Shown one piece after another: positions 1-64,000 of a stretch of DNA of 64,000 nucleotides (within the stretch, counting starts at the first letter, position 1; each line of letters begins with the position of its first letter). Source of the stretch: a virus (Duplodnaviria > Heunggongvirae > Uroviricota > Caudoviricetes). The position numbers were made by a program, and so were the translations under genes. The stretch is taken from IMG/VR virus record IMGVR_UViG_3300037455_000372, positions 11,710 through 75,709 of that record. One strand, 5' to 3'. The notes beneath the pieces are model-generated. The model had not been told where the DNA came from. It made no database searches and saw only the letters and a program-made list of their open reading frames with translations.

Positions 1-702
1 CGCCTAGTCGTGATCTTGTACTTCTCGCCGACAAGCGGTGCCAGAATGTCGGCAAGAGGTGTCAGCCTGTCCTCGGACTCCTTGATACGGGCCTTCTTCT
101 TTTCCAGACTGTCTTGGTTCTTCAGCCTTCTGGCGTGTTTCGCGTTTATCTCGCGGAAGGCTTCCATAACCAAGTCCAGAGCCTCTTCCGGGACGTGGGT
201 CACCCAGAAATGGTAGTAGTCGGCCAGATTCTTGAAATCGGGGTACTGGTCGCCGATCTTGTCGCGTGCCTTTATGAAGCAGCGGAACTCTTTGCCGAAC
301 ATAAGGTCGTATTTGTCGTTACCGTCCTTGTCCTTCCCGGCCTGATGAAGCGAGATTCCCCATTTAGGGTCGTTCGCGTAGGTCTCGCGGAAGTCCGGGC
401 TGACCATACCGAACTCGAAGCGTCCACCCTCGTAGAGGCTGTCGTACACGACAACGCATTCCAAATTGTTCACGTCGCACTTGATTCCGGTGAACAGGAT
501 GGCGTCGAGTAAAAGGTAATCTTGCTGGTAGTTGTTGTGGTAGGCTGTCCATTCGTGACGCTGCACCCACGGCTTCTTGCCGAGGAAAAGGTCGTGCTTC
601 TTGGCGTATGCCTCTAGGTCGGCAACGAGCGACGAGGCGTATGCCTTGCGGAAGTCCTTTGCCGGTTCGGTGATGGTTTTCTGTTCGTCTTTCGTACTCA
701 TA
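1..702 (-). CDS. hypothetical protein, truncated by window edge (N-term MSTKDEQKTITEPAKDF...)
   Basis: uninterrupted minus-strand frame from ATG at 702 running off position 1; missing from ORF table only because no stop lies inside the window; promoter-like TTGCTATATTT-type motif region at 720-790 is shared with the divergent + gene. Confidence 0.5.
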
Positions 703-777
703 TAGGCAAATATAACAAATATTTTCGGTATTGACAATATCGTAAATAAAAATTATATTTCTCATAGTCGATTATAA

Positions 778-788
778 TTGCTATATTT
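778..788 (+). promoter_or_regulatory. TTGCTATATTT promoter-like motif upstream of CDS 794
   Basis: first copy of motif repeated >15x in window, always 10-40 nt upstream of a start codon. Confidence 0.5.
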
Positions 789-793
789 ACTAT

Positions 794-1060
794 ATGGATA
801 ACAACTTCAACAAATACACTAAACGCCACCTCAAGATCGTCCAGAGCGGCCAGACAATCTTCAGCAAGGACGTATATGTTTGCCTAGAGCATACCCACTA
901 CTGCAACGTCGAGTCGCCGTATTATTACTATTCAGATAGAAACAAGCGTGTACTCAAGATCAAGTTGGCTGAAGACGACAAGGAACTGAGCTACATCAAC
1001 CTCGGTTTCGGCGACACGTTCTTCGTAACCGTTCCACCTTCTAAAGAAACCGGTATCTAA
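794..1060 (+). CDS. hypothetical protein (88 aa)
   Basis: ORF directly after promoter motif; stop abuts next gene. Confidence 0.5.
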   Translation: MDNNFNKYTKRHLKIVQSGQTIFSKDVYVCLEHTHYCNVESPYYYYSDRNKRVLKIKLAEDDKELSYINLGFGDTFFVTVPPSKETGI

Positions 1061-1065
1061 CTCCT

Positions 1066-1737
1066 ATGATAGCCGGTATTGTAACACCACAAGTCTTCGA
1101 CGACATCACCTCCGGTTCGCTCAAGGCCGCTTCGATGTGCGACTTCCTAGAACTCCGCTACGACCTCTTCAAGGGTCGTCCGTGGGCATCGTTGGCCGGT
1201 ATGCTCAAGGAGACTATGCCCGACAAGAAGGTCATAGGAACCATCCGCACTAGGAGCGACGGCGGCGAGTTCCAGCAGTGCAAGCCAGATATGCGCCTAT
1301 CGCTCTGGAAGACCCTACTCGACGCGGAAACAACTCCGGACTGGGTGGACATCGAGCTGAACTTCATCGACACCCCCCACATCCACCTGTTCAGGGAACG
1401 CGAGGTCAAGGTGCTTCTGTCGGCTCACGACTGGTCGCAACGATACCCGACCCAGACAGCGATCAAGCTTATGGGGAAGGGAGCGGAATACAACGTGGAC
1501 GGCATCAAGCTGGCGACCACCGGGAGCGGATCCGTAGCGAAGGTTTACGAATTCCTGAAGTTCACCGAATGCTACAAGCTGGTCTCCGCGTTCGTGATGG
1601 GATCCAACTTCTCCTTCACCCGAATCCACTCGCTCGAAAAGGGAGCGAACCTCGTCTACGCCTCTCTGGATGGGTCGAGACAGTTCGGAATCCTCCCAGT
1701 AGAAGAAACGGCTAGTGCCTTGAAATCCCCAAGGTAG
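1066..1737 (+). CDS. type I 3-dehydroquinate dehydratase (AroD)-like protein
   Basis: motif series ELRYDLF / IGTIRTRSDGGEF / WVDIELNF / LLSAHDW..P / KLATTG / FVMGSNFSFTRI follows the AroD TIM-barrel pattern (established family pattern, judged by eye). Confidence 0.55.
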   Translation: MIAGIVTPQVFDDITSGSLKAASMCDFLELRYDLFKGRPWASLAGMLKETMPDKKVIGTIRTRSDGGEFQQCKPDMRLSLWKTLLDAETTPDWVDIELNFIDTPHIHLFREREVKVLLSAHDWSQRYPTQTAIKLMGKGAEYNVDGIKLATTGSGSVAKVYEFLKFTECYKLVSAFVMGSNFSFTRIHSLEKGANLVYASLDGSRQFGILPVEETASALKSPR

Positions 1738-2329
1738 ACAGCTTGACTGGTGTCATATCGTCCTTGCGCTTCCTATTGGGGTCGATGCACTGTGACAGAT
1801 ACTCGCACACCGGCTTGATGATATCCAGTTGCTCGGTCGTGAACAGGAACTTCTTGTTCACGACTTTTTCGTACCATTCCATAAGGCCGCTGCCGTTTTC
1901 CTCCGAAGTGGCAGCCCAGTCGGCGCACATCTCATATAAGTACGTCTGTTCCATCTTGGTGCAGTCGTTACCCTCGGACGCGTAGTCGCCGTCGCTCCAG
2001 TATTCACAGTGGTGCTTGTTCGACTTGATGTGTTCCATAACCACGTTATGGATAGCCAGCTTCTCCTTGTCGGATAGCGGTCCCGGAATGTACCTGAACG
2101 CTTGGCGAACCAGATTCTTGAGTTTCAGCTTGTCCTTGTCGTGGTTCATTACCCGGTCCATATCGATATCCTTCACCGTAGGTATCATATCGGCATAGAC
2201 GATTTTCGTATAGAAATATTGGACTCGCTCGATGTGAGCCTTTATCCGTCTTCTATACTTGAACGCATACTTGATTATTTGGAACAGTCGCAACATATTC
2301 AGTTTCATATTGGAAATATAGTAAACCAC
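1712..2329 (-). CDS. hypothetical protein (205 aa)
   Basis: long minus ORF, compact spacing with neighbours. Confidence 0.5.
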   Translation of the reverse strand: MVYYISNMKLNMLRLFQIIKYAFKYRRRIKAHIERVQYFYTKIVYADMIPTVKDIDMDRVMNHDKDKLKLKNLVRQAFRYIPGPLSDKEKLAIHNVVMEHIKSNKHHCEYWSDGDYASEGNDCTKMEQTYLYEMCADWAATSEENGSGLMEWYEKVVNKKFLFTTEQLDIIKPVCEYLSQCIDPNRKRKDDMTPVKLSTLGISRH

Positions 2330-2360
2330 GAGAAACCGTTATACCTATATTTCTCGTAGG

Positions 2361-3089
2361 TCAGTCTTCGTTGGAATTCTCGTCTTCTTCCGCTTCATCT
2401 TCCTCTTCCGGTTCTTCCTCGTACCAGTGGACTCCGATATTCTCTTCCTTGTATTCGAGGAACGGCCAGCCGAAACGGTCTTCGCAGCGGAACTCGTCGC
2501 AGTCCGGTCCGCAGTCGGGTGAGTACACGAACTTGGAATACTTACCCTTGTGTTCCACCTCTTTGCCGTTGATGATGGAAGTGTAGGTGTATTCGAAATT
2601 CGTGAGCAGTTCCGGACAATTCTTCTCGACCCATTCGCGAGGAGCCGATACCAGATAGTTCTGGCTCATATCGACGAAACCACATCGGACACAGAGCTTG
2701 TTTTCCTTTACCCATTCCTCGTTTTGGAACGTCTGGTCTAGGTCGTTTCCGAGCCACTTGCGGAAGTTCTCTGTCGGAGGATAGTCTTGTCCGTACATCC
2801 AGTTGTTCACCGAGAAATAGATGATACCGCTGTCCATACGGTTGAAGTCTTGAATCACGGCGTCCGGCAAGTCGGAATCGAACAAGTGTTCGGATCCGAA
2901 CAACTTGTCAAGCTCGTATAGCACGTTCTGCGGAGTGTAGAGCTTAGAAAGCAGCTCCATCGAGAACTTCGTCCCAGTCCGCGTATCGCGGATGACGTTG
3001 CGCTCCGGCTCGTACGACTTGTCGAGCGCAATTTCAAGGATACCCTCCCACTTGTCGATAAGAGGTTTGAGCATTTCCGGTGTAATCAT
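2361..3089 (-). CDS. hypothetical protein with poly-acidic C-terminus (EEEPEEEDEAEEDENSNED)
   Basis: ORF 2361..3152; start trimmed to ATG at 3089 (MITPEML, GAGG 8 nt upstream) to avoid 60-nt overlap with upstream gene. Confidence 0.5.
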   Translation of the reverse strand: MITPEMLKPLIDKWEGILEIALDKSYEPERNVIRDTRTGTKFSMELLSKLYTPQNVLYELDKLFGSEHLFDSDLPDAVIQDFNRMDSGIIYFSVNNWMYGQDYPPTENFRKWLGNDLDQTFQNEEWVKENKLCVRCGFVDMSQNYLVSAPREWVEKNCPELLTNFEYTYTSIINGKEVEHKGKYSKFVYSPDCGPDCDEFRCEDRFGWPFLEYKEENIGVHWYEEEPEEEDEAEEDENSNED

Positions 3090-3091
3090 AT

Positions 3092-3592
3092 CTACCTCAC
3101 TGATATTTCGTCGCGCCAGCCTTGTATACCGATCGTGAACGGCGGCTCGCATTTGCGACTAAGGACATTGAGGTCGGCCAGCTGGATAACCAGATTGACG
3201 TTGAAATTTCCGCTCTTGGTTATGGTACTACCGTATTCACCGATTTTCTCGCGATCTGGTTCTGTCTCGTACGTACCACATATAGTGATATACTCGTCCG
3301 TGTTCCGTGTGACTTCCCTGATCGAGACGTTCGTCTGGAACTCTTGATTGAACGGCGCGTATATGCACAACTTGGTGGCCTTGTGGAGTATGAAGTCGAT
3401 TGCCGCCTTGCGTGTCTCGTCTTCGGGGCAGATTCGGGCCGCCTTCATCTCGTTGAGGGTCGACTGGGCATACTGCTTCGCTTGGTCGAGATAAGCCATA
3501 ATACGAGTCAGGTCTTTCTCGGTCAATTCAGCATTAGCTTTGTTTAGCGAATCGTTAAAGACGCACGGGTTAAAAATGTCGAATATTTTCAT
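3092..3592 (-). CDS. hypothetical protein (166 aa)
   Basis: minus ORF in operon. Confidence 0.5.
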   Translation of the reverse strand: MKIFDIFNPCVFNDSLNKANAELTEKDLTRIMAYLDQAKQYAQSTLNEMKAARICPEDETRKAAIDFILHKATKLCIYAPFNQEFQTNVSIREVTRNTDEYITICGTYETEPDREKIGEYGSTITKSGNFNVNLVIQLADLNVLSRKCEPPFTIGIQGWRDEISVR

Positions 3593-3593
3593 G

Positions 3594-4040
3594 TTACACC
3601 TTTCCTTCGACCCAGTTAGTATCGAAGCTGGATTCTTTCACCTCGCCCGGAATCTTAGTCCAAGAGATGCGGAGGTCGTGCGCAAGGCTGTCGTCTTCCG
3701 GATCGTCCGGCACGAATTCATTTAGCCAGTCTTTCAAGTGGTCTTCGAAGTAATCGTCGTTCTCGTCGCCGATTTCCTTGTCGACAAACTTGGTCACGAC
3801 ATCCTTTGGCAGCTTTCCGTCGGCGGACAAACTGTCGATAAGCTCTTCGCGTTCGCAAACGTTGTGGAACCAGCCATCGTCGAATGTTTGTTCCGCGTAC
3901 TCGGCCATACGCATATTGAACAACAGTTTCTGCATCTGTTCCTTGTTCTCGTCGTCGAATACGCCCAATGTGCCGTGGGTGTAGATGTAGTCAGCGTCGT
4001 TGGAATCGGCTTGTGCGTCCCATTTAATCGTCCATTTCAT
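3594..4040 (-). CDS. hypothetical protein (start MKWTIKWDAQ)
   Basis: ORF 3594..4130 trimmed to ATG at 4040 preceded by GGAGAA; promoter motifs at 4067-4075 / 4087-4098. Confidence 0.5.
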   Translation of the reverse strand: MKWTIKWDAQADSNDADYIYTHGTLGVFDDENKEQMQKLLFNMRMAEYAEQTFDDGWFHNVCEREELIDSLSADGKLPKDVVTKFVDKEIGDENDDYFEDHLKDWLNEFVPDDPEDDSLAHDLRISWTKIPGEVKESSFDTNWVEGKV

Positions 4041-4086
4041 AGGAATTCTCCTTGTTTTCCGACAGTATAGCAATAAAAAGTTTGAA

Positions 4087-4098
4087 TTGCTATATTTG
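4087..4098 (+). promoter_or_regulatory. TTGCTATATTTG promoter-like motif upstream of CDS 4117
   Basis: exact copy of repeated motif 19 nt upstream of ATG 4117. Confidence 0.5.
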
Positions 4099-4116
4099 AT
4101 AAAAAAGGATCGGATT

Positions 4117-4590
4117 ATGAAAACCACCATTACGTTTTTCGCAGTGACCGCTGAACAGCTCGTAGACCACGAGTGGAGACAAGTGTACTATATGTACGAA
4201 AACACCGTCGTGTACGAGGCCGAAAAGGCGAAACGGTTCGATACCGTGGAAGAGGCAATGGAATTCCACGCCGGTATCAAGCCCAGCAAGTACACCAAGA
4301 ACGAGCAAATCCAGAAAATCCAGCTCACTGTCGACGTAAAGGAAACCTTTAGCGTCGGTACCGTGGACACGTTCACCAAGATCAAGCAGATGCTGGCCAA
4401 AGGCGGATTCCGCAAGGACTATACGACCAAGGAGGCCGAACGCTCGCTCTTGTGCTGCATCGGTTATGCCGCTTGCAAGTGCTGGAACGAGGAATGGACT
4501 GTAAAGTTCATCAAGGAAGTCGCCGACGCCGTCGATTTCCTCGACGACGAAGAAGTCCTCAACTACATCCGCGACAAAGAAGGTGACTGA
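4117..4590 (+). CDS. hypothetical protein (MKTTITFF..., 157 aa)
   Basis: in-frame ATG after promoter motif and AAAAGGA RBS; listed ORF 4000..4590 starts upstream of the promoter. Confidence 0.55.
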   Translation: MKTTITFFAVTAEQLVDHEWRQVYYMYENTVVYEAEKAKRFDTVEEAMEFHAGIKPSKYTKNEQIQKIQLTVDVKETFSVGTVDTFTKIKQMLAKGGFRKDYTTKEAERSLLCCIGYAACKCWNEEWTVKFIKEVADAVDFLDDEEVLNYIRDKEGD

Positions 4591-4883
4591 TGTTACCCGG
4601 CTGTGAAATCTTTATCAGCGGTTACGCACGTAAGAGCGCGATGCACAAGTTCGGCTGGATAGGCTACTGCAGCACCAACTTCAGTTCCGGACTTCTCGAC
4701 GCGCTCGAATTCGTCGACTCGAAGCGGAATGTTTGCAAACTTACCGAACTGAGCCTTCTTATAAAATACTTCGCATCTTACCGGGGCGTCAAGTACGACT
4801 TGTCGAAAAAGGACGACTACGAACAGCTCCGCTACACTCTCATAGCCGACTACTACGCTCACGAATGGGGAGAACAAGGTTAA
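4590..4883 (+). CDS. hypothetical protein (97 aa)
   Basis: ATGA start/stop overlap with previous gene. Confidence 0.5.
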   Translation: MLPGCEIFISGYARKSAMHKFGWIGYCSTNFSSGLLDALEFVDSKRNVCKLTELSLLIKYFASYRGVKYDLSKKDDYEQLRYTLIADYYAHEWGEQG

Positions 4884-4956
4884 CTATTTTTTATAGAAAA
4901 CTATTGCAAATTATGAATAATTAAAGTATATTTTTAATAGAAATGTATAAACTTAT

Positions 4957-5044
4957 TTTAGGAATGAGCGAGATTCCTAAAATGAAAAGTTTGGCGGCAT
5001 CTATGCCGACTAGTCCTATCTAGAACTCGCTCTTCTGGATAGGA
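4957..5044. repeat. three tandem perfect hairpins (TTTAGGAAT-GAGCGAG-ATTCCTAAA; CGGCAT-CT-ATGCCG; TCCTATC-N17-GATAGGA) in AT-rich spacer upstream of tnpB-like gene
   Basis: inverted repeats read directly from sequence; resemble subterminal hairpins of IS200/IS605-family ends. Confidence 0.5.
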
Positions 5045-5047
5045 TTT

Positions 5048-6349
5048 TTGTTTATGAAGACGGTTAAACTTACAATATGCAACGAAGTTGATGTGCTGGA
5101 TGATATGAGAATATTCAGCAGTATCGTTCGCATCGCGTTTAACCGTTTCCAAGATGGAATGGACGAAAAAGAAGTCCGCGCCTACTGCAATTCAAGGTTC
5201 AACCACAACAGCTGGTTCATCCAGTGTGCCATCAAGGAAGGTGCTGCACTGTACAAGCTGAATGGTAGTAAGCATATCTTGTTCGGTGGCAAGAACAACC
5301 TACGCCAATATATGCGTGGGATCATAGACAAGGCATCGTTCAAGTATCGCCGTATGTTACCGATAGGAATCCAAGGCGAGAAACAGCGTAAAGGGAATCG
5401 CTTGTTCTCGTTCGACTTTGAAACCCAACGGATTGTATACAAGCCGAACAAGGAAACCCACGTAGAAATCAAGTTCTTGCCGATGCGGAAGAATATCGCC
5501 GAAGAACTGTCCAAAGTACAAGAACTTGCACAACAGAACAATATAACGGTTTCCGTTAAGCTCTCTGATAAATATGTATGGCTTACCTATGACGAGACCT
5601 TAATCAAGGATGAACGATACATAAAGCTACGATCTAAGCGGGTGCTTGGTATAGATATGAACCCGAACTATATCGGGTTGTCTATCATAGAGTTCGATAA
5701 GAATGACGAGTTCAATGTATTGCACAAGCAAGTCTTTGATTTAAGACAGCTTACCGTTTCGTCCAGTAAATCGAGTACAGATAGCAAGTCCAAGTATCTA
5801 ACTAACAAGTTGAAACACGAGACTATTGCCATTGTCCATAAAATCAACAAGCTGGTTAATGTGTGGAAGTGCAAGACGGTTGCGATAGAAGATTTAAGCA
5901 TAAAACCGTCCGACATGAAGAAAGGCAAGACTTTAAACAAACTATGTAACAACAAGTGGGAACGAAACTTGTTCGTGATCAAGCTGAAAATGCTTGCTAA
6001 TCTGCATAAGTTCAATCTGGTTGAAGTCAACCCAGCGTATTCCAGTCAAGTAGGAAACATCGCCTACGGCGACGAAAATACACCAGATATGGTGGCTGCA
6101 TCTATTGAAATCGCTCGCAGAGCATACAAGAAATTCGACAAGGGATGGTTCTATCCGAAATTCAATATTCAGTTCCGAGATGAGCAATGGAAGCAAACAC
6201 TCGGTACGGTGGAAAATTGGAAAGACCTGTTCCGAAAAATCAAAGAATCGAAACTGAAATATCGGTTCCAGCTACTGGACTACGTTCAGAATGCCGTCTT
6301 TAGCAAAAACTATATTCAAAAGTGCTATTCTGTATACTCTTTTGCATAG
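5048..6349 (+). CDS. tnpB: TnpB-like RuvC-fold protein (IS200/IS605 OrfB family) lacking the zinc finger
   Basis: GIDMNPNYIGLSI (RuvC-I D), VAIEDLSIK (RuvC-II E), VNPAYSSQ (OrfB signature), PDMVAASIEIARRA (RuvC-III D); no CxxC pairs between the last two motifs; AT-rich compared with flanks. Confidence 0.7.
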   Translation: MFMKTVKLTICNEVDVLDDMRIFSSIVRIAFNRFQDGMDEKEVRAYCNSRFNHNSWFIQCAIKEGAALYKLNGSKHILFGGKNNLRQYMRGIIDKASFKYRRMLPIGIQGEKQRKGNRLFSFDFETQRIVYKPNKETHVEIKFLPMRKNIAEELSKVQELAQQNNITVSVKLSDKYVWLTYDETLIKDERYIKLRSKRVLGIDMNPNYIGLSIIEFDKNDEFNVLHKQVFDLRQLTVSSSKSSTDSKSKYLTNKLKHETIAIVHKINKLVNVWKCKTVAIEDLSIKPSDMKKGKTLNKLCNNKWERNLFVIKLKMLANLHKFNLVEVNPAYSSQVGNIAYGDENTPDMVAASIEIARRAYKKFDKGWFYPKFNIQFRDEQWKQTLGTVENWKDLFRKIKESKLKYRFQLLDYVQNAVFSKNYIQKCYSVYSFA

Positions 6350-7030
6350 TTATTTATAGTTTTGTATTTCATATATTCCTTCAAGTTCGTCCGCGACTTC
6401 GCGCATCGAGTGTTCCGCCATCCAAGTCTTGTTGTTGTCGATATAGAAGTGTACCGACTTGGACTGTTCGTAGGTCTTCCTAGAAAAATTCAAGTAACCG
6501 TCGGCACACTTGATATACAGATGTTCCGGATTTACGACCACATCTGAGTAGTACGATACTATCTGAGCCATCTGCGCCTCGAACGTCTGCTTGATGAACT
6601 GACGGACTTCGTCTCCGCCCATACCGCGAATGAGACCCTTCTCGATCAGCGAATCGACTTCGCCGCACCATAATGACACGGTTTCGGTATTATGCTCTTC
6701 GTGGACTATGCAGTTAATGTTCGGCTTGGACGTGTCGAACCCTGTAAAGACGCAGAACACGCATCCGCCAATCTTCAAGTTGCTTGTATCGTCGTGCTCG
6801 ACGCTCTTGAGACAGTTGCAGTTGATGATGTATTCGCGCTTCTCGACTTGGCACGACGGGTTGATATAGATGAACGGGTACCTCCGAGCCAGATCCAAGA
6901 GCTTTTCGTACGCTTCACGCTTGGTTTCCTCAAGCTGGAGGTTCTTGCTAACCGAAGCCAAGCTGGATTCGAGTTCTGTCTGGTGCTGCGACAGTGCAGC
7001 GATTCTTGTCATATCGTAACCATTTGCCAT
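6350..7030 (-). CDS. hypothetical protein (226 aa)
   Basis: minus ORF; stop abuts tnpB stop. Confidence 0.5.
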   Translation of the reverse strand: MANGYDMTRIAALSQHQTELESSLASVSKNLQLEETKREAYEKLLDLARRYPFIYINPSCQVEKREYIINCNCLKSVEHDDTSNLKIGGCVFCVFTGFDTSKPNINCIVHEEHNTETVSLWCGEVDSLIEKGLIRGMGGDEVRQFIKQTFEAQMAQIVSYYSDVVVNPEHLYIKCADGYLNFSRKTYEQSKSVHFYIDNNKTWMAEHSMREVADELEGIYEIQNYK

Positions 7031-7317
7031 CAGCGACGTTCCTTCAAATATTTAGTGTTGACCTTGCGCTCTTCCGCTGTCTTCAGCGGACAACGTACCG
7101 GACGCTCGAATTCGGTAAAATCCGGATGCATATATTGCTGTTCGTACACGAGCTTGTTGTGAGATGTCTTCCTAGGCGCGTAGCAAGCTGTATCGAGGTT
7201 GAAGTTGCCTAACGCGCAGTAACGGCGGTATGGATGCTTGCCACCCTTCTTTTCATCCAGCTTCACTTCCTTGAAATGCTCACAGCCGTCACATCCCGGC
7301 ATACCAATCATAGCCAT
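7030..7317 (-). CDS. hypothetical Cys-rich protein (95 aa)
   Basis: minus ORF, overlapping start/stop with neighbour. Confidence 0.5.
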   Translation of the reverse strand: MAMIGMPGCDGCEHFKEVKLDEKKGGKHPYRRYCALGNFNLDTACYAPRKTSHNKLVYEQQYMHPDFTEFERPVRCPLKTAEERKVNTKYLKERR

Positions 7318-7319
7318 AG

Positions 7320-7574
7320 TTACCTCTGGATTTCGCTACAGCGAGCCGGTTCACCCTTGCTGTTGTAGTACACCGTAATGCCATTCTTGGATTCGGACTG
7401 CCAGTAGCGCAGATATGCGATATTGGTCGACTTGTCGCAGAAGATGGAGAAGTCGCCACGAGCATCGATATCCACCATCTTGTAGATGCGACCGTTGTCG
7501 TGCAAGTTCTGTGCGTGGTCTTCGCATCCGGCAATAGCCAGCGCGGCCAACATAATCAACAAGTATTTCATCAT
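7320..7574 (-). CDS. putative lipoprotein (MMKYLLIMLAALAIAGC lipobox)
   Basis: ORF 7320..7691 trimmed to ATG 7574 after GAGGGGAAA; signal peptide plus LAIAGC lipobox. Confidence 0.55.
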   Translation of the reverse strand: MMKYLLIMLAALAIAGCEDHAQNLHDNGRIYKMVDIDARGDFSIFCDKSTNIAYLRYWQSESKNGITVYYNSKGEPARCSEIQR

Positions 7575-7792
7575 TTTCCCCTCGCATTTTTTGGTCTGTC
7601 GTCCAAAGGTTTCTTGCGTACCGGCTTCTCGCGCATCGCCCAATGGGTGAACGCCTCGGAACAGTCGTCCTTCATTTTGTGTTTTTCGCAATAGCTACGA
7701 GCCGGACACTCGTTACAATCGTCGTTGCTCATCACCCGGATAAGCTGCCGGATATGTTTTTCGTCTTTTGCAAATGCTTGTAGGTAATTCAT
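7571..7792 (-). CDS. small Cys-rich hypothetical protein (73 aa)
   Basis: promoter motif at 7798-7808 directly upstream; ATGA overlap with downstream gene. Confidence 0.5.
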   Translation of the reverse strand: MNYLQAFAKDEKHIRQLIRVMSNDDCNECPARSYCEKHKMKDDCSEAFTHWAMREKPVRKKPLDDRPKNARGK

Positions 7793-7867
7793 ACTCGAAA
7801 TATAGCAACTTTAGTCCAATATTGCTATAAAGAGTGGAAGTCTGCCCAAAAGAAAAAGATTAAATAG

Positions 7868-8809
7868 CTACTTCCACTGCTTGTTGACGGCTACCGAACG
7901 CTTCGGGTCGACATTCTTGCCCCACGAGCGCATCTGCCCACGGTAGTCGTTACCGTTCTTCTGGATCCACTTGAGGCAATCCTCGTAATCGCCGTGGTAA
8001 AGCGGCCTATACTCGTTCTCGCCGTACACGTTGTATTCAGACGACTCGCTCTCTTGGTCAACGATGAAGCAGCTCTTCGGCTGTCTGCGGTCAAATATAA
8101 CCTGATTCTCCTCGTCGCCGTAATGGTAGAACTCGTTTCCGGTGCCTATGAACACGATGCTGCCCGAACCGTACTTCAGGCGGCCAAAATGCGGCCTAGG
8201 AGCCTCGTCTATGGGGAACGCGAACAGATAGTCGCCATATTCCTTTCCGGCGGTAGAACCGGCGTTAGAATAGGCAAGGCTGCCGATCTCGTCGCCGTAC
8301 TGGAACCCTTCCCTCCAGATGTCCCAAGCATAGTTGGAATTGTGGACAAGCCAGCCGTTCACGACGGTGTGGTTGAAGTCCAGAGTGGTCCTGTCTTGGT
8401 TGGTATACTCGTCCGAACTGTAGATGACCTTGCAAGCGGTCTGCGGATATGAATTGACAATCGTGTAGATGTCCTCGGCGACGAAGTCGTACGCGTCGTA
8501 ATCCTTATACGTGCTGGCGATTCCGTCCGGGTCGAACGCCGCGATGTCGGTGACAATCTCGACGACCAAGCTCGGATTCTCGAAGAGCGTGTCAAGCGCG
8601 TCCAGTGCGCTCTCGTAGGGGTGCTTCTCGTGCCAGACAGCGTTGAACTTATCAGTATAGGGGGATCCGTCCTTCTCGATCGACTTCGGCTTCCTGTACG
8701 CCTTGCGGAGATACATCGTAGGCTCGCTCAGCGACTCGTAGGCGGCTGAGGCGGCTTCCACCAGCGGAGACTTCGGCAAGTTGGACAGATACTCTTTGAA
8801 CTGGTTCAT
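7868..8809 (-). CDS. hypothetical protein (313 aa)
   Basis: long minus ORF; divergent from + operon with motif-rich spacer 8810-8883. Confidence 0.55.
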   Translation of the reverse strand: MNQFKEYLSNLPKSPLVEAASAAYESLSEPTMYLRKAYRKPKSIEKDGSPYTDKFNAVWHEKHPYESALDALDTLFENPSLVVEIVTDIAAFDPDGIASTYKDYDAYDFVAEDIYTIVNSYPQTACKVIYSSDEYTNQDRTTLDFNHTVVNGWLVHNSNYAWDIWREGFQYGDEIGSLAYSNAGSTAGKEYGDYLFAFPIDEAPRPHFGRLKYGSGSIVFIGTGNEFYHYGDEENQVIFDRRQPKSCFIVDQESESSEYNVYGENEYRPLYHGDYEDCLKWIQKNGNDYRGQMRSWGKNVDPKRSVAVNKQWK

Positions 8810-8853
8810 AGGTCGAAAATATCGATTGCTCTAATGGCAGTTTATCAGTTATA

Positions 8854-8864
8854 TTGCTATATTT
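8854..8864 (+). promoter_or_regulatory. TTGCTATATTT promoter-like motif upstream of CDS 8884
   Basis: motif copy; reverse-complement copy at 8826-8834 faces the divergent gene. Confidence 0.5.
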
Positions 8865-8883
8865 CAGCAAAAAGGAACACTTT

Positions 8884-9669
8884 ATGGTAGAAACACAAGA
8901 TTTCGACAAGTACGCGGATATGACCCGCGAAATGATGAAGAATGACAGCTGGCTCGGCTACGATCTCGGCTGCATCGATTCGGCAAGGAAGGCGTTCGTC
9001 AAGGCCAAGGCATCTATGGATGCTGACAACCACTCAGGAGCGTCGTGGAGTGTCACCGCAAACTTCCTCGCCAAGGCCATCTACAACGACCGTCTCGTGC
9101 CAATTACCAAGAAGGAGCTGGACAGTATCGACAAGGAATACGAACCGAGCGAGGTCCACCCACTGCCGAGGTTCAGCTGCTACTACGGTCTGAAGTGCTT
9201 CTACTATATGGGCATCCGCGATTTTTACAAGCTCGTGAACCAGAAAGGCGAAATCGCCTACACCGACTTCAACCGAGTAGAAGCCCACTTGGTCAAGGAC
9301 GACGGCAAATCCGTCGACATCCTCAAAAAGAACCGCGACCACAAGTATATGCTCAATCCACTCGCGTGCAGTATCGTGGACGAGCTGTTCCCCATCAAGT
9401 TTCCGCACTTCCGCGACAACATATTCCGCTACCACGTCACGTTCGTCGTCAAGGACCACGGCACTCTGAGCAGCGACAACTGCTTCGTCAAGGTCGTAGG
9501 ACTCGTGACGCCAGACGGCGTATCGGTTAAGTGCAACCGTTTCTACCATTACTACACCTACAACACGCCGGAGTACGACCACGTACTCCAAGAGATTACC
9601 GAGGACGAGTTCAACGCCGACAATCCGAAGATCGACGTTAAGAAGCTTCCCGTTCTCGACAAGGAGTAA
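8884..9669 (+). CDS. hypothetical protein (261 aa; start MVETQDF)
   Basis: ATG after motif and AAAAGGAA RBS; listed longer ORF starts inside the promoter. Confidence 0.55.
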   Translation: MVETQDFDKYADMTREMMKNDSWLGYDLGCIDSARKAFVKAKASMDADNHSGASWSVTANFLAKAIYNDRLVPITKKELDSIDKEYEPSEVHPLPRFSCYYGLKCFYYMGIRDFYKLVNQKGEIAYTDFNRVEAHLVKDDGKSVDILKKNRDHKYMLNPLACSIVDELFPIKFPHFRDNIFRYHVTFVVKDHGTLSSDNCFVKVVGLVTPDGVSVKCNRFYHYYTYNTPEYDHVLQEITEDEFNADNPKIDVKKLPVLDKE

Positions 9670-9672
9670 AAT

Positions 9673-10770
9673 ATGATTGATGAACGTATCGTTAGACTCG
9701 CCAGCCGCCTTATCGACGCGGTTAACCTCCAGTCCGGCGAGAACATCCTTATCGAATGCACCGACACACCGTCGAGCATTTCCGCAGCACTTACCGCAAT
9801 CGCGGCATCCCGTGGAGCGAACCCCATCGTGCGGACGTACGACAGCGTCGTTGAAAAGGAGTTCATCGCCACCGCATCCAAGGCAGCGAAGGAGAACCGC
9901 GCAAGGCACGAGCTGGCCGTTATGCGAGATATGCACGCCTACATCGCCGTCCGTGGTGCAAACAACGTGTTCGAGATGTCCAGCATCGACGGACAGACCG
10001 TGACCGATTACAAGCAAATTATGAAGCCGGTTCTGCGCTACCGAGTGGACCACACGAAGTGGTGCATCACCAGATGGCCGAACGCCGCGATGGCTCAGGA
10101 AGCCAAGATGTCCACCGAGAGCTTCGTGGATTTCTACTTCGACGCTTGCCTCGTAGACTATAAGCAGATGGCCAAAGACGCCCAGCCGCTGGTCGACCTT
10201 ATGAACAAGACAAAGAAGGTGCGCATCGTCGCTCCGGGTACGGACCTGTCCTTCAGCATCGAAGGACTTCCGGCGATTCCTTGCTGCGGCGAGAAGAACA
10301 TTCCGGACGGTGAAGTCTACACGGCACCGGTAAAGGACAGCGTGAACGGTCGTATCTCCTACAACACGCCGACGGTCTATTCAGGCCAACCGTTTTACGG
10401 CATCGTGCTCGAATTCGAGAACGGCAAGATCGTGGACGCCAAGTGTACGTCCGGCAGCCAGTCCGCGCTCGACGCGATATTCAACTCCGACGAAGGCGCA
10501 AGGTTCGTCGGCGAGTTCGCTATGGGTCTCAACCACAAGGTGACAAAGCCGATGTGCGACATCCTCTTCGACGAGAAGATTGCCGGTTCCATCCACTTCA
10601 CGCCGGGTAACGCCTACCAAGACGCTTGGAACGGCAACACATCCGCCATCCACTGGGACCTCGTCCTGATTATGGCAAAGGAATACGGCGGCGGCGAAGT
10701 CTGGTTCGACGACGTGCTCGTACAGAAGGACGGCAGATTCGTTCTGCCTGAACTCGAACCCCTCAACTAG
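9673..10770 (+). CDS. M29-family aminopeptidase (AmpS/PepS, aminopeptidase T-like)
   Basis: 365 aa; NIPDGEVYTAP, GSIHFTPG and overall layout follow the thermophilic aminopeptidase family pattern (by eye). Confidence 0.65.
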   Translation: MIDERIVRLASRLIDAVNLQSGENILIECTDTPSSISAALTAIAASRGANPIVRTYDSVVEKEFIATASKAAKENRARHELAVMRDMHAYIAVRGANNVFEMSSIDGQTVTDYKQIMKPVLRYRVDHTKWCITRWPNAAMAQEAKMSTESFVDFYFDACLVDYKQMAKDAQPLVDLMNKTKKVRIVAPGTDLSFSIEGLPAIPCCGEKNIPDGEVYTAPVKDSVNGRISYNTPTVYSGQPFYGIVLEFENGKIVDAKCTSGSQSALDAIFNSDEGARFVGEFAMGLNHKVTKPMCDILFDEKIAGSIHFTPGNAYQDAWNGNTSAIHWDLVLIMAKEYGGGEVWFDDVLVQKDGRFVLPELEPLN

Positions 10771-10777
10771 GTGTTTT

Positions 10778-12202
10778 ATGAAGACATATTCTGGAAACGA
10801 ACTTATAAAGGTGGCGAAGTATCGCCAGTCGGCGCAGGAATTCCTCGGCCAGCTCGAAGCAAAGGGGTTCGCCGTCGAAACAGTGACCGTCGAAGACAGC
10901 ACGGCTACTTTCCACTACAAGGCCGAACAAGACGGCCAGACCGTCTATGCTGACATCCTTGTCAAGAGCAGCAAGGGTGAAATCGGTGCCAAGGCAAAAT
11001 GCGGGTCCCGTTCCCATAAATACGAGTTCGAAAGGACGTACTATTCCAGCGAACGGTCAGATTTTTTCAAATGGATCGACTGCGTAACTAAGCTCAATAC
11101 CACGGAAGCCTTGGACGGCTCTATGTCGTTGCCTCACGACCTTTGGTATTCCATACCCAAGAACAAGGCGTTCTGTGAACGAGTGCGCAATGATTTGCTG
11201 CCGCTCACCAAATGCGACTATCAACTGAATAACTTGGCAAACCTAGTACATATGCCGGACGACCAATATAACTTTGGTATATCGATCGGGGCTTTTCCGC
11301 AACTTGTCTACAGCGCACAAATCAACGACTTTGTCCGAGACCCGCAACATCCGGAACTTTTTATTGATATCGGCATCACTAGCAGACAGTCAGGCTTCAT
11401 AACAATTAAGTGCTACGATTTCGACCCTCGTGGAAACGATTTGAAGCGCAAGATGTACCCTGAGACCAAGCTGGTTGCGGTGAAGAACCATACGCCAGAT
11501 AACGGCGAGTATATCTACCATACGGACTACGAAACCGCGCTGAAACTCGTCAAGGAGGCCAAAGACCGTCTCTGGGCTATTTACGACGAAGAAGCCAAGC
11601 GTCACGGAATTCCAGAAACTTGGAAGGAGGCTACCGGGTGGACTACTGACGGCCCGGTATATCCGGAAGGTTCCTCCGCTGGCGAAAGTATTACCAAGAA
11701 GCGCGATGACGCTCGCGCAAAGCTTATCGAGCAGAACTTGCGCGTCATCAAGGCTCAAGTCAGCCGTCGCTGCGACGCATCACTGGAAGATACCTTTCCG
11801 GGCGCACAGTATCTCGACAAGGTACCCAAATGGAGAGAGGAGAGCATCCTCCACGGAAACCAGTATTACTACGAGGCTTACGCCACTATTCCGTACAAGT
11901 TCCCAAACATCAAGGGTTCCAAAATCGCTTGGCAAGACAAGGTCATAGAGATTACCATCACCTATGACAAGTCATTCGACCGTTTCACCATTTCGTACAG
12001 AATCCCGTTCAAGTTCGCTTGTATGTGCGGCGTTTACGACTGGTTCTACGAAGCCAAGAAGCACGATACTGAAAAGATGATGATTATCAAGAACTCCGGC
12101 AGAGCCACCCACACGGATATTGGCTCCTCCGGCTTCAGGTACATCAAGCAACACCTCGACGAATTGAAGCAGTTCGCCGAGTACAAGGGATTCAAGGAGT
12201 GA
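10778..12202 (+). CDS. hypothetical protein (474 aa)
   Basis: long + ORF, tightly packed operon. Confidence 0.55.
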   Translation: MKTYSGNELIKVAKYRQSAQEFLGQLEAKGFAVETVTVEDSTATFHYKAEQDGQTVYADILVKSSKGEIGAKAKCGSRSHKYEFERTYYSSERSDFFKWIDCVTKLNTTEALDGSMSLPHDLWYSIPKNKAFCERVRNDLLPLTKCDYQLNNLANLVHMPDDQYNFGISIGAFPQLVYSAQINDFVRDPQHPELFIDIGITSRQSGFITIKCYDFDPRGNDLKRKMYPETKLVAVKNHTPDNGEYIYHTDYETALKLVKEAKDRLWAIYDEEAKRHGIPETWKEATGWTTDGPVYPEGSSAGESITKKRDDARAKLIEQNLRVIKAQVSRRCDASLEDTFPGAQYLDKVPKWREESILHGNQYYYEAYATIPYKFPNIKGSKIAWQDKVIEITITYDKSFDRFTISYRIPFKFACMCGVYDWFYEAKKHDTEKMMIIKNSGRATHTDIGSSGFRYIKQHLDELKQFAEYKGFKE

Positions 12203-13728
12203 TTATGCCCAGAGGACCAAGAATCAAGGTTTACGAAGAAAACGAACTGTTCGAGGCGGCTTCCTACATCCGGACGCTCGAAGGCGACCGTCCGCAACGA
12301 GAATCCGAAAACGTCCTCAAGCAGATCAACAAGATTTTCACCCTCCGCAGGGCCGAAGTCGCATCCAAGTTCGCGACACTCACCTTTACGGGCGTCGTGT
12401 GCAATACCCAAGCAAGGCTGGAAGCCTTTTTCCACGACTTCCATCGAGGCCGTTGGCAGATTACCGTGACGGCTTACGTCGGCGACTACACGAAGAGTAT
12501 CACGGATATCGAATACTGTCTCTACATCGGGTTTCCGCACTTTATGGATTGGGTCAAGAACGTCATTCCCTACAAGAAGAACCTTCCGTTGGAACCGGGG
12601 CAGAACGCCGCGTCCGAACTCTGGTACGAGACCGAATCCGGCAAGAAGTTCATTTCACAGATGACAGAAATCGGCTTCGTTTCTCAAGTGGATAGCAAGT
12701 ATGGTTATTCCTCTCCACTGAAATTGGGTAAGAAGGCGCACGACAAGATTGTTCCTCTCGTGTACAGCGACGACATCGGACACTTCCGTGTTTCCGACAA
12801 TGACCAGAATATCAACGGAGATGTCCGTATCAAGATGAAAGGAAAGGAGCCGACCGTCTGGTTGTGTTCAAGCGTGGCGGATATTATGGAAAAACAGTTC
12901 AACTGTCCGGTCCACATATTTGACCCCGACCACGCTGTGGAACCGGACAAGTTCGTCGAGGAAGTGAAGAAGCTCTTGAAGTTCAACGAAGACCGTATCG
13001 ACAAGCTTGCTGCAGATAACGGCGGACTCACTTGGAGAGGAATCGACTTCCATACTCACTACAGCGACAAGTGCGCACGCCCGTACGATTTCGATAAGCT
13101 TCCTAAAAAAGACCAAGATCGAATCACCGAGCACTTGGCGAAGCTCGCTGAAAATCGTATGGACGAATATGACCACTTCTTCACTACGTCCAAGTTCGCC
13201 AACCTCTACAACTATATCAAGGAACACGGACGCGTCGCACCATACCCTAGCCAGTTCGGCAACGAGCACCACATCGAGTTCGAGGTTCCGATCGTCCTTG
13301 ACGAACCGATTAACTACGGTGAAAGCTTCAAGCAGCGCAACGTCTCGGTTACCGGCGAAATCTACGTCAAAGACAAAGAGTGTAAAAGCTGGTCGTGGTG
13401 CGGAGACGGCGAATCTTTTTATCCGGACTCCATCAGAATGTATATTCCGCTCTGCTACTACACCGACAAAGGTGCTTTCACAAGCTGGGAGGAAGCCATC
13501 GCCGCCGGTAGCAACACAGATTACGGCGGAGCTTGCTATATCCAAGGATGCAAGGTTCCTCGCGGCAAGAACAATTACTCTAGCGTCTGCTTCAACGAAT
13601 ACTGGCACGACGACCAGTGCATCGATGCCGAAGAGCTGAAACGCTTCGAGCACGTCCTTATGAACATCAAGGCCGACCACGAGCAGTTCCTCGTCGACCG
13701 CCACTACAAGGAGAAGGCCGATGGCTAA
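12199..13728 (+). CDS. hypothetical protein (509 aa)
   Basis: ATGA overlap with upstream gene. Confidence 0.55.
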   Translation: MIMPRGPRIKVYEENELFEAASYIRTLEGDRPQRESENVLKQINKIFTLRRAEVASKFATLTFTGVVCNTQARLEAFFHDFHRGRWQITVTAYVGDYTKSITDIEYCLYIGFPHFMDWVKNVIPYKKNLPLEPGQNAASELWYETESGKKFISQMTEIGFVSQVDSKYGYSSPLKLGKKAHDKIVPLVYSDDIGHFRVSDNDQNINGDVRIKMKGKEPTVWLCSSVADIMEKQFNCPVHIFDPDHAVEPDKFVEEVKKLLKFNEDRIDKLAADNGGLTWRGIDFHTHYSDKCARPYDFDKLPKKDQDRITEHLAKLAENRMDEYDHFFTTSKFANLYNYIKEHGRVAPYPSQFGNEHHIEFEVPIVLDEPINYGESFKQRNVSVTGEIYVKDKECKSWSWCGDGESFYPDSIRMYIPLCYYTDKGAFTSWEEAIAAGSNTDYGGACYIQGCKVPRGKNNYSSVCFNEYWHDDQCIDAEELKRFEHVLMNIKADHEQFLVDRHYKEKADG

Positions 13729-14083
13729 ACTCGCAGACCCGTTCTACGCCAACGCAGTTAAGTCAAACCGCGAAGACATCGACAAGTGCGACGGACAGTT
13801 GTTGAACTACCTACAGTCGCGAGTTTTGTTCGCAGCCACGTTAGCAAAGACCAAGCACCGCTGGGGTATTCCCATAGATGACCCGGAGCGCGAGGCTCAG
13901 GTCAAGAAGAACGCGCTCTCGTTCATCAAACAGCACGGCTGCGGTCTCATTACCAAGGATGACATTTCCGAGTATATCGACCTCGTCATCAAAATCACCA
14001 AGCGAGCCGAGGAACGCGAACTCGCCGAACTGGAGAAACTGGAGAAGGAAAATGAAAGTAGCCGAACTGCTCAGACTCATTAA
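13721..14083 (+). CDS. chorismate mutase (AroQ class)-like helical protein
   Basis: N-term R-x-x-IDxCDGQLLNYLQSRV...HRWGIPIDDPEREAQV matches the AroQ R..ID..D..L..L..R / P..DP.RE pattern (by eye). Confidence 0.45.
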   Translation: MAKLADPFYANAVKSNREDIDKCDGQLLNYLQSRVLFAATLAKTKHRWGIPIDDPEREAQVKKNALSFIKQHGCGLITKDDISEYIDLVIKITKRAEERELAELEKLEKENESSRTAQTH

Positions 14084-14339
14084 GCTCGCCCAAGAAGGCA
14101 AGATTATCGTTCGCCACACCACCAGCGATGTTTCCGGCGTGACCGTCGATGACGGCTACGTTTCGCACCGGTTCGAAGAAGTCGATATTATGGAAATGGA
14201 TATCAATGACTTGGTGGAGACGACCAAATACGGAATCGGTCCGTATGGCGGCACTGAAACCGTAGAATACGGCCTTCTCGCCGAAATGGTGAAAAAGGCG
14301 AACGAATATAACGAGAAAATTACAAAACTCTCTAAATGA
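14051..14339 (+). CDS. hypothetical protein (96 aa, start MKVAELL)
   Basis: GGAGAAGGAAA RBS before ATG 14051; listed ORF 13878..14339 lies inside previous gene. Confidence 0.45.
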
Positions 14340-14487
14340 CGTATTGACATCTCGTCTGCAAATTGTTATATTAACTCCTAAAGTATTATAATGCGCGGGA
14401 GGGTTTAATGCGCCGCAGAGACAAGAAAAACCTCGCAGAACTGGGATTCCTAGGTTTTGGATTGCTGGTTCTTTTCATCATCAAGGG

Positions 14488-15315
14488 TTGCCTTTTCAAC
14501 CTTCAATAGGGGACACTATGCTCATTCAAGAATTTACCGAAAGACTCAACAAACTCCTCACGCCAGAACTCTACCACGACTTCTGTCCGGCTGGACTTAT
14601 CGTCAATACGACCTCAAACCATCTCCCCAGAGAAATTCATAAGGTGATTACCGGGGTCAGCCTCCGTATGGACCTGATTATGGCCGCCGTCAAGGAACAG
14701 GCCGACGCAATCATCGTCCACCACCCGAACGGATTCTGGTTCTCCGAGAAGGACAAGACCATCATCGACTCGAACTTCGCCAACTACACAAGGGAACTCA
14801 TTTCTGCGCAGATTTCCTTGTACGGCTACCACTTGCCGCTGGACGGCCATAACAGTCTGGGCAACAACATCACCGTTGCACAGAAGCTCCGACTCAAACC
14901 GAACACCGAGTATTGCGAAAACTTGCTTATCACCCGTAAGGGTTACGACCGCTTTATGCAAGACAATATCGGAGTCGGTGGCGAAGGCGTCATTACAGAC
15001 GAACTCCTCTCCGAGGTGTTCCCAAAGGGTTACCAGAGCTTCAACTTCGAATCCGGGAAGAAGTACAAGGTCGCCATCTGCACCGGCAGCGGCGCGTCCG
15101 AACTCGAAGAATCCTACAAGCGCGGCTATAATATGTTCATTACCGGAGAAATCCGCGAATCCACTCCCATCTTCGCCCAAGAGCATAATATGGCCGTCAT
15201 TGCCGCCGGTCATCACCGCTCCGAGGTGTTCTGCGTGTCCAACCTCGCCAACTACATCAACGAGAACTTCAAAGGCGTTTCCGCCAAGTTCATCGACATC
15301 GACAACCCCATCTAG
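14488..15315 (+). CDS. Nif3 (YqfO/DUF34) family dinuclear metal-centre protein
   Basis: GVSLRMDLI..ADAIIVHHP, HLPLDGH..GNN, ITGE, AAGHHRSE motifs in Nif3 order; true start may be the internal ATG at 14518. Confidence 0.65.
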   Translation: MPFQPSIGDTMLIQEFTERLNKLLTPELYHDFCPAGLIVNTTSNHLPREIHKVITGVSLRMDLIMAAVKEQADAIIVHHPNGFWFSEKDKTIIDSNFANYTRELISAQISLYGYHLPLDGHNSLGNNITVAQKLRLKPNTEYCENLLITRKGYDRFMQDNIGVGGEGVITDELLSEVFPKGYQSFNFESGKKYKVAICTGSGASELEESYKRGYNMFITGEIRESTPIFAQEHNMAVIAAGHHRSEVFCVSNLANYINENFKGVSAKFIDIDNPI

Positions 15316-15323
15316 GTAGATCT

Positions 15324-15803
15324 ATGAGCAAGAACATCAAAATCGACACAAAGCACGCCACCGTCAGAGAAATCGACAAGGCTATCGACAAGTTGAAGGA
15401 CTTGCGCGATGAAAAGTGCGCCCAAGCGAACCAGAAGGAACTCAAAGATATCGCCGCCAAGTTTGACGGCCAGTGGATTGTCGAAGAGAAGAAGGAGGAT
15501 GGCTGTAACATTACCAGTTCGACGCGTGTTATCCGTATCGACAAAGTCTACAACATCTCCTACGACATTATGAGGGGTCTTAGAGTCGACGCATCCGTAA
15601 TCAAGGTCTTCAAGACGATGACCGACAATCACGGAATCGTCCACAACTCCGTGGCAATCGACCCCAAGCTCTCGATTTCCTTCTACGACCGCGAAGTAAA
15701 GGTCGTGAACTTCAAGAAAGCCCAAGAGACCCTTGAGGAGGCACGTAAGAATATGAACAGCCAGATGGACAATTTCCTCATTTATACACCAGACCAAGGA
15801 TAG
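15324..15803 (+). CDS. hypothetical protein (159 aa)
   Basis: + ORF in operon. Confidence 0.5.
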   Translation: MSKNIKIDTKHATVREIDKAIDKLKDLRDEKCAQANQKELKDIAAKFDGQWIVEEKKEDGCNITSSTRVIRIDKVYNISYDIMRGLRVDASVIKVFKTMTDNHGIVHNSVAIDPKLSISFYDREVKVVNFKKAQETLEEARKNMNSQMDNFLIYTPDQG

Positions 15804-15805
15804 TT

Positions 15806-16621
15806 ATGGCAACCAGAGAGTTTAAGACTGTAAAGGAGCTTTTCCTCCACCCAGATGCCAAGGAAAACTGGAACTTTATGAGGTTCCTCTCCGAGTTCCA
15901 CTGTTGGCTCGACGACGCGAACTCGGAATGGAATAGGCACTTGTTCCACGATACCATCTACGAAGACTGGAACGCGGTTACTGGCAACTCGACCGAATCT
16001 TTGTTTTGGGACGCGGAAGTCCCGGCGATTAAGATTGCCGACGCCAACGGTTTGTATTGGTGGCCGTACAAAGACAACGATGCTGTCTATGAATGGGCTG
16101 TCATAACTGACGAATATGTCGACCGCGTACTGTCCTTCTTCGAGAAATTCCTCAAGGACCCGAACAATAACCTCAGCGAGAAAATCCGTCGCGCCAAGCT
16201 CGACGCCGTCGTCAACAAGATCGAACAGACGAAAGCCGAACTGGCGAAGCTCGAAGAAGAAAAAAAGACTCTGGTCGTAACCCCGGTTCAGGAAAACCTA
16301 GAAAAGGAATACTTGGGCAAGTGGGTCATCCTCGAATGTACAACCGACATCTCCATCTACCACGTAAAGTCGATTAAGCCTTACGTCGGAGACGGTCCCG
16401 GAGCAATCATCATCTCCGCAGACCATTCCTTTATGTTCTCGTCGTTAGAAAATCAAGAAGGCCACGACAACCTTGAACTGGCCGCTTGCGAACGTACCTT
16501 CGTCAAGATCTACGACTCGACAAACCGCGTCATCGTCGACGACCCGATGCCGTTCTTCAAGAAGTCGCTCGAACAAGTCAACACTTGGCTCACCGAATAC
16601 ATCAAGGAAGGCCAAGGATGA
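15806..16621 (+). CDS. hypothetical protein (271 aa)
   Basis: + ORF in operon. Confidence 0.5.
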   Translation: MATREFKTVKELFLHPDAKENWNFMRFLSEFHCWLDDANSEWNRHLFHDTIYEDWNAVTGNSTESLFWDAEVPAIKIADANGLYWWPYKDNDAVYEWAVITDEYVDRVLSFFEKFLKDPNNNLSEKIRRAKLDAVVNKIEQTKAELAKLEEEKKTLVVTPVQENLEKEYLGKWVILECTTDISIYHVKSIKPYVGDGPGAIIISADHSFMFSSLENQEGHDNLELAACERTFVKIYDSTNRVIVDDPMPFFKKSLEQVNTWLTEYIKEGQG

Positions 16622-17061
16622 TGTACCTTGAAGACTTCAAGCAGAAATATCCGGATTTCTACGACTTCAAGCTGGATCCGTTCTTGCAGTGCATCTCTTG
16701 CTTTACCAAGAAACCGCTATGGTTCAAAATGTCCGAGATAAAACCGGCTTGCGGCTCTATCATCAAGGCCGTATTCATATCTGGTTTCATCCGCTATATG
16801 CTTGTCGAGAAGGGAAACAAACTCAGCAACCTCGGCGCATATATGTCCAGCGGTGTGACTAGAGGAATCGTGGCTTGGATGCCAGCCGGTGCAAGCCTAG
16901 AGAACTTCGTGAAGGTCAGATTGGAGGCACCCTTGGGGCTGGTTTCGGCTACCGAGGTCGCACTGCACATCCCGGTAGACCAAGAGGCCGTCTTCCAGTA
17001 CCGCTTCGATATGAACTCGTTCCAAGACACCCGTATCGACAATGCCGTACCAGTCATCTAG
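16618..17061 (+). CDS. hypothetical protein (147 aa, start MMYLEDFK)
   Basis: ATGA overlap with previous stop; AAGGAAGG upstream. Confidence 0.5.
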   Translation: MMYLEDFKQKYPDFYDFKLDPFLQCISCFTKKPLWFKMSEIKPACGSIIKAVFISGFIRYMLVEKGNKLSNLGAYMSSGVTRGIVAWMPAGASLENFVKVRLEAPLGLVSATEVALHIPVDQEAVFQYRFDMNSFQDTRIDNAVPVI

Positions 17062-17558
17062 CCTTTTTTCACATAGCTTCTCCGTCGCCGGGTAATCTCG
17101 GCACGGTCTTCGTCAGACGTTCTGTGATATTCATAACCGAACAAGTCGGCGTTAACGCATATCGCGCTAGTTAGCCATTCGAGGGTAGCCAAGCGCATCA
17201 CCTTGTAAGGCACGTCAACCATCTTGACTATGTGGAAATTCGACTCCAATATCAGGTCGTCCGATATCTTGGACACCATCACGCGAGCCGTAGGACAGCA
17301 AGCTAGATACAGCTTGCTTTTTTCTTCGTTCACGGTGTGCGTAAGGTCGAAAAATGAGTCCCAGTCGGCATAGATATCCCTTATCACGTACATATCGCCA
17401 GTATGGATGTCCCTTATAACCAGATAGAACATCCTAGTGTCGAACTCGGCTATGGCCTTGGACTTGCGCATCTTCTTCCGGAACAACAGCCTCGGAATCC
17501 TGACTAGCCCAAATAGCCCAAATAAAATGTAAATCAGAGTAAATAACGGTCGCATCAA
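17058..17558 (-). CDS. membrane-anchored protein, paralog family 1 (member A)
   Basis: N-terminal TM helix then basic patch then conserved block MFYLVIRD..YVIRDIY; similar layout in 5 other genes. Confidence 0.55.
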   Translation of the reverse strand: MMRPLFTLIYILFGLFGLVRIPRLLFRKKMRKSKAIAEFDTRMFYLVIRDIHTGDMYVIRDIYADWDSFFDLTHTVNEEKSKLYLACCPTARVMVSKISDDLILESNFHIVKMVDVPYKVMRLATLEWLTSAICVNADLFGYEYHRTSDEDRAEITRRRRSYVKKG

Positions 17559-18055
17559 CCAGCCCAGTGTTTCATAAGCAGTTTAGCTGCAGCTGGACTT
17601 AAATTATACACTACCGTGTCCGGACATTCTATCACACCCAACGCCTTGTGGGAAATCAAGATACGCCACACTCCCCAGCGCATCAACGAAGGCATTATTT
17701 CTTCCGGAATGTCATTGAATTTGCAAGTCTTGAACCGAGGATCCCTACCGTGCTTGTCACCCCACAGACGAGCGGTAAAGCTCCACTCTTGGTTAATCAT
17801 ATCCTGCCTAGAGTTCAGCATAGTACATATAGAATACATATCCTTGTATGTCTTGCTGTACACATCGGTTATGAATATGTATTCGCCCGGCCAGAACCAG
17901 AGACATAGATAGTTACGGTCGGGGTACATATGCTCGTGACCAATGTTGTTTCGCATATAGACGCGAGAAAAGGACAGTACCTTTCGTACTGCCCCTACAA
18001 GAGCACAAGTCCACAGGACCCACTTAACTATTTCCAACAGCTTTCTTATCTTCAT
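17555..18055 (-). CDS. membrane-anchored protein, paralog family 1 (member B)
   Basis: N-terminal TM helix; block EYIFITDVYSK. Confidence 0.55.
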   Translation of the reverse strand: MKIRKLLEIVKWVLWTCALVGAVRKVLSFSRVYMRNNIGHEHMYPDRNYLCLWFWPGEYIFITDVYSKTYKDMYSICTMLNSRQDMINQEWSFTARLWGDKHGRDPRFKTCKFNDIPEEIMPSLMRWGVWRILISHKALGVIECPDTVVYNLSPAAAKLLMKHWAG

Positions 18056-21000
18056 TCTTCACCATAAACGGTATCATATAACTGACCTTGCCCGTATCTA
18101 GGTTTATAAAGTAGTCGCGGTCGGAATAGAACGAAGCTTGCGTCGAAAGCAACAGACGATCACTTTGACCATTTTCATCGTCTCCGTCTTTGACGTTTCC
18201 GACGTTCATTTTCAGTTGGACGGATTCGGTGGTGGAGAAACATTCCGTCTTCTTGAAACCAAGACGGGAAATCAAACCGGCCATACCGAAATCGACAGTA
18301 TGATCCATTAACTTATCATACTTGTCGAACCCCATACAAGACCCAAGCACGAACAACTCGCCGTATTTCTCGTCCTTGTGGATCGACTTGACGATGGAGG
18401 GAACCCCATAATTGGGACTCAGCTTTACCGGAATCTTGACTGCGCCGCCGACACGCTTTTTCTTCGGCTTCTCTACGGGAGCCTCATCATCTGCCGTGGT
18501 TACTCGCTCGGTCAGATGGTTGCGATACCGCTCAGCGAACGCCCTGAGCGTACCGCATTCCTCGTTTGTCATCAGCGTTTTCTTCTTGAGGTCTTCAAGG
18601 TTGTCGTTAACCACATAGCCGTTGGCCGCCATATACGAGAACAAGTCTTCCACGCGAGGCATACGGAGTTCATCCGTCTCCAACAGAGGCATCGCGTCAC
18701 GCGGGTAGAACATAACACCGTTGTCGAACTGGATTATCGGTCTGTGCTTGCCTTCTTCCAGCTCGTCGCCGCACCCAAGGTTAAACAAGGTAGCCTCTTC
18801 CTCAGTAACCGGGGTCTTCGAACTCTCGAACGACGGCACGTAGACATAGCCTGAAATGCCCGGAACGCCTACCGGGACGCTGTTACATATATCCACCGCC
18901 GAAATGAACCCAGACTGCATATTGTAAGGCAGATCGAGGTCATTGGAGATGATGTCTGACAACGCGTTGATATCGAGGTAAAGCAGACCGAACTCCGGTT
19001 TCATATTGCGAGAGTTCTCGGTATATCCACGGTACAAGAATTGGCCGATCTGCTTGGCACGGCGGAACTCGGTTTCGCCAGCCGACAGCATAGCCGTATA
19101 GAACACGTCACGGACATCGGCTCCGTGTGTCGCCGTCAAGTCCTGAATGACCGTATCGTTGATGTTCAAGTTGTAAGTCTCGTTGATCGCAACCGGTCTT
19201 TCTTCATCGTCGTTGTCTATGTATGACCGATGGTTGTCTTCGATGACCCACGAATTGGATTCGTTACTGTTGATAAGCTTATTGCTCGTTCGCTGAATGA
19301 ACTTGCCCAATTTAGCGAGCACGTTCGATATGTCGTCGGCTGTAAAGTTCGCAAGAGCCATCTCCGTCGAAACGGTACCGAAAATGGCATCGTTCACGAA
19401 CCTCTCGCGGACAATCATACGACGCCAATACTCGGTCGCTTGCTGGCCTCTGGTGAACGAGTTGATCACGATGTTGTAATAACCGGTATTGGTCGACGAT
19501 TCTCTATCGATATCCAGACCGTCGGACACCTCGTCTACGCCGAGGATTTCCGTTTTGCCGCAATTCGCCATATCGCCGTCTTCTGGGGGGTCCGGAAACG
19601 GCACACCGTTCGCCATTTTTTCCACGACGAAGTTGTAGCCCGGATGCAATGAGATAACCTTGCCGTTCACTTCTACCAAGGGGACGTACACGTTGTAGAC
19701 CAGCTTCAGAGCGTCGAGCGAGTAGTTCGACTTGATGTCCTTGGGACTGTGGAACGCAGTCTCCGCAAAGTCGAGAACCTTGTTGCGGACAATCATACGG
19801 TTATAACTGTACGGAAGCATCATAGCCTTGGTATGGCTGACCTCGAAATGCTTGATGAATTCGTCCCTCTGGCGGAGGATGTCGTACCGGACGGCCTCGT
19901 TACGGTAACATTCCAGCGCGGGGTCGTCGCACCGTTTCCAGACCATCTTCGCGCCGTCCGCCGTATGGACGATGGAGATAATCTTGACCGGAACGTCAAA
20001 CTCTTCCTTCGGCAGCATATCGAGCACGTTGGCTGGCAGCTTGACCACTTCGTAGCCTTCGGGGACGTACTTCAGAGGTTCGGTTGTCCATAACGACTTG
20101 CCGAACTTACGCAGATGGTAAGTGGACTGGTCACGCTTGTCCACGAACTTCTTCGTACGGAGTCCGACCTTGCCGAACTCCTTGTCGGCAAGCTTGGCGA
20201 TCTTCAGGCGACGCTTGAGCAAGCTTTCGTTATTGGCGACAATGTCCTTGACCATATCCTTGAGGATCTTGCGCTCGTCCTTGGGCGTGTACGGAGGACA
20301 TACCTCGAAGAACGGGCCGCCGAGCAGCATAGACAGCTCGATCTCGGAATACTTGTTGTCACCCTTGCGCTCGTCGATGTTGTCGTGCGCGTGGTTCCAG
20401 CGGTTGTTTACGTGGATAAGGCGACCGCCCGGCCCGATGTCGATACCGAGCATAGACTCGCCGTAAAGCTCGTCGTCGACCGTGATGTTCTCGAATCCCG
20501 GTAGGACGGCCAGATACAGCCTGATACGGTTCGTAGCGGCTCCGTCGCTGTCCTTATCAAGCGAGCTGGACTTGACCATCTGGTAGTGTCTGAAAGTGTC
20601 CGGATATTGGAGGTGGCACCAAGTGTGCGGCTTGGTGTACTCGGCATACTGATTGGCGGTCTCGAACGAGTCCAGCTCGATAATCTTGTACTTGCGAGGC
20701 CCGTACTTCATACGCTTGAGCTTGCGCTTCATAGCAGACCAGTTGGCCGTGGCCTTCGTGCCGTAGATGGCGAGCATCTTCTCGTAAGTGAGCTGTTCTC
20801 CTTGGGTGGAGACAAGATGTCTGTTGTAGTCCTTGCAGTGAGCGATGCTGATTATCCTGAGCATATCGCGAAACGAGGAAATCTTCGTCAGCTCCTCGTC
20901 CCCAGTACCCAGATCAAGCTCGCCGAAGGCGATTCTAGCCGCACCGGGCGCGAACCTAATCTTGCACTGGCCGTCACGGAAAAACGTGGAGCGCAAGTCC

Positions 21001-21155
21001 ATATAGGCCGCTCTCGTCCACGAGGACAGCTTGCGGTTCTCCGCCACCTCTTTATAAATACTTTCGATAAACGCTGCGTTCGGAAGGGACTGCAGCACCT
21101 TCTTGGTGTATCTGTATGCGTCGCCTTCGCTACCATTAGTCTCTACATTAGCCAT
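18024..21155 (-). CDS. large hypothetical protein (1043 aa)
   Basis: single uninterrupted ORF; promoter motif 21161-21171 immediately upstream; no polymerase, ATPase or terminase motif recognised by eye. Confidence 0.6.
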   Translation of the reverse strand: MANVETNGSEGDAYRYTKKVLQSLPNAAFIESIYKEVAENRKLSSWTRAAYMDLRSTFFRDGQCKIRFAPGAARIAFGELDLGTGDEELTKISSFRDMLRIISIAHCKDYNRHLVSTQGEQLTYEKMLAIYGTKATANWSAMKRKLKRMKYGPRKYKIIELDSFETANQYAEYTKPHTWCHLQYPDTFRHYQMVKSSSLDKDSDGAATNRIRLYLAVLPGFENITVDDELYGESMLGIDIGPGGRLIHVNNRWNHAHDNIDERKGDNKYSEIELSMLLGGPFFEVCPPYTPKDERKILKDMVKDIVANNESLLKRRLKIAKLADKEFGKVGLRTKKFVDKRDQSTYHLRKFGKSLWTTEPLKYVPEGYEVVKLPANVLDMLPKEEFDVPVKIISIVHTADGAKMVWKRCDDPALECYRNEAVRYDILRQRDEFIKHFEVSHTKAMMLPYSYNRMIVRNKVLDFAETAFHSPKDIKSNYSLDALKLVYNVYVPLVEVNGKVISLHPGYNFVVEKMANGVPFPDPPEDGDMANCGKTEILGVDEVSDGLDIDRESSTNTGYYNIVINSFTRGQQATEYWRRMIVRERFVNDAIFGTVSTEMALANFTADDISNVLAKLGKFIQRTSNKLINSNESNSWVIEDNHRSYIDNDDEERPVAINETYNLNINDTVIQDLTATHGADVRDVFYTAMLSAGETEFRRAKQIGQFLYRGYTENSRNMKPEFGLLYLDINALSDIISNDLDLPYNMQSGFISAVDICNSVPVGVPGISGYVYVPSFESSKTPVTEEEATLFNLGCGDELEEGKHRPIIQFDNGVMFYPRDAMPLLETDELRMPRVEDLFSYMAANGYVVNDNLEDLKKKTLMTNEECGTLRAFAERYRNHLTERVTTADDEAPVEKPKKKRVGGAVKIPVKLSPNYGVPSIVKSIHKDEKYGELFVLGSCMGFDKYDKLMDHTVDFGMAGLISRLGFKKTECFSTTESVQLKMNVGNVKDGDDENGQSDRLLLSTQASFYSDRDYFINLDTGKVSYMIPFMVKNEDKKAVGNS

Positions 21156-21160
21156 ACCCT

Positions 21161-21171
21161 AAATATAGCAA
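21161..21171 (-). promoter_or_regulatory. TTGCTATATTT promoter-like motif (minus orientation) upstream of 1043-aa gene
   Basis: motif copy 6 nt before ATG 21155. Confidence 0.5.
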
Positions 21172-21247
21172 ATGTAGGCGAATTTGTCAAAACAAAAATG
21201 CCGAGGAATCGGCACATCGAACTCGACCGAGACCGCGATCACCGGCC

Positions 21248-21547
21248 TCAAGCCGTATGAAGACACGCGTTAGTCCGTGGTTCGCGCCACATTGCCAGAG
21301 CAATCGCCGTTAGAGCAGCTTCCCAACCAGGGCCGTAATCCCATTGCTGAAACCACAGCCGCATTCCAATCGGTACACCGCAAGGCGAAGCCAGACGCTC
21401 ACCACTGTGGTACCAGTCGTCAAAGGAGATTTCCCTACAGCCGCTTGCAATCAGCTTACGAGTCACCGCCAGCCCGATATGCCGATTTCTCGGCACTGTC
21501 TTAAATATAGCATCAATGATGCCGGTTGTCAAGTTCTCCGTCGCCAC
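21248..21547 (-). CDS. hypothetical protein (99 aa)
   Basis: minus ORF between operons; weak. Confidence 0.35.
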   Translation of the reverse strand: MATENLTTGIIDAIFKTVPRNRHIGLAVTRKLIASGCREISFDDWYHSGERLASPCGVPIGMRLWFQQWDYGPGWEAALTAIALAMWREPRTNACLHTA

Positions 21548-22043
21548 TTTCGTAATTTTCTGCGGGAATTGGGTCGCTGTAACACCACCAATAACGCTCC
21601 TTCACGCGTTCCGGATTGTTGGCCGGGTCGAACATCCGGGCTACCAGCTTCTTAATCGCGGTCGGTGTCGTCCACAGAAACCGCCTCTTACACTCGGACA
21701 GTTTCTTGATTTCCACTCGCGTCACCATTCCAGAAAGATATTCTCGCCACTGTATAAAGTTAGGCATCGGGTCGCCGTATTGTTTACCGGCCAAACCGAA
21801 GTACACTTCTCTGAACGCCGATGTCCGGTCCATCATCGCCGTAAAAGAAAACTTGTCGTTAAACCACACGTCGTAGAACAGTTCGATATGGTCTGGATAG
21901 GCCAATATGAAGTACGTCCTTCCCGGAACAAGCCCAAGAGAGAATGATCTGGTTTGCCTATACCGGCCGAAATACTTGACGATGTATCGTAAAGTATAGG
22001 CGAAGGTCATCCAGTATACTATAGATGCTATCCGAGCTAACAT
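21513..22043 (-). CDS. membrane-anchored protein, paralog family 1 (member C)
   Basis: N-terminal TM helix; block TYFILAYPDHIELFYDVWF. Confidence 0.5.
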   Translation of the reverse strand: MLARIASIVYWMTFAYTLRYIVKYFGRYRQTRSFSLGLVPGRTYFILAYPDHIELFYDVWFNDKFSFTAMMDRTSAFREVYFGLAGKQYGDPMPNFIQWREYLSGMVTRVEIKKLSECKRRFLWTTPTAIKKLVARMFDPANNPERVKERYWWCYSDPIPAENYESGDGELDNRHH

Positions 22044-22465
22044 TAAATATTCTCCAACACATCGTGGTATAATTCTCTAATCAGCTTCTTGCTGAAGTCT
22101 TCTAGCGGCAATTCTTCGAACAGTACGAAATTACAGTTGCTACTAAACCAACTGAAATACTGGCTGACCATCACGTCGGAGTTGTCGAGAACCCTCCCAC
22201 TCTTGTAAAAGAAGATTCGATAACGTATCTCTTTCACAAGCTCAAGCAACGGTTTCGCTCCACGGTCGCCTTGACCAGAAAAGTCCGTTACAAAATAATA
22301 TCTGCCGCATTCGTCTCTAAAAATCAGATAGTACCAGCCGTTTCGGCCACCGATGCTAGGGACGGCTTTCCCCGCACGCACCAAGCTTATCAGCGTCTTT
22401 GCCACGGTGAACAGAAGGCACCCTAAATATATGAACAGACCAAGCTTCCTCATTTGGCCACCCAT
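22043..22465 (-). CDS. membrane-anchored protein, paralog family 1 (member D)
   Basis: N-terminal TM helix; block YYLIFRDECGRYYFVTDFSG. Confidence 0.55.
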   Translation of the reverse strand: MGGQMRKLGLFIYLGCLLFTVAKTLISLVRAGKAVPSIGGRNGWYYLIFRDECGRYYFVTDFSGQGDRGAKPLLELVKEIRYRIFFYKSGRVLDNSDVMVSQYFSWFSSNCNFVLFEELPLEDFSKKLIRELYHDVLENI

Positions 22466-22887
22466 AAACCTTCTTTACGGTGCTTCAAGAACGATTGTAC
22501 CGCAGTCCGAATTTCGTTGTTAGTATCGCCAGAAAACGGCAGCGTATCAAGCGTACACGGTTCATAGTAACCAAAATTCAGAAACAAATACCATACGACA
22601 CGGCAATAATCAATCCGATACAAGTTCAAGTCGGGAAGGCTGAAAATGTACGTCATCTTGCTCGTAAGATAATCGACCAGATCGGCCATCTCGTGTGAAT
22701 AGCACTCAAAAACGCAAGCGTCCTTGACGACGTAATGCTTGCCTTTGTACTGAATACCGAGACACGTCTGCTTTATCCCATACATATTGAACGGATGGAA
22801 CTTCGCATAGCGGAAACGCTTGTAGGCGTGACGCACCGCGAGTACCAAGACGAACGCGTATATGATGGATAGTAAATGCCTCTTCAT
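22450..22887 (-). CDS. membrane-anchored protein, paralog family 1 (member E)
   Basis: N-terminal TM helix; block HYVVKDACVFECY. Confidence 0.5.
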   Translation of the reverse strand: MKRHLLSIIYAFVLVLAVRHAYKRFRYAKFHPFNMYGIKQTCLGIQYKGKHYVVKDACVFECYSHEMADLVDYLTSKMTYIFSLPDLNLYRIDYCRVVWYLFLNFGYYEPCTLDTLPFSGDTNNEIRTAVQSFLKHRKEGLWVAK

Positions 22888-23336
22888 ACTATTACCGCAG
22901 GGTGCTTTATAATCAAGTCGAAATGCTTACGGACATTCTTCTTGAACAAGTCTCCGCATCTCTTGTCTTCAAGCGGAATGTCCTTCAGTTTTCCATACTC
23001 GTACTTGGCACCGCGTTCTTTTTTGCGTTTCGGATTGTATATGGAAATGAGCGAAGAAATGTACGGTCCGTGGTCGTGGTTTACGTTATAGACAAACTCC
23101 GTATTCGCCACCCTACTTGCAAACAGACGCATCTTGTACAGATAAATCTTGTCGGCGGCGCAGTCGGTGACGAAGTAGAATCGGTCCGGTCGGTATTTCA
23201 CAACCAGAATAATGCAAGTCGGCTCTCGCATAAGCTGCGTGAAGAATCCAGCGGCTACACTACGGAATACTCGTCTCAGCATCAAGACGAAAGTCGAACA
23301 GTACAACGCAAGTGCTACCCATCTCCGCATAAACAA
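22884..23336 (-). CDS. membrane-anchored protein, paralog family 1 (member F)
   Basis: N-terminal TM helix; block RFYFVTDCAADKIY. Confidence 0.55.
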   Translation of the reverse strand: MFMRRWVALALYCSTFVLMLRRVFRSVAAGFFTQLMREPTCIILVVKYRPDRFYFVTDCAADKIYLYKMRLFASRVANTEFVYNVNHDHGPYISSLISIYNPKRKKERGAKYEYGKLKDIPLEDKRCGDLFKKNVRKHFDLIIKHPAVIV

Positions 23337-23383
23337 AAGGTGAGCCGAGCGACCGGCTCACCACCCCAATCCTAGAATGACTA

Positions 23384-23851
23384 CTAGCCTTCCTTCTTCA
23401 CGACGGCAAGGTGTTCCCACGAGATTTCCACTTCGCACTCGACGAGCTTCTTGAGAGCTTCGATGTGGTCGCGAGCCTCTTGGGTCAAGTTCGGGTCGAG
23501 AACGGACGGCAAGTCGAGCTGCTTCTCGGTGAGATGGAAGCCTTCGCTGATCAAGCGGTCGTTCACGGCTTGCTGGTCGGCATAGAGACTGTCGACAAGC
23601 GACTGTTCGAGTTCTTGCTTGGAGAACTGTGCCTTGGCCTCTTCCGGCATCGGAGTACCGTACTGGAGGAGCCACTGCACTTCAGCCGGGTGGCCGAGAC
23701 CGTACTTGGTGAGCTTCTTGATGACCATCGTACCCTGCATCATATTAGCACGCTGCTTGAGGGATTCCACGATGTCGTTGAAACGACGGTCCACGCTGGA
23801 TTCGCCGCGAGCCTTGTCGGTCTGCTTGGCGATTTCTTCTGCTAACAACAT
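23384..23851 (-). CDS. hypothetical protein (155 aa)
   Basis: minus ORF. Confidence 0.5.
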   Translation of the reverse strand: MLLAEEIAKQTDKARGESSVDRRFNDIVESLKQRANMMQGTMVIKKLTKYGLGHPAEVQWLLQYGTPMPEEAKAQFSKQELEQSLVDSLYADQQAVNDRLISEGFHLTEKQLDLPSVLDPNLTQEARDHIEALKKLVECEVEISWEHLAVVKKEG

Positions 23852-23866
23852 ATGTTATTCCTTTGA

Positions 23867-24841
23867 TTACTTGTTATGAATGATTTGGATCTTGATTCCC
23901 CAAGGGTTAACCACGCCCATAGAAGGAGACGCCACATTGGGACGAACAGTGTCAAGAATCTTGTTCAGAGCGACAGTGTAGCCATCCACATCGCCGGTGA
24001 TGCTCTGCATATTCGGGTTGAGTTCGCGGATGCGGCGGTCGATTTCCTTCGCCTCCTCGAATGTCTGGTTGCGTCCGCTAGGATTGTACTCCTTGGTTCG
24101 CTCGATGAAGAAGTCCAAACGGTTGCTGAACTTCGCACCTTCCTCCTTGCAAAGCTGCTTCAACGTCGGCTCCTCGGTATAGAAGGCGGCCATCTCGATA
24201 GGCGAGTCCGTGATAATCACGTCCACCTTTCCGACCAGTCGATTCATACGGCGAACTTGCTGTCCGGTAATGTACAACTGGTTGCGAGACATAAATTCCT
24301 TGTCGCCTTCCCAAGCGAGTTCCTTGGCGAACTCGGTCACGAGTTCCACATTCACCTTGAACAGCTTCAAGAACGCAAAGAGGAACGCGGCACCAGTAGA
24401 CTTGCCAGCACCCGGACCGGCGAAAAGGTTCACGACGAGCGGGGCCGTCTTGCTTTCCGGACTAGGCTGGTTGATGTAGAACTGGTCGGCGACCTTCTTC
24501 GGGACGATGCTGACCGTGCCGTCGTTCTCCAAGACCGGCTTCATTTCCTGAATGAACTCGGTATGAGCAAAGTTAGGTACCGTCGTGAGAGAACCGTCTT
24601 CCTTCAATACCAGCTTTTCTCCGCCGAGTTCGCCCATCACTTGGTCGCCAAGGTGAGGTTCGATCTTGTCCAAAGAAACCGGATGGCAAATCCGACCGCC
24701 GAGCTGCTTCGACGCGTCGAGACATACCTTGGTAGCGTTAATCATATCATAGTTGATGGTCTTGACGACGTTCTGGATGTTCGTCATCTCGTCCATACCT
24801 TTAAGAATTTCTGGGGTCATCTGTTCTTCGTTGTTATCCAT
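23867..24841 (-). CDS. P-loop NTPase / kinase-like protein
   Basis: Walker A GPGAGKST mid-protein, hydrophobic strand + D (VIITDSP) as Walker B; start set to MDNNEEQ (GGAG RBS) because promoter motif 24867-24877 covers the longer ORF start. Confidence 0.55.
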   Translation of the reverse strand: MDNNEEQMTPEILKGMDEMTNIQNVVKTINYDMINATKVCLDASKQLGGRICHPVSLDKIEPHLGDQVMGELGGEKLVLKEDGSLTTVPNFAHTEFIQEMKPVLENDGTVSIVPKKVADQFYINQPSPESKTAPLVVNLFAGPGAGKSTGAAFLFAFLKLFKVNVELVTEFAKELAWEGDKEFMSRNQLYITGQQVRRMNRLVGKVDVIITDSPIEMAAFYTEEPTLKQLCKEEGAKFSNRLDFFIERTKEYNPSGRNQTFEEAKEIDRRIRELNPNMQSITGDVDGYTVALNKILDTVRPNVASPSMGVVNPWGIKIQIIHNK

Positions 24842-24883
24842 TTCATACACTCCATCGATACAGAGGAAATATAGCAAACTCCC

Positions 24884-25702
24884 CTAACTTTCGCAACGCC
24901 GTTTCCTAGAGGACTTCTTGGCCGCCTTCCGGGCTTCTCGCTCCTTGGCAAGCTCCTCCTTGATACGGCGGACTTCCTCCTTCTTGGCCTTCTTTTTCTT
25001 CTTGACGCTCTCGTACTCCATACCCAGCTTCATCATAGGAGATTCAGCCAGCGATATGGCTCCCAGCGTCTTGGTTGTGGTCAACAAGGCGAACTTTGAC
25101 GGGTCAAGCTTCTCCACGCCGAACTTTTCCAGAACCATCAGCTCGCGAAGTATTTCGCACATCCAGAATGCGTCACAAAGGTCGTTGTGAGGCGACTCGA
25201 ACTGTTTAAGCTTCTCGAAGATTTCGGTCGGGTAAAGGCTAGGGTATTCCGACTTGAACGACACGCACATCGAAATCTTGTCGGCATCCCCGTCACCTGT
25301 GGCGAACCGCTTGATCTGGCCGATACCGAAGTTGATGATTCCCAGACCCTTCGTATAGGCAAGATAACGGATTCCCCCACAGAACTCCGCTATCTGCAAG
25401 ATGCTGCCGCTTCCGGTGTGAGCCTTGGAAGTAGCGTAGTCTTCCATACCCAAGAACTTAACCCCGTCCAGACGCTTCGATATGATGTCGTAGGTCAGCC
25501 GCTGGCGTTCGGGCATACAGAGAGCCGAATACTTGTCCGGAGCGCACAAGTACACGATATGGACATTTCCCTCGTCCACGGCATACATCTTGGTCGTAGT
25601 ATAACCGTAGAACTGGATGTCCTTCACTTCAAGGTCGTCGTCCAAGTCCATAACGACAATGCCGCTGGACTTGATCGACGGGTCGATACCAGCTATCTTC
25701 AT
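24884..25702 (-). CDS. RuvC-like Holliday-junction resolvase with Lys-rich C-terminal tail
   Basis: N-term MKIAGIDPSIKSSGIVV matches the RuvC (M)xIxGIDPG..xGxxV opening; C-term KKKKKAKKEEVRRIKEELAKEREARKAAKK. Confidence 0.6.
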   Translation of the reverse strand: MKIAGIDPSIKSSGIVVMDLDDDLEVKDIQFYGYTTTKMYAVDEGNVHIVYLCAPDKYSALCMPERQRLTYDIISKRLDGVKFLGMEDYATSKAHTGSGSILQIAEFCGGIRYLAYTKGLGIINFGIGQIKRFATGDGDADKISMCVSFKSEYPSLYPTEIFEKLKQFESPHNDLCDAFWMCEILRELMVLEKFGVEKLDPSKFALLTTTKTLGAISLAESPMMKLGMEYESVKKKKKAKKEEVRRIKEELAKEREARKAAKKSSRKRRCES

Positions 25703-26847
25703 TCAGCCACCTTGACCGTGTCGGTATACACGTTCTCGTCCCAATACTGCATAGCGTTCTTGAACCAGAGAACCTGTTCTTCGGACAGCGGAGTGTAGCG
25801 GTGGTAATCGGTAGCCAAGTCGAAACCGTTGCGCTTAGCAAAGGAACGACCGTGGATGTGGCCGTACAGATAGGTCACGCCGTCTCGTGACGGAGCCGGG
25901 AAATCGACCGGTTCGTGGATGATGGCAAACTTGAATGTCTCACCCTTCGCATTTGTCAGCTCCACCTCGCACAGACCGCCCGGAACCGGCTGGACGGTCT
26001 GGGTATGGTCGAACAGTTCGATGGAACGCTTACCCTCGTTCACTTGGTTAAACGCATCCACGATAGTCTTAATCTGGTCGAACGCCTTGCGGTCGTAGTT
26101 TCCGAGCGTCCAATACAGCTTCTTGAAGTTGAGGTTGGATAGTAAGTCGATGACGTACTGCTGGTTAGAGACTTCGCCGAAGTCGCCAGCGTGGTACACA
26201 ACGTCGTCGGGGCGGACAACCTTGTTCCAGTTGGACATCATCGTCAGATCCATTTCAACCAAGTCTGCGAACGGACGGCAAGAGAGTTCCAAGGTGCGCT
26301 GCTGGCCGAAATGCGTGTCGGAGGTGAACCACTTACGCTCCGGAGACTTCTGGAGGTCATTGACCACGTCAGACAGCATCTTCTTCAAGTCGTTGTACCA
26401 GCTTTTCTTCTGCTCCGTAAACTTGAGCGTGAGGTACTTCATCTTGGTAGCGTCTTCGGGGAATCCGAAGTACACGCCCGGCTTCTTGTACCATTCGCCG
26501 AACTCGATATTCGTCGTGAAGGCTGGCCATTTCTCGCATCGAGGGACCCAGAATACGAGAGCGGAACAGATGTGCATCATCGAGCGTTCCCACTCGGTCT
26601 GCGCCCACAGGCTGTCCGGCTGGTGACGTTCCATATCGCTGTACTTGTCGTTGGTCGGCGTAATGACGGTTCCACGGAAACCCAGCTCTTCGAGGATGTC
26701 GAACGCCGTGTATCGCCAGTCATCATCGTAGTCGAATCGAGGACACGGTCCGGCGAGGAAAATGGAGTTCCGAAGGTTGGTGGGCGGGTTGAGTGTCTTG
26801 GTTTCCTCGTTGAAGGGAACCAGAACGCGGAAAGAATAGTTCTTCAT
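25699..26847 (-). CDS. fusion protein: nucleoside 2-deoxyribosyltransferase-like N-domain + calcineurin-like metallophosphoesterase C-domain
   Basis: N-term SIFLAGPCPR...DDWRYTAFDILEELGF; C-term phosphoesterase motifs SDTHFG, HAGDFGE, LGNYD, YGHIHG in canonical order. Confidence 0.6.
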   Translation of the reverse strand: MKNYSFRVLVPFNEETKTLNPPTNLRNSIFLAGPCPRFDYDDDWRYTAFDILEELGFRGTVITPTNDKYSDMERHQPDSLWAQTEWERSMMHICSALVFWVPRCEKWPAFTTNIEFGEWYKKPGVYFGFPEDATKMKYLTLKFTEQKKSWYNDLKKMLSDVVNDLQKSPERKWFTSDTHFGQQRTLELSCRPFADLVEMDLTMMSNWNKVVRPDDVVYHAGDFGEVSNQQYVIDLLSNLNFKKLYWTLGNYDRKAFDQIKTIVDAFNQVNEGKRSIELFDHTQTVQPVPGGLCEVELTNAKGETFKFAIIHEPVDFPAPSRDGVTYLYGHIHGRSFAKRNGFDLATDYHRYTPLSEEQVLWFKNAMQYWDENVYTDTVKVAE

Positions 26848-26856
26848 ACAGTTCTC

Positions 26857-27402
26857 CTAGATGATTTCCAACACGTTGGAAGCCACCGGATAAGCGTTTA
26901 TGCTGCGGTTGGCCAAAGTAATCTCGAACGGAGTCTTGGCCGTGATTGTGAGATACGGATAATGCTGGATGGTAATCGTGATGTCGGGGAACGAGCCTTT
27001 CTTGCTGTACCTCGTCACGACCTCGTCGAAATCCTTCTTCGACGACATCTGGTAACGTGCGTAGTAAACGTCGGCCTTCTTGATGGTGCGGCGTATAGGA
27101 ATGGAGCGAGGATGCGTCTCGTGCTCGGATCGTTTGTACGGTCCGATATACTGGCGGAGTTCACCCCACCACGCATCTATAAGCCCATCGATAAGTTCGT
27201 CGGTCGAGACGTTTTCGGAAAGTCCAGTGTCCTTGTAAATCTTGGCAAGCTTCTGGTCTACTCTTCCCGGCATCGTCTCGACCATTCTTCGTAATCGATT
27301 CGCTGCTGCCACCGCGTCCATCGAAGGACAATTTGCTTTGGTTGAAATCCGTCGCCGCAAGTCAAACAGCGACATCCCGAAAAAGGCAATTTTATCTACC
27401 AT
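26857..27402 (-). CDS. hypothetical protein (181 aa)
   Basis: minus ORF. Confidence 0.5.
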   Translation of the reverse strand: MVDKIAFFGMSLFDLRRRISTKANCPSMDAVAAANRLRRMVETMPGRVDQKLAKIYKDTGLSENVSTDELIDGLIDAWWGELRQYIGPYKRSEHETHPRSIPIRRTIKKADVYYARYQMSSKKDFDEVVTRYSKKGSFPDITITIQHYPYLTITAKTPFEITLANRSINAYPVASNVLEII

Positions 27403-27413
27403 TGCTTCCCTCT

Positions 27414-28250
27414 CTACTTGAACAGTTTCTGATAATTCCCCAATCTGCGCTCGGTCTTAGCGTCTAAGCCGGTAATCGACCCCTTCTTGAAATCGATGAA
27501 CCAGTCAATCATCTTGCGGACAAACACGCGGTCGATGTGGTATTCGTTAAGGAATCCGGTCGTACATTCGTCCAGCTCCTTCTCGAACTCCTTCATACTG
27601 AACCGGTAAAAATTCCTTGTGATTACGTCGTAACTAACGGCGTGTGAAATCATACTTGACATAACAAAGTCAAGATCCATAATATGTCCGCCGACCCATC
27701 CGTGGTCGAACAGCTTGCTATTCTGGTCATAGACAACCGGACGCATCATCTTGCCGTCGTTACCGACGGCAATGCCGTACCAGCTGGCAAACTCGATACT
27801 GCCAGCCGAGGCGTAATAAGTCTTCTGGCCAATAGTGAACGGATGCTGCTCGAAGCATTCACCCCAGCCGTCACTCATTTGTCCGTTAATGTTGCGGATG
27901 CAAATATCAATGAATTTCTTGAAGTCCCTGACATCGTCGTAAGGAATGTCCATCGTCTGGCCATTCGCCAGCTTTATCTCCTTGTGGAGAACCGGGAACT
28001 TCATAAACACGGAAACCCTAACGTAGAGCTTTCCGTCACGCTCGGTCATATTGTAACAGGCCGAGTAAATCTCGTAGCCGAGCGTCGCGATCGATTCGTC
28101 GTCAATGTACTCGGCACCGTCTTCGCAAAAATCTATATAGAGCTGTTTCTCGATGGCTTCAAGAGCCGTGGACACGGAACCGCTGAACGGTTCGATATTG
28201 TCACCAACCCATCGTGAAACGCTGCAAGGTGCATAAAAGTCAATCTTCAT
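27414..28250 (-). CDS. hypothetical protein (start MKIDFYAP)
   Basis: ORF 27414..28268, internal ATG preferred. Confidence 0.5.
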   Translation of the reverse strand: MKIDFYAPCSVSRWVGDNIEPFSGSVSTALEAIEKQLYIDFCEDGAEYIDDESIATLGYEIYSACYNMTERDGKLYVRVSVFMKFPVLHKEIKLANGQTMDIPYDDVRDFKKFIDICIRNINGQMSDGWGECFEQHPFTIGQKTYYASAGSIEFASWYGIAVGNDGKMMRPVVYDQNSKLFDHGWVGGHIMDLDFVMSSMISHAVSYDVITRNFYRFSMKEFEKELDECTTGFLNEYHIDRVFVRKMIDWFIDFKKGSITGLDAKTERRLGNYQKLFK

Positions 28251-28399
28251 TACGCTGGGTCCTCGCAATCCGTTCTCGCTCGATTGACGCTTGCCAGATT
28301 GCCTTCAGGTCGTTGAAGGACAGATTTGGGTCGTCAAGCACAGAAGGGCAAGGCTGCTTTGCAGCCTTACCCTGTGTTTTGAGCCGTTTAAGAACTTTT

Positions 28400-28890
28400 C
28401 TAAGCACGGCAGTCGGCTCCCTGATAGGAAGGAATGCGCGGCTTAGACTGCGGGAGGTCTCCCATTGTAATCTTGTCTGTGTTGCCTACGGTCGCCGTCG
28501 TGTTGGACGCGGCTCCGTTCTGGCAATATGTTGTCTGCCACCAAGGATATGTGTAAGGACGGTCGTAGATGCGCTCCACTTGCGGGACATACACGGTCTT
28601 GTTGTCACGCATACCGTCGATAATCTTCTGAAGCTGTTCGTTGTCGAGCTGAACAACTCCCTTGTTGGATTCAGCTGGAACGGTCGGAACCGTGTCCAGC
28701 TCGCTTCGTGAGCCTTGGCTTGTTGCTGTAAGATTATCATCTTCGACCTTCAATGCGTCGAGCGCGTCGATCTGGCCGTCAATGTAACCGATGACGGATG
28801 CGGGGTTCACATCTGGTACGGAAAGCTTGTCCTTGACCTTCGTCAAGATATCCATAACCTTCTCGATGGAAATTTTGATGTTGTTTGCCA
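28400..28890 (-). CDS. hypothetical protein (start MANNIKIS)
   Basis: AAGGATAACC upstream of ATG 28890; promoter motif 28915-28925. Confidence 0.5.
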
Positions 28891-28945
28891 TATGGTTATC
28901 CTTTGTTGATAACACAAATATAGCAAACTGTCACAAAACTTGCAA

Positions 28946-29593
28946 CTAGAAGCCGTCGTTTTCCTCTTCGGCGGACTTTTCGGCGTCTTCCATCTCGAAC
29001 AAGGCCAGTTCATTGAGGGTCGAACCGATCATTTCGTCAGTAAGCCCGTCGATGCTCAGGTTGATGGTAACCGGAACACTGCACTTGTCGAGACGCACGA
29101 GGAAATCCACGAGACGGGCGCGGTATTCCGGCTTGATGGAATTGAGGTAGACCTTGATGTTGTTGGACTTGCTTTCGGGACCCTTGTCCCAGCCGTACAC
29201 GTTCACGATCTTTTCAATCTGGTCGTGCAAGTCCTTCTGCATCGTCTGGAGGTCTTTCACGCTGGCCTTGCTCTTGGTCTTGGGACACTGTTCGATGAAG
29301 GCGTTGAAGGTCTGTTTGAGGTGGTTGAGTCCGTGTTCCTCGGTGACCGAACCCTTGAACACTTTGACAAATTCGAGCATTCCGGTTTCTTGGTAATGGA
29401 TCGACACTTCAACGACGCGCTTGTCGTAGAGGTCGGCCACCATCTCACCCTTCTCGTTGCGGAAGGGGAAAGCCACCTTCTGACCGTTCTGGCCGAGAAT
29501 GCTGTACTTGATGGTGAAGAGGGGACTGATCCCCATAAGGTAGGCGACGGTAGCGGTGTCAGCCCACTGCTTTTTGCTGAAAAGATTAAACAT
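28946..29593 (-). CDS. hypothetical protein (215 aa, acidic C-terminus)
   Basis: minus ORF, variant motif CTAAATATAACAAA at 29618-29632 upstream. Confidence 0.5.
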   Translation of the reverse strand: MFNLFSKKQWADTATVAYLMGISPLFTIKYSILGQNGQKVAFPFRNEKGEMVADLYDKRVVEVSIHYQETGMLEFVKVFKGSVTEEHGLNHLKQTFNAFIEQCPKTKSKASVKDLQTMQKDLHDQIEKIVNVYGWDKGPESKSNNIKVYLNSIKPEYRARLVDFLVRLDKCSVPVTINLSIDGLTDEMIGSTLNELALFEMEDAEKSAEEENDGF

Positions 29594-29724
29594 AACGGCT
29601 CCTTGTTTTATTGTTCTGTCCTAAATATAACAAATATAAGTCCACTTGTCAATACTTTTTATGAAAATAATTGAAAAAGTCCGGAATTTCTTCCGGACTT
29701 TCGAAATTTCGCGAATTTCGGCAA

Positions 29725-30621
29725 TTAGCCGAGCACCGCATTGGCTTCAAGACCCATAGCCTCGACGATGGCAACAATGTCCTTGATTTCCGTATAGGCG
29801 GATTCAAGACGCACCTTGTCGCCACACTTGATGGCATCGACGGCTTCGGAACGCCACTTGAGGTACTTTTCCTTGAGACGGCGGAGGAAACCCGGCTTGG
29901 ACTTCAAGTCGCCATAGATGGACGGGTCATAGCCGTTAGCCATCAGCTTCTCAGCTTCGGCGGCATTGGCGTCATCTTCGGCCTTCATCTTGTTGTATTC
30001 GTCGCGGAATCCCATCTTCTTCTGGTCTTTCCAGAAGTTCTTCTCCTGTTCCTTGGCAGCCTTTGCGCCTTCCTTCTGGGCATCCTTTTCGGCGGCGGCA
30101 TTGGCCTTGGCTTCCTTGGCAGCCATATCATCCTTGATGTTCTGGATATCTGCAGCAGCCTTGCCAGAAACGGCATCCTTGAAGGCAGACTTCCAATCAG
30201 TGCCAGCAAGGTCGGCACCAGCGGAGAACTGCTTCTCGGCGGCCTTCTCGATTTCCGGGATGATGTTGCGTTCAAGATACTTCTGGGCGGCAACCGGGTT
30301 CTTACGAGCGTACTCGATAAAAGCCTTGCCAGCGTCCTGAATTTCTTGGAACGTCACGGTCTGACCCGGTTCCTCGGACTTGTTCACGCCAACGGTCGGC
30401 TCAGCAGTCTTGGTAGAAGGCTTGCTGAACGCATTGCCGGAGAACGAACGAGGAGCCGTGGCGGCCATAGACTTGTTGATGCCACCGAAGTCGCCGAACT
30501 CAAGCAAGGTGTCGAAAGCCGAGTTCACGTCGGCGGCGAAAGATTCCAGCATAGCCGGATGGTCCTTGTAAACAGCGGTAAGCTTGTCTACGGTTTCGTG
30601 GAAAAGATTCTGTGCATTCAT
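29725..30621 (-). CDS. Ala/Lys/Glu-rich hypothetical protein (298 aa), possible scaffold/internal protein
   Basis: low-complexity AKEAKANAAAEKDAQKEGAKAAKEQEK composition. Confidence 0.5.
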   Translation of the reverse strand: MNAQNLFHETVDKLTAVYKDHPAMLESFAADVNSAFDTLLEFGDFGGINKSMAATAPRSFSGNAFSKPSTKTAEPTVGVNKSEEPGQTVTFQEIQDAGKAFIEYARKNPVAAQKYLERNIIPEIEKAAEKQFSAGADLAGTDWKSAFKDAVSGKAAADIQNIKDDMAAKEAKANAAAEKDAQKEGAKAAKEQEKNFWKDQKKMGFRDEYNKMKAEDDANAAEAEKLMANGYDPSIYGDLKSKPGFLRRLKEKYLKWRSEAVDAIKCGDKVRLESAYTEIKDIVAIVEAMGLEANAVLG

Positions 30622-30676
30622 AGGTTAACCTTATAAAGAATTCTTTAACCCATAGTTTATCACAAGCACGAAAATC

Positions 30677-31135
30677 TTACTTGAGTTTTCCTTGATTCAG
30701 CTCGGCAAGTGCCATATCCCAAGCCTTGCTTTTCAGAATATCGTAGCTGTACGGCTTGTTGGCGGCTTCCTTCGCGGCGACCATCTGGTTGGTTATCTCG
30801 TCCACTCGATCTTGGAATTTCTGGTTCTGCCATAGGTTACGGTAAGTCTGACTGGTAACCGTGGTCTTGGCCTTCCCTCCGGTAGGCACCGACGACTTCA
30901 CCTTAGCCGCATCGGCATTGGTCGCACCAAAGGCGAGTGCTCCCACGGCGGCAAGCTTTCCGAACTTGCGAGCACCGGAGGCCAGCGCGTCGCCCAACCC
31001 TTCCTCAAGAGCGGACTCGTGGAGAACATTGAACGAGTCCTTCATAGCGGCCTTCAGCTCGTCAGAGGCTCCGCAGTTATCGATAGATTCAAAAAAGGCT
31101 TCCAGATTCCCCGGCATAGTAACACGCTCAAGCAT
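30677..31135 (-). CDS. hypothetical protein (152 aa)
   Basis: minus ORF directly downstream of tRNA-like segment. Confidence 0.5.
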   Translation of the reverse strand: MLERVTMPGNLEAFFESIDNCGASDELKAAMKDSFNVLHESALEEGLGDALASGARKFGKLAAVGALAFGATNADAAKVKSSVPTGGKAKTTVTSQTYRNLWQNQKFQDRVDEITNQMVAAKEAANKPYSYDILKSKAWDMALAELNQGKLK

Positions 31136-31156
31136 TTTCTACCAGTTTATCTAAAA

Positions 31157-31290
31157 GCCTTAAAAGGACAAGGTACGTTTGGTGATATACTCTACCAATT
31201 GAGCTACGCGCCCGGCGTCGACGCGACCGGATTCGAACCGGCAACCCTTCGTGTTTCAGACGATATCGGTTGTTTTGCTGTATGCACCTT
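31157..31290 (-). pseudogene. tRNA-like fragments (canonical 5' half GGGCGCGTAGCTCAATTGGTAGAGT; separate T-arm CCGGTTCGAATCCGG; Phe-like anticodon hairpin CUGAAAC) that do not fold into complete cloverleafs
   Basis: read directly; acceptor halves do not pair, so called degenerate or rearranged. Confidence 0.35.
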
Positions 31291-31345
31291 TACAATCGCC
31301 AGTCAAAAATATAGCAAAACTACAGCACAAAGTCAAGTTTTTTCA

Positions 31346-31582
31346 TTATTCCTCAAAAGGAACAACAATACACTCTTTTATGAACGCATTCTTGTTAATT
31401 AAATCCATAGACTGAGGACACATTCCACGGAAGAACTGTTCCGCCGTCTGGATCATCAACTCGGCAAGGTCCTTGTCTACAAACTGGGTAGCCTTGTCTT
31501 TGGTCGAGCCGAATGGGACCGGAAGGTCGTACTGGTCCTTGTTGTAGTACAATCCGTTCGTCTTGTGTAGAAGTACGTACAT
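31346..31582 (-). CDS. hypothetical protein (78 aa)
   Basis: minus ORF. Confidence 0.45.
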   Translation of the reverse strand: MYVLLHKTNGLYYNKDQYDLPVPFGSTKDKATQFVDKDLAELMIQTAEQFFRGMCPQSMDLINKNAFIKECIVVPFEE

Positions 31583-31595
31583 AATCTAAATGCCT

Positions 31596-32384
31596 TCATT
31601 TTGTCTTGGCTTTACCAGAAATGTCGAGCATCTGCATCAGCTTGTCATTCCCGGTAACCACTTCAGGCAGTTGGCCGTCCCACTTCTCGATGAACTTGAG
31701 CATAAGGTATTCGCTTCCGCTCTGCTGCTTGAGTGCGCTCATCTGGAGTGCAATAACCGTGGAGTCGGCACGGGCGCGAGCTACCTTCTGCTTGTTCTGT
31801 TCTTCCATCTGCTGGGTGATGTAGGTCTCCTTCTGTGCCTTCTGCTCCTGAACTTGCTTCTCTTCAACTGAAGCCTTGAACTCCTTGGAAAACTCGAATG
31901 ACGTGACAGCAAGGCCGTCAATGACGATAAATGCGTTGGCGGAGTCCAGCTTTGTTTTCAATGTAGTTCGCATACGGTCGCGGATTTCCTCGCGCTTCTG
32001 GAGCATATCTTCGGCCTTATACTGTGGAGTAACGCCAGTAATAGTCTCATTGATCTTCGGTACAAGGATATTGGCAACATACTCGATGCCGTAGTTCTTG
32101 TACACGGCATCCACCTTCATCGGATCGACGTGATAGTTCACCTGTGCGGTTACCGTAACCGTCTGAAGGTCATTAGAACCAGCATCAAGAGTCACTGTCT
32201 TGAGTTCGGTACGGATTGGGAACTTTACGACCTCGTCCGTGACAGGGTTGATTGCGTGCATACCCGGTCCGAGAGTTTCGGAGTATTTACCCCAAGAAAG
32301 GACGACACCACGTTCGGTTTCGTCGATGACAGAGCAACCCACGAAGAACATCGCGAGCATAAGAATAGATAGTAACTTTTTCAT
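31596..32384 (-). CDS. SPFH/band-7 (HflC/prohibitin-like) domain lipoprotein
   Basis: MKKLLSILMLAMFFVGCS lipobox; ERGVVLSWGKY...LGPGMH and following block mirror the HflK/C ERGVV..FGK...PGLHF pattern; coiled-coil Gln/Glu-rich tail. Confidence 0.65.
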   Translation of the reverse strand: MKKLLSILMLAMFFVGCSVIDETERGVVLSWGKYSETLGPGMHAINPVTDEVVKFPIRTELKTVTLDAGSNDLQTVTVTAQVNYHVDPMKVDAVYKNYGIEYVANILVPKINETITGVTPQYKAEDMLQKREEIRDRMRTTLKTKLDSANAFIVIDGLAVTSFEFSKEFKASVEEKQVQEQKAQKETYITQQMEEQNKQKVARARADSTVIALQMSALKQQSGSEYLMLKFIEKWDGQLPEVVTGNDKLMQMLDISGKAKTK

Positions 32385-32402
32385 AGTTATCTCCTTGTTT
32401 AG

Positions 32403-33365
32403 TTAAGCGTCGTGCAAGGCGGCGTCAAGATGGGCGACCGCCTTCAAAAAATTAACGATCTTGTATTCAGAATCCGGATTGCAATGGAAATCGCACGAGA
32501 ATTCCGGATAATTGATACTGACTTGGCTGTCCGGTGCCAAACACGGCATAATATTGAATGTTAGATTAAACCGCTTATCGAAAAACCTGAGCGTTGCAGT
32601 CGGTTCTCTGTACACTACCCAGCTGGTACTATTTCCAAGGTCGATCTGCTTGCTGAACTCAGCTTGGTGGTTGTAGGTGCGTATCTGCCGCTCGACCACA
32701 ATCTTGATTTCATCGGCTACCTTGATCTGGTTTTCCAACTTCTTCTTGGCTCGTGCCTCCGACTTGAGACACCGGTCTAGGATTTCGGCGACGGCTTTAA
32801 CCGAGTCGGCTTCATCGTTGAATCGACTTTTGTTAAGCTTGCGCTTGATAGCACCGAGTGAGAGCAAGTCGATCTGCTTGTCACTTCCATTGCTAGTGTC
32901 CGAACCGTCCAAGCGGATGTGGACTCTCTTGGTGAACCGGTTATTGAGAAAGTCGTCCGGCTTATTACATCCGTTGACCAGTCCTAAAAAGAAACGGTGA
33001 AGCAGCTCGTTACTAGAACGACTCAAGAAGAACGGAACCAATTCTTGAGACGTGATGTAACAGTTGTCCACGTTCTTTACCACCGGGAGTGTCTTTGCCA
33101 CATAGAAAATAGACGACTGCAAGTCGTTAAGGAACTTGTCGTTGGTCTGCTTCCCCAAATTGTCACGGAAGAGCGTGGCGCGGAAAATCGAGTAACCAGA
33201 ATCGGTTACCATAAGACGGTCAATTACAAGCTGGTAATAAACATCGAATTTCTTGTTGCCGAAGTAACTGACATAGCAAACCGAAGTAAGCGGATAATCG
33301 CGTTCTGGAATCATACAACCCTCTACAAATTCTCGCACTGGTCTTCTTCGCAGCCGACTTCCCAT
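32403..33365 (-). CDS. hypothetical protein (320 aa)
   Basis: minus ORF. Confidence 0.5.
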   Translation of the reverse strand: MGSRLRRRPVREFVEGCMIPERDYPLTSVCYVSYFGNKKFDVYYQLVIDRLMVTDSGYSIFRATLFRDNLGKQTNDKFLNDLQSSIFYVAKTLPVVKNVDNCYITSQELVPFFLSRSSNELLHRFFLGLVNGCNKPDDFLNNRFTKRVHIRLDGSDTSNGSDKQIDLLSLGAIKRKLNKSRFNDEADSVKAVAEILDRCLKSEARAKKKLENQIKVADEIKIVVERQIRTYNHQAEFSKQIDLGNSTSWVVYREPTATLRFFDKRFNLTFNIMPCLAPDSQVSINYPEFSCDFHCNPDSEYKIVNFLKAVAHLDAALHDA

Positions 33366-33703
33366 TCAGAGCACATCACGCCGTGCTCCTTGAACCACTG
33401 GGCAACAATCTGACGATGGCAGAACTCGCCTTTAGGCTCGTAGCAAAGGAGAATCTTGTTGTCAAGCTCCTTGGCAAGCTCACGGGCGTCCATATGGTCG
33501 AGAACATCCTTGCGGAAGTCCTTCTCGAACTTTATCCGGTCGATAATTCCACGCTTGTAACACTCTACCAGACACATCGGAGGAGCCAGACGAATTTCAC
33601 GCGGACCGACGAACGCCGGGTGCGTGTGCTGCGCGATGGAAACCAGACGGTCGGCAAGTTCCGGATATTTCAAGACGGTATCGTAGTTGCTTGTATAAAT
33701 CAT
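33323..33703 (-). CDS. hypothetical Cys-rich protein (126 aa)
   Basis: minus ORF. Confidence 0.45.
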   Translation of the reverse strand: MIYTSNYDTVLKYPELADRLVSIAQHTHPAFVGPREIRLAPPMCLVECYKRGIIDRIKFEKDFRKDVLDHMDARELAKELDNKILLCYEPKGEFCHRQIVAQWFKEHGVMCSEWEVGCEEDQCENL

Positions 33704-34959
33704 ACGTTCTTCGGTACAGCTATAAGGTGTTCGGGGTCATTCACAAAGTCGAAGATGTAGTTCGTCATCTGTTCGACCTCGTTGGACTTAAACTCGGCCT
33801 TGGCAAACGAACCGTAAACCGCGTCAGTCTTTCGCTCGCCTACGCAGATACCGAACGCGTGAATCTTCTCACCCGGCTTAGCGGACAAGATCTGTGTCGC
33901 GACAATACGCTTGTTGGTGACCGTCGGAACGATGTTATACACTTCCAGCACGTTGTACGCCGAATCCGGGTTCATCTGCAGACCGAGTAAGTCGGTAGAC
34001 TGTGCGAAGTCCTCGTTCGCAAAGATGTGGAAGCTGTTCGTCGACGCGATAATCTGGATTCCACGAGTCGCGGCCAGCCTTATCAGCTGAGGCATCTGCG
34101 ACTGTGTCACACAGTGCATATGCAAGTCGATGTCGTCGACAATAATCACGCCCGGCCTACCGGCAATGCATATAGCCAGCATCAGCATAGCGAAATCGCC
34201 AGCAGACGGCTTGTGGACAATACGCTTGCCTTCTTCATCGCGGATAAACACGTCCTGAATGCGGTAGTCGACCGTCTCGGAAATATAGGGGTCGCGATAG
34301 AACCGCTGGAAGTATTTGGCGTCGACATTGGGTTCCTTGCCGTCCTCCCAAGTGTAATCCCACATATTCGACTTCTCGCCGTACATATAGGGAACATTTG
34401 CGATAAGGTTCACCAATTCCCAATTTGGCCTACGCGTATCGATAAGCTCTTCGAGGATAGACGGGTATGAATACTTCTCTTGCAATGTACGGTCGCCGCC
34501 AAGAGCCAATTCCGGTCTGCCAAAACGGTACGACGGCAACATACATACGTTCAAATCGGCAACCATCAGTTCATCGTGGTGATACTCCTTGCTAGAATCC
34601 TCACAACGGCTCTCGAAAATAATCGAGCCGTTCGAGTTATCGATAGCAGAGACCCAATAATGGTACTGGTCTAAATAAATCACCTTAATCGAGTTATTGA
34701 AGGTCTCCAGCGTAAATTCGTCAAACGGCTTTAGGTTATGCCCAAAATAGAACGGACACTCGCTCAACACCCCAATATTGCCGTGCTGTACAATGTCAGC
34801 AGCGAGCCGCAACAAGGTCAGAAGCAAGCTCTTGCCGCTACCAGTCGGTCCGGTTATGTAAGGCTTCTCAAGGAACTCGACGTGGTAATTGTACTGTCCG
34901 AGAAAGTTCTTGACATCGAACGACTTGATCCATCTATCTACACTTGCTGCTGGGGTCAT
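33700..34959 (-). CDS. AAA-family ATPase (ABC/RecF-like; possible OLD-family nuclease ATPase)
   Basis: Walker A GPTGSGKS, Walker B/D-loop VIIVDDIDLHMH. Confidence 0.6.
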   Translation of the reverse strand: MTPAASVDRWIKSFDVKNFLGQYNYHVEFLEKPYITGPTGSGKSLLLTLLRLAADIVQHGNIGVLSECPFYFGHNLKPFDEFTLETFNNSIKVIYLDQYHYWVSAIDNSNGSIIFESRCEDSSKEYHHDELMVADLNVCMLPSYRFGRPELALGGDRTLQEKYSYPSILEELIDTRRPNWELVNLIANVPYMYGEKSNMWDYTWEDGKEPNVDAKYFQRFYRDPYISETVDYRIQDVFIRDEEGKRIVHKPSAGDFAMLMLAICIAGRPGVIIVDDIDLHMHCVTQSQMPQLIRLAATRGIQIIASTNSFHIFANEDFAQSTDLLGLQMNPDSAYNVLEVYNIVPTVTNKRIVATQILSAKPGEKIHAFGICVGERKTDAVYGSFAKAEFKSNEVEQMTNYIFDFVNDPEHLIAVPKNV

Positions 34960-34961
34960 AA

Positions 34962-35663
34962 TTACTGCCTATAATCCTTCACATCTACAAAGTCGCGAAC
35001 CTTCACCTTGCAGATAACACGGTCTCCATTATTCGTAAACAGCTCGACGCGAGGACGCAATACCAATCCTTCCATTCGGTGGGTCGGGTCGAGCCAAGAA
35101 TAAGGACGGCTCTGGACAAACTCGATAGCGTCCAAGAACGGCATCAGCTCCTCGTGCGGACACATCATACCGAACTTTTTGGACACGTTATGGACCGGAT
35201 CACGGTTCCAGAACTTGCCGTCACAACAGATATCGTACATAATGAACTCGCCGTCCGGATATCCGTAATGATGGTTGTAGTCCTTGGAAACGCCTTCGCC
35301 GAAGATAAACGCCGGCTGTTCGCCGAACACTTCTTCGAGAACGGACTCAAATTGCGGAGTTCCGAACCGCTCGTTCAAGTAAGCCAGATAGCGTGGACAG
35401 AATGTCGACTTGTCGGTATGCCCGACGAAGCTGACACGGTCGCCATCCCACTTAATGCCGACGTTGGTGCCGTCAATCTTCTCGGACGCATACATCAATA
35501 CATTCTCTTCATAGAAGATTGGCATCCACGGCTTTGCGTAAATCGTTTTATCTACCAGACGGTCGTCGGGACACTTACGACCGAACGGTGCCGAAATTTT
35601 TCCATAATAATGTGCCATAATTAAAAACTCTGCGTAACTACGTTGAAGTTGATCTCGAACCAA
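34962..35663 (-). CDS. ATP-dependent RNA ligase, Rnl2-like (nucleotidyltransferase superfamily)
   Basis: adenylylation motif I KIDGTNVGI; size ~230 aa; alternative start ATG 35618 just after upstream stop. Confidence 0.55.
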   Translation of the reverse strand: MVRDQLQRSYAEFLIMAHYYGKISAPFGRKCPDDRLVDKTIYAKPWMPIFYEENVLMYASEKIDGTNVGIKWDGDRVSFVGHTDKSTFCPRYLAYLNERFGTPQFESVLEEVFGEQPAFIFGEGVSKDYNHHYGYPDGEFIMYDICCDGKFWNRDPVHNVSKKFGMMCPHEELMPFLDAIEFVQSRPYSWLDPTHRMEGLVLRPRVELFTNNGDRVICKVKVRDFVDVKDYRQ

Positions 35664-36133
35664 GGCTTGTTCTGGTTATCCAATGCCAGCTTCACCTCGA
35701 TACAAGGACTGTTAATAAATATCGGAACCGACTTATCTTCAGGATCGTTGTTATCACTGAACTTGAGAACTGCGTGGTAGATTCCTTCGGTAGACATAAC
35801 CGATTTGAACGCCTTGCAGTAGTCGTCGTAAATCACAAATTCCGGCGTGTCGGAATCCATCTCGTAGCCAAGCTCGTACAACGCAATAAGAACCGAGCAG
35901 ACGTGCTCCACTTCCTGAGCCAGCTCGGCTCCGCGAACTGGAGACTTGTCTGAATCGTCATAGCCGCTGTTAACAAACCCAAGCCGTCCAGCAGAGAAGG
36001 CCACCGCGTCAAAATCGAACGCAACCAGCGACTCGTGGACGATGTCGTGCCATTCGCGCCAATCAATCTTGTAATTCAGCACGTCATCGCGAGTCAGCAC
36101 GCGAGACGCTTTTCGTCGTAAGTTTTTTGCCAT
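35621..36133 (-). CDS. hypothetical protein (start MAKNLRRK)
   Basis: promoter motif 36139-36149 immediately upstream of ATG 36133; listed ORF start lies beyond the promoter. Confidence 0.5.
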   Translation of the reverse strand: MAKNLRRKASRVLTRDDVLNYKIDWREWHDIVHESLVAFDFDAVAFSAGRLGFVNSGYDDSDKSPVRGAELAQEVEHVCSVLIALYELGYEMDSDTPEFVIYDDYCKAFKSVMSTEGIYHAVLKFSDNNDPEDKSVPIFINSPCIEVKLALDNQNKPWFEINFNVVTQSF

Positions 36134-36168
36134 ATGGCAAATATAGCAATCTGAAACCAAAAATGCAA

Positions 36169-36372
36169 TTAGTTTTCGAACACCGTCTTATGGCCGTCTT
36201 GAAACCGCATAGCGGTGCAGTGGGCGTCAATGGTCTTCTTGGTATAGTCATACCGCATCCACACCTCGACATACTCGCCAAGGTGGAGACCGGGCGAGAC
36301 ACGCGCAACATAGTGTACCGGATTGCCGCGCTCGTCAAGCTCCGGCTTCATCTGCAAATCAATAGTTTCCAT
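36169..36372 (-). CDS. hypothetical protein (67 aa, start METIDLQ)
   Basis: promoter motif 36378-36388 directly upstream. Confidence 0.45.
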   Translation of the reverse strand: METIDLQMKPELDERGNPVHYVARVSPGLHLGEYVEVWMRYDYTKKTIDAHCTAMRFQDGHKTVFEN

Positions 36373-36439
36373 ACCCAAAATATAGCAAAAGGCGGCCCCG
36401 ACCGCAAGTCGGAACCGCCCGGAATTAAGGTAAACGCGG

Positions 36440-36625
36440 TCAGTCGTCGTACCAGTAAGTCGAATCCTTGAGGAACTTGTTGATACGCTGTTCGCGCTGG
36501 ATGGCCTTCTTGTCGACCCCGACGACCTTTGCGAACGACTTTGCAGCCTTCAGCTGCTTTGCCCAACGGGCTTCCTTTTGCTCCGGCGTTTCATCCGACT
36601 GAAATATGTGTTTCTTATTCTTCAT
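36440..36625 (-). CDS. hypothetical basic protein (61 aa)
   Basis: minus ORF. Confidence 0.4.
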   Translation of the reverse strand: MKNKKHIFQSDETPEQKEARWAKQLKAAKSFAKVVGVDKKAIQREQRINKFLKDSTYWYDD

Positions 36626-36648
36626 ATTTTACTTGCCTCTAAAAACTA

Positions 36649-36721
36649 AGCTGGTGATAGGACTCGAACCCACAACGTCTTGTGTACAAAACAAGCATTC
36701 TACCAATTGAATTACACCAGC
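36649..36721 (-). tRNA. tRNA-Thr (anticodon TGT)
   Basis: acceptor GCTGGTG/CACCAGC, anticodon arm CTTGT-TTTGTAC-ACAAG, T-arm GTGGG-TTCGAGT-CCTAT. Confidence 0.7.
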
Positions 36722-36900
36722 GGATCCGGTTTTACCTTACGGCTTTGAAATTCCCCAAGACCGGAAACTTGTCGCACAGCTACGACTGGGTCACCCCAGC
36801 TCCTTTCGGATTGCGCCGCTCTTTGTTGGGGCGTACAGTTTGCACGCCGCTCACGGATTTTAACCCGGTGTCGCTTCTACCAATGCGGGGTCATACGATG
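36722..36900 (-). ncRNA. structured non-coding segment abutting the 5' side of tRNA-Thr
   Basis: multiple perfect hairpins (TCCGGT..ACCGGA; GGCGT-ACAGTTTGC-ACGCC; CGGGTTAAAATCCG) and no credible ORF (the 80-aa + ORF 36682..36924 overlaps the tRNA). Confidence 0.3.
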
Positions 36901-36937
36901 CGTCCTAGAAACGCCACCTCTTAAACCTCAAATCCCA

Positions 36938-37228
36938 TCATCCTTCCTTCTGCGGACCCGCCAGATGGTGCCGCTCGTGTTCTGCCCGTTCGACATACAT
37001 CCCCAAGTCCTTCAACTTCTGGACAAGCCCAGTGAAACTGACTTCTATCTTCGTACCGTCTGGCCGCTCGATTTCCGCCGTCTCCGCCTTGAAATTATAT
37101 CTAATCCAAGTCGTGGCGAACGTGAACGGGTCTACATATTTCGATGTCTCCAGATCAAAGGCGTGGAACCCTTGGAGGAAACCTTCAACGTAGCGAAATT
37201 TCCAGATGGCAAACGACGATATTTCCAT
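36938..37228 (-). CDS. hypothetical protein (96 aa)
   Basis: minus ORF. Confidence 0.45.
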   Translation of the reverse strand: MEISSFAIWKFRYVEGFLQGFHAFDLETSKYVDPFTFATTWIRYNFKAETAEIERPDGTKIEVSFTGLVQKLKDLGMYVERAEHERHHLAGPQKEG

Positions 37229-37245
37229 AGCTAATAGCCAGTTTA

Positions 37246-37848
37246 TCAGTTCCCCTCGATAGAACCGGTCGAATTAGCCACCATAGCGAGCGCGGCGTTG
37301 TACAGTAGGACATCCGACTGGTATTCCGCTTCCGGAATCGGTTCCAAGACCTTGGTCATCCACGGTTGTTCATTATCCGGTCGCACGTCGTACACAAGGG
37401 AACGGAAGAACGATTCCAGTCCGTTGTTCTGGAATGAACTGGTTGTCTCTATCCAGCGGTCACTAACGTCGCCTTCGCCATCTTGACTGATTTCCACACT
37501 CGCCGTCCACGTCATCTTGATGGACTTCACTTCGGGAAGGCCGACCATCTTATAGATGATGTTCAGCCACTTTATAATGCGTTTCTGCTCGCTATGAGAC
37601 GGAATCGCTACTCTTGGGTCTTCGCCGTCAGCCGTCATACCAAGGCAGAGCACGATGAAATCGATGAATTTCTCCGGACACGGAGAAAAGTCGATATATC
37701 CGTTCTCGTCACGAGGAACATCAAGATGGATTACGCCATCCGCGTCAGGAACGGGGAACTCCTCGATGGGACGAAGCTTGTTGCCGAGAGTCAAGACGTG
37801 GCTGCTGCTAGAATTGGTCTCGAAAGTTCCGTTACGATAAGTTTCCAT
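37246..37848 (-). CDS. paralog family 2 protein (N-term METYRNGTFETNSSSSH)
   Basis: shares N-terminal METxRxGxFETNSSS signature with 37852..38292 and 40472..41071. Confidence 0.55.
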   Translation of the reverse strand: METYRNGTFETNSSSSHVLTLGNKLRPIEEFPVPDADGVIHLDVPRDENGYIDFSPCPEKFIDFIVLCLGMTADGEDPRVAIPSHSEQKRIIKWLNIIYKMVGLPEVKSIKMTWTASVEISQDGEGDVSDRWIETTSSFQNNGLESFFRSLVYDVRPDNEQPWMTKVLEPIPEAEYQSDVLLYNAALAMVANSTGSIEGN

Positions 37849-37851
37849 ACA

Positions 37852-38292
37852 CTAACACTCCTTTTCGAATGCGATACCGACCGTATCGCCGTACTGGACG
37901 AAGGAACCGCCGACGAGATCTTCGGTCGGCATCGAGTTCTCGTAGAACGCTTCGTCCAATGCGTCCCACTCGGCTTGTTCGACACTAGGATATGCCTCGG
38001 CCAGTTCGGAAATATTCTTACCCTCGGCAAGCTGTGGAATGATAGCCGCCAAGTGCGCTCTCGTCAAAGCAGACGCGTGCTGTTTAAAGCTCGACCAGAC
38101 TTCTTCCACAGCTTCCTCGCCACAGAGCACTGCACCTAGGCCAGCATCGTACTCGGATCCGTGACGAGTCCACTTGACGACGAAGTATTTAGGCCAGCCT
38201 TTTCCGTCGCCATACAACTTGGCCGCCATCAGCACGAACGCGTGACAGCTGCTGGAATTGGTCTCGAATGTTCCCACCCTCATTGTTTCCAT
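37852..38292 (-). CDS. paralog family 2 protein (N-term METMRVGTFETNSSSCH)
   Basis: same signature. Confidence 0.55.
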   Translation of the reverse strand: METMRVGTFETNSSSCHAFVLMAAKLYGDGKGWPKYFVVKWTRHGSEYDAGLGAVLCGEEAVEEVWSSFKQHASALTRAHLAAIIPQLAEGKNISELAEAYPSVEQAEWDALDEAFYENSMPTEDLVGGSFVQYGDTVGIAFEKEC

Positions 38293-38306
38293 ACGTTACC
38301 CCATCG

Positions 38307-38984
38307 TTAACCCATATCGGCACCCTTATAAGACGGTATCACATAACCGTCGTTAGGATTGACAAAAAGCTTCTTTTCCCCATTAAGCGTCTTCTTCACA
38401 AGGTCAACCGCATCGGCCTTATTGATCACGCAAGGATTCTTCTTGTGAGTAGCCCAAGAATAGCAACGGTCACGCGTCTGGTCATCGTTAATGAACACAT
38501 AGCGATGGCCGAAATCGTCTACGTGTACCGTCGACTTGAATGACTGCACCCATTCACGGTTGTGTTCAACCGTAAACGGATTGTCACACAATACGTAGAC
38601 GTTCCACAAGATGTCACCTTCATTCATCTGGTTCTCGTCCAGTCGGTTCAAGTCAGTCTGGAAGATGATTTTCCCAGCCGGAGGAGTAGATGCGGACTTG
38701 GCACGGCCTTTCTTCACGTCGAAATCCGCAGGGACGATGTCCAAGAAGATGTTCAAGTTCACGCAGCCATATCGTGCGATAAGCGTAGATTGGTTCTGGT
38801 TAACCTTGTCAGCTTGCAAAAGCATCTGTCGTAAGTCTTCGGCGGAGTATTCCTTGCCGCCGACGGAAACCTTTGAACCGAAGTCCAACGTGGCCACATA
38901 GGCTACGTAACGATTATACTCGTGGTCGGCCACGATAGTATAAGTACGGTTAGGAACTGGATAAGAAGTGTTAATCGCGTACAT
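38307..38984 (-). CDS. hypothetical protein (225 aa)
   Basis: minus ORF. Confidence 0.5.
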   Translation of the reverse strand: MYAINTSYPVPNRTYTIVADHEYNRYVAYVATLDFGSKVSVGGKEYSAEDLRQMLLQADKVNQNQSTLIARYGCVNLNIFLDIVPADFDVKKGRAKSASTPPAGKIIFQTDLNRLDENQMNEGDILWNVYVLCDNPFTVEHNREWVQSFKSTVHVDDFGHRYVFINDDQTRDRCYSWATHKKNPCVINKADAVDLVKKTLNGEKKLFVNPNDGYVIPSYKGADMG

Positions 38985-40204
38985 TATTTCCCCTTGGCTT
39001 TCTCTTCGGAAGCCTTGAAATTGTAAATCGGCTTGATGGTCGTTATGATATCAGCCGTCTCTTGGATGTTACGGACGATCTCGCCCATCGGCTTGTAGGC
39101 CATCGGCGACTCGTCGATAGTGCCAGAACCAACACATGTCGTGTAGATACCTTCCATCGAAGACTTGAACGCCTCCATCGTCAAGGTCTCCTTCGCCTTG
39201 GAACGAGACATCAAACGTCCGGCACCGTGCGGTCCGGAGAAGTTCCACTCTTCGTTGCCCTTACCGCGAACCAAGAGCGAGCCGTCCCTCATATTCATCG
39301 GAATCAAGGCGACCTCGTCCTTCTGCAAGGAAATGGATCCCTTGCGCAGAATCATATTGTCCAAGTCGATGTAGTTATGCACGGTACAGAACTTGTCCAA
39401 GATGTGATGCTTCTTGATGCCCATACAGTCGATGATGACATCCATCATCGCCTCACGGTTCCACCAAGCGAAATCCTGAGCAATCTTCATATCGTGCAAG
39501 TAGTTCTGCAGCAATTCGCCTTCCAAGTAGGCCAGCTCGTCCGGAATCGGACACTTTGCCGCTTGGTTCGCCTTCAAGACCGTCTCAATCTCGGACTGGC
39601 GGCCCTGAGCCTTCAACCGCTCGATAACCTCTTGCTTCGTCTGACGCTGGTTCTTGTGGTACTTGATTGCTTCCTTCTGGTAGAAATTACACACCTCAAT
39701 ACCCAAGTGGCGCGAGCCGGAATGAATTACGATGTATTTATTACCATCGGAATCCACATCAATTTCGCCGAAATGATTTCCCGAACCAAGAGTCCCAATC
39801 GATAACATCAGTTTTTCGGCATTGACTGGAGCAATCAATTCGTCCAAAGCAACACGTTCAGTAAAGCGGTGCTTCTTCGTACGGTGGTTCATCCCAGACG
39901 GAATTTCGTTATGCCACACCTTGTCGAACTTCGGCAAGTCGAGGATGCAGTCCTTCGAGACCTTCATCACGAGCATACCACACCCGATGTCGACGCCGAC
40001 CAAGTTCGGCACGACACGGTCGACAATCTTCATCGTCAACCCAATAACACAGCCAGTACCGGCGTGGCAGTCCGGCATAATGGCGAAATGAGAACCTTCA
40101 GCAAACTTCTGGTTCATCAAGTTCAAAATCTGCTTGTAGGCGGCATCTTCCAAGATGTCAGTATACACCTTCGCCGTGTTAAACTTTCCTACGATTTCAA
40201 TCAT
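38984..40204 (-). CDS. rtcB: RtcB-family RNA ligase (3'-phosphate/5'-OH)
   Basis: MPDCHAGTGCVIG, GSGNHF, NFSGPHGAGR motifs in RtcB order; start set to MIEIVGKF (AGAGG RBS) because promoter motif 40229-40239 lies inside the longer ORF. Confidence 0.8.
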   Translation of the reverse strand: MIEIVGKFNTAKVYTDILEDAAYKQILNLMNQKFAEGSHFAIMPDCHAGTGCVIGLTMKIVDRVVPNLVGVDIGCGMLVMKVSKDCILDLPKFDKVWHNEIPSGMNHRTKKHRFTERVALDELIAPVNAEKLMLSIGTLGSGNHFGEIDVDSDGNKYIVIHSGSRHLGIEVCNFYQKEAIKYHKNQRQTKQEVIERLKAQGRQSEIETVLKANQAAKCPIPDELAYLEGELLQNYLHDMKIAQDFAWWNREAMMDVIIDCMGIKKHHILDKFCTVHNYIDLDNMILRKGSISLQKDEVALIPMNMRDGSLLVRGKGNEEWNFSGPHGAGRLMSRSKAKETLTMEAFKSSMEGIYTTCVGSGTIDESPMAYKPMGEIVRNIQETADIITTIKPIYNFKASEEKAKGK

Positions 40205-40208
40205 AATT

Positions 40209-40478
40209 CTAACCTCTGTAATTGGGGTAAATATAGCAACACGGAGGATAAATGTCAATACGCCAATCGCCTAATTGGTATGGCAAGTCCTTGGTCATTC
40301 GCATATACTCTTTCATCGGGTCTACCGGGTCAGTAAACATATTCTTGTCCATCGCCGGGACTGCTATCAAGACCAGAAGCATCGAAGTCCACAACGCTGT
40401 GCGCCTAATAGTACACTTCAACGCAACCAGAAAGGTTACCGTAAACCAAATAAGTGCCAATACCGCTTGATCTAGCAT
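40209..40478 (-). CDS. small membrane protein (89 aa, two TM segments)
   Basis: hydrophobic helices; minus ORF between operon members. Confidence 0.4.
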   Translation of the reverse strand: MLDQAVLALIWFTVTFLVALKCTIRRTALWTSMLLVLIAVPAMDKNMFTDPVDPMKEYMRMTKDLPYQLGDWRIDIYPPCCYIYPNYRG

Positions 40479-41071
40479 TCAGATATCGTAGCCTTCACGT
40501 CCATCGCCAACAGAGCCGCCGTATAGAGTACGTCTTCATCTTGAGAAAACTGCTTCATAGCCGTCACGAGCGACAATGCCGTATTGTTGTACTTCAGCGC
40601 ACGGACGGCACCCATATCCTTGATACCGCCATCCATAGAGCACGCCATCAATTCGAGGTTGCTGCTAATCGCAACATCTGACAAAAACGCGTAGCCACCC
40701 CCACTAATTTCAACACCAGTTGCTGGCTCAGGAAAATCGATTACTAAGCCTTTAGCACCATCAATACCGGCCATCTTATAAGCAATCAGTATGCTCTGAA
40801 CAAGCTGTTCACGCACTCCTGACTTGCAGCTGAACAAGTCGGTAAGCCTTCCATTAAGTCCTTCCACCACAAACAATATCAACAGTTGCGCAAGCTCGGT
40901 AAAAGTTTCGATCTTGTCCAAGCTGTCGTAGGTACACCAAGGAATATGAACCAAACCTTCTTCATCAGGTTTCGGAAATTCAATCGGGTCACGAAGGTTT
41001 CTATCACCGATTGAAAAACTATGTTCCGAAGACGAATTGGTTTCGAAAACCCCATTACGCATTGTTTCCAT
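40472..41071 (-). CDS. paralog family 2 protein (N-term METMRNGVFETNSSSEH)
   Basis: same signature as 37246 and 37852 genes. Confidence 0.55.
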   Translation of the reverse strand: METMRNGVFETNSSSEHSFSIGDRNLRDPIEFPKPDEEGLVHIPWCTYDSLDKIETFTELAQLLILFVVEGLNGRLTDLFSCKSGVREQLVQSILIAYKMAGIDGAKGLVIDFPEPATGVEISGGGYAFLSDVAISSNLELMACSMDGGIKDMGAVRALKYNNTALSLVTAMKQFSQDEDVLYTAALLAMDVKATISEC

Positions 41072-42509
41072 CGAATACTCCAGTGGCGACTATCGCCTTT
41101 GTAAGTTTGTCGATTACCGGCACGGTCACGCTGTTACCGATAAGCTTCATCCATCTCTGTCTAGTAGGAGGAAGCTCGAAATCCTCCGGGAAGCCTTGGA
41201 TGCGGCAAGCTTCCTTGTTCGTGATCTTACGGTAATTCTTATCCAAAGCGATATGCTTCAAGAATTCCGCCTTGCTGTTATGGGGCAAGTCGACCATAGC
41301 GACGTAATCGTTCGTATCGCTCGCTACCATAGTCGGGAAGATGTTGCACGATCTGAGGAACACCCGGTAGACACCGTTGATGCCAGTGCTGACCTTGGAA
41401 TTCTTCAAGTCGTAACGGACTTCCGCAACGCTCAACACACCTTCCTCAACCAGTTTCTTGATGGTTTCGATAACCACTGACCGGCTGAACTTCTTCAGTG
41501 CCGGTTGCTTGAAAATCTCCGGCAGACAGCGACCCTCTTCACAAGCCTTGATGACACTGCATATTGGAAGGTTCAAGTCCCCGCATTTTCCGACACCACC
41601 ATTGTAGGCATAGCGGTAGTCGACTCGGCGTATGATGTTCATCCTTACCAGAGCTGTCAACGACCTAAACAAGTCGGCCTTGTTGATATCCGGAAGCAAG
41701 TCGCCGATATGGTCGAACGACATCGGATTGCCGTCTTGCGGACCGTACTTCGACTTGCGGCGGTTCCTCATTATGGCCTCACAAATCCGTCGCTGGTTGT
41801 CCGACGTATTGGTGATTTCCCAAGAGTGAATCGTGGTCGCGCCGTCCCTAGCGTCGTTGAAAACGTAGTAGTCGTTCTCGCCGGTCGCGTTCTTGGACAA
41901 GCTGCGTGACGCCGACTTGACCTTGCTCATATCGACATATTCGCCGGTAAGAATCTCGTGCATCGTGAGCTTGTTCGGAGTCGGTTCTGGAAACTTGAAC
42001 TTCTCAAGCATAGCCGGATCGCGGAACCCAACAATGTACACACGCTCTCGCATCTGCGGAGAACCGTAGTCGAACGAGTTCAGAACCTTCCACGCCGCGT
42101 GGTACCCGGCTTCCTCGATTCTGGACAAGATGTACTGGAACGCCTCGATGTTGTGCTTGTCGGTCAACCCCTTAACATTCTCGAACAAGAAAGCCTTCGG
42201 CTGGCTCTTCGTCAAGAGGTAGATGGTATCGTTCCACAGCTGGCCACGGTCGTCATCAAATCCGAGACGCTTTCCAGCAACAGACCACGACTGACAAGGC
42301 ACACCGGCGGTTATGAAATCCACGGACGGAGGGTCCACTATCTTCGTGATATCGCCCAAGTTCTTGTCCTTGGACATCTTATGGTTGATACAGTAATACT
42401 CGATGGCGTCCTTGGCGACTTCGGAGAAGCCGACGCACTGACCGCCGTTGTTCTTGGCGGCAATGTGGAACCCACCTATACCAGCAAACAAGTCTAAAAA
42501 CGTGAACAT
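41055..42509 (-). CDS. dcm: DNA (cytosine-5)-methyltransferase
   Basis: FLDLFAGIGGF (motif I), GVPCQSWSVAGKR (motif IV PCQ), ENVKGL (motif VI); start trimmed to MFTFLD because the longer ORF overlaps tRNA-Arg. Confidence 0.8.
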   Translation of the reverse strand: MFTFLDLFAGIGGFHIAAKNNGGQCVGFSEVAKDAIEYYCINHKMSKDKNLGDITKIVDPPSVDFITAGVPCQSWSVAGKRLGFDDDRGQLWNDTIYLLTKSQPKAFLFENVKGLTDKHNIEAFQYILSRIEEAGYHAAWKVLNSFDYGSPQMRERVYIVGFRDPAMLEKFKFPEPTPNKLTMHEILTGEYVDMSKVKSASRSLSKNATGENDYYVFNDARDGATTIHSWEITNTSDNQRRICEAIMRNRRKSKYGPQDGNPMSFDHIGDLLPDINKADLFRSLTALVRMNIIRRVDYRYAYNGGVGKCGDLNLPICSVIKACEEGRCLPEIFKQPALKKFSRSVVIETIKKLVEEGVLSVAEVRYDLKNSKVSTGINGVYRVFLRSCNIFPTMVASDTNDYVAMVDLPHNSKAEFLKHIALDKNYRKITNKEACRIQGFPEDFELPPTRQRWMKLIGNSVTVPVIDKLTKAIVATGVFDGNNA

Positions 42510-42521
42510 ATAAACCCTAAT

Positions 42522-42593
42522 ACACCCGGCGAGAGTCGAACTCGCGACCTTGCCTTTCGGAGAGACACACTCTTCCAACTGAGCTACGAGTGC
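42522..42593 (-). tRNA. tRNA-Arg (anticodon CCG)
   Basis: acceptor GCACTCG/CGGGTGT (two GU), anticodon arm TGTCT-CTCCGAA-AGGCA, T-arm GCGAG-TTCGACT-CTCGC. Confidence 0.6.
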
Positions 42594-42599
42594 TTGAAA

Positions 42600-43010
42600 C
42601 TAAATATGAAGATCGGCACCGAATGACTTCGGCTTTGCCCCAAAGTGTAACGTGTATGGTCCGAATAGCTGATTACCATCAGTCACCGCGTTAATGATAA
42701 CCACCATAGGCGCAGCAGACTTTTCCATATACGGAGCAAGTCGCTTGACTTCTTCAGCTGGCTTGCTGTCGTACATAGTTACGTCGATAACATACTTGTC
42801 CTCGACCTTCTTCGGATTGCCATTGATTTCGCCAGCAACCTTACCCATATCAATTTCCGTTCGATGGTCAGCAAACCCAAACTGCACATACTTTTCCGGA
42901 ATGACTGGCCAATCTCCAGACTTTCTAAAACGCATAGTATGCAGCCACTGGTTGATGACGTATTCAGCGGTGAATCTTGGATGTGGCGGTACAAAAAGTT
43001 CAAATTCCAT
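42600..43010 (-). CDS. hypothetical protein (start MEFELFVP)
   Basis: promoter motif 43029-43039 upstream of ATG 43010. Confidence 0.5.
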   Translation of the reverse strand: MEFELFVPPHPRFTAEYVINQWLHTMRFRKSGDWPVIPEKYVQFGFADHRTEIDMGKVAGEINGNPKKVEDKYVIDVTMYDSKPAEEVKRLAPYMEKSAAPMVVIINAVTDGNQLFGPYTLHFGAKPKSFGADLHI

Positions 43011-43040
43011 ATAAGACCTCTTTGTACAAAATATAGCAAT

Positions 43041-43065
43041 GCCACGGTCGTCGTGCAACCGTGGC
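43041..43065. repeat. perfect hairpin GCCACGG-N11-CCGTGGC immediately adjacent to promoter motif
   Basis: read directly. Confidence 0.5.
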
Positions 43066-43071
43066 ATCCTA

Positions 43072-43163
43072 TGGACCGACTCAGACTCGAACTGAGAAGT
43101 ACATTTTACTGTACGTGTGCCGGGTTATGAGTCCGGTGCCTTAACCAATTTGGCGATCGGTCC
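43072..43163 (-). tRNA. type-II-like tRNA (long variable stem-loop GTACA-GTAAAA-TGTAC) with anticodon CAT
   Basis: acceptor GGACCGA/TCGGTCC perfect, T-arm CTCAG-TTCGAGT-CTGAG, anticodon hairpin CCGG(A)-CTCATAA-(C)CCGG; about 92 nt. Confidence 0.5.
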
Positions 43164-43471
43164 GAAATTGCTGCTTCGCGTACTCGCGTCTCGGCTACCG
43201 GAATCGTTCGGTGCAAGTACACGCATTTGGAACATATCCCACCAATTTAGTGTCGTCAAAAGTAACTTTTACGAACTTTCCCTTTCGGGGTTGTAGTTTG
43301 AGGATTTAGACACGCACAACTTATAAGCGTTTAACGGAGCCGTGTACTGCACAGATTACTAGCTAGAGCCACCAGCATAAGTCCTGTTTTCAAGTCGTAC
43401 GGAAATCGTCGTGACGATTTATTATGTCTCCGGAATCCTCGACTGGATATTGTTCCGTTGCAACAAGAGGC

Positions 43472-44050
43472 TTACTCGACGGTGAAGCCGAGCTTGCCAG
43501 CAAGTTCTACGTCCATCGGGACCGTAATCTTCGTGGTGTTGTTGAACGCTTGCAACTCTTCTTCCAGATCGCGCTTGAGGTTGGTCGCCTTCATAATCGG
43601 CGCGTCGAAGAAATCGACGGTAGGCATAACCTGTGCCAACACTTCGACTTCGTACTTGCCGGTCACGTTGTTGAAGAATCGGTCGGTGTTCTTCGCGCCG
43701 CGAGCGTAGGTCTGCATATCAGAAAGCAAGGAAATAGTCTTATTGCACTTGTCAATCTGGGCGAGCTTAATCTGGCCTTCCGCGTTGCTCTGCTCGATGG
43801 CGATGTCGAGCGTCATCTTGGTATGGAGCAACTTCTCGACCTCGATAATGTCGTTTTCGACGGAATCGGTCGTAAGGTTCGTGAGTTCGGCGGGAAGCTC
43901 GGTCTCGTGTACAAACGGACGAATGCGGCGCAAGGTCTGTCCCATACGCTGAATCATATTGTTAAGGTCCTTGCGAGCCTTAAAAGCACGGGTCAACGAC
44001 ATCTGGACAGCGACCGGATGCACAAGTTCTTTTTGTTCAATAGTTTCCAT
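43472..44050 (-). CDS. hypothetical protein (192 aa)
   Basis: variant motif AATTATAGCAA at 44071-44081 upstream. Confidence 0.5.
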   Translation of the reverse strand: METIEQKELVHPVAVQMSLTRAFKARKDLNNMIQRMGQTLRRIRPFVHETELPAELTNLTTDSVENDIIEVEKLLHTKMTLDIAIEQSNAEGQIKLAQIDKCNKTISLLSDMQTYARGAKNTDRFFNNVTGKYEVEVLAQVMPTVDFFDAPIMKATNLKRDLEEELQAFNNTTKITVPMDVELAGKLGFTVE

Positions 44051-44138
44051 AAATTCCTCTCAGATGACGAAATTATAGCAATCCGGACTACGGATGTCAA
44101 CGGTTGAACGAATAATTGGCCTTTTTTATATTGGTGGT

Positions 44139-44336
44139 ATGAAAAAGACATTGCTTCTATCAGTTACCATTCTACTAGCCGGTTGCGGAACCGGGACTAG
44201 CATAACCAACCACATCGAACTCTACCATCCGGTATCGTGCCTAGACGCCAAGTGCGACATCGATTCCAAATGCACCGACCAAGACTGCAAAATCAAGGTT
44301 CAGTGCTGCTGTGTAGACAAAAATGACCAGCAATAA
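44139..44336 (+). CDS. small Cys-rich lipoprotein (MKKTLLLSVTILLAGC)
   Basis: signal peptide + LAGC lipobox; GGTGGT before ATG. Confidence 0.5.
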   Translation: MKKTLLLSVTILLAGCGTGTSITNHIELYHPVSCLDAKCDIDSKCTDQDCKIKVQCCCVDKNDQQ

Positions 44337-44349
44337 GCTGGCCTCTTAG

Positions 44350-44422
44350 TAGCGGGAGACGGACTCGAACCGACGACGCCGAGCATATGAAACTCGTGAG
44401 CTACCAACTGCTCTATCCCGCG
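44350..44422 (-). tRNA. tRNA-Met (anticodon CAT; initiator-like C1 mismatch and GGTCGTCGGTTCG block)
   Basis: acceptor CGCGGGA/TCCCGCT with C1-U72 mismatch, anticodon arm CGAGT-TTCATAT-GCTCG. Confidence 0.6.
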
Positions 44423-44469
44423 ATGTACTGTAAGTTTATATATAGCTAAAATTTTTTAAATTGTCAAGC

Positions 44470-45093
44470 CTACAGCAAGAAAAAATCGACCATACTCCGT
44501 CGCCTCACTTGGACGTGAAGATGCTCATTCGCATATCCAGCGTCCTCGTGAAGAACGAAATATCCGCCGCCAAGGATTTCCTTAACCGCGTCGACTATCT
44601 GACGCTTAGTCACGAAGTCGACATCCTTGATCCGGAAATCCACGGCCTCGCCACGGTAATGAGCCGAGTTCTTGGCGTGGCCGCCAAAGTCGTTGGCACT
44701 GGTTATCAACGGCTTGAACTGCGGATCGTTCATCATCTTCCGGTATACCGAAACCACCTTGAATACCGCCGTGTCCATACGCGGCGTAATGTCCATCTTC
44801 ACGGTAGACTTCTGCCTTGTCTGGCTCATAATCAGCCTATGCAGATCGATACCACCCGGCAGCTGCTCCAGCTCACCGGCGACCTCGGTAGAAACCCTAT
44901 CGAAGAAATGGACTTTCGGCTTGTGCTTGTACAGCCCGTAACCCATAACCGCGCTAAATACGAGTATGCCCAAGATGGTAAGGCATTGACCCATATGCTT
45001 CACGCAGTAACGGATAGCGAAGTTGGCAAGCAATACTGAACCTAGCGAAGCCAAAATCGCCAAGCCCATAAGATGAAGAACTAGTGTTATCAT
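44470..45093 (-). CDS. membrane-anchored M15-family (VanY/L-Ala-D-Glu peptidase-like) peptidase, possible endolysin
   Basis: two N-terminal TM helices; Zn-ligand pattern SAHYRGEAVD ... NEHLHV. Confidence 0.55.
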   Translation of the reverse strand: MITLVLHLMGLAILASLGSVLLANFAIRYCVKHMGQCLTILGILVFSAVMGYGLYKHKPKVHFFDRVSTEVAGELEQLPGGIDLHRLIMSQTRQKSTVKMDITPRMDTAVFKVVSVYRKMMNDPQFKPLITSANDFGGHAKNSAHYRGEAVDFRIKDVDFVTKRQIVDAVKEILGGGYFVLHEDAGYANEHLHVQVRRRSMVDFFLL

Positions 45094-45653
45094 ACGTTAG
45101 CGTCCAAGTAGCCGTGGATTTCGTGTTCGGTATAACCCTCGGCCAGCATTTCATTATACCATTCGTTGAAATGTACGTCATAGGGGGATGACTTCATCAG
45201 TATGTAAGGACTGAACGTGGTCTTGCCACGTACGGACATTTCCAGCGAAGCGAATATGTTCCGCCAGAAAGAATCGTCCGGGTTGATGTCCAGCCGCTTT
45301 ACTACCGTCGACTTGACCTTTACCAAGTCGCTGCAACCGTAGCGAGCCTTCTGCCACAATTCCTTCGCATAGTTGGCGCGTTCCAACGCCCGCTCGGCGA
45401 AGTAGGGAATCGGTTGCAAGTGTACGACGTGGTGCTCGGCCTCGCCGTGCTGGTGTGCAGCGGAAGCCGCGACATTGCCGAAGTACGGCAACAAGTCGCG
45501 ATATTCCTTCCCGGTTACTCGTATCCCACCGGCGTCGATTTCCCAATGGCTCAACTTTACAAGGTCAACTGACTTGTCGTCGCCGATGACCTTGTAGTGC
45601 ATATTGAGCAAATCGTACAAGTCGCTCTTGCCAGAATACTTGGACATAGTCAC
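45090..45653 (-). CDS. hypothetical protein (187 aa)
   Basis: minus ORF. Confidence 0.5.
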   Translation of the reverse strand: MTMSKYSGKSDLYDLLNMHYKVIGDDKSVDLVKLSHWEIDAGGIRVTGKEYRDLLPYFGNVAASAAHQHGEAEHHVVHLQPIPYFAERALERANYAKELWQKARYGCSDLVKVKSTVVKRLDINPDDSFWRNIFASLEMSVRGKTTFSPYILMKSSPYDVHFNEWYNEMLAEGYTEHEIHGYLDANV

Positions 45654-45655
45654 CC

Positions 45656-47689
45656 CTATTCCAGAGAAGCTACCCAGTCGTTGTAGCTCGCGTCACTGGG
45701 CATACGCCAGTCGGCACGAGGAGACAGCGACAACGTACCGACCTTCGGTCCGTCAGGGATGCAACTGCGCTTGAACTGCTGGGTGAAGAAACGGCGCAAG
45801 AAGAGTTCAAGAGCCTTCTTCAGCTCGTCGTGCTTGTCCCTGCCGAACGCATATTCGGCCAGATACAGCATCTTCGACGGCGTGGCACCGTACTTCACGA
45901 AGTGGTACAAGTAGAAGTCGTGAATATCGTAGGATCCGAGGATGCTCTCCGTCTTCTGCGCAATATTGCCGTTTGCGTCAGCCGGAAGCAGCTCAGGAGA
46001 TACCGGCGTGTCCAAGATGTCTCTGAGAACATCGGCCAGATTCTTCTTGCTGTCATCGCCTTCGCCAATCATACGGTCGACAATGCTGTACTTGTATTCG
46101 TTGTCGGCCTTGTCGGCATACCAGTTCACGATATAACGAACAAGCGTCTTCGGAATGTCGCAGTTCACCGAGTACATCGACATATGGTCGGCGTTATAGG
46201 TACACCAGCCAAGAGCGATTTCGGACAAGTCTCCGGTTCCGATAACCATACCTTGTTCCTTGTTGGCCAAGTCCATAAGAATCTGGGTACGTTCACGAGC
46301 TTGCGTATTCTCGTATGTCACGTCGGTAACCTTCGGATCGTGTCCGATATCGTCGAAGTGCTGCATACAAGCCTTGGAAATGTTAATCGTACGGAGTTCC
46401 ACACCAAGAGCCTCAGCCATTTCTACGGCATTATTCTTGGTACGCTTGGTTGTACCAAACCCAGGCATTGTCACCGCAAGGATGTCGGAAACCGGTCTGC
46501 CCAAGAGCTTGTACGTCTCGTATACGACCAGCAAGGCCAACGTAGAGTCAAGACCGCCAGACAACCCGATTACGGAACGCTTCACTCCGGTTTCAAGACG
46601 CTTGGCAAGGCCAGCACACTGGATATTGAAGATTTCACGGCAACAGTCATTGCGAACATTGGCAGCACTCGGCACAAACGGAGTCGAAGAAACATAGCGG
46701 TATTTCAGCTCCTTATTTGTCGGAACTGGGTCAATATCGCGGAATTTAATGGGGTGATAAACACGAAAACGGTTAACAACATCGCTATGTCCGAAATCTT
46801 GGAACGAACCTTCGCTGATACGCTGCATATTCAAGCGAGCCGCGTCAATATCTGCATAGATAATCTCGGTATCGCGAGAGAACTTATTGCACTCGGCCAT
46901 AAGGCTGCCGTTCTCGGCAATCATCAGGTGGCCGCTGCAAACCATATCAGTTGTCGATTCGTGAACACCAGCGGAGGCGTACACGTAACCAGCCATACAA
47001 CGGGCGGACTGATTCGTCACAAGGTCGCGACGATAGTTGGCCTTGCCTACCAATGCGTCACTGGCAGACAAGTTCAGAATCACGTTCGCACCGGCAAGAG
47101 CAAGTTCACCACTCGGCGGAGCCGGAGTCCACAAGTCTTCACACAATTCTACGCCGAGGCGTAATTCTGTATTGTTGGCAAACCCAAGCAAGTTGGTAAT
47201 TACCGGTTCATAGGCACCGACCCGGCACGTAAGAGCGTGACCGAACTCGTCACCCTTGAGCAATTCATAGCCGCTAGAAAAATGACGTTTTTCGTAAAAT
47301 TCGCGCTGGTTAGGCAAGTGAATCTTAGGCGTTACCGCGACAACCGATCCATTTTGGATAAGCACGGCGCAGTTGTACAAACGACCGAAAATCCGAAGCG
47401 GCGCACCCACAGCAATGATGACGTTTTTAAACGTATCACTGTTCATTTGGGTCATCCGGCAAATGTCAGTAATACCGTCGATTGTCTTCTGAAGAAGCGT
47501 CTCTTGATGGAAGAGGTCGTTACAAGTATAACCGGTGATACTCAGTTCCGGGAATACGACAACCGTTGCGCCGTTCTTTACGGCTTCCTTGGTCGCTTTC
47601 TTGATTTCAGCCACGTTGTATTCAGTATCTGCCACCTTGAGCTTGGGGCATACTGCAGCAAATCTGTAAAATCCGAATCCGTTATTCAT
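45656..47689 (-). CDS. nadE: glutamine-dependent NAD+ synthetase (CN-hydrolase + NadE domains)
   Basis: N-domain nitrilase-type FPELSITGY / K / LCEDLW triad; C-domain PP-loop GLSGGLDSTL; 677 aa typical for the two-domain enzyme. Confidence 0.8.
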   Translation of the reverse strand: MNNGFGFYRFAAVCPKLKVADTEYNVAEIKKATKEAVKNGATVVVFPELSITGYTCNDLFHQETLLQKTIDGITDICRMTQMNSDTFKNVIIAVGAPLRIFGRLYNCAVLIQNGSVVAVTPKIHLPNQREFYEKRHFSSGYELLKGDEFGHALTCRVGAYEPVITNLLGFANNTELRLGVELCEDLWTPAPPSGELALAGANVILNLSASDALVGKANYRRDLVTNQSARCMAGYVYASAGVHESTTDMVCSGHLMIAENGSLMAECNKFSRDTEIIYADIDAARLNMQRISEGSFQDFGHSDVVNRFRVYHPIKFRDIDPVPTNKELKYRYVSSTPFVPSAANVRNDCCREIFNIQCAGLAKRLETGVKRSVIGLSGGLDSTLALLVVYETYKLLGRPVSDILAVTMPGFGTTKRTKNNAVEMAEALGVELRTINISKACMQHFDDIGHDPKVTDVTYENTQARERTQILMDLANKEQGMVIGTGDLSEIALGWCTYNADHMSMYSVNCDIPKTLVRYIVNWYADKADNEYKYSIVDRMIGEGDDSKKNLADVLRDILDTPVSPELLPADANGNIAQKTESILGSYDIHDFYLYHFVKYGATPSKMLYLAEYAFGRDKHDELKKALELFLRRFFTQQFKRSCIPDGPKVGTLSLSPRADWRMPSDASYNDWVASLE

Positions 47690-48372
47690 TTCTTCTTAGC
47701 CTTCTTTTTAGGTTTAATGTCTTCGTTAGGGGTCCAGTTCTTCGGTAGGTCGTCCCAGAGCTTGCGGTTCTTCTTGCACCAGCTAAGGAACTCGTGAGTG
47801 TCGGGGAAAAGGTCAACGATGCCGATCGGCAACTGGTCTTTTACACAATCGTTCACGCTATAATGTATCAGCGGCTTATTGAGGTCGATGCGGTCGAGCA
47901 ACTTGCGGAATTGGTCTACAATTTGGCCAGCAAACTCGATTCCTCGCACGATTTCGCTGGTCTTAACCATACGACGGTCGTTACGATTGATGGAATCCTC
48001 GTACATTTTCTTCCAGTCCCACGTCGTACGGATATAGAGCAGCAAGTCGTACGGCGATATGACTTCCTTGCGCTTGACGATATCGCACATCAACGGTCCA
48101 GTCATTTCGAGAGCGTGCCGCATCTTGTGGATTTGTTCGTTGGTCTGTGCCGAAAACTTGGACACAATATCGGGCAGAAGTCCAGAGATGAACAACGTGT
48201 TTTCCGGAGAAATGTCGCACATCTCGTTGAGGAGGTGTTCGACAATCATCTTGCGACGGTCTTTACTCTGGATAATCGTATTCATCGCTTTGATTTCATC
48301 TGCGGTGAGCTTGTTCAGGTCGAAACAGTCGCGCAGATTCGTTCCAAGTCGACCACATACTGTATCGATCAT
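47686..48372 (-). CDS. hypothetical protein with Lys-rich C-terminal tail (KPKKKAKKK)
   Basis: ORF 47686..48444 trimmed to MIDTVCGRL, which abuts the upstream stop. Confidence 0.5.
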   Translation of the reverse strand: MIDTVCGRLGTNLRDCFDLNKLTADEIKAMNTIIQSKDRRKMIVEHLLNEMCDISPENTLFISGLLPDIVSKFSAQTNEQIHKMRHALEMTGPLMCDIVKRKEVISPYDLLLYIRTTWDWKKMYEDSINRNDRRMVKTSEIVRGIEFAGQIVDQFRKLLDRIDLNKPLIHYSVNDCVKDQLPIGIVDLFPDTHEFLSWCKKNRKLWDDLPKNWTPNEDIKPKKKAKKK

Positions 48373-48950
48373 TTCTTCTCCTTTTTCTTCTTTGCCTTTT
48401 TCTCGGCAGCTTTCGCCGTCTTCTGAGCCTTCCTGATGACCCAAGTGAACTTGTTGATAACCTCAAGTTCAATCTTGTTGATTGTAAGCTCGATTTTATC
48501 TTCGGGGATGACGGTGGCACTCGACAAGTGCTTGACCTTGTGACGCTTGAGTTCTTCTCCGGTACCGAAATCCACGTTCAACGCCGAGTAGTCTGGGTTT
48601 TTCCAAACCGAGATCAGACGGTCGAGAACCAGTTCGAATTCGTCGCCGCCAAGCCAGCGTTCAGCACCGACTACGTGAGCGATACGGTATTCGACGGACT
48701 TCGGCGAACGGTTCTGTTCATCTTCCTCGTACCAAGAGTGTCCCGGAATCTTAATCCAGTGGCCGACAACCGGCTCCAGCAAGTCTCGAATCTTGTTGCT
48801 GTCCTTGATTTCGTCAATCGAATGCAGCTCTTGTTCGAGACGTTGAATCTCGGCGAAATGTTCGTCGCGCATCTGCTGGAGCTTCTCTTGCGGGAGGTCG
48901 AGAAGCGACTTCTGGTAAGGGTCTGTAACTTTAACTTTCTTTATAGGCAT
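48369..48950 (-). CDS. hypothetical protein with Lys-rich C-terminal tail (KKAKKKKEKK)
   Basis: start MPIKKVK after GAGGAAA; variant motif GAATATAGCAA 48970-48980 upstream. Confidence 0.5.
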   Translation of the reverse strand: MPIKKVKVTDPYQKSLLDLPQEKLQQMRDEHFAEIQRLEQELHSIDEIKDSNKIRDLLEPVVGHWIKIPGHSWYEEDEQNRSPKSVEYRIAHVVGAERWLGGDEFELVLDRLISVWKNPDYSALNVDFGTGEELKRHKVKHLSSATVIPEDKIELTINKIELEVINKFTWVIRKAQKTAKAAEKKAKKKKEKK

Positions 48951-49024
48951 AGGCCATTTCCTCTGACTTGAATATAGCAATTTGCACCGATCTTGTCAAC
49001 ACTAAAATATCGAAATAAAACAAA

Positions 49025-49062
49025 AAAGCGGCCTCCGAAGAGACCGCTTCTTCAGCCTTATC
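49025..49062 (-). terminator. rho-independent terminator (minus strand): GCGGTCTC-TTCG-GAGGCCGC followed by TTTTTTGTTTTATTT
   Basis: GC-rich hairpin plus U-run read on the minus strand. Confidence 0.6.
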
Positions 49063-49514
49063 CATAGTTGCTGCCTATGGGCGCGACTTGTATTGATGAG
49101 ACCACGTCGCGTACTTTTTGTTTGGTTAAATGGTGGGCGGCACACGATACCTTTTTGCATTGATTTCTTAAAAGGAAATTGCATAAGTTGTGTTGCTGCG
49201 TGTATCGTTACCCCACGGAGGTTCGAAGCTCCGTAAGACCGCCGAAATCCGTGGGACACGGTGCGTTTGTGCTTCCAATGCGCGGAATTGATTAGTTGCT
49301 GTATGCACCGTTAAGTCCCGGTGCGATAGAACCCAAGATACTTTATTGTTACGCCGCTCTAACCAACTGAGCTATGCCGCATCGTCAGCGATAAACGCTT
49401 CCAATTTATAGCGGCAGCAGGACTCGAACCTACGACACACGCCTTGATATGGATGGTTTTGTTGCTGCTGGCATCTTTACCGATTCTATCGCAAATCCTT
49501 AGAGTAAATCTTAG

Positions 49515-49587
49515 TAGCTCGTTGCGGATTCGAACCGCAGTGCCAGCCTTGAGAGGGCTGTGACCTAGGCCGCTAGTCTAACGAGCC
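49515..49587 (-). tRNA. tRNA-Glu (anticodon CTC)
   Basis: acceptor GGCTCGT/ACGAGCT, Glu-like D-arm GACT-AGCGGCCTA-GGTC, anticodon arm CAGCC-CTCTCAA-GGCTG, T-arm TGCGG-TTCGAAT-CCGCA. Confidence 0.6.
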
Positions 49588-49725
49588 AAAAAGACAAGGT
49601 GCTATTCGCTTTACTTATCTGAGCCTAGTTCAGAGGTATAGGTTGTGTTGCTGTAAGCACCTTTAAACTCTTTTTGTCAAACATCAGATTCAGTCTCGCT
49701 GAATCATTACGAACCAAATATAGAT

Positions 49726-50274
49726 TTAGATTTTGAGGTTGTCAAGGGGTTTTGGTGAATTTTTATCGTTTTTCTTTCCGCCCAGCTTACCGTTTATATA
49801 ATTGGTCGCAATCGCGAAAACTGCGCCAGACGCCATTCCGATAAAATGGTTCATATGGCCGATCCCATCCGCCTTTCCGGTCGCCATAAGCTCCTGACCG
49901 CCATACGTCACCACGACAAACAATCCGCATAAAGAGAACATATGCTTGGAATCGGCCATCAAGTTCAGCATAAACAGTGCGAACACGAACGCCGACATAC
50001 CGATGCCGTACTGGTTCACCAGTCCCTGATACAGCGAATCCACCCAGCAAGTGAACAAGAAGGCCAGCAGATAGCTAACCTTGCCATAGCTGCGCTCCAC
50101 CATCGGACTCAAAACGGCAAACAGCATACTGTTGTTAAGCCAATGGTTAAAGTCGCCGTGCATAAAGGCCGACGTGACCATATTGTACGGAATGTCGCTC
50201 TTGCATAGCAGACCGACTAAGGACAGCACAATGAAAGTGACCGACAGTATCTCGTCCTTGAGCACATTAAGCAT
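49726..50274 (-). CDS. rhomboid-like intramembrane protein
   Basis: polytopic; HGDFNHWLNNSMLF (H..H..N block), GIGMSAF (GxSx), GHMNHFIGMASG (His region). Confidence 0.5.
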   Translation of the reverse strand: MLNVLKDEILSVTFIVLSLVGLLCKSDIPYNMVTSAFMHGDFNHWLNNSMLFAVLSPMVERSYGKVSYLLAFLFTCWVDSLYQGLVNQYGIGMSAFVFALFMLNLMADSKHMFSLCGLFVVVTYGGQELMATGKADGIGHMNHFIGMASGAVFAIATNYINGKLGGKKNDKNSPKPLDNLKI

Positions 50275-51136
50275 TTTTCATCTTCCTCTTGTATTCCTCG
50301 ACTTCCCTCAAGAACTGCTGACGGTTCCCACCGAAGTACGCCTTCTTCGCACCCTCGATCCGGTCGGACAGAGCATTCCAAGTAATCGTCTTCGACGATT
50401 CGTCGCACAAGTATGACTTTACCGCCGTAATCATCTTCGACACCGTCTTAGGGTCGTTCGGGTAGAGGCGTACGCCAAAGACTTGAGACTCGGAGATGCG
50501 CGGAAGACCGGTCTCTACCGGAAGGTACGAATAGAACTCGATCTTGGTCATCTTTACGGCAAACGTAAAGTTGTCAAACGGAACCACATTGAACTTCAGA
50601 TAGCTCGTATTGCCGTATGCACTTATACATTCAAACAACAACCCATCGAACTCGTCTCGGATTACAGTAACCAATGACCTAGAATCCATCTTCTTGATGG
50701 TTTCGCCGTCAAATGTAGCATAACGGCGATTTTTATCCATCGTTACTACGCTTTCGACCAAGTCCATATGGTTCTCGAACTCAAGCATACGCTTATGCAC
50801 GAGCTTGTCGAACTTTTCTGGGTCGGTAAAGATTTCGAACTTACCTTTGGCTTTCAGGTCGTTAATGCATTGGATAGTGTAGCCGACGGTTTCTTCGTGT
50901 TTAAACTGTGGATACGAGCATTGGCTTACGCGAAGAACATTTCCTTCAAACCATACAGTGTTGGAGTCAGTGGTCGTGCTTACTTCCGTAAACAAATCGT
51001 TCTCAAGCAAAAGACACTTGCCTTTCACCGCCTTAACCAATTCCTTCAAGCCCTGCTTCCCTTGCAACCGCTCAATCTGGGCATTGATTTCCTTAGCTTG
51101 TTCTTTCAGCTTGTCGAGTTCGGTGTTCTTGGCCAT
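50267..51136 (-). CDS. hypothetical protein (289 aa)
   Basis: minus ORF. Confidence 0.5.
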   Translation of the reverse strand: MAKNTELDKLKEQAKEINAQIERLQGKQGLKELVKAVKGKCLLLENDLFTEVSTTTDSNTVWFEGNVLRVSQCSYPQFKHEETVGYTIQCINDLKAKGKFEIFTDPEKFDKLVHKRMLEFENHMDLVESVVTMDKNRRYATFDGETIKKMDSRSLVTVIRDEFDGLLFECISAYGNTSYLKFNVVPFDNFTFAVKMTKIEFYSYLPVETGLPRISESQVFGVRLYPNDPKTVSKMITAVKSYLCDESSKTITWNALSDRIEGAKKAYFGGNRQQFLREVEEYKRKMKNA

Positions 51137-51138
51137 AA

Positions 51139-51576
51139 TTACCCCTTATAGAGCTGATACTTTTTGCTCAAAGTACGACTAGTCTCGTCGGGCAACGGCT
51201 TGAACCAGATTCCGACGCGGCAATACTTGTTGCCTTTCTCGTCTACGGCCTCCGGAGTCAGCTCCGTCAAGCAAGCGTCGTCGATAAAGTCATAGTCGGT
51301 TCCCTTGACCAGACCCATTTCCTTGGCGACATCCTCCACCTTCATCAAGTGGTTAAGATTCTTCGCCTCGCAGATGGTCTTGACGAACAGACCTTGGATA
51401 TACTCTTCCATCGTCTTTGTATCGAGTTCGAACGTCACTTGGTATACACCGTCGTCCTCCATCGAATTCGTGGAAATAAGGCGGGTCCAGTAACCCTCGG
51501 CACAGTGAGCCACCATCGCGGCAAGCTTACCGGCAGACAAATTCAAGTCCTTTCGGATGATAAATAAACGGCGCAT
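51139..51576 (-). CDS. PTH2-family peptidyl-tRNA hydrolase-like protein
   Basis: FIIRKDLNLSAGKLAAMVAHCAEG matches the PTH2 v.R.DL.m..GKiaAQ..HA opening block. Confidence 0.55.
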   Translation of the reverse strand: MRRLFIIRKDLNLSAGKLAAMVAHCAEGYWTRLISTNSMEDDGVYQVTFELDTKTMEEYIQGLFVKTICEAKNLNHLMKVEDVAKEMGLVKGTDYDFIDDACLTELTPEAVDEKGNKYCRVGIWFKPLPDETSRTLSKKYQLYKG

Positions 51577-52505
51577 TACTTCTCCGTCTTGTTATTAGTC
51601 TTCAACCATTCTTGGAAATACCAGAGCTGTCCACAACCGCCTCCGATGTCGTCCTGACCCGCCGGGTTGAACACACGGAGCGACACGCCACGGGAAAGCA
51701 AGGCATCCTTGAAGTTATTGATAACCTCAAGCTGACGGTCGATACTGGCGGCCACCGTCTCGTCCTTCGAGCAGATGACGCTCAAGGTCGTCTCCCATAC
51801 CTTCGGGTCGAACAGGTCTACCAAGCGTTCGGCATCCTCGACGGCGTTGTTGCCTTCGTGGACACAGTAGTTGTAAAACGGCTTTCTACCCACATAGGAC
51901 GCCCACATCTCGCCAAGAGAAGCGATCTGACGCAACGTGCTGGTCTTGGTCGGAATGAGCTTCGAACGGTTCTCGTCGGTGCTCTCGTGGACGGAGAACT
52001 GCAGTCCAACCTTGTCGATTTGCTTGGACAATTCGATGAACGACGGCATATTGTGGAGCGAGTCCCAAGTCGGTGCCGATGTCGACACCAGCAACGCGGC
52101 GTTCGGATATTTCTGGTTGAGACGCTTGATGGCACATTCCAGATTGATGTAGTTCATAAACGGCTCGCCCATCGACATAAACATAATCTGGAACTTCTTG
52201 ATTTCCTCGGTATGCGTGTCCTTGAGTACGGAGTCGGCGATCGCAGTCTCGACTTGCTGGACAATCTCGGACGCAGTCAAGTTGCGGACGAAGAACTTAC
52301 CCGTACCGCAGAAGGTACAGCCGACCGGGCAACCGCTCATAACGGAACAACAGATGACCGTGCGTTCCTTGTAGGATCCGTAACGGTACAGAACAGCCTC
52401 GGCGATAGCCGCCTTGCTATGGATGCCCGCATCTTCTTCCTTGGACCATTCGAAAACGTATTTCTTTACATTGGTGTCCGACGACTGGAAAACCTTGTAC
52501 TGCAT
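51576..52505 (-). CDS. RlmN/Cfr-family radical-SAM RNA methyltransferase (N-terminally short, 309 aa)
   Basis: CPVGCTFCGTGKFFVRNLTASEIVQQV (CX3CX2C plus RlmN FNRNL..EI..Q block), IMFMSMGEPFMN (GMGEP), C-terminal GGGCGQL (conserved methyl-carrier Cys). Confidence 0.75.
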   Translation of the reverse strand: MQYKVFQSSDTNVKKYVFEWSKEEDAGIHSKAAIAEAVLYRYGSYKERTVICCSVMSGCPVGCTFCGTGKFFVRNLTASEIVQQVETAIADSVLKDTHTEEIKKFQIMFMSMGEPFMNYINLECAIKRLNQKYPNAALLVSTSAPTWDSLHNMPSFIELSKQIDKVGLQFSVHESTDENRSKLIPTKTSTLRQIASLGEMWASYVGRKPFYNYCVHEGNNAVEDAERLVDLFDPKVWETTLSVICSKDETVAASIDRQLEVINNFKDALLSRGVSLRVFNPAGQDDIGGGCGQLWYFQEWLKTNNKTEK

Positions 52506-52557
52506 ATTTACCTCATTTTTGTAGAAATATAGGTATCTGCAGCACCGTTGTCAAGAC

Positions 52558-52971
52558 TTATCGGTACTTCTTCCGCTTAAAATCGAGCGTCCGTACGAAG
52601 TCCATTACCGTTTTCTGCTTCTCGTTCCATTGATCGAAACATTCTTCGACAGTCAGCGGACGAAACGACGGCCAACGCTTCCGCACCAAAGGTAAAGGTA
52701 TCGGCGTCGTTAAAAGCCGCTCTCGTTCCGCTCGTTGACGCTCGGCTTCCGCGTCCTCGTCCTCCCAACGCTTCACGATATCCGGATATAGCGTGGCTGG
52801 CTCGACTTCAGTCGTGTACGAAACCGGAACCGGCTCCTTCTCTGCCCGGCGAAGGTACGACTCCTCGGCTGAAGCCGAACCGTCGCTACGGAAATAGCCG
52901 ACCAGATAACGCTTAGTTCCGGTCGACAACGAATAATTCTTGTATAGCTTGACTACTTTATCGTATCGCAT
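52558..52971 (-). CDS. hypothetical protein (137 aa)
   Basis: minus ORF. Confidence 0.45.
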   Translation of the reverse strand: MRYDKVVKLYKNYSLSTGTKRYLVGYFRSDGSASAEESYLRRAEKEPVPVSYTTEVEPATLYPDIVKRWEDEDAEAERQRAERERLLTTPIPLPLVRKRWPSFRPLTVEECFDQWNEKQKTVMDFVRTLDFKRKKYR

Positions 52972-53009
52972 ATAGCCAAGTTAGCTATTTGATATTTGAA
53001 ATTCAATTA

Positions 53010-53086
53010 GAGCACTCGGACAGGCTCGAACTGTCGATCATGCGGTTGCGGCGCATTGCCTTTAAAAACCAACTTGGCTACGAGTG
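53010..53086 (-). tRNA. tRNA-Cys (anticodon GCA), extended D-loop
   Basis: acceptor GCACTCG/CGAGTGC, anticodon arm ATGCG-CCGCAAC-CGCAT, T-arm GACAG-TTCGAGC-CTGTC. Confidence 0.55.
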
Positions 53087-53091
53087 CTTAA

Positions 53092-53164
53092 ATATGGCGA
53101 CCCAGACTCGAACTGGGGTAAACGCTTTTAGGAGAAGCGCACATATCCAACTATGCTATCGCCA
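53092..53164 (-). tRNA. tRNA-Arg (anticodon CCT)
   Basis: acceptor GTGGCGA/TCGCCAT, anticodon arm CGCTT-CTCCTAA-AAGCG, T-arm CCCAG-TTCGAGT-CTGGG. Confidence 0.6.
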
Positions 53165-53168
53165 CATA

Positions 53169-53255
53169 ATACCGACGCCCAGACTCGAACTGGGATGGGA
53201 CTTGATGTCCCGGACGATTAGAAGTCGTCTGCACTATCCAATTATGCGACGCCGG
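53169..53255 (-). tRNA. type-II-like tRNA (18-nt variable stem-loop GGGAC-ATCAA-GTCCC) with anticodon TCT
   Basis: acceptor GCCGGCG/CGTCGGT, D-arm GCAT-AATTGGATA-GTGC, anticodon arm GACGA-CTTCTAA-TCGTC perfect, T-arm CCCAG-TTCGAGT-CTGGG. Confidence 0.5.
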
Positions 53256-53262
53256 CAAAAGA

Positions 53263-53598
53263 CTAACGCCTTACCGGTCTACACACGAACATACATCGGT
53301 CGCTTCCCCATAAAGTCTTGGGAGCATTACCGTCAAAACCACGGATGTCAATCGTGACAATACCGTCGGAATACTGGAAACCGTTGCCGTCGGCAATGCC
53401 TTCCACCTTTTCCGTGCCGGATTCAAATACAGAATAACCGAACGAGTTGCCTTCCCCGGCAACGTCGGAACCCTTCTGGCGAAGATACAGCTTCGCCTTT
53501 TCCATATCGCACCCGGTAGCCTCCAGTGCTTCCTTGCACAGAGCTACGCTGACTTGCGTCTGGTCACGGAGTTCCTTAATCTGTTCCAATGTTGCCAT
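53263..53598 (-). CDS. EF-Ts N-terminal (EF-Tu-binding, UBA-like) domain protein
   Basis: MATLEQIKELRDQTQVSVALCKEALEATGCDMEKAKLYLRQKG parallels EF-Ts N-term ...VKELRERTGAGMMDCKKAL.E..GD.E.A...LR.KG; only ~110 aa, no EF-Ts core; AAGGAA RBS before ATG 53598. Confidence 0.55.
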   Translation of the reverse strand: MATLEQIKELRDQTQVSVALCKEALEATGCDMEKAKLYLRQKGSDVAGEGNSFGYSVFESGTEKVEGIADGNGFQYSDGIVTIDIRGFDGNAPKTLWGSDRCMFVCRPVRR

Positions 53599-53656
53599 AG
53601 TTATTCCTTGCTTAATTCCTACAGAGTGACACTTCGGATAACCCCTCAACTTCGGA

Positions 53657-53872
53657 CTATACTAAATCCCAAAAGTTGTCTTGCAGAAGCTGCATATCTT
53701 CCGGATCCAAATCCTTCTGGTCGTTCAAGAACCGCTCCGCAAAGTCCTCAAGCTTCCGCTTCGCGGACCGTCTGAGCCGCTTGCGTCCCTTGTTGTGCTT
53801 CGGCGTACTGGTGTCGTGCTCGTGGTTGACATCGTCGGTTCCGCGTTCTTTCGCCCAAATCTTGTCACCCAT
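53657..53872 (-). CDS. hypothetical basic protein (71 aa)
   Basis: minus ORF. Confidence 0.4.
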   Translation of the reverse strand: MGDKIWAKERGTDDVNHEHDTSTPKHNKGRKRLRRSAKRKLEDFAERFLNDQKDLDPEDMQLLQDNFWDLV

Positions 53873-54098
53873 AGTCTTCTTCCTTCGGCGGTTCCATCGT
53901 TGCCACCAGCTTTATACCAACCAGTTTAGGCTGTGGCGGCAGATTCTTCGGCGTCAAATCGAGTGCTAGATAACAGGGTTCTGTAAAAGTGAACTTATAC
54001 TCGAACTTTTCCGGAGGATATCTCCTCTGGACTTCCGCTATTTGTGCTTTCGCTCGTGGTGACAAGCGATTCTCGATTTGTTTATCCATATCCGTCAC
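53865..54098 (-). CDS. hypothetical protein (77 aa)
   Basis: minus ORF. Confidence 0.4.
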   Translation of the reverse strand: MTDMDKQIENRLSPRAKAQIAEVQRRYPPEKFEYKFTFTEPCYLALDLTPKNLPPQPKLVGIKLVATMEPPKEEDYG

Positions 54099-54172
54099 GA
54101 AAGACTTGAACTTTCACGCCTCGCGGCACCAGATCCTAAATCTGGCGGGTCTACCTGTTCCCCCAGTAACGG
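54091..54172 (-). tRNA. tRNA-Leu (anticodon TAG), type II
   Basis: acceptor CCGTTAC/GTGACGG, anticodon arm CCAGA-TTTAGGA-TCTGG, long variable arm, T-arm GAAAG-TTCAAGT-CTTTC. Confidence 0.6.
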
Positions 54173-54175
54173 GAA

Positions 54176-54246
54176 TTGAGCTACCAGGATTCGAACCTAG
54201 AATACCGGAATCAAAATCCGATGTGTTACCGTTACACCATAGCTCA
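54176..54246 (-). tRNA. tRNA-Gln (anticodon TTG)
   Basis: U1-A72 acceptor TGAGCTA/TAGCTCA, anticodon arm TCGGA-TTTTGAT-TCCGG, T-arm CTAGG-TTCGAAT-CCTGG. Confidence 0.6.
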
Positions 54247-54260
54247 GAATAAATATATTA

Positions 54261-55505
54261 CTATTCAGGTTTAATGTCAAACTGGTTCAATTTACGTCGG
54301 AAATACTTCCCTTTAAATTCATCTGGAAACCGGTTTAAAGTCGCTTCAATAACTCTTTTGGTCAAATGAGTTACTTGTTCGACTTTTCCTACCCAACCAA
54401 ATTTCATTAAATCGACACCGCTATTCAGTATTAACTCTTTTCGGTGATTCCATTCTAAGTTAGGCACCCCCTTTCCATCGATATGCCCATCTACACGTAT
54501 TAAACCATTTTGTTCAGAAAGTTTCCGCTTACTCGCATATTCTTCGATTTCAACCTTACGCTTTTCTGAATTTCTAGGTGTAGTTTTATGTTTTTTAAGT
54601 ATAGCACCTTGATTAACTGGAACATAAATCTGAGGCAGAGTATTCGTAGTATTCGAAATAAATGCCTTAATGTAGGATGCAACGATTTGTTTACGATCAT
54701 CATCCGACAGTTTCTTATACAATTTCCAACGAATTCGTCCGATTAGAAACCACCCATTCTTAGCTAATTCGGCAGTCCGGTTTGCGTCATACTCCAACCC
54801 ATCTGGTGTGTAATGAGATTCGCCATCAACTTCAAAGTATACTTTATTTGTTAAATTAGCAAAATCCAATAAATATCCACACGCACGATAGTTATTCCGC
54901 CACACAACGGTAGAATTCAATTCCTTTACTAATATATCATAAAAATACTGTTCAGCATAACTACGATGAATATGCGGATTAACCCACGTAGAACTACCAC
55001 GACCGTCTGCAATTTGTTTCTTCCGAGATTCGCTCAATTTATGACGCGTTTCTTCTGAACAAGGTTTCCTTTTCAATGTTCCATCAAGAATCCGTTGTCT
55101 AACATTCAACAAAGTTTTACGATGAATATCTGGGTCATACGTTCTACCCAAAGAATCAACCGGTAACTGACGTTTCGCATCACATTCCAAATAATGTTTA
55201 GCTAACTTACGCTTGCTTTCACAAACACCCAAACAATATTTACAGACCCAACCCCGGCTAGATTCAGTAGACCCTTTATGTCTATACTTATCCGAACAAT
55301 ATTTACCGTGTTCATCTATCCTGTGCCTATCACGATCTCGGCTCGTTTTAAAAAAGTTATGGCATATCGGGCATTCCCACGAATATGGTTTAGGTCTATT
55401 TTTGATAATATCCGCGTGCTCAATATGATGATGTTTACGCAATTCGTCTCGTGTACGGCAAGGAAACCCACATTTCGGACATATCCATTTCTTTTGTAAC
55501 TGCAT
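54261..55505 (-). CDS. homing-endonuclease-like protein: N-terminal C2H2 zinc fingers + C-terminal Vsr/DUF559-like PD-(D/E)xK nuclease fold
   Basis: CPKCGF..H..HH and CPICHNFF..H..H fingers; YFEVDGESHYTPDGLEYDANRTAELAKNGWFLIGRIRW resembles Vsr-like endonuclease core; strongly AT-rich versus flanks; variant promoter GTATAGCAAT 55531-55540. Confidence 0.5.
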   Translation of the reverse strand: MQLQKKWICPKCGFPCRTRDELRKHHHIEHADIIKNRPKPYSWECPICHNFFKTSRDRDRHRIDEHGKYCSDKYRHKGSTESSRGWVCKYCLGVCESKRKLAKHYLECDAKRQLPVDSLGRTYDPDIHRKTLLNVRQRILDGTLKRKPCSEETRHKLSESRKKQIADGRGSSTWVNPHIHRSYAEQYFYDILVKELNSTVVWRNNYRACGYLLDFANLTNKVYFEVDGESHYTPDGLEYDANRTAELAKNGWFLIGRIRWKLYKKLSDDDRKQIVASYIKAFISNTTNTLPQIYVPVNQGAILKKHKTTPRNSEKRKVEIEEYASKRKLSEQNGLIRVDGHIDGKGVPNLEWNHRKELILNSGVDLMKFGWVGKVEQVTHLTKRVIEATLNRFPDEFKGKYFRRKLNQFDIKPE

Positions 55506-55674
55506 AAAACCTCAATAAAGAATGTCCTCGGTATAGCAATATTGTGGCACTCTGCATATACCGAGGACATCGAAAACTTTATTGGTTTCTACAAGACCGT
55601 GAGTGCCACCTAACGCTCTTATATACCAGTTTATATGTCCTAAATTAGTTCAATTTAATTTTAATTTCAATTAG

Positions 55675-55748
55675 TCCCCGGAGAAGGAGTCGAACCTTCA
55701 AATTAGTGGTTTTGAATCACTCGCCTATGCCAATTCGGCTATCTGGGG
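55675..55748 (-). tRNA. 74-nt class-I-shaped tRNA with anticodon CAA (Leu codon UUG) but no long variable arm
   Basis: acceptor CCCCAGA/TCCGGGG, anticodon hairpin AGTG(A)-TTCAAAA-(C)CACT, T-arm GAAGG-TTCGACT-CCTTC. Confidence 0.45.
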
Positions 55749-55754
55749 TTATAG

Positions 55755-55828
55755 TCCACCGAGAAGGAATCGAACCTTCAAAACCACGACTCTGAATCGT
55801 GTACCTATGCCAGTTCGGTTATCGGCGG
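55755..55828 (-). tRNA. 74-nt class-I-shaped tRNA with anticodon CAG (Leu codon CUG) but no long variable arm
   Basis: acceptor CCGCCGA/TCGGTGG, anticodon arm CACGA-TTCAGAG-TCGTG perfect, T-arm GAAGG-TTCGATT-CCTTC; paralog of previous gene. Confidence 0.5.
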
Positions 55829-55837
55829 ATAAATTAG

Positions 55838-55908
55838 AGCATCATTCGAGACTCGAACTCGAACCAGCAGAGTGGAAATCTGCGAGGCGACCATTACCCC
55901 AATGATGC
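55838..55908 (-). tRNA. tRNA-Gly (anticodon TCC)
   Basis: acceptor GCATCAT/ATGATGC, anticodon arm GCAGA-TTTCCAC-TCTGC, T-arm TCGAG-TTCGAGT-CTCGA. Confidence 0.6.
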
Positions 55909-55912
55909 ATAG

Positions 55913-56006
55913 TGCGGGTAGGGGGATTCGAACCCAAATTCCGACTCCGCGATTAAAAGTCGCGTACTCTTGGCGTAGAACGCACTACCAGCTGAGTTAT
56001 ACCCGC
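55913..56006 (-). pseudogene. 94-nt tRNA-like element: perfect acceptor GCGGGTA/TACCCGC and Lys-type anticodon arm CGCGA-CTTTTAA-TCGCG, but a 17-nt insertion after the D-arm and a weak T-stem
   Basis: hand fold; cannot be made canonical. Confidence 0.35.
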
Positions 56007-56085
56007 ATAATTCGCAGCTGATAGGCAGCTGTCACCTTTATAATCGTTTCAATTTAAGTTTCTTCATTGTCGATTTCTCCTATAG

Positions 56086-56169
56086 TCTCCCAAGTCGGAC
56101 TTGAACCGGCACGCTATTACTAGCAAGGGATTTTAAGTCCCCAGTGTCTACCTATTCCACCACTGGGAG
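56086..56169 (-). tRNA. tRNA-Leu (anticodon TAA), type II
   Basis: acceptor CTCCCAG/TTGGGAG, anticodon arm GGGGA-CTTAAAA-TCCCT, long variable arm. Confidence 0.6.
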
Positions 56170-56181
56170 CAAGTTGTTTAG

Positions 56182-56264
56182 TCTCGATGGCTGGACTTGA
56201 ACCAAGCACTCTGTTACGAACCAGCCCCTCAAGCTGGCGGGTCTACCAATTCCCCCACATCGAG
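56182..56264 (-). tRNA. tRNA-Leu (anticodon GAG), type II
   Basis: acceptor CTCGATG/CATCGAG, anticodon arm CCAGC-TTGAGGG-GCTGG, long variable arm. Confidence 0.6.
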
Positions 56265-56275
56265 ATAAAAGTTAG

Positions 56276-56346
56276 AGCACCTATCCGGATTCGAACCGGA
56301 GCTTTCTCACAGGCAATGAGAAGTGCTACCACTACATCATAGGTGC
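56276..56346 (-). tRNA. tRNA-Gly (anticodon GCC)
   Basis: acceptor GCACCTA/TAGGTGC, anticodon arm TCTCA-TTGCCTG-TGAGA, T-arm CTCCGG-TTCGAAT-CCGGAT. Confidence 0.6.
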
Positions 56347-56358
56347 ATAAAATGTTAG

Positions 56359-63936: not shown

Positions 63937-63962
63937 AAAAAGACCGCCGACTGGTGTCGGCG
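63937..63962 (-). terminator. rho-independent terminator (minus strand: GGCCGCCGAC-ACCA-GTCGGCGGTC + TTTTTT)
   Basis: read directly. Confidence 0.55.
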
Positions 63963-64000
63963 GCCTATAAATGGTATGGAACCGCTAGACGGTCGCGGCG

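Follow-up and report, generated by a model that had tools for sequence, protein, structure and literature searches.

The window analysed here, a stretch of 64,000 nucleotides from a viral genome (IMG/VR record IMGVR_UViG_3300037455_000372, positions 11,710 to 75,709), carries a tnpB-like gene in which the zinc finger is missing and which is preceded by three hairpins. The initial annotation, made from the sequence alone, left three readings of this locus side by side: a recent insertion sequence remnant, a domesticated RNA-guided nuclease, or an element bearing an omega-RNA that overlaps the 3' end of the gene. What kind of element is this, where does it begin and end, and what are the hairpins for? 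In our assessment, positions ~4872/4880-6371 are probably a non-autonomous, tnpA-less derivative of an IS607-type element that circulates among huge Prevotella/rumen-gut phages. The element represents a lineage of zinc-finger-less TnpB proteins of huge phages, present here in its transposase-less form, with a leader RNA and an omega-like RNA that had not been described until now.

The TnpB-like protein and its missing zinc finger

The open reading frame listed for this locus is intact and spans positions 5048-6349 (433 aa) when read from a TTG codon, with an in-frame ATG at 5054. All of the best 120 database homologues (120/120) are 431 aa long, share the N-terminus MKTVKL and start at the ATG equivalent to 5054, so that this codon, and not the TTG at 5048, is probably the true start; the gene is therefore described below as a 431-aa reading frame on the plus strand (5054..6349). 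Four motifs are recognizable in this numbering: GIDMNP, with the RuvC-I residue D201 (codon 5654-5656), AIEDLS, with the RuvC-II residue E279 (5888-5890), the signature NPAYSSQ (residues 326-332), and PDMVAAS, with the RuvC-III residue D345 (6086-6088). The catalytic residues and the signature that had been read from the sequence are thus present, and D201, E279 and D345 are invariant in an alignment of 105 family members that are 29-86% identical to the query. Identification of the protein as a TldR, a nuclease-dead TnpB-like repressor, was rejected because the RuvC triad is invariant.

Sequence profiles provided limited guidance: the local Pfam profiles yielded nothing relevant for the protein, NCBIfam TIGR01766 ("TnpB-related") matched with E = 0.007 and PHROG 12300 ("transposase") with 6e-7, the precomputed Pfam label of the family is PF27229 SSO2105_N, and a sequence search of the PDB produced weak matches. 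Since the profiles and the PDB sequence search were weak, a comparison of structures was needed. The AlphaFold model built from the 105-member alignment (pLDDT 94.6, pTM 0.87) shows the WED-REC-RuvC fold in common with TnpB and Cas12f, E279 and the GIDL motif align with the catalytic motifs of Cas12f, and the secondary structure of the model places D345 at the N-terminus of the helix that follows strand β5, which is the canonical RuvC-III position. On the strength of this structural match and of the placement of D345, the modelled protein is assigned to the TnpB superfamily as a nuclease whose active site is intact and for which cleavage activity is predicted.

The absence of the zinc finger, as first noted, is real. 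CxxC pairs are entirely lacking from the protein, and the stretch from NPAYSSQ to D345 is just 12 residues long, with a short loop standing in place of the zinc-ribbon insert, so that the C4 finger (OrfB_Zn_ribbon/TNB) that TnpB proteins carry between RuvC-II and RuvC-III is missing. This is a trait of the whole family and not a peculiarity of this copy: zinc-finger cysteines were not found in any family member examined, and the pattern NPxYSS-IGN-(8-14 aa)-PD..A.S.EI.RRG recurs in all members of the 105-sequence alignment. The family is large, forming 2679 clusters when grouped at 90% identity and 992 when grouped at 50%. ISDra2 TnpB (PDB 8H1J) and Cas12f (PDB 8DZJ, deposited as "OrfB_Zn_ribbon domain-containing protein", and others) have the zinc ribbon at the position of the 12-residue loop, and the window protein has, unlike them, an extra domain of ~70 aa at the C-terminus, after RuvC-III. 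Cas12f is, moreover, linked to CRISPR arrays, whereas none is near this gene (no repeat array was found in positions 1-14000 of the window), and a type V CRISPR-Cas (Cas12) effector was rejected for this reason.

Some large branches of TnpB have lost the zinc finger (PMC10691335), and lack of the finger alone therefore does not exclude membership in TnpB. Among these branches, RIIIr-4 is a major, virus-enriched clade without the finger in which the RuvC-III aspartate is replaced by histidine (Altae-Tran et al. 2023, PMC10691335). The present family resembles RIIIr-4 in the absence of the C4 finger and in its enrichment in viruses but keeps the invariant aspartate D345, a distinction that is made by motif.

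Element ends, copies elsewhere and the link to IS607

The element is ~1500 bp long, contains the intact tnpB-like gene and no tnpA, and is carried by a huge gut or rumen phage. Its GC content is 0.40 (0.28 in the left end and leader, 0.42 in the reading frame), compared to 0.50 in each 2-kb flank, which bears out the earlier remark that the gene is AT-rich relative to its surroundings. Neither a tnpA gene nor a second copy of the element was found within the window. Close relatives on other contigs do encode a transposase: in the pig-gut contigs L052-L054, a 208-aa Resolvase reading frame (PF00239, with an N-terminal HTH) lies directly upstream of a TnpB that is 84% identical to the window protein, and in contig L014 the tail of tnpA is found upstream of tnpB. 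Thus, the arrangement typical of IS607, with a serine-recombinase TnpA upstream of tnpB, is lacking in the window copy and present in L052-L054 and L014, and it is the absence of tnpA here combined with its presence in such close relatives that identifies the window copy as a non-autonomous derivative. The autonomous pig-gut and rumen copies (TnpB 78-84% identical) have in common with the window copy the right end, the structure of the 3' RNA and, ahead of tnpB, the TATATAAACTT box, and their left end is homologous; they differ in having the 208-aa serine recombinase where the window has a 75-nt hairpin module, and in their length, 2078 bp against ~1500 bp.

The exact ends of the element follow from the tnpA-tnpB unit, which recurs without a difference over 2078 bp in two distinct contexts, and comparison with these serine-recombinase-bearing copies sets the limits of the window element at ~4872/4880-6371. 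The left end (4872..4945, plus strand) can be aligned with its counterparts in full-length IS607-like elements and in copies from other contexts. Phage relatives without the element are homologous to the window up to 4871; the conserved start of the left end, TTAAC at 4880 (TTAA(C/T) across copies), is preceded by 8 nt of uncertain origin (4872-4879). Direct repeats occupy 4885-4904 and 4929-4948, with an inverted copy in the right end at 6356-6367, and a sigma-70-like TTGCAA-17-TATATT sequence is located at 4904-4932. The right end, TTATTTATAGTTTTGTATTTCA (6350..6371, plus strand), is common to the full-length copies of L052 and L053, two separate contexts, and to all other contexts; written as ...TATAGTTTTTGTATTTCA, it is shared by all copies and corresponds to window positions 6350-6371, and homology to the element-free relatives restarts at 6372. 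The element consequently does not stop at the stop codon, which the downstream gene had been noted to abut, but continues for another 22 bp.

No direct repeats flank the element, which leaves no target-site duplication, DDE-type terminal inverted repeats are likewise lacking, and repeat units are present in both ends, all as in IS607. The termini themselves depart from those described for this family. The characterised IS607 TnpBs are associated with GG termini, a G-rich TAM and a RAGATH-18 RNA (PMC13565253, PMC11061315), whereas the family of the window element has no zinc finger, no RAGATH-18 and ends in YA (...TTT(C/T)A at the right end of all copies), with TA at the left flank in 6/10 contexts. 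Only two of the 10 left flanks, that of the window among them, have GG, so that ends in GG and insertion at or after GG (PMC13565253) are not a feature of this family. Neither a clear TAM consensus in the 5' flanks of the 10 insertions nor a settled crossover dinucleotide emerged. Similarly, ISFba1 and its kind of IS607 element have an AGGAG/GAGGG TAM and a GG end, neither of which is found in the window element, with its YA right end, and the ISFba1 TnpB (RAGATH-18 reRNA, PDB 8IAZ; PMC11061315) has negligible sequence similarity to the window protein.

A search for other copies recovered elements that are 80-90% identical in at least 10 different huge-phage loci, with differing flanks in contigs L009, L013, L015, L052, L053, L066, L076, L077, L188, L190, L195 and L196, and with up to four copies on a single contig of 215 kb. 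The neighbours of these copies include genes for IF3, an EcoRI-like methylase with GmrSD, an SMC-like protein, DnaB with gp32, DNA ligase and histidine phosphatase. At 30-38% identity, tblastn detected copies in Lak megaphages, other uncultured huge phages and the Campylobacter phage CP220; megablast of the locus against GenBank phages returned zero matches. When contigs of cellular genomes were scanned, the gene was present only on MAG contigs of 88-317 kb, which are apparently phage sequences binned in error; isolate host genomes did not contain it.

The element of phage CP220, ISCaje4 (locus L001), is annotated as an IS of the IS200/IS605 family and consists of a resolvase-like reading frame followed by a TnpB with 30% identity to that of the window across 96% of its length (E = 8e-65). 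The two have in common the zinc-finger-less pattern NPxYSS...PD..ASIEI.RRG, the C-terminal extension, the gene order and a large virulent phage as carrier. ISCaje4 differs in the length of its TnpB (465 aa), in the retention of an 80-aa resolvase-like reading frame, in the host clade, and in having no three-hairpin leader by covariance model.

How the copy came to lie at this site was addressed with two phage relatives, L050 and L051, which emerged from a metagenome scan with the neighbouring gene (for which IMG/VR holds no relatives) and which lack the element, their flanks being 92-95% identical to those in the window. In place of the element they have 395 or 825 bp, with one or two small genes whose GC content is normal. 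Because the relatives hold other genes at this position, the copy would have arrived by recombination or deletion, or undergone it thereafter; judged from these alignments, the locus is a cassette replacement, not a simple insertion. The right junction is exact, and the left is either exact at 4872 or includes the 8 nt of uncertain origin, which is not the mark of a clean insertion. Both convergent neighbours have altered ends. The phage gene on the minus strand (6350..7030, 226 aa) receives its last 6 codons and stop from the right end of the element, ending in ...GIYEIQNYK* as opposed to ...GIYNQC* in its relatives, which are 223 aa long and match residues 1-220 only; the 97-aa reading frame ends in ...EWGEQG* in the window and in ...EWGPK* in the relatives. 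All six contigs that encode an identical protein (6/6) have it at this same locus, indicating that the copy is fixed in this phage lineage, which would also fit domestication.

Structured RNA across the 3' portion of the gene

The last 200 nt of the reading frame were aligned for 16 copies spanning 57-100% protein identity, and long stretches are conserved at synonymous sites. RNAalifold predicts four helices in this alignment (6175-6204, 6219-6233, 6245-6268 and 6269-6296, plus strand) with 30 pairs, 14 of them supported by compensatory changes; 96.9% of the cells are paired, against 21-41% when the partners are slid by 1-3 columns, and none of 500 shuffles reaches the observed covariation score. 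A terminal hairpin follows at 6317-6344, ending 5 nt before the stop codon and kept in 21/23 variants, the sequences of which differ and the register of which shifts slightly. There is, then, a right-end hairpin where none had been evident; it lies just inside the end of the reading frame. Normalised synonymous-codon entropy is ~0.75 over most of the gene (0.54-0.81 for codons 1-360) and falls to 0.29-0.48 from codon 361.

TnpB systems are characterised by a structured RNA that overlaps the 3' end of the reading frame and terminates at the right end of the element, and such an RNA is found here: the candidate scaffold (6146..6371, plus strand) overlaps the last ~68 codons and reaches the right end. 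Of the three original readings, it is the omega-RNA-bearing element that gains support, from the covarying structure at 6175-6296 and the terminal hairpin as well as from the synonymous suppression that begins at codon ~361 and the conservation of the right end, 22 nt beyond the stop, across contexts. By its position and behaviour, we infer that the RNA is an omega (reRNA) scaffold. A covariance-model search of this 3' end for a known omega-RNA found no Rfam match, a scan of 6100-6400 with Rfam 15 (E ≤ 10) returning chance-level matches only and no RAGATH-18. Both this RNA and the leader gave only sub-threshold chance matches in the Rfam scans, on which grounds known ribozymes, RAGATH-18 and a group I intron (IStron) were likewise set aside for the two of them.

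The sequence immediately 3' of the right end differs in every context. By analogy with the TnpB paradigm, the ~16-20 nt that follow position 6371 would serve as the guide, and the predicted guide-encoding flank of the window copy, TATATTCCTTCAAGTTCGTC (6372..6391, plus strand), is identical in the element-free relative L051 and has one mismatch over 21 nt in L050.

This match is one of several observations that would suit a domesticated nuclease, fixed in the phage and no longer a transposon, that might, for example, cut co-infecting rivals at the homologous locus. The window has no tnpA, the 100%-identical protein always occurs at one locus, the right end is fused into the C-terminus of the neighbouring gene and the catalytic triad is intact. 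Nevertheless, copies of 80-90% identity with the same ends reside at 10 or more unrelated loci, some of them still linked to tnpA, and the repeat motifs of both the left and the right end are kept; we regard domestication, which the initial annotation had proposed, as disfavoured and quite improbable, with the qualification that it overlaps a homing reading and that the two are not exclusive. The suggestion of a recent IS remnant holds insofar as tnpA is missing, and fails in that the reading frame is intact, the catalytic triad invariant and the repeat motifs retained at both ends. In its strongest form, a decaying and functionless remnant the conservation of which reflects nothing but recent spread, it could appeal to the lost tnpA, the rearranged left junction and the AT-rich, foreign-looking composition. 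We give it almost no credence: the reading frame is unbroken in >120 variants that are 80-100% identical, synonymous sites along most of it have diverged to an ordinary degree, the catalytic residues do not vary across 29-86% identity, and compensatory changes occur both in the 3' RNA and in the leader described below.

The three-hairpin leader

The leader RNA (4946..5053, plus strand) opens with a conserved TATAAACTT box (4946-4954), immediately 5' of the first hairpin, and the same TATAAACTT box also precedes tnpB in the autonomous copies. Hairpin 1 (4955-4983) has perfect arms of 11 bp and the loop GAGCGAG (4966-4972), hairpin 2 (4995-5008) has 5 bp, and hairpin 3 (5013-5045) has 13 bp, U.G and G.U pairs included, and the loop CTCGCTC (5026-5032); a run of 5-6 U (5045-5050) follows just before the ATG. 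All three of the hairpins first reported as perfect are real and the arms of hairpin 1 are indeed perfect, but hairpin 3, with its wobble pairs, is not strictly so.

For the 110 nt upstream of the gene, taken as RNA, the predicted fold energy is -39 kcal/mol, which relative to dinucleotide shuffles corresponds to z = -5.65. Across 11 distinct leader sequences from at least nine contexts, 98.8% of the cells are paired, against 35-48% when the partners are slid. Hairpins 1 and 3 have 7-nt loops that occur in four versions and are fully complementary to each other in every one (GAGCGAG/CTCGCTC, GGACGAG/CTCGTCC, GGTCGAG/CTCGACC and GGGCAAG/CTTGCCC); three of the seven loop 1-loop 3 pairs are compensatory, and the U.G and G.U pairs of hairpin 3 would be mismatches on the opposite strand. 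The covariation between the loops and the strand-specific G.U pairs together support a sense-strand RNA with an intramolecular kissing-loop as the candidate form of the leader, in which hairpins 1 and 3 would dock via a 7-bp loop-loop helix. An explanation of hairpins 1 and 3 at the DNA level, as an inverted protein-binding site homogenised by gene conversion, was rejected on the grounds that only the 7 loop bases covary, that the arms are of unequal length and have remained different, and that the G.U pairs are specific to one strand.

These properties bear on the initial comparison of the hairpins with IS200/IS605 ends, according to which they would be single-strand recognition structures at the left end for a Y1 (HUH) transposase. 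Hairpins do precede the tnpB-like gene, and single-stranded IS200/IS605 ends tolerate hairpins that contain G.T pairs. However, the hairpins are internal, beginning ~75 nt in from the left end, and are confined to one tnpA-less subfamily, being absent from the autonomous copies and from the tnpA-less copy L077; they behave as a sense-strand RNA; loop-loop covariation plays no part in Y1 recognition; and the right end has no equivalent hairpin pair outside the reading frame. The autonomous relatives encode a serine recombinase of the IS607 type and not a Y1 enzyme, and no Y1 (HUH) tnpA, the hallmark of IS200/IS605, was found in any locus. An IS200/IS605-type element is thus very improbable here.

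Outside this setting the leader has no counterpart in the data that were searched. All of the places where the covariance model detects the motif are directly in front of tnpB in the close subfamily, 4-8 nt from the ATG; the exact DNA of hairpin 1 has 0 matches in IMG/VR, and a looser gapped pattern gives ~100 chance matches and one true locus; and an Rfam scan of the leader yields sub-threshold chance matches only. In a more distant subfamily without hairpins, a TTGACA-17-TATATT promoter lies directly before the ATG. Pairing of the leader with the 3' RNA in the manner of a tracrRNA was considered as well, and was rejected since the leader-free subfamilies keep the same 3' RNA; RNAduplex predictions are no better than shuffles and are inconsistent between copies.

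Hairpin 3 and the U-run were flagged as terminator-like, and the sequence AGGA is contained in the 3' arm of the hairpin. Because this terminator-like structure sits just before the ATG, the leader is read as a device of expression control: in such a scheme, hairpin 3 and the U-run would together resemble a terminator that also sequesters AGGA, 4-8 nt ahead of the ATG, and the leader would throttle the expression of tnpB and of the omega-RNA by attenuation or translational occlusion. We consider this proposal, drawn solely from the anatomy of the leader, evenly poised between right and wrong. As the main alternative, the same anatomy could belong to a stand-alone gene for a trans-acting small RNA of ~95 nt, with the TATAAACTT box as promoter and its own terminator, that has replaced tnpA and might, for instance, form dimers through its loops or regulate other copies of the element; the conserved box directly 5' of hairpin 1, the U-run after hairpin 3 at the 3' end and the complementary loops, which could pair between molecules and lead to dimers, are compatible with it. 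Yet the module is always found 4-8 nt from the tnpB ATG and never elsewhere, no target in trans was found, and the predicted duplexes with the 3' RNA do not exceed shuffles, making a separate RNA gene rather unlikely.

Under the preferred reading of a non-autonomous IS607-type derivative, the TnpB protein together with the 3' RNA would cut DNA that contains the flank sequence beside a TAM, and such cutting would help the element to persist, or to be copied into co-infecting relatives without it; for transposition proper, TnpA would have to come in trans from autonomous copies. A bolder combination, which we rate as unlikely, is that the leader represents a new class of structured RNA that replaced tnpA and gates both TnpB and its guide RNA, and that tnpA-less elements pass among huge phages during co-infection purely by RNA-guided cutting and recombinational copying, as a gene drive from phage to phage. 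If true, this would also explain the cassette-like replacement at the window locus.

Regardless of which mechanism applies, the analysis documents a very abundant and compact (431 aa) lineage of zinc-finger-less TnpB proteins that has an intact active site and is largely confined to huge phages, and, with a likely guide-RNA scaffold and exact ends in hand, it provides a basis for testing this lineage as a nuclease or editor. These huge phages are host to an actively moving IS607-like element in autonomous and transposase-less forms, which reshapes the termini of neighbouring genes, and the leader RNA, in which the two loops covary exactly, may represent a new regulatory motif tied to the control of an RNA-guided nuclease.

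Slot and genomic setting

The tnpB element lies between two convergent genes (a 97-aa ORF to its left and a 226-aa ORF to its right), in a slot that, on comparison of the loci, spans window 4871-6372 versus 4103-4497 in L050 and 4660-5484 in L051, two relatives that lack the element and carry in its place one or two small genes of normal GC content. The last codons of both neighbours are altered between the window and these relatives. The space between the two genes is a hot spot for cassettes. Elsewhere, 39 tRNA genes, all on the minus strand and covering most amino acids, lie within 23 kb (window 36649-60042), an island of tRNA genes such as huge phages typically carry. Two ORFs resemble a DNA methyltransferase (41055-42578, minus) and an NAD synthetase (45656-47689, minus). 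Most other large ORFs of the window had no match in a PHROG search.

Ends of the element

In six of ten contexts, the last two bases of the left flank are TA (left-end junctions of loci L013, L052, L053, L066, L195 and L196), and the right end of the element finishes in (C/T)A in every copy. Taken together, these sequences hint at TA as the crossover dinucleotide, in contrast to the GG reported for IS607. A copy on the 317-kb MAG contig JAFXNA010000004 (L055:2700-3000), 5'-truncated at its left end, lies directly 3' of a tRNA-like 3' end (GGTTCAAATCC...).

The tnpB start in relatives

In a more distant subfamily (loci L016-L026), a near-consensus promoter, TTGACA-17-TATATT, occupies the 40 nt upstream of the tnpB ATG. 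Since only about 10 nt separate the -10 box from this ATG, tnpB is nearly leaderless there. The copy at L076:2501-3847 was called as 448 aa, the gene caller having used an upstream in-frame start and read through the hairpin leader; this is likely a mis-annotation that recurs in the database (homologues P0003, P0024 and others).

Copies within single phage genomes

Three to four diverged copies, with 58-65% identity to the window TnpB, occur per contig: L016, L017, L021 and L024 belong to one IMG/VR contig, and L056-L058 to one MAG contig. Second, partial copies (L018:1754-2414; L021:6769-7430) lie at most 3 kb from a full copy. Judged from these sequences, the diverged copies, and the partial ones near full ones, indicate that the element proliferates inside single phage genomes.

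Follow-up and report, generated by a model that had tools for sequence, protein, structure and literature searches.

Six small paralogous genes beside a 1043-residue protein gene and a candidate structured RNA in a huge phage: possible membrane-tethered partners of the large protein

The locus considered here raises the question of whether six small genes, placed around a single long one in a phage genome of about 480 kb, are related to each other and what they could do together. The long gene, called BIG in the following, encodes 1043 residues (18024..21155, minus strand). The six ORFs reported in a preliminary description are all present where it placed them, on the minus strand of the window, which is the whole 64,000-nucleotide stretch of DNA that was analysed. 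Upstream of BIG lie gene A (22884..23330, 148 aa, MRRWVALALYCSTFVLML...), gene B (22450..22887, 145 aa), gene C (22043..22453, 136 aa) and gene D (21513..22043, 176 aa), the most divergent of the set; gene E (17555..18055, 166 aa) and gene F (17058..17555, 165 aa) lie downstream. Start and stop codons overlap inside A-D and inside BIG-E-F. B overlaps A by a 4-nt ATGA, C overlaps B in an ATGA as well, D overlaps C by 1 nt, E shares its first 32 nt with the end of BIG, and F overlaps E by 1 nt. Gene F closes the minus-strand block and is convergent with a plus-strand gene ending at 17061.

The starts of A, C and F were moved because the upstream peptide is conserved in relatives and because the new starts give ATGA-type overlaps. 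Gene A thus begins with the ATG at 23330 (MRRW...) instead of the TTG at 23336, C at 22453 (MRKLG) and F at 17555 (MRPLF). The upstream peptide of A is conserved in two related contigs (L003 and L004), though the public gene calls there begin later. For subfamily A, public calls start too late and the putative anchor is lost, which matters for automated surveys of membrane proteins in such genomes.

The order of elements is a terminator, A-B-C-(D), a promoter, an RNA of about 305 nt, a second terminator, a second promoter and BIG-E-F. The first of these is an intrinsic-terminator-like hairpin (23339..23362, minus strand; GGTGAGCCGG..CGGCTCACC then TTTTGTTT; 10 pairs, 7 of them GC), which stops 9 nt short of the A start codon and whose sequence is kept in L003 and L004. 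No promoter was detected directly before A. Because of this terminator and the undetected promoter, the expression of A-D may differ from that of BIG-E-F. A promoter-like site (21504..21532, minus strand; TTGACA-N14-TGCTATATT, 11 of 12 matches with a TG extension) precedes the candidate RNA; its -35 hexamer lies inside the last codons of D, and the site is kept in relatives. A second site with the same motif (21162..21190, minus strand) ends 7 nt before the start codon of BIG. The motif occurs five times in the window, against an expectation of 0. The four upstream genes had been described as immediately adjacent to BIG, which needs correction, as 357 bp with a transcription unit of their own separate D from BIG.

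This interval contains a candidate structured non-coding RNA (21192..21497, minus strand; about 305 nt), which is conserved and has a z-score of -5.3. It ends in a terminator hairpin (21198..21215, minus strand; GTGCCGATTCCTCGGCAT then TTTTGTTTTG). The 5′ hairpin and this 3′ terminator hairpin can also pair with each other, forming a closing helix of about 26 bp, and a central hairpin rich in G·U pairs is invariant. The candidate RNA is better conserved than both the small family genes and BIG, and a 99-aa ORF overlapping it (21248-21547) is probably spurious. No covariance model of Rfam 15 matched 21100-21600, searched on both strands, at E ≤ 1, ARAGORN identified neither a tRNA nor a tmRNA in the candidate, and an exact-word scan of IMG/VR with it returned no match. 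With its own promoter and terminator, the candidate RNA is a separate, directly testable lead.

The BIG protein starts with a strongly conserved domain of about 330 aa containing invariant His, Asp, Asn and Arg residues. A middle region with a weak likeness to FISUMP and C-type-lectin domains follows, and the C-terminal region is clade-specific. Residues 336-364 match the start of TIGR02145; this FISUMP match (TIGR02145 / PF09603) is below threshold, scoring 16.4 bits where 41.65 is the cut-off, and covers the first 29 profile positions only. PF09603 is carried by some proteins that have the BIG-type N-terminal domain. Fold matches of BIG are weak, and fold or profile searches gave no support to an RNA-guided nuclease, an idea that the string 'LGIDIG' and the RNA next to the gene had prompted; it survives only as part of the improbable ribonucleoprotein reading given below. 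Pfam-matched neighbours of the locus are AAA_28, a fusion of Nuc_deoxyri_tr2 (nucleoside deoxyribosyltransferase-like) and Metallophos_2 (phosphoesterase), NIF3 and CM_2 (chorismate mutase).

Pairwise, the six small proteins are 14-25% identical, and BLASTP among them is not significant (best E about 0.01). The paralogous family claimed in the preliminary description is nevertheless borne out by profile methods. When HMMs were built with one subfamily left out, the omitted gene was every time the best match outside the training set (six cases, 298 window ORFs), and none of 500 composition-preserving shuffles reached its score. Trimming the first 32 residues leaves A and E at the top of the non-training ORFs, with scores of 14-15 bits, whereas D is then no longer detected. 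In hhalign, profiles of close orthologues alone support the A-C pair only. The method became decisive only after an exhaustive representative search had brought in distant members, with which the probabilities are 98% for A-B, 98% for A-C, 97% for B-C and 92% for C-F; against the merged profile, E reaches 93-94% and D 76-82%. The top three non-self matches of an A+C profile are B, F and E. Profile alignments are collinear, near full-length for B and F, and the family alignments contain conserved Tyr, Asp, Pro and Arg positions.

Such evidence largely refutes a compositional origin of the likeness for A, B, C, E and F. The shared block, questioned at the outset, is homologous according to the shuffles, the trimmed HMMs and hhalign, with the weakest case in D, whose family likeness lies mainly in the N-terminal 70 or so residues and the C-terminal helix. 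As judged from the profiles, all six window genes belong to one paralogous family, of which D is the weakest member. The search of 1.84 billion proteins yielded 23 cluster representatives at E ≤ 1e-3. Most are 130-177 aa long and align with the profile over its full length; the remainder are truncated fragments and a 1381-aa repeat protein taken as spurious. Weak window matches at 57412-58329, 1712-2329 and 51139-51576 were examined as possible further paralogues and dismissed. The six are shown to be old, fast-evolving paralogues of a family not described before. Huge phages hold hundreds of unannotated genes, and here six ORFans become one defined family.

The favoured, still tentative reading of the locus, with a probability of about 0.4, is that the six proteins are membrane-tethered, cytoplasm-facing and non-redundant partners of BIG. 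In this model a short hydrophobic helix and a basic helix after it would attach each protein to the cytoplasmic membrane of the host, on the inner face, and a flexible linker would hold out a compact alpha/beta domain, about 100 residues long, into the cytoplasm. Such paralogues might, for example, tether BIG to the membrane or regulate it there. The result would be a membrane-associated module made from host-type promoters, in which A, B, C, E and F would form the core and D and B′, an additional B-like copy, would be lineage-specific additions. Such a module could block the entry of competing phage DNA or remodel the envelope. If the reading is true, it would describe a conserved, possibly early host-membrane module that could underlie competitor exclusion or envelope takeover in a phage group not yet cultured.

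The distribution of the family is the first body of evidence that bears on this model. Relatives are metagenomic contigs of up to 479-486 kb, and the arrangement of the window recurs in L003 (486 kb), L004, L010 (479 kb) and L008. In the window and at every fetched locus the family is seen only beside orthologues of BIG, and it is shown to be restricted to a clade of huge phages with genomes of about 480 kb. Neither Megablast nor tblastn matched the region or BIG to any of 50,697 deposited phage genomes, and gene E as sole query found no related loci in GTDB genomes or IMG/VR. One-to-one orthologues of A, B, C, E and F stand in unchanged order even in phages whose BIG is just 52% identical to that of the window, as in L010. 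Small hydrophobic proteins also flank more distant BIG homologues (36-40% identical; L013 and L014), but they are unrelated: HMM and hhalign comparisons rejected them as family members, and a C-terminal 'RKHP' string noticed by eye was therefore discounted as evidence. Since these homologues lack the family as neighbours, BIG has no strict need of the six.

The preliminary description saw in the locus a tandem diversification with a targeted function such as exclusion, immunity or anti-defence. Diversification is real in one sense: the upstream set differs between lineages (A, B, C and D in the clade of the window; A, B, B′ and C in L010; A, B and C in L008), so that copy number does vary by gain or loss of D and doubling of B, and A of L008 has an internal repeat. 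In addition, A, B, C and F are 27-36% identical between clades, against 55-85% for most neighbours and 57% for E, the best conserved member, and dN/dS of C and D is 0.6-0.9. In another sense the idea of diversification does not hold, as the ordered orthologues make the duplications old and all six genes are under purifying selection (dN/dS 0.2-0.9). The positive selection that was looked for is not seen, with no pairwise dN/dS above 1.

These observations are central to the strongest rival, in which each paralogue acts independently against a target of its own, either a competitor phage, blocked by superinfection exclusion at the inner membrane, or a host defence, which it neutralises. This is a real possibility, if a rather doubtful one; the accompanying notion, that adjacency to BIG is historical or reflects just common expression timing, is doubtful to the same degree. 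The fast divergence, the raised dN/dS of C and D, the upstream gain and loss, the small size with a putative N-terminal anchor and the host-type promoters of the region would all suit such factors. However, across deep divergence five of the six genes keep their order, their one-to-one orthology and their overlapping codons, which is unusual for arsenals that turn over freely. Selection never exceeds neutrality in pairwise comparison, the family always stands beside BIG, and PHROG, Pfam, NCBIfam and PADLOC matches are lacking. The conserved linkage to BIG points to a shared module at least as much as to independent factors, and the conserved adjacency and coupling are evidence of co-expression, not of a complex. 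Divergence, the dN/dS of up to 0.9 in D and the upstream turnover, which also fit conflict-driven factors, were counted against the partner model, as were the distant BIG homologues that stand without the family and the terminator directly before A.

The architecture of the proteins is the second body of evidence. The family signature consists of a putative anchor helix with a nearly invariant Tyr, a hairpin ending in Asp, a D-h-P motif (h, hydrophobic) and a C-terminal helix with Arg. The three shared elements of the preliminary description are recovered: an uncharged hydrophobic stretch of 12-18 residues near the N-terminus (11-18 when considered as a membrane anchor, mean 14.7; only 12 in E), a basic patch in the flank after it (net +3 to +8), and a Tyr/strand block in the form of a beta-hairpin that closes with an invariant Asp. 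For a helix that crosses a bilayer, 15 hydrophobic residues are few. Of 71 sequences, 66 have a more basic flank on the C-terminal side of the stretch than on its N-terminal side. By the positive-inside count, which is a rule of thumb, this charge distribution suggests that the globular domain lies in the cytoplasm. The AlphaFold2 model of C (pLDDT 76, pTM 0.64) has a helix at 2-28, a disordered linker at 26-33 and then a beta-beta-alpha-beta-beta-alpha domain; window members contain 2-5 Cys each. No fold match for the alpha/beta domain was found in the PDB or among the viral predicted structures of BFVD, and Pfam-A, PHROGs v4, NCBIfam 20 and PADLOC-DB 2 gave no match to the six proteins (best E 0.067-0.54, scattered over unrelated models).

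The same features can be read as those of soluble proteins acting in the cytoplasm, in which the N-terminal helix is an oligomerisation or partner-binding element, for example a coiled or buried helix docking onto BIG. The shortness of the stretch, its summed insertion free energy near zero, the nearly invariant Tyr, the amphipathic basic helix after it and the moderate AlphaFold2 confidence for the N-terminal helix of C (pLDDT 66-71) agree with this reading. It is still judged unlikely: Met, one to three basic residues, about 15 hydrophobic residues and Arg/Lys make up a typical signal-anchor pattern, the mean Kyte-Doolittle value is mostly about 1.4-2.7, and the model of C places a disordered linker between helix and domain. 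The single-pass transmembrane helix of the preliminary description is a plausible prediction, with the reservation that the stretch averages just 14.7 residues.

A more elaborate extension of the partner model, in which the RNA, BIG with its invariant His/Asp/Asn-rich N-terminal domain and five to six tethered paralogues form a new membrane-associated ribonucleoprotein, peculiar to these phages of about 480 kb and with the small subunits giving specificity, is improbable. A function in lysis timing, by proteins that resemble holins or antiholins and have an N-terminal anchor that is weakly hydrophobic and can be released, is highly improbable: Gly, Ala, Ser and Thr in the moderately hydrophobic N-terminal stretches recall signal-anchor-release domains, but no endolysin, spanin or holin profile is found nearby, a muralytic domain is absent within about 10 kb, the charge bias puts the domain in the cytoplasm, and the proteins match no lysis or other profile. 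That the six are no family, alike merely in a hydrophobic N-terminus and aromatic-rich strands, is next to negligible; the insignificant BLASTP values, the hhalign result with close orthologues and the loss of D on trimming are outweighed by the collinear alignments, the shuffles, the trimmed A and E and the hhalign values with distant homologues.

Among known systems, the nearest in outline are exclusion proteins. T4 Imm and Sp and the lactococcal Sie2009 are small exclusion proteins with an N-terminal anchor, and the six share with them, as with HK97 gp15 and P22 SieA, a size of about 80-200 aa, a putative anchor of this kind, a gene position outside the structural module and likely host-type promoters. 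The six show no sequence or profile similarity to these and no fold match, and they are six ordered paralogues, linked to a protein of about 1040 aa and an RNA gene, instead of a single gene. Signal-anchor-release domains are found in T4 RI and in SAR endolysins, and such proteins, like the six as predicted, have an N-terminal anchor of moderate hydrophobicity and, behind it, a small globular domain. The domain of RI is periplasmic, as is that of T4 T, and part of the lysis circuit, whereas here the charge bias predicts a cytoplasmic domain and the neighbourhood is free of lysis genes. The likeness to FISUMP and C-type-lectin-fold domains, including the variable proteins TvpA and TaqVP of diversity-generating retroelements (DGR), belongs to BIG and not to the small proteins. 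The candidate RNA, in turn, resembles the phage RNAs of Rfam (GOLLD, ROOL, tmRNA) in being conserved, highly structured, a few hundred nucleotides long and encoded by a phage genome rich in tRNAs; its length of about 305 nt is below that of GOLLD or ROOL.

The six small genes, labelled A to F in transcriptional order, flank on the minus strand the 1043-aa gene BIG (18024-21155). The ORF listing places A (22884-23336), B (22450-22887), C (22043-22465) and D (21513-22043) on its upstream side and E (17555-18055) and F (17058-17558) downstream, as the preliminary description had stated. The true start of A is, judging from conservation, the ATG at 23330, because the peptide upstream of the publicly called A starts is kept in relatives (FMRRW/FMRKW...ALALYCSTFVLML; comparison with two related contigs, L003 and L004). 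The most likely start of C is 22453 (MRKLG), and that of F is 17555 (MRPLF). The revised starts lead to classical codon overlaps, which are ATGA for A/B and B/C and a single nucleotide for C/D and E/F. BIG and E overlap by 32 nt. The public calls of subfamily A (P0015, P0038, P0046 and P0048; 115-140 aa) begin 10-35 codons late, which strips off the hydrophobic anchor.

The relationship among the six proteins is distant. Pairwise BLASTP gave nothing significant (best E about 0.01 in a six-sequence database), and hhalign with profiles of close orthologues only supported the pair A-C alone. When an A+C profile was compared with all 298 window ORFs of at least 60 aa, the top three non-self matches were B, F and E, with collinear alignments that were near full-length for B and F. 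Leave-one-subfamily-out HMMs ranked the omitted gene first among non-training ORFs in six of six cases (10.8-16.2 bits versus at most 8.5 for any other ORF), and none of 500 shuffles reached the real score. Trimming 32 residues from the N-terminus left A and E with 14-15 bits and the top rank among non-training ORFs; B, C and F became marginal, and D was lost. Exhaustive HMMER searching of 1.84 billion cluster representatives returned 23 proteins at E <= 1e-3, most of them 130-177 aa long and matched by the profile end to end, the others being truncated fragments; a 1381-aa repeat protein among them is regarded as spurious. Some distant members bridge the subfamilies, for example P0061, which matches A, C and B. 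With such members included, hhalign gave 98% for A-B and A-C, 97% for B-C and 92% for C-F, while the merged A/B/C/F profile matched E at 93-94% and the merged five-subfamily profile matched D at 76-82%. On the strength of these sequence comparisons, the paralogous family proposed earlier is real, with D as its least certain member. The curated libraries searched (Pfam, PHROGs, NCBIfam, PADLOC) contained no match to it, and the solved (PDB) and viral predicted (BFVD) structures searched contained no fold relative.

The family signature begins with a hydrophobic helix carrying a nearly invariant Tyr, followed by Arg/Lys and a basic stretch. The middle part consists of a beta-hairpin ending in an invariant Asp, a helix and more strands, and the C-terminal part contains a D/E-h-P motif and then a helix with a conserved Arg. 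The hydrophobic-strand/Tyr block recognized previously ('YFVTD') corresponds to the second strand of the hairpin. The modelled architecture is that of an anchor, a linker and a domain. The uncharged N-terminal stretch is highly hydrophobic, with a mean length of 14.7 residues and a summed insertion free energy near zero (Hessa scale; an approximate value). The mean net charge is +4.2 in the 15 residues after the stretch versus +1.6 before it, and in 66 of 71 sequences the greater basicity lies on the C-terminal flank. Under the positive-inside rule, this flank would place the globular domain in the cytoplasm, a location that fits the two to five cysteines of each window protein. The single-pass transmembrane helix of the preliminary description is probable. 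The stretch is short for such a helix, and the name 'N-terminal membrane anchor' is therefore preferred.

In the close relatives L003 (486 kb) and L004, the order is identical to that of the window: A, B, C, D, gap, BIG, E, F. The more distant L010 (479 kb) has a second B-like gene between B and C and lacks D, with the other genes and the gap in the same order, and L008 carries A, B, C, gap and BIG. The A orthologue of L008 (2641-3201) reaches 186 aa due to an internal tandem repeat of ~40 residues, in which …NINRDNRFPYVEAKLGVWGRSYFNGNRYGYGPV… occurs twice. A D-like protein, P0058, is present in yet another lineage. Each of A, B, C, E and F thus forms a one-to-one orthologue group, with the order preserved, and members of the upstream set are gained and lost. 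Between the window and L010, identity is 27% for A, 36% for B, 32% for C and 34% for F, 57% for E and 52% for BIG, 55-85% for most neighbours and ~32-35% for two unannotated ones. Among close relatives, pairwise dN/dS is mostly 0.2-0.4 for A, B, E and F (single pairs are higher, at 0.80 for B and 0.41-0.46 for E), about 0.6 for C, 0.7-0.9 for D and 0.1-0.3 for annotated neighbours. No pairwise value exceeds 1. The identities and dN/dS values together point to a fast-evolving yet constrained family. Tandem diversification, as suggested earlier, agrees with the variable upstream copy number and the fast divergence, but five ordered groups are retained under purifying selection.

The family is narrowly distributed. 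Beyond the BIG neighbourhood, no member was found in the remainder of the window or of the fetched loci, GTDB species genomes and IMG/VR yielded no relatives of E, and no related family protein was detectable beside distant BIG homologues (36-40% identical) in L013 and L014. Other small proteins with hydrophobic segments flank the BIG homologues there (4910-6000 and 9397-9852 in L013, with equivalents in L014), namely two paralogues ending ..RKHP.. and one 151-aa protein with two hydrophobic segments. These proteins may be functional counterparts of the family.

BIG has no sequence match in Pfam, PHROG or PDB. Its first ~330 residues are very conserved among 46 aligned homologues, with invariant H106, R112, W179, C180, D239, H248, R252, N254, D266, N267 and E273, and this N-terminal domain matched no known fold or family. 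The domain is common to 600-900-aa proteins on many huge-phage contigs, whose C-termini are variable and in some cases contain a FISUMP domain (PF09603). For these reasons, BIG may tentatively be read as an enzyme-like conserved domain joined to a ligand-binding domain. One IMG/VR contig (L001) encodes two paralogues with the BIG-type N-terminal domain (5343-6857 and 9977-12583).

D was described as immediately upstream of BIG; the two are in fact separated by 357 bp with its own promoter and terminator. On the minus strand, a promoter-like site TTGACA-N14-TGCTATATT (21532-21504) precedes a candidate RNA of ~305 nt (21192-21497), which ends in a hairpin terminator (21215-21198), and a second, equivalent promoter (21190-21162) lies directly before the BIG start codon. 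Five copies of the extended motif TTGACA-N14-TGCTATAWT are present in the window, versus none expected, all on the minus strand (21162-21190, 21504-21532, 40230-40258, 44072-44100 and 48971-48999). These sites look like a sigma-70-type phage promoter set, a consensus that would be unusual were the host a Bacteroidota species. The -35 region of the RNA promoter doubles as the coding sequence for the end of D, ..G-E-L-D-N-R-H-H (21513-21540), with ELDN at the hexamer, which explains the conserved 'ELDN' tail of D orthologues. BIG, E and F are predicted to be served by their own strong promoter. A terminator hairpin precedes A by 9 nt, with no promoter detected downstream of the hairpin, so A to D may be expressed by terminator read-through.

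Clades whose BIG proteins share 52% identity are about 75-80% identical over the ~305-nt stretch, which is more conserved than BIG and the small family genes beside it. It contains long invariant blocks, and also 1-2-nt indels that break any reading frame. The frames of ORFs overlapping it differ between relatives, and both the 99-aa ORF of the window (21248-21547) and the 113-aa ORF called publicly in L008 (4093-4434) are therefore probably spurious. The predicted fold of the stretch, at -138 kcal/mol, is far more stable than those of shuffles (z = -5.3). The consensus structure includes a ~26-bp helix joining the 5′ and 3′ ends and an invariant, G.U-rich central hairpin; since these G.U pairs would be A.C mismatches in the opposite transcript, a minus-strand RNA is indicated. 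Covariation is modest, with eight pairs changed on both sides, versus 4.4 for shuffles and 1-2 for slid controls; with two clades sampled, the evidence is suggestive of a structured RNA. Rfam gave no match at E <= 1 and ARAGORN did not call it. By nhmmer, every locus of both clades has it, at this position and nowhere else, and L001, L013 and L014 lack it.

As part of a huge-phage genome, the window contains 39 tRNA genes (36649-60042, minus strand; ARAGORN), mostly in tight arrays typical of huge phages and covering most amino acids. Gene matches include NAD synthase, RtcB, M29 peptidase, C5-methylase, NIF3 and chorismate mutase. Near-identical or related sequence occurs on metagenomic contigs of 485,763 and 479,300 bp, and no similar sequence was found among deposited phage genomes. 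Within the tRNA array, a 305-aa minus-strand ORF (57412-58329) resembles a homing endonuclease and contains an HNH-like motif, HHIIPKSLGG...N...REH. Two adjoining minus-strand ORFs encode a 272-aa protein starting MKIAGIDPS.., RuvC-like by eye and without a Pfam match (24884-25702), and a 382-aa fusion of nucleoside 2-deoxyribosyltransferase-like and metallophosphoesterase domains (25699-26847).

The data document a homologous family with conserved gene order and overlapping codons, linked to both BIG and the RNA element and diverging fast under purifying selection, together with an anchor-linker-domain architecture in the model. The preferred reading, at a probability of about 0.4, makes the paralogues partners of BIG that are non-redundant and tethered to the membrane. 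Their domains would face the cytoplasm and act jointly with BIG, forming a membrane-associated module made from host-type promoters. The suggestion of the preliminary description, that they are independent exclusion, immunity or anti-defence factors, accords with their divergence rate and with gain and loss in the upstream set, but is rather doubtful given the strict retention and order of five orthologue groups and their occurrence with BIG alone. Three further readings rank below these two: soluble proteins using the hydrophobic helix for docking are improbable, a role as lysis regulators is very unlikely, and a compositional artefact, which the shuffles failed to reproduce, can practically be dismissed. 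A candidate RNA bounded by promoter and terminator, within a conserved three-part locus, adds interest beyond the family itself, which resembles in kind the small anchored accessory proteins carried by many phages.

Follow-up and report, generated by a model that had tools for sequence, protein, structure and literature searches.

Do the RNA-repair and translation genes gathered beside the tRNA array of a large uncultivated phage form a coordinated module, as the original prediction proposed, or a collection of separately acquired genes? Gene sets of this type have already been described in large phages: in jumbo phages, large tRNA arrays are accompanied by RtcB, Rnl-type ligases or both and by a PTH2 of archaeal/eukaryotic type, which are proposed to mend cut tRNAs and free jammed ribosomes, and the same survey notes backup NAD+ synthesis genes (PMC7824862; Iyer, Anantharaman, Krishnan, Burroughs, Aravind 2021, Viruses 13:63). 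The 64,000-nucleotide stretch of phage DNA analyzed here (the window) resembles those sets in having a large tRNA array, RtcB, an Rnl-type ligase and PTH2, but related phage contigs span 126-185 kb, under the jumbo threshold, and its island also holds a short RlmN/Cfr-type methylase and an EF-Ts N-terminal-domain protein, whereas the survey makes no mention of RlmN, radical SAM or EF-Ts. All called genes sit on the minus strand, each supported by family searches, and a scan of the window's ORFs (outside the region, the largest ones) placed the five recognizable RNA/translation proteins all within 18.6 kb adjoining the array. The shared theme of tRNA supply, RNA repair and translation factors is real, and we put a probability of roughly 55% on the reading that the island serves phage translation support and grew by accretion of independently acquired genes with that common theme, rather than being a co-inherited operon.

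RtcB joins 3′-phosphate or 2′,3′-cyclic-phosphate ends to 5′-OH ends. The predicted phage RtcB RNA ligase (406 aa; 38984..40204, minus strand) was confirmed by matches to PF01139 (202 bits; cutoff 27) and phrog_1075 (E=5e-129), with the catalytic motifs PDCH, GSGNHF, HSGSR and HGAGR intact. Like cellular RtcB (the E. coli RtcBA operon; the archaeal/metazoan tRNA splicing ligase), it belongs to PF01139 and retains both the Cys/His/Asp ligands for metal and, in HGAGR, the histidine to which GMP is attached. Unlike the cellular proteins, it falls in the phage clade phrog_1075 and is ~55% identical to Bacillus phage RtcB; RtcA, archease and RtcR genes were all absent from its vicinity.

Two further enzymes are encoded by overlapping genes. 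The short RlmN/Cfr-type radical-SAM methylase (309 aa; 51576..52505, minus strand) matched TIGR00048 (RlmN) at E=6e-29, its 101 bits lying far under the equivalog cutoff of 290, and aligned to PDB RlmN/Cfr over ~250 residues with the CxxxCxxC, ICCS-cysteine, GGGCGQL, MGEP and CGQL motifs kept. RlmN and Cfr are 23S rRNA A2503 C2/C8 methyl synthases, and RlmN methylates tRNA A37 too. Like them, the phage protein has the radical-SAM core and both methyl-carrying (mechanistic) cysteines; unlike them, it scores below equivalog cutoffs, lacks ~50 N-terminal residues (most of the N-terminal accessory domain) and belongs to a separate family of short proteins (67 clusters at E<=1e-30), mostly on phage contigs and including cultured Stenotrophomonas, Xanthomonas, Vibrio, Aeromonas and Salmonella phages. 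The adjoining PTH2-type peptidyl-tRNA hydrolase (145 aa; 51139..51576, minus strand) matched PF01981 at 40 bits, above the cutoff of 23, and its GK..AH and DA.LTE motifs align to archaeal Pth2. Of the 24 other phage loci with a PTH2 relative that were examined, 12 have tRNA genes no more than 10 kb away.

The EF-Ts N-terminal-domain protein (111 aa; 53263..53598, minus strand) is a stub comprising a UBA-like N-terminal domain and a small beta domain, with the EF-Ts core absent. TIGR00116 matched at E=2e-9, limited to residues 19-61 of the 128-codon ORF (2-44 of the 111-aa protein), and the top Foldseek matches were EF-Ts N-terminal domains; Pfam EF-Ts_N scored 21.9, under its cutoff of 33.2. 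The AlphaFold model (pLDDT 73) consists of three helices followed by six strands. A comparable phage-encoded EF-Ts fragment of ~100 aa is gp247 of the Caulobacter phage Colossus, a truncated EF-Ts proposed as an EF-Tu modulator (Gill et al. 2012, PMC3556154); gp247 was reported with core subdomain N and Phe81, whereas the window stub keeps the UBA-like domain instead and carries an additional beta domain without a match in EF-Ts. In four related phages the stub is 83-96% identical, better conserved than neighboring genes and always within the tRNA array. Together with the ligase described below, all five family calls of the original prediction survived HMM, motif and structure tests.

All 20 amino acids are served by the window's 41 tRNA genes (the union of 39 ARAGORN and 39 Rfam calls). 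The predicted number, about 40, therefore stood, but not its confinement to 20 kb: only eight of the 41 lie between 34962 and 53598, the other 33 form the main array at 54091..60042 (minus strand), and the full set extends over ~25 kb. Homing-endonuclease-type genes (54261-55505 and 57412-58329; DUF559 / phrog_655) interrupt the main array, whose tRNA order is kept in the relatives L052, L049 and L005. Directly downstream of the EF-Ts-like gene lie tRNA-Arg(UCU) (89 nt, long variable arm), tRNA-Arg(CCU) and tRNA-Cys(GCA) at 53011..53257, and scattered over the region are tRNA-Thr(UGU) (36649-36721), tRNA-Arg(CCG) (42521-42593), a 92-nt tRNA-Met (43072-43163), a second tRNA-Met (44349-44422) and tRNA-Glu(CUC) (49514-49587), all on the minus strand and detected with ARAGORN and Rfam. 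Several window tRNAs bear unusual insertions. An atypical 94-nt tRNA-Lys(UUU) at 55913..56006 (minus strand; Rfam tRNA, 44.7 bits; anticodon loop CUUUUAA), overlooked by ARAGORN at default settings, has an 18-nt insertion in its D-loop and two mismatched T-stem pairs; its ortholog in L052 is 79 nt long.

The Rnl2-like ATP-dependent ligase (218 aa; 34962..35618, minus strand; probable ATG at 35618 within an ORF of 34962-35663) raises the question of whether every member of the island acts on tRNA. The predicted KxDG ligase was borne out by PF09414 (51 bits; cutoff 27), by KxDG and motifs III, IIIa, IV and V invariant across a 36-sequence alignment, and by an AlphaFold model (pLDDT 93.6) whose best structural match was T4 Rnl2 (E=1.5e-8). 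It is a nucleotidyltransferase domain alone, from a family uniformly ~220 aa long that lacks the Rnl2 C-terminal domain. As in the T4 Pnk and Rnl1 system, which repairs tRNA breaks made by the PrrC anticodon nuclease, an ATP-dependent KxDG ligase is present; unlike T4, the window yielded no Pnk-like healing enzyme, the ligase has the Rnl2 rather than the Rnl1 fold with no C-terminal domain, and the role of sealing enzyme falls most plausibly to RtcB, which acts without prior healing of the ends. The proposal that the set is larger than the T4 Pnk/Rnl pair holds, but sets of comparable extent are known from jumbo phages (PMC7824862). Searches of the window for an end-healing kinase or phosphatase to serve an Rnl-type ligase found none, nor did they find a polynucleotide kinase, HAD phosphatase, 2H phosphoesterase, RlaP or CCA-adding enzyme. 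A P-loop kinase-like gene noted further left (23867..24841, minus strand) does belong to a nucleotide-kinase-like family, AAA_28 (31 bits), a widespread family of ~180 aa, and carries a 140-aa N-terminal extension specific to its phage group; nothing ties it to polynucleotide kinase, and it is not recognizable as one.

It is quite possible, if somewhat short of even odds, that the ligase serves replication or repair by sealing nicks in duplexes of DNA or RNA-primed DNA, or belongs to a separate conflict system with the genes packed against it, an AAA_21 ATPase (33700-34959, 2-nt gap) and a DUF488 protein (33323-33703), instead of repairing tRNA. Both this packing and the strong terminator that separates the ligase from RtcB favor such a role, as do the uniform single-domain family and the fact that RtcB already supplies direct ligation. 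Genomic context points the same way: relatives occur in replication modules or bacterial chromosomes rather than beside tRNAs. Two other phage types carry them between PolA, DnaB-like, SNF2, PD-(D/E)XK and clamp-loader genes, a bacterial-looking contig has one adjoining MetE and OmpA, and in none of four contexts does a kinase, phosphatase or tRNA array adjoin the ligase (one, L173, has two tRNA genes somewhere). Weighing against it, T4 Rnl2 is followed in the fold ranking by the Naegleria nick-sealing RNA ligase, with DNA ligases lower, and jumbo phages often pair RtcB with Rnl-type ligases that are thought to be non-redundant (PMC7824862).

We then considered how far the remaining genes are organized together. 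Perfect TTGACA-N17-TATAWT sigma-70-type promoters occur 11 times in the window (0.01 expected by chance), including directly upstream of RtcB (40258-40230), the methylase-PTH2 pair (52554-52526) and the mixed tRNA/EF-Ts unit (54252..54280), all on the minus strand, with a GAGG ribosome-binding site and an ATG downstream in each case. As judged from spacing and the next promoter at 52554, the mixed unit runs through tRNA-Gln, tRNA-Leu, two small ORFs, the EF-Ts-like gene, the two tRNA-Arg genes, tRNA-Cys and a 137-aa ORF, so the stub appears to be co-transcribed with tRNAs. A TAATG stop/start overlap joins RtcB to the first downstream ORF, and the remainder of its inferred unit (36390..38984, minus strand) holds four ORFs without assigned function, tRNA-Thr(UGU) and a 61-aa ORF, and closes with a strong terminator (36420-36390). 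An overlap of the same kind places the PTH2 start on the methylase stop, an arrangement predicted from sequence to couple their translation. The identical promoter class also heads unrelated genes elsewhere in the window, and the region divides into at least six promoter-delimited units.

Such fragmentation would also suit an accessory-gene hotspot, a variable zone by the tRNA array in which unrelated, horizontally gained genes with their own promoters do not cooperate; we regard this explanation as doubtful. It would make the translation theme partly an annotation bias, because most neighbors have no recognizable function (~17 of ~30 region genes match no family), and it accommodates the homing endonucleases in the array and the interspersed NadE, C5 DNA methylase, M15 peptidase and rhomboid genes. 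It also fits the independent distribution of the components: many other phages encode RtcB, PTH2, the RlmN-like gene or the ligase with none of the other three close by; the loci of RtcB relatives at 67-77% identity have no further gene in common with the RtcB neighborhood of the window; the RlmN-like gene is missing from the matching stretch of the sister phages L052 and L049, and in other phages its surroundings are replication, nucleotide and NAD-salvage genes without a tRNA close at hand; and in L049 the EF-Ts stub lacks an adjacent PTH2. Against the hotspot reading stand the clustering of five RNA/translation proteins by the array, the embedding of the EF-Ts stub within it and conservation above its neighbors, the methylase-PTH2 coupling, and a separate phage lineage (L048) in which a full short EF-Ts lies directly upstream of RtcB. 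The coordinated-module reading is thus partly supported: theme, co-orientation, promoter class and the position of the stub within the array in all four related phages agree with it, but the separate units, interspersed genes, independent distributions, missing end-healing partner for the ligase and genomic settings of the ligase's relatives do not, and the components are not syntenic beyond the closest relative.

NadE, a glutamine-dependent NAD+ synthetase (45656..47689, minus strand; NF002730, 817 bits), lies in the region yet is not a translation gene. Because it is 63-68% identical to Fibrobacter NadE, it offers a host clue, and (rumen) Fibrobacter is probably the phage host or the gene donor.

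What the island might counter is the remaining question. The tRNAs and helpers could offset codon-usage differences and late decay of host tRNAs and ribosomes with no host anticodon nuclease involved, a general takeover of translation that we think unlikely. Codon compensation is the classical view (discussed in PMC10264068); the near-complete tRNA set is wider than known nuclease targets, PTH2 and the EF-Ts-like factor serve general translation steps, and NadE suggests broad metabolic support. RtcB chemistry, however, specifically fits the ends left by metal-independent RNases such as anticodon nucleases (PMC7824862). The window resembles phages whose tRNAs evade tRNA-targeting defenses (PMC10264068, PMC11464382, PMC11555353) in its large repertoire including a tRNA-Lys(UUU), the classical target of PrrC and PARIS; those papers document anticodon-loop substitutions, whereas several window tRNAs carry insertions. 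The atypical tRNA-Lys(UUU) and the other insertion-bearing tRNAs are what selection to escape recognition would be expected to produce.

Collectively, the same gene types have been linked to tRNA-targeting defenses (PMC7824862, PMC10264068, PMC11464382, PMC11555353), and the favored reading, translation support by accretion, suggests how this phage might use them. Host RNA polymerase would transcribe the units, probably early, and phage tRNAs would replace lost host tRNAs. RtcB would directly re-join tRNA halves bearing 2′,3′-cyclic-phosphate and 5′-OH ends, the product of anticodon nucleases, while PTH2 would hydrolyze the peptidyl-tRNA that stalled ribosomes let go, making its tRNA available again. 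The short methylase may methylate adenine at tRNA position 37 or 23S rRNA A2503, and the EF-Ts stub may bind the EF-Tu G domain. The phage would thereby keep translation running once the host tRNA pool has been cut or depleted.

Judged from its gene content, the stretch at 34962-53598, together with the adjoining tRNA array, is best read as a translation-support island. ARAGORN and Rfam each called 39 tRNA genes, and the union of 41 covers all 20 amino acids; two genes called by Rfam only, a tRNA-Cys(GCA) (53011-53087) and a 94-nt tRNA (55913-56006, minus strand), are needed for the full 20. The original prediction counted about 40 tRNAs within 20 kb; the number holds, but only 8 of the 41 lie inside 34962-53598, with the other 33 in the main array at 54091-60042. 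Array order is kept in all four related phages. Two homing-endonuclease-type genes sit within the array on the minus strand, one with a DUF559 domain and a zinc finger (54261-55505) and one matching phrog_655 (57412-58329); the latter is 98% identical in the sister phage L049, at the same array position, and has a 45% homolog elsewhere in the second sister phage, L052.

Several of the tRNAs are atypical. The 94-nt gene, missed by ARAGORN at default settings, has an 18-nt hairpin insertion in its D-loop and two mismatched T-stem pairs, and its anticodon loop, CUUUUAA, reads as Lys(UUU), the classical target of PrrC and PARIS; the L052 ortholog is 79 nt long. Also on the minus strand are an 89-nt Arg(UCU) (53169-53257), whose 5-bp variable-arm stem is class II-like yet which keeps A20 and C35, and a 90-nt Asn(GUU) (58445-58534) and a 92-nt Met(CAU) (43072-43163), both with a long variable region. 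The long Arg and Asn forms are kept in some relatives (L052 and L005, a related phage with the same array order), and shorter orthologs occur for Arg (77 nt in L049) and Met (75 nt in L052). Could the long genes be intron-containing tRNAs spliced by RtcB? ARAGORN in intron mode showed no introns in them; the additional nucleotides fall within the D-loop or the variable region.

HMM searches supported all of the protein families proposed in the original prediction for this region (RtcB, ligase, PTH2, radical-SAM protein and EF-Ts), some of them below equivalog cutoffs. For RtcB (38984-40204, minus strand), Pfam (PF01139, 202.2 bits against a gathering cutoff of 27), PHROGs (phrog_1075, E=5e-129) and the catalytic motifs all agree: the metal-binding Asp, Cys and His residues and the guanylylated His are kept, with MPDCHAG, GSGNHF, IHSGSRHLG and PHGAGR aligning to solved structures. 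Its nearest cultured relatives are Bacillus phage RtcB proteins (~55% identity), and relatives at 67-77% identity have no other neighbour in common with the window. The RtcB stop codon overlaps the start of the next ORF (TAATG); PHROGs and Pfam scans of this coupled 225-aa ORF gave nothing usable and hence revealed no archease, RtcA or PrfH-like partner.

The assignment of a PTH2-type peptidyl-tRNA hydrolase (51139-51576, minus strand) likewise stands, as the protein passes the Pfam gathering cutoff (PF01981, 40.3 bits versus 23) and keeps both archaeal Pth2 motifs, GK..AH (RKDLNLSAGKLAAMVAH) and DDACLTEL, which align to structures 1rzw and 1rlk with an insertion of ~30 aa between them; scores fall below the NCBIfam equivalog cutoffs (39 versus 126 and 30.5 versus 82). 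Twenty-four other phage contigs, the largest of 434 kb, encode relatives at 39-65% identity; tRNAs lie within 10 kb on half of them, and near none of the 24 did we find the rest of the window's gene set. The PTH2 start overlaps the stop of the radical-SAM methylase gene (TAATG). A conserved methylase-PTH2 pair was considered and rejected: across 42 methylase loci and 25 PTH2 loci, the two genes occur together only in the closest relative.

The radical-SAM protein itself (51576-52505, minus strand) fits the proposed RlmN/Cfr type only in part. Its matches to RlmN and Cfr models range from E=6e-29 to 1e-16, and it aligns over ~250 residues to the RlmN/Cfr structures 6fz6, 9p0p and 3rf9, and keeps CxxxCxxC along with both mechanistic cysteines (VICCSVMSGCPVGCTFCGTG, GGGCGQL), of which, in RlmN and Cfr, one serves methyl transfer and the other resolves the crosslink. 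However, all scores lie below cutoffs (101 bits for TIGR00048, against an equivalog cutoff of 290), and alignment to the solved enzymes shows that the N-terminal accessory domain is absent, with about 36-45 residues before the core versus 88-115. A scan of the full library recovered 67 clusters at E<=1e-30 (an approximate count, at 50% identity), mostly of 280-320 aa, and canonical RlmN and Cfr entered only from ~E=1e-23, marking a distinct short family. Members at 48-71% identity are found on ~40 other IMG/VR contigs, and cultured phages of Stenotrophomonas, Xanthomonas, Vibrio, Aeromonas and Salmonella carry the gene, named RlmN in one record; Salmonella phage Arash and Stenotrophomonas phage ANB28 are among those with an ortholog. 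Two cultured-phage records instead label the position of the short RlmN-like gene "prohibitin/SPFH", probably a mis-annotation. Our literature search turned up no description of a short RlmN/Cfr family encoded by phages.

Genomic settings of the short methylase vary. In one large group of phage contigs of 93-175 kb (locus L008, 3476-17144, and ~14 similar IMG/VR loci), its neighbours are PolA, ThyX, two metallophosphoesterases and the genes of Preiss-Handler NAD salvage (PncB, a PncA-like isochorismatase and a NadD-like cytidylyltransferase), several loci having NadE-like matches as well; tRNAs are absent near most loci checked. L052 and L049 lack an RlmN-like gene in the matching stretch, where its place is taken by a rapidly evolving ORF (301-306 aa) with weak similarity to a 289-aa ORF of the window.

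Within the tRNA-rich stretch, a 111-aa protein (53263-53598, minus strand) was proposed to resemble the EF-Ts N-terminal domain, and both TIGR00116 (E=2e-9) and structure comparison bear this out, with Pfam EF-Ts_N scoring below its cutoff (21.9 versus 33.2). The TIGR00116 match covers only residues 19-61 of the 128-codon ORF, or 2-44 of the 111-aa protein. The predicted structure (pLDDT 73) begins with three helices and continues into a beta domain of six strands; its best Foldseek matches are EF-Ts N-terminal domains (2cp9, 1xb2, 4pc3), and the beta half gave no match to EF-Ts or to any other specific fold. In EF-Ts, the N-terminal UBA-like domain contacts EF-Tu and the TDF motif of the core drives nucleotide exchange. 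The core domain PF00889 has no match in the stub, where one conserved Phe falls near the TDF motif, in the MAFFT alignment only. All four related phages embed the stub in the tRNA array, at 83-96% protein identity. On an unrelated 133-kb phage contig (locus L048, IMGVR_UViG_3300043432_000484, 10001-12006), a complete short EF-Ts of 199 aa (PF00889, E=1e-27), sharing the stub's MATLEQIKE start, lies directly upstream of RtcB. A truncated phage EF-Ts has been noted in Caulobacter phage Colossus (PMC3556154).

A bolder reading would join these two proteins: the short RlmN/Cfr-like family would comprise phage radical-SAM adenine C-methylases, possibly with a new target, combined here with an EF-Tu-binding EF-Ts stub, co-transcribed with tRNAs, that might act as an EF-Tu-aimed anti-defence or takeover factor. 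We consider this unlikely. Its premise is that loss of the N-terminal RNA-recognition domain may have given the short methylase a new target, which may be the phage-encoded tRNAs, ribosomal A2503 or even DNA; on A2503, methylation may confer Cfr-like protection against inhibitors or toxins of the peptidyl-transferase centre.

The weakest point of the translation-support reading is the role of the ligase, because no healing partner for it was found in the window and its relatives occupy mixed contexts. The ORF (34962-35663, minus strand) yields 218 aa from the ATG at 35618, as in its homolog P0017. Much of the proposed Rnl2-like identity stands: PF09414 scores 51 bits against 27; EKIDG, the motif III Glu (E109), IIIa (F126/D130), EG.V and K.K are invariant across 36 aligned sequences; and although a sequence search against solved structures found no match, leaving placement to fold search only, the AlphaFold model (pLDDT 93.6) has its best Foldseek matches in T4 Rnl2 (2hvr and 1s68, E=1.5e-8, TM 0.65-0.69), followed by a Naegleria nick-sealing ligase. 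What fails is a full Rnl2 assignment, as the protein scores 18 bits with the Rnl2 model TIGR02307 (cutoff 197) and ends after motif V, without the Rnl2-specific C-terminal domain that T4 Rnl2 requires for the 5'-adenylylation step; the family is uniformly short (214-222 aa). On its motifs and predicted structure, the ligase is Rnl2-like in fold and chemistry, and not a full Rnl2.

The replication modules of two other phage types hold relatives of the ligase, as do a phage region rich in unknown ORFs and a bacterial-looking contig. The last is a bovine metagenome contig of 58% G+C (L172, 756-1418), where a member of the 220-aa-ligase family is flanked by a thioesterase, MetE, a radical-SAM protein and OmpA in a setting resembling a bacterial chromosome; the family is thus not confined to phages. 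In the window, the ligase is packed with an AAA_21 ABC-type ATPase and a DUF488-N3a protein (33323-35618, minus strand; a 2-nt gap and a 4-nt overlap). The ATPase has weak PADLOC matches to NsnB, AriA and PtuA, and we found nothing in the DUF488 literature bearing on RNA repair. The three genes may form a conflict system unrelated to tRNA repair.

In T4-type Pnkp systems, RNA ends are healed by a P-loop 5'-kinase fused to or paired with a HAD (DxDxT) or metallophosphoesterase 3'-phosphatase. The original prediction also named a P-loop kinase-like gene (23867-24841, minus strand), but this protein matches AAA_28 only (31 bits), with no link to polynucleotide kinase: searches against PDB and NCBIfam found no match, and the relatives of its C-terminal half are anonymous stand-alone proteins of ~180 aa, a very large family in which some members carry inteins. 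A motif scan found HAD DxDxT in none of the window ORFs, and a 2H-like candidate (6350-7030) was dropped after matching, weakly, only an HD-domain protein. We also rejected as an end-healing phosphatase a fusion of a PF15891 nucleoside 2-deoxyribosyltransferase-like domain with a calcineurin-type metallophosphoesterase (25699-26847, minus strand; phrog_547, E=2e-29), which matched nothing but aq_1665 and may process nucleotides or nucleotide signals. At 14 further phage loci, relatives of the fusion (~30% identity) lie within 10 kb of a short RlmN-like gene.

How far these genes act together was assessed from promoters and synteny. The window contains 11 perfect TTGACA-N17-TATAWT sites (731-759, 14344-14372, 21162-21190, 21504-21532, 29624-29652, 40230-40258, 44072-44100, 48971-48999, 49717-49745, 52526-52554 and 54252-54280) versus 0.01 expected by chance; nine are intergenic on the minus strand, and most carry a TGn extended -10 element (TTGCTATATT). 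They look like a phage early promoter class read by host sigma-70 polymerase. Sites precede RtcB (40258-40230) and the methylase (52554-52526), in both cases with a GAGG ribosome-binding site and then an ATG behind them, as well as tRNA-Glu, ORF 43472-44050 and ORF 48369-48980; behind the site at 54280-54252 lies a unit of tRNA-Gln, tRNA-Leu, two small ORFs, the EF-Ts stub, two tRNA-Arg genes, tRNA-Cys and a 137-aa ORF. A strong terminator (36420-36390) splits the RtcB unit from the ligase. The promoters divide the region into six or more units that share a promoter class, so it is not a single operon.

The same stretch also holds NadE, a C5 DNA methylase, an M15 peptidase, a rhomboid-family protease (49726-50274, minus strand) and ~17 ORFs without a family match; PHROGs and Pfam scans of more than 25 unknown-function ORFs in and around the region gave nothing usable. 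Other window genes include an M29 aminopeptidase (9673-10770) and a NIF3/DUF34 protein (14488-15315), both on the plus strand, and an SPFH/Band 7 protein (31596-32384, minus strand). Synteny with L052 takes in PTH2, rhomboid, NadE, peptidase and DNA methylase. The comparative data indicate that the island was assembled piecemeal. The claim of a 20-kb coordinated tRNA-repair and translation module, proposed as a defence against host anticodon nucleases, is partly supported: a shared promoter class and a shared theme are present, and "coordinated" applies only in that sense, whereas the synteny comparison reveals a mosaic of independent units. A thematic gene list by itself overstates coordination; it took synteny and promoter mapping to expose the mosaic.

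The window is ~49% G+C, and its minus strand holds nearly all genes in the region of interest. No match to the region came up by megablast among 50,697 GenBank phage records, and exact copies of window proteins come from metagenome contigs only. Proteins shared with a 135-kb IMG/VR relative (IMGVR_UViG_3300028797_002668) are 74-97% identical, except for a 51% endonuclease; remoter relatives are contigs of 126 and 150 kb, and a 182-kb contig is also on record. An oral host, suggested by sample names, was dropped after a scan with the window's full-length glutamine-dependent NAD+ synthetase, NadE (45656-47689, minus strand), which is 63-68% identical to Fibrobacter NadE. All 16 of its top-ranking genome matches are rumen or horse-gut Fibrobacter assemblies. 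A Prevotella assembly likewise comes in at 68%, with the next best matches at 58% or less; on the evidence of this single gene, the phage most probably infects Fibrobacter or took the gene from it. To our knowledge, there are no cultured Fibrobacter phages. The presence of NadE also suggests that the phage replenishes NAD+, which would be a second function in support or counter-defence.

Roles for the island genes can be proposed from family membership and established enzymology. The phage would bring its own tRNA pool; RtcB would re-join tRNA halves bearing 2',3'-cyclic-phosphate and 5'-OH ends; PTH2 would recycle tRNA out of dropped peptidyl-tRNA; the EF-Ts stub would contact EF-Tu; and the short methylase would act on an adenine of tRNA or rRNA, the known RlmN/Cfr targets being A37 of tRNA and A2503 of 23S rRNA. 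Iyer et al. 2021 (PMC7824862) described jumbo phages that join tRNA arrays with RtcB, Rnl1 or Rnl2, kinases, phosphoesterases and PTH2, under the same rationale of cleaved-tRNA repair and rescue of jammed ribosomes, and phage tRNAs countering tRNA-targeting defences have been demonstrated experimentally (PMC10264068, PMC11464382, PMC11555353).

Most of the interest lies in three features: the atypical tRNAs, the family of short methylases and the EF-Ts stub carried within the tRNA array. A protein with the EF-Ts N-terminal domain alone, within such an array, has barely been studied, and the same is true of the short methylase, whose members in cultured phages allow direct testing and which would have implications for antibiotic resistance if its target were C8 of A2503. 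The known phage strategy of bringing tRNAs, repairing them and rescuing ribosomes now extends to herbivore-gut metagenome phages of 126-185 kb, probably infecting Fibrobacter.

Follow-up and report, generated by a model that had tools for sequence, protein, structure and literature searches.

Here we report a gene for a glutamine-dependent NAD+ synthetase, nadE, carried by an element that, judging from its gene content, is best read as a huge phage. The gene lies within a 64-kb stretch of DNA that was analysed as a whole, hereafter the window. The reading that we favour, and hold to be reasonably probable, is that of an ancestral capture in Fibrobacter-associated huge phages, which would have kept a functional NadE as a supply gene for the terminal step of NAD+ synthesis. 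The ancestor of this clade of very large (~400-475 kb), tRNA-rich phages would have acquired nadE once, and purifying selection would have retained it across the clade. The gene and its two domains are placed as follows.

45656..47689, minus strand: nadE, a complete, uninterrupted open reading frame for a 677-aa glutamine-dependent NAD+ synthetase (EC 6.3.5.1 type)
46832..47653, minus strand: N-terminal nitrilase-type glutaminase domain, residues 13-286, with catalytic E48/K122/C183 (Pfam CN_hydrolase, E 5.5e-27)
45659..46654, minus strand: C-terminal PP-loop NAD synthetase domain, approximately residues 346-677 (Pfam NAD_synthase at residues 366-520, E 9.9e-25)

The first-pass annotation had claimed a full two-domain NadE at this locus, and the claim holds in all its parts: the frame is exact, both Pfam domains are found, and the catalytic triad and the PP-loop are intact. 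Indeed, the protein scores 817 bits against the NCBIfam equivalog NF002730, 'NAD(+) synthase', over profile positions 10-671 of 677, the curated cutoff being 473 bits, and its residues 5-674 align with the solved structure of the Mycobacterium tuberculosis glutamine-dependent enzyme (PDB 3DLA, E 5e-133). In this alignment, E48, K122 and C183 fall on the FPEL, PK and CED motifs of 3DLA respectively, and the triad is invariant across 46 aligned NadE relatives. The same 46 sequences keep the S, G, G, D and S of the SGGLDS PP-loop (residues 377-382) without exception, and the C-terminal motifs GTGDLSE, YNADHMS, FKRS, PDGPK and SPRADWR are invariant or nearly so; neither the catalytic nor the C-terminal motifs vary between the element-borne and the bacterial copies. 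Furthermore, the dN/dS of nadE is 0.09-0.17 when compared with four relatives, with purifying selection on both domains. Taken together, the product would be a functional glutamine-dependent NAD+ synthetase.

The reaction catalysed by NadE is NaAD + ATP + Gln -> NAD+ + AMP + PPi + Glu. The N-terminal nitrilase-type domain would hydrolyse glutamine and the ammonia would pass to the PP-loop domain, which would adenylate nicotinic acid adenine dinucleotide (NaAD) with ATP and amidate it to NAD+. In the infected cell, this would add a phage-controlled capacity at the final step of NAD+ synthesis, presumably fed with NaAD by the host NadD, and would keep NAD+ available throughout a long and demanding infection. 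The phage NadE would thus be an auxiliary metabolic gene rather than a self-contained NAD+ reconstitution pathway, and if it buffers the cell against NAD+ loss at all, it would do so as a side effect, relying on host PncA/PncB/NadD or de novo synthesis.

The M. tuberculosis enzyme (3DLA/3SEQ) and the chromosomal NadE of Fibrobacter present the same two-domain architecture, in the length class of 651-680 aa, with the same catalytic triad, PP-loop and C-terminal motifs. The element-borne protein differs from them by five extra residues that follow the QDF motif (around residue 300) and occur otherwise only in P0001, by a longer loop at residues 528-548 than that of the bacterial enzymes, and by being encoded on a huge phage-like element. 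It could be argued that such an enzyme is a repurposed amidotransferase acting on a target other than NaAD, either NaMN, as the NadE of Francisella does, or a modified nucleotide. PP-loop enzymes do get repurposed by phages, and the linker between the two domains (residues 300-360) evolves faster than the rest of this protein, with a dN/dS of ~0.26-0.32. Nevertheless, chromosomal Fibrobacter NadE is 69-71% identical to it, and the equivalog score far over the cutoff and the invariant motifs likewise speak for the ancestral reaction, so that we regard repurposing as very improbable.

Regarding the nature of the element, the statement that nadE is found in a phage is supported, although indirectly, because the window holds no capsid, portal or terminase gene. 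What speaks for a phage is a single-strand array of ~41 tRNAs, the existence of relatives in IMG/VR, syntenic relatives of the window on contigs of 261, 393, 407 and 475 kb, a 669-aa fibre-like protein that has a repeat motif in common with a crAss-like 'head fiber protein', an M15-type peptidase-like protein whose N-terminus is hydrophobic, and PHROG matches that include a RuvC-like resolvase and an RNA ligase. Searches of the window with PHROGs and Pfam detected none of the capsid, portal, terminase and tail genes, and most of its large ORFs are devoid of a match in either collection; its large proteins of unknown function yielded only short fibre-motif matches, and no close annotated phage relative was found in INPHARED by DNA. 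Such a gene content would also suit a contig that is chimeric or mis-binned and brings in bacterial DNA, or else a giant plasmid or another non-viral replicon. We give these options hardly any credit, since, besides the phage-like traits just listed, the gene order around nadE recurs in no fewer than six independent assemblies, which come from different samples and place it on contigs of 25-475 kb, and the chromosomal contexts of nadE in Fibrobacter are unrelated. Moreover, the codon usage of nadE is the third most typical among 53 window genes and its GC content (0.507 versus 0.492) matches the surroundings. Judging by codon usage, GC content and shared synteny, nadE is native to the element.

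The closest cellular homologs of this NadE all come from Fibrobacter MAGs, with 63-68% identity, the next tier reaching at most 58%. The Fibrobacter contigs that carry nadE have nothing else in common with the element: there the gene is flanked by bacterial housekeeping genes, whereas in the element its neighbours are ORFans. In the phylogeny, the element-borne NadEs are monophyletic (99.5% bootstrap) and sister to the chromosomal Fibrobacter clade (98.5%), both together receiving 100%. The existence of one element-borne clade, sister to the NadE of Fibrobacter, suggests that the gene was taken from the host lineage on one occasion, long ago, and has been retained ever since. It would illustrate neatly how a host enzyme can be captured a single time and kept for long, the element-borne copies being monophyletic, constrained (dN/dS ~0.1) and subject to homologous exchange of alleles among relatives.

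The immediate surroundings of nadE comprise the following features.

49021..49054, minus strand: strong terminator-like hairpin, 15-bp stem plus T-run, which ends the upstream transcription unit
48971..48999, minus strand: sigma-70-like promoter-like site, TTGACA-17-TATATT, TG-extended, then a GAGG ribosome-binding site (consensus match only)
48369..48950, minus strand: first ORF of the nadE block, 193 aa, lysine-rich tail, ATGA overlap with the next ORF, no family match
47686..48372, minus strand: ORF upstream of nadE, 228 aa, lineage-specific, predicted all-helical, lysine-rich tail
45090..45653, minus strand: ORF downstream of nadE, 187 aa from GTG, lineage-specific
44470..45093, minus strand: final ORF of the nadE block, 207 aa, M15/LAS-type peptidase-like domain, overlapping the preceding ORF by ATGA
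44325..44422, minus strand: tRNA-Met (44349-44422) and terminator-like hairpin (44325-44343), downstream of the block

From this arrangement, nadE appears to be expressed as part of a five-gene, translationally coupled block on the minus strand, with its own promoter-like site. The latter sits 21 nt upstream of the first ORF, and the count of promoter-like sites in the nadE region is not above the shuffled expectation. No NAD+ riboswitch was found upstream of the block. The first ORF is syntenic in the relatives, and the stop of the 228-aa ORF overlaps the start of nadE through another ATGA. For the downstream ORF, a start at the ATG at 45647 (185 aa) is more likely than the GTG. The 207-aa product is possibly a cell-wall peptidase: it matches Peptidase_M15_2 (E 5.6e-6) and Peptidase_M15_3 (E 2.3e-3), both just under the Pfam gathering score, and by inspection it contains a SAHYRGEAVD motif and a hydrophobic N-terminus, a probable membrane anchor. 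Further downstream, the tRNA-Met has its own consensus-like promoter and the hairpin that follows closes the region.

A central point is whether this NadE acts alone. The first-pass annotation had recognised no NMNAT or NAMPT partner in the window, which HMM scans uphold, the families NMNAT/NadD (CTP_transf_like), NAPRTase/NAMPT/PncB, PnuC and NadR being absent from its ~74 ORFs. It had also suggested looking for NadD/NadM/NadV/Namat homologs among the flanking genes and in the rest of the genome. The partner families are equally absent from independent gene calls and from extensions of 8-10 kb past either window end, and the two ORFs immediately flanking nadE (45090..45653 and 47686..48372) present no known NAD-enzyme fold; this search spans ~84 kb, window and extensions included, that is, about a fifth of a genome of probably 400+ kb. 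Likewise, no NAD-pathway partner lies within 10 kb of nadE in the relatives L002, L005, L100, L006/L104, L007/L105 and L011.

One candidate was considered as a NadR-like ribosylnicotinamide kinase and is given low weight, namely the only AAA_28 P-loop protein (23867-24877), which is devoid of a HIGH nucleotidyltransferase domain and has no NadR match in the PDB. Its best PHROG is 'thymidylate kinase', and a metallophosphoesterase gene and a RuvC-like gene adjoin it, so that it is no less likely to be a kinase of RNA/DNA ends or of nucleotides. A homolog of this protein adjoins nadE in huge-phage contigs that are only distantly related (L010/L133 and L120), all from one metagenome.

Jumbo phages of the gut have been described with nadE before: the so-called NAD-jumbo phages, defined as jumbo phages that carry at least one NAD+ salvage or Preiss-Handler pathway in full, encode NAD+ synthesis genes that include nadE, as in the pncB-nadD-nadE cluster of Kuafu_71 (PMC11662467). 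The element described here resembles them in being a probable huge phage of the animal gut with nadE and in the role proposed for the gene, a raised NAD+ supply. It differs in that nadE stands alone, with neither pncB nor nadD in the ~84 kb inspected or beside nadE in relatives, and in its probable host lineage, Fibrobacter, which the main text of that paper does not mention, the Kuafu clade being assigned to Bacteroidota (PMC11662467). Their clusters nevertheless raise the option that our NadE belongs to a complete phage Preiss-Handler route, or to some other NAD+ pathway, whose remaining genes would lie in the larger part of the ~400-kb genome beyond the stretch searched. A HIGH-motif nucleotidyltransferase (NadD/NMNAT-like) is indeed encoded directly downstream of nadE in 8 of the 36 IMG/VR NadE loci. 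However, this is also what makes distant partners quite unlikely, in our view: where other phages have them, they adjoin nadE, and neither the vicinity of the gene in this lineage nor the extended window contains any.

The first-pass annotation had proposed that the gene counteracts NAD-depleting defences. NAD+ reconstitution is a proven principle of phage counter-defence, and three such pathways are known: NARP1 (Adps and Namat), NARP2 (NAMPT and NMNAT) and NARP3 (PnuC and a NadR-like protein) (bioRxiv 10.1101/2024.02.11.579819; PMC13464706). NadE shares with them the condition of a phage-encoded enzyme with NAD+ as end product. Each NARP, however, is a pair of genes that suffices on its own and has been shown to overcome NADase defences, whereas NadE is a single enzyme whose part in counter-defence would be hypothetical. 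Moreover, they start from ADP-ribose and nicotinamide, from nicotinamide, or from imported nicotinamide riboside, none of which is a NadE substrate according to established biochemistry; by family membership, this NadE would only convert NaAD to NAD+, starting neither from an NADase product nor from imported nicotinamide riboside. The enzyme pairs that define NARP1, NARP2 and NARP3 were found neither among the window ORFs nor in the independent gene calls or the extensions, and the text of the NARP paper does not mention NadE.

A one-gene analogue of these modules would have to restore NAD+ after TIR/SIR2/SEFIR-type depletion by way of the host. The Preiss-Handler route of the host runs from nicotinamide to nicotinic acid, NaMN, NaAD and finally NAD+. 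As NadE amidates only NaAD, a lone copy would not amount to a reconstitution pathway, and host PncA/PncB/NadD or de novo synthesis would be needed. The genomic context leans somewhat towards a conflict-related role, weak and circumstantial as this support is: the region of nadE is of a conflict type, with ~41 tRNAs, RtcB, an RNA ligase, PTH2 and a C5 DNA methylase, and one relative (L007) carries NUDIX and microbial-type PARG genes less than 10 kb from its nadE. In addition, near-identical relatives show a recombination hot spot that covers the upstream ORF together with the N-terminal two-thirds of nadE. This divergent segment is nevertheless still strongly constrained, with a dN/dS of ~0.10 in the glutaminase domain, and such purifying selection gives no sign of arms-race diversification. 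The universal conservation of the gene in the clade would fit a housekeeping-like role equally well. In this respect, the first-pass annotation had itself held that common housekeeping cargo in related phages that lack defence interactions would count against its proposal, and this is in part what is observed: every relative of the element that was examined carries NadE, conserved and in synteny, and these copies form a single old clade, which is the expectation for a standing metabolic gene. A dedicated counter-defence role is possible but unsupported, and we consider it unlikely.

A bolder version of the same idea can be formulated, in which the lone NadE would be a fourth, single-gene strategy of NAD+ restoration, fixed across the Fibrobacter huge-phage clade ever since one ancient capture, with the upstream ORFan as an accessory. 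The overexpressed, ATP-driven and effectively irreversible amidation would pull the host PncA-PncB-NadD reactions forward, and the nicotinamide freed by TIR/SIR2 effectors would return to NAD+ quickly enough to stay ahead of depletion. The co-diverging, translationally coupled ORFan could be, for example, a lineage-specific regulator or scaffold of NadE. As a joint proposition, we find this improbable.

Returning to the supply of NAD+ at the terminal step, if the gene works as we infer, a Fibrobacter-associated clade of huge phages would join those that take over part of the NAD+ metabolism of their hosts. At the same time, the case sets a limit to 'NAD+ counter-defence' readings, in that an NAD+-related gene does not by itself make a reconstitution pathway, and host enzymes are required for a lone NadE to matter. 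As Fibrobacter is a key degrader of fibre in the rumen and hindgut, a phage that controls its cofactor pool could, speculatively, influence how fibre is digested.

Finally, two-domain NadE is rare in IMG/VR, where it was found at 36 loci, 8 of them on contigs over 200 kb. A lone copy is also known in a cultured phage, the 490-kb Agrobacterium jumbo phage Atu_ph07, whose gp135 (NC_042013) is the only annotated NAD synthetase, has no adjacent NAD-pathway gene and is placed among tail-sheath genes. This protein has 556 aa and 22.6% identity over residues 100-611, and is an independent acquisition from a different bacterial lineage.

One ORF of 677 aa occupies 45656..47689 (minus strand). Pfam assigns its N-terminal portion, residues 13-286, to the carbon-nitrogen hydrolases, and residues 366-520, in the C-terminal portion, to the NAD synthase PP-loop domain. 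The protein matches the NCBIfam equivalog NF002730 'NAD(+) synthase' end to end with 817 bits (curated cutoff, 473 bits), and its residues 5-674 align with the Mycobacterium tuberculosis glutamine-dependent NadE, for which there is a crystal structure (3DLA; E 5e-133). The nitrilase triad E48, K122, C183 is unchanged both in the 3DLA alignment and across 46 aligned relatives, as are, a few conservative changes aside, the serines, glycines and aspartate of the PP-loop S377-GGLDS-382 and the motifs GTGDLSE, YNADHMS, FKRS, PDGPK and SPRADWR. By all these comparisons, the first-pass annotation, which described a two-domain NadE with an SGGLDS PP-loop, was right throughout.

Enzymes of this two-domain family hydrolyse glutamine, channel the ammonia and amidate ATP-activated NaAD to NAD+, and the phage protein would be expected to carry out the same reaction, adding last-step NAD+ capacity during a long, NAD+-hungry infection, in dependence on host NaAD. 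Terminal-step NAD+ supply is the best-supported role, and a reasonably probable one. NAD+ supply has been proposed as the role of the NAD+ genes of jumbo phages (PMC11662467), and Iyer et al. (2021) point to three consumers of NAD+, namely phage replication, RNA repair and ADP-ribosylation.

The first-pass annotation had raised the possibility of counter-defence, for which only analogy and the flavour of the neighbourhood speak. In the IMG/VR locus L007, whose NadE is 75% identical, nadE lies between two ADP-ribose-processing enzymes, namely a NUDIX hydrolase (5509-6249, minus strand) 3.7 kb upstream and, 8 kb downstream, a microbial-type PARG with a GGG...QEE motif (19993-20823, plus strand; Pfam E 1.3e-34); the window has neither enzyme, and no PARG-motif ORF. 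The phage pathways that have been proven to reconstitute NAD+ each consist of two genes and are self-contained; they start from ADP-ribose and nicotinamide (NARP1), nicotinamide (NARP2) or imported nicotinamide riboside (NARP3) (bioRxiv 10.1101/2024.02.11.579819; PMC13464706). NadE, whose substrate by family reaction is NaAD, acts on none of these, so that a lone NadE would raise NAD+ only at the rate of the host NaAD supply; moreover, the text of the NARP paper does not mention NadE. A dedicated counter-defence function appears unlikely.

Pathway partners were searched for with HMM scans of ~74 window ORFs, and with independent gene calls carrying precomputed Pfam hits (window ~15.7-36.6 kb), as well as in ~8-10 kb past each end. 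Neither NadD/NMNAT (CTP_transf_like), PncB/NAMPT (NAPRTase), PnuC nor a NadR-type protein was found in those ORFs or in the ~8-10 kb past either end, in agreement with the first-pass annotation, which had recognised no NMNAT or NAMPT in the window. The flanking ORFs, where it had proposed looking for such homologs, belong with nadE to a minus-strand block of five genes:

48369-48950, minus: ORF193, first gene of the block
47686-48372, minus: ORF228, the upstream ORF
45656-47689, minus: nadE, third gene
45090-45653, minus: ORF187, the downstream ORF
44470-45093, minus: M15-like peptidase, last gene

None of the three flanking ORFs has a Pfam, NCBIfam or PHROG match. All close homologs of the upstream ORF (18) and of the downstream ORF (10) come from this lineage. 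The AlphaFold2 model of the former is all-helical (pLDDT 66) and that of the latter combines a small sheet with a helical bundle (pLDDT 84, pTM 0.74); as modelled, they resemble neither a Rossmann-type nucleotidyltransferase nor a phosphoribosyltransferase. A complete NAD+ pathway, with partners encoded in the remaining ~80% of the genome, is possible but rather improbable; pncB-nadD-nadE clusters are reported in gut jumbo phages (PMC11662467).

The AAA_28 family includes the NadR kinase domain, and an AAA_28 P-loop protein of the window (23867-24877) has a homolog next to nadE in two distantly related contigs of huge phages. As a NadR-like partner it was given little weight, since it carries no HIGH nucleotidyltransferase domain, has no NadR similarity and sits among nucleic-acid-end enzymes.

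A profile-guided scan of ~2.9 million IMG/VR contigs recovered at least 36 loci with two-domain NadE, a lower bound because the scan is pattern-limited. Eight of the 36 lie on contigs >200 kb. In eight, the gene immediately downstream of nadE encodes a nucleotidyltransferase with a HIGH motif, a homolog of the NadD/NMNAT-like protein found in locus L008; this arrangement echoes the published pncB-nadD-nadE clusters (PMC11662467). Unlike these eight, the window lineage has no such neighbour, and it resembles in this respect Atu_ph07, a cultured Agrobacterium phage of 490 kb with a lone annotated NAD synthetase.

Selection, composition and synteny together indicate that nadE is a live gene of the element. 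Against four relatives, dN/dS (Nei-Gojobori) is 0.09-0.17 overall and ~0.1 in each catalytic domain, the inter-domain linker being the sole relaxed segment (~0.26-0.32). Its codon usage ranks third of 53 window genes for typicality, and its GC is 0.507 vs 0.492 for the window. Furthermore, the order rhomboid, two small ORFs, nadE, 185-aa ORF, C5 DNA methylase and RtcB is seen again in assemblies made independently from different samples, among them two Logan contigs (25 and 46 kb), two ENA scaffolds (261 and 393 kb), one NCBI contig (406.8 kb) and one contig of 475 kb. Given this purifying selection, typical composition and synteny, it is very unlikely that the assembly is chimeric or that the gene is a bacterial contaminant.

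Concerning its origin, the nearest named proteins are Fibrobacter NAD+ synthases (~69% identity). With one genome per GTDB species, the top cellular matches (63-68%) belong, with a single exception, to Fibrobacter MAGs recovered from the gut of sheep, cattle and horses, and the next tier (Lentisphaerae and others) reaches <=58%. The exception, L035 (JBGVBD010000178.1, 'Prevotella sp. ruminal_MAG_415'), was rejected as Prevotella DNA: it is a mis-binned phage fragment of 19.7 kb, related to the element, with 89-99% protein identity across 13 ORFs to the IMG/VR huge-phage contig L006. By neighbour joining (200 bootstraps, outgroups from cellular genomes), the element-borne NadEs (window, P0001-P0010, L006, L007 and P0070, the last in an ORFan-rich, phage-like context) all fall into one clade (99.5%), sister to the Fibrobacter clade (98.5%; both together, 100%). 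Fibrobacter contigs and the element share nadE only. On the simplest reading, nadE was captured once, long ago, from the Fibrobacter lineage and was kept as the phages of this clade diverged to NadE identities of 67-92%; such a capture also points to Fibrobacter as the likely host. The contig of the sister-group protein P0070 (L011; ERZ27257298 k141_4253956, 134 kb) bears a Cas8c/Csd1-family gene (16229-17962) ~6 kb downstream of nadE, a possible sign of a type I-C CRISPR-Cas system, or the remnant of one, carried by the phage.

Compared with the near-identical relative L005, the flanks show 95-99% nucleotide identity, vs 58-85% in two stretches: 46,100-47,680, which covers the N-terminal two-thirds of nadE, and 47,880-48,480, where the N-terminus of the upstream ORF is encoded. 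One recombination breakpoint lies inside nadE. Since dN/dS in the divergent nadE segment is still ~0.1, this is an allele swap rather than diversifying selection, and homologous exchange among relatives is ongoing. That jumbo phages carry nadE has been published at annotation level, and one such phage is in culture. The overall newness is modest; it lies in a Fibrobacter-associated huge-phage clade with a lone, host-derived nadE, monophyletic and long conserved, in its position inside a coupled block of ORFans, and in allele exchange by recombination between relatives.

That the element is a huge phage is well supported, not proven. Pfam and PHROG searches of the window recognised no capsid, portal or terminase gene, and the large majority of its ORFs match neither database. 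The view is based on IMG/VR relatives of 348 and 52 kb (NadE 67% and 75% identical), syntenic contigs up to 400-475 kb, the M15-type peptidase of the nadE block, with its hydrophobic N-terminus, and a fibre-like motif. The latter, GGI(K/R)IGY...AYVNVP, occurs twice in a 669-aa protein (61875-63884, minus strand) and also in proteins of crAss-like phages, one of them with the annotation 'head fiber protein'. A 493-aa protein (60384-61865, minus strand) always adjoins the 669-aa homologue in other contigs, and both are probable virion fibre genes. The window also encodes 39 tRNA genes by ARAGORN and two by Rfam only (36649-60042, all minus strand), most of them at 53-60 kb, densest at 53011-60042 and covering nearly all amino acids, together with RtcB, RNA ligase, PTH2 peptidyl-tRNA hydrolase, an RlmN/Cfr-like radical SAM enzyme, a C5 DNA methylase and a RuvC-like resolvase. 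These and other features are:

53011-53087 and 55913-56006, minus: Rfam-only tRNAs
43072-43163, 53169-53257 and 58445-58534: unusually long tRNAs, which might hold introns or long variable arms
23867-26847, 33323-35663, 38984-40258 and 51139-52505, minus: RNA-repair/translation-maintenance set, with AAA_28 P-loop kinase-like protein, RuvC-like resolvase, Nuc_deoxyri_tr2 and metallophosphoesterase fusion, DUF488-N3a, RNA ligase (PF09414), RtcB, PTH2 and RlmN/Cfr-like methyltransferase (101 bits on TIGR00048, well under the model cutoff)
1066-1737 and 9673-10770, plus, and a third ORF within 1-39 kb: unusual metabolic-looking cargo, comprising type I 3-dehydroquinase (DHquinase_I E 3.6e-22), M29 aminopeptidase (E 1.9e-50) and NIF3/DUF34 protein (E 2.7e-46)
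54261-55505, minus: DUF559 (Vsr-like) and zinc-finger protein within the tRNA array, mobile-element-like
5048-6349, plus: transposase-like ORF

In a relative (L002), TnpB/Cas12f-like (OrfB_IS605) insertions lie near nadE (4564-6303, 15352-16647). Just past the right end of the window (~7-8 kb; L013 2228-3037) there are a Peptidase_U49 (Lit-like protease family) gene and a NUMOD4 homing-endonuclease-like gene.

Within the nadE block, three junctions are ATGA start/stop overlaps, and 8 nt separate nadE from the likely ATG of the following ORF. The surrounding promoter and terminator signals are consensus matches only, in a regional number not above shuffled expectation:

upstream of the block: 15-bp terminator-like hairpin
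48971-48999, minus: TTGACA-17-TATATT promoter-like site after the hairpin, followed by a GAGG ribosome-binding site
downstream of the block: separately promoted tRNA-Met and terminator-like hairpin
44072-44100, 49717-49745, 48971-48999 and ~44430-44465 (upstream of tRNA-Met), minus: sigma-70 consensus-like promoters in intergenic gaps

The intergenic sites are perfect or near-perfect matches to TTGACA-17-TATAAT, some TG-extended, which suggests that the element may rely on strong host-type promoters. No NAD+ riboswitch was found. Between tRNA-Glu and the nadE block, at 49324-49461 (minus strand) and in a window that also encodes RtcB, lies a match to the Rfam family YrlA (Y RNA-like) that is full-length yet below threshold (39 bits, E 5e-6, gathering score 69 bits). 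It owes its score to a tRNA-like module whose parts are permuted (T-arm, closing stem, D-arm), and its Ro-binding stem is poor. The site was not found in relatives more distant than L005, against which it forms the most conserved 200-nt bin (99.5%).
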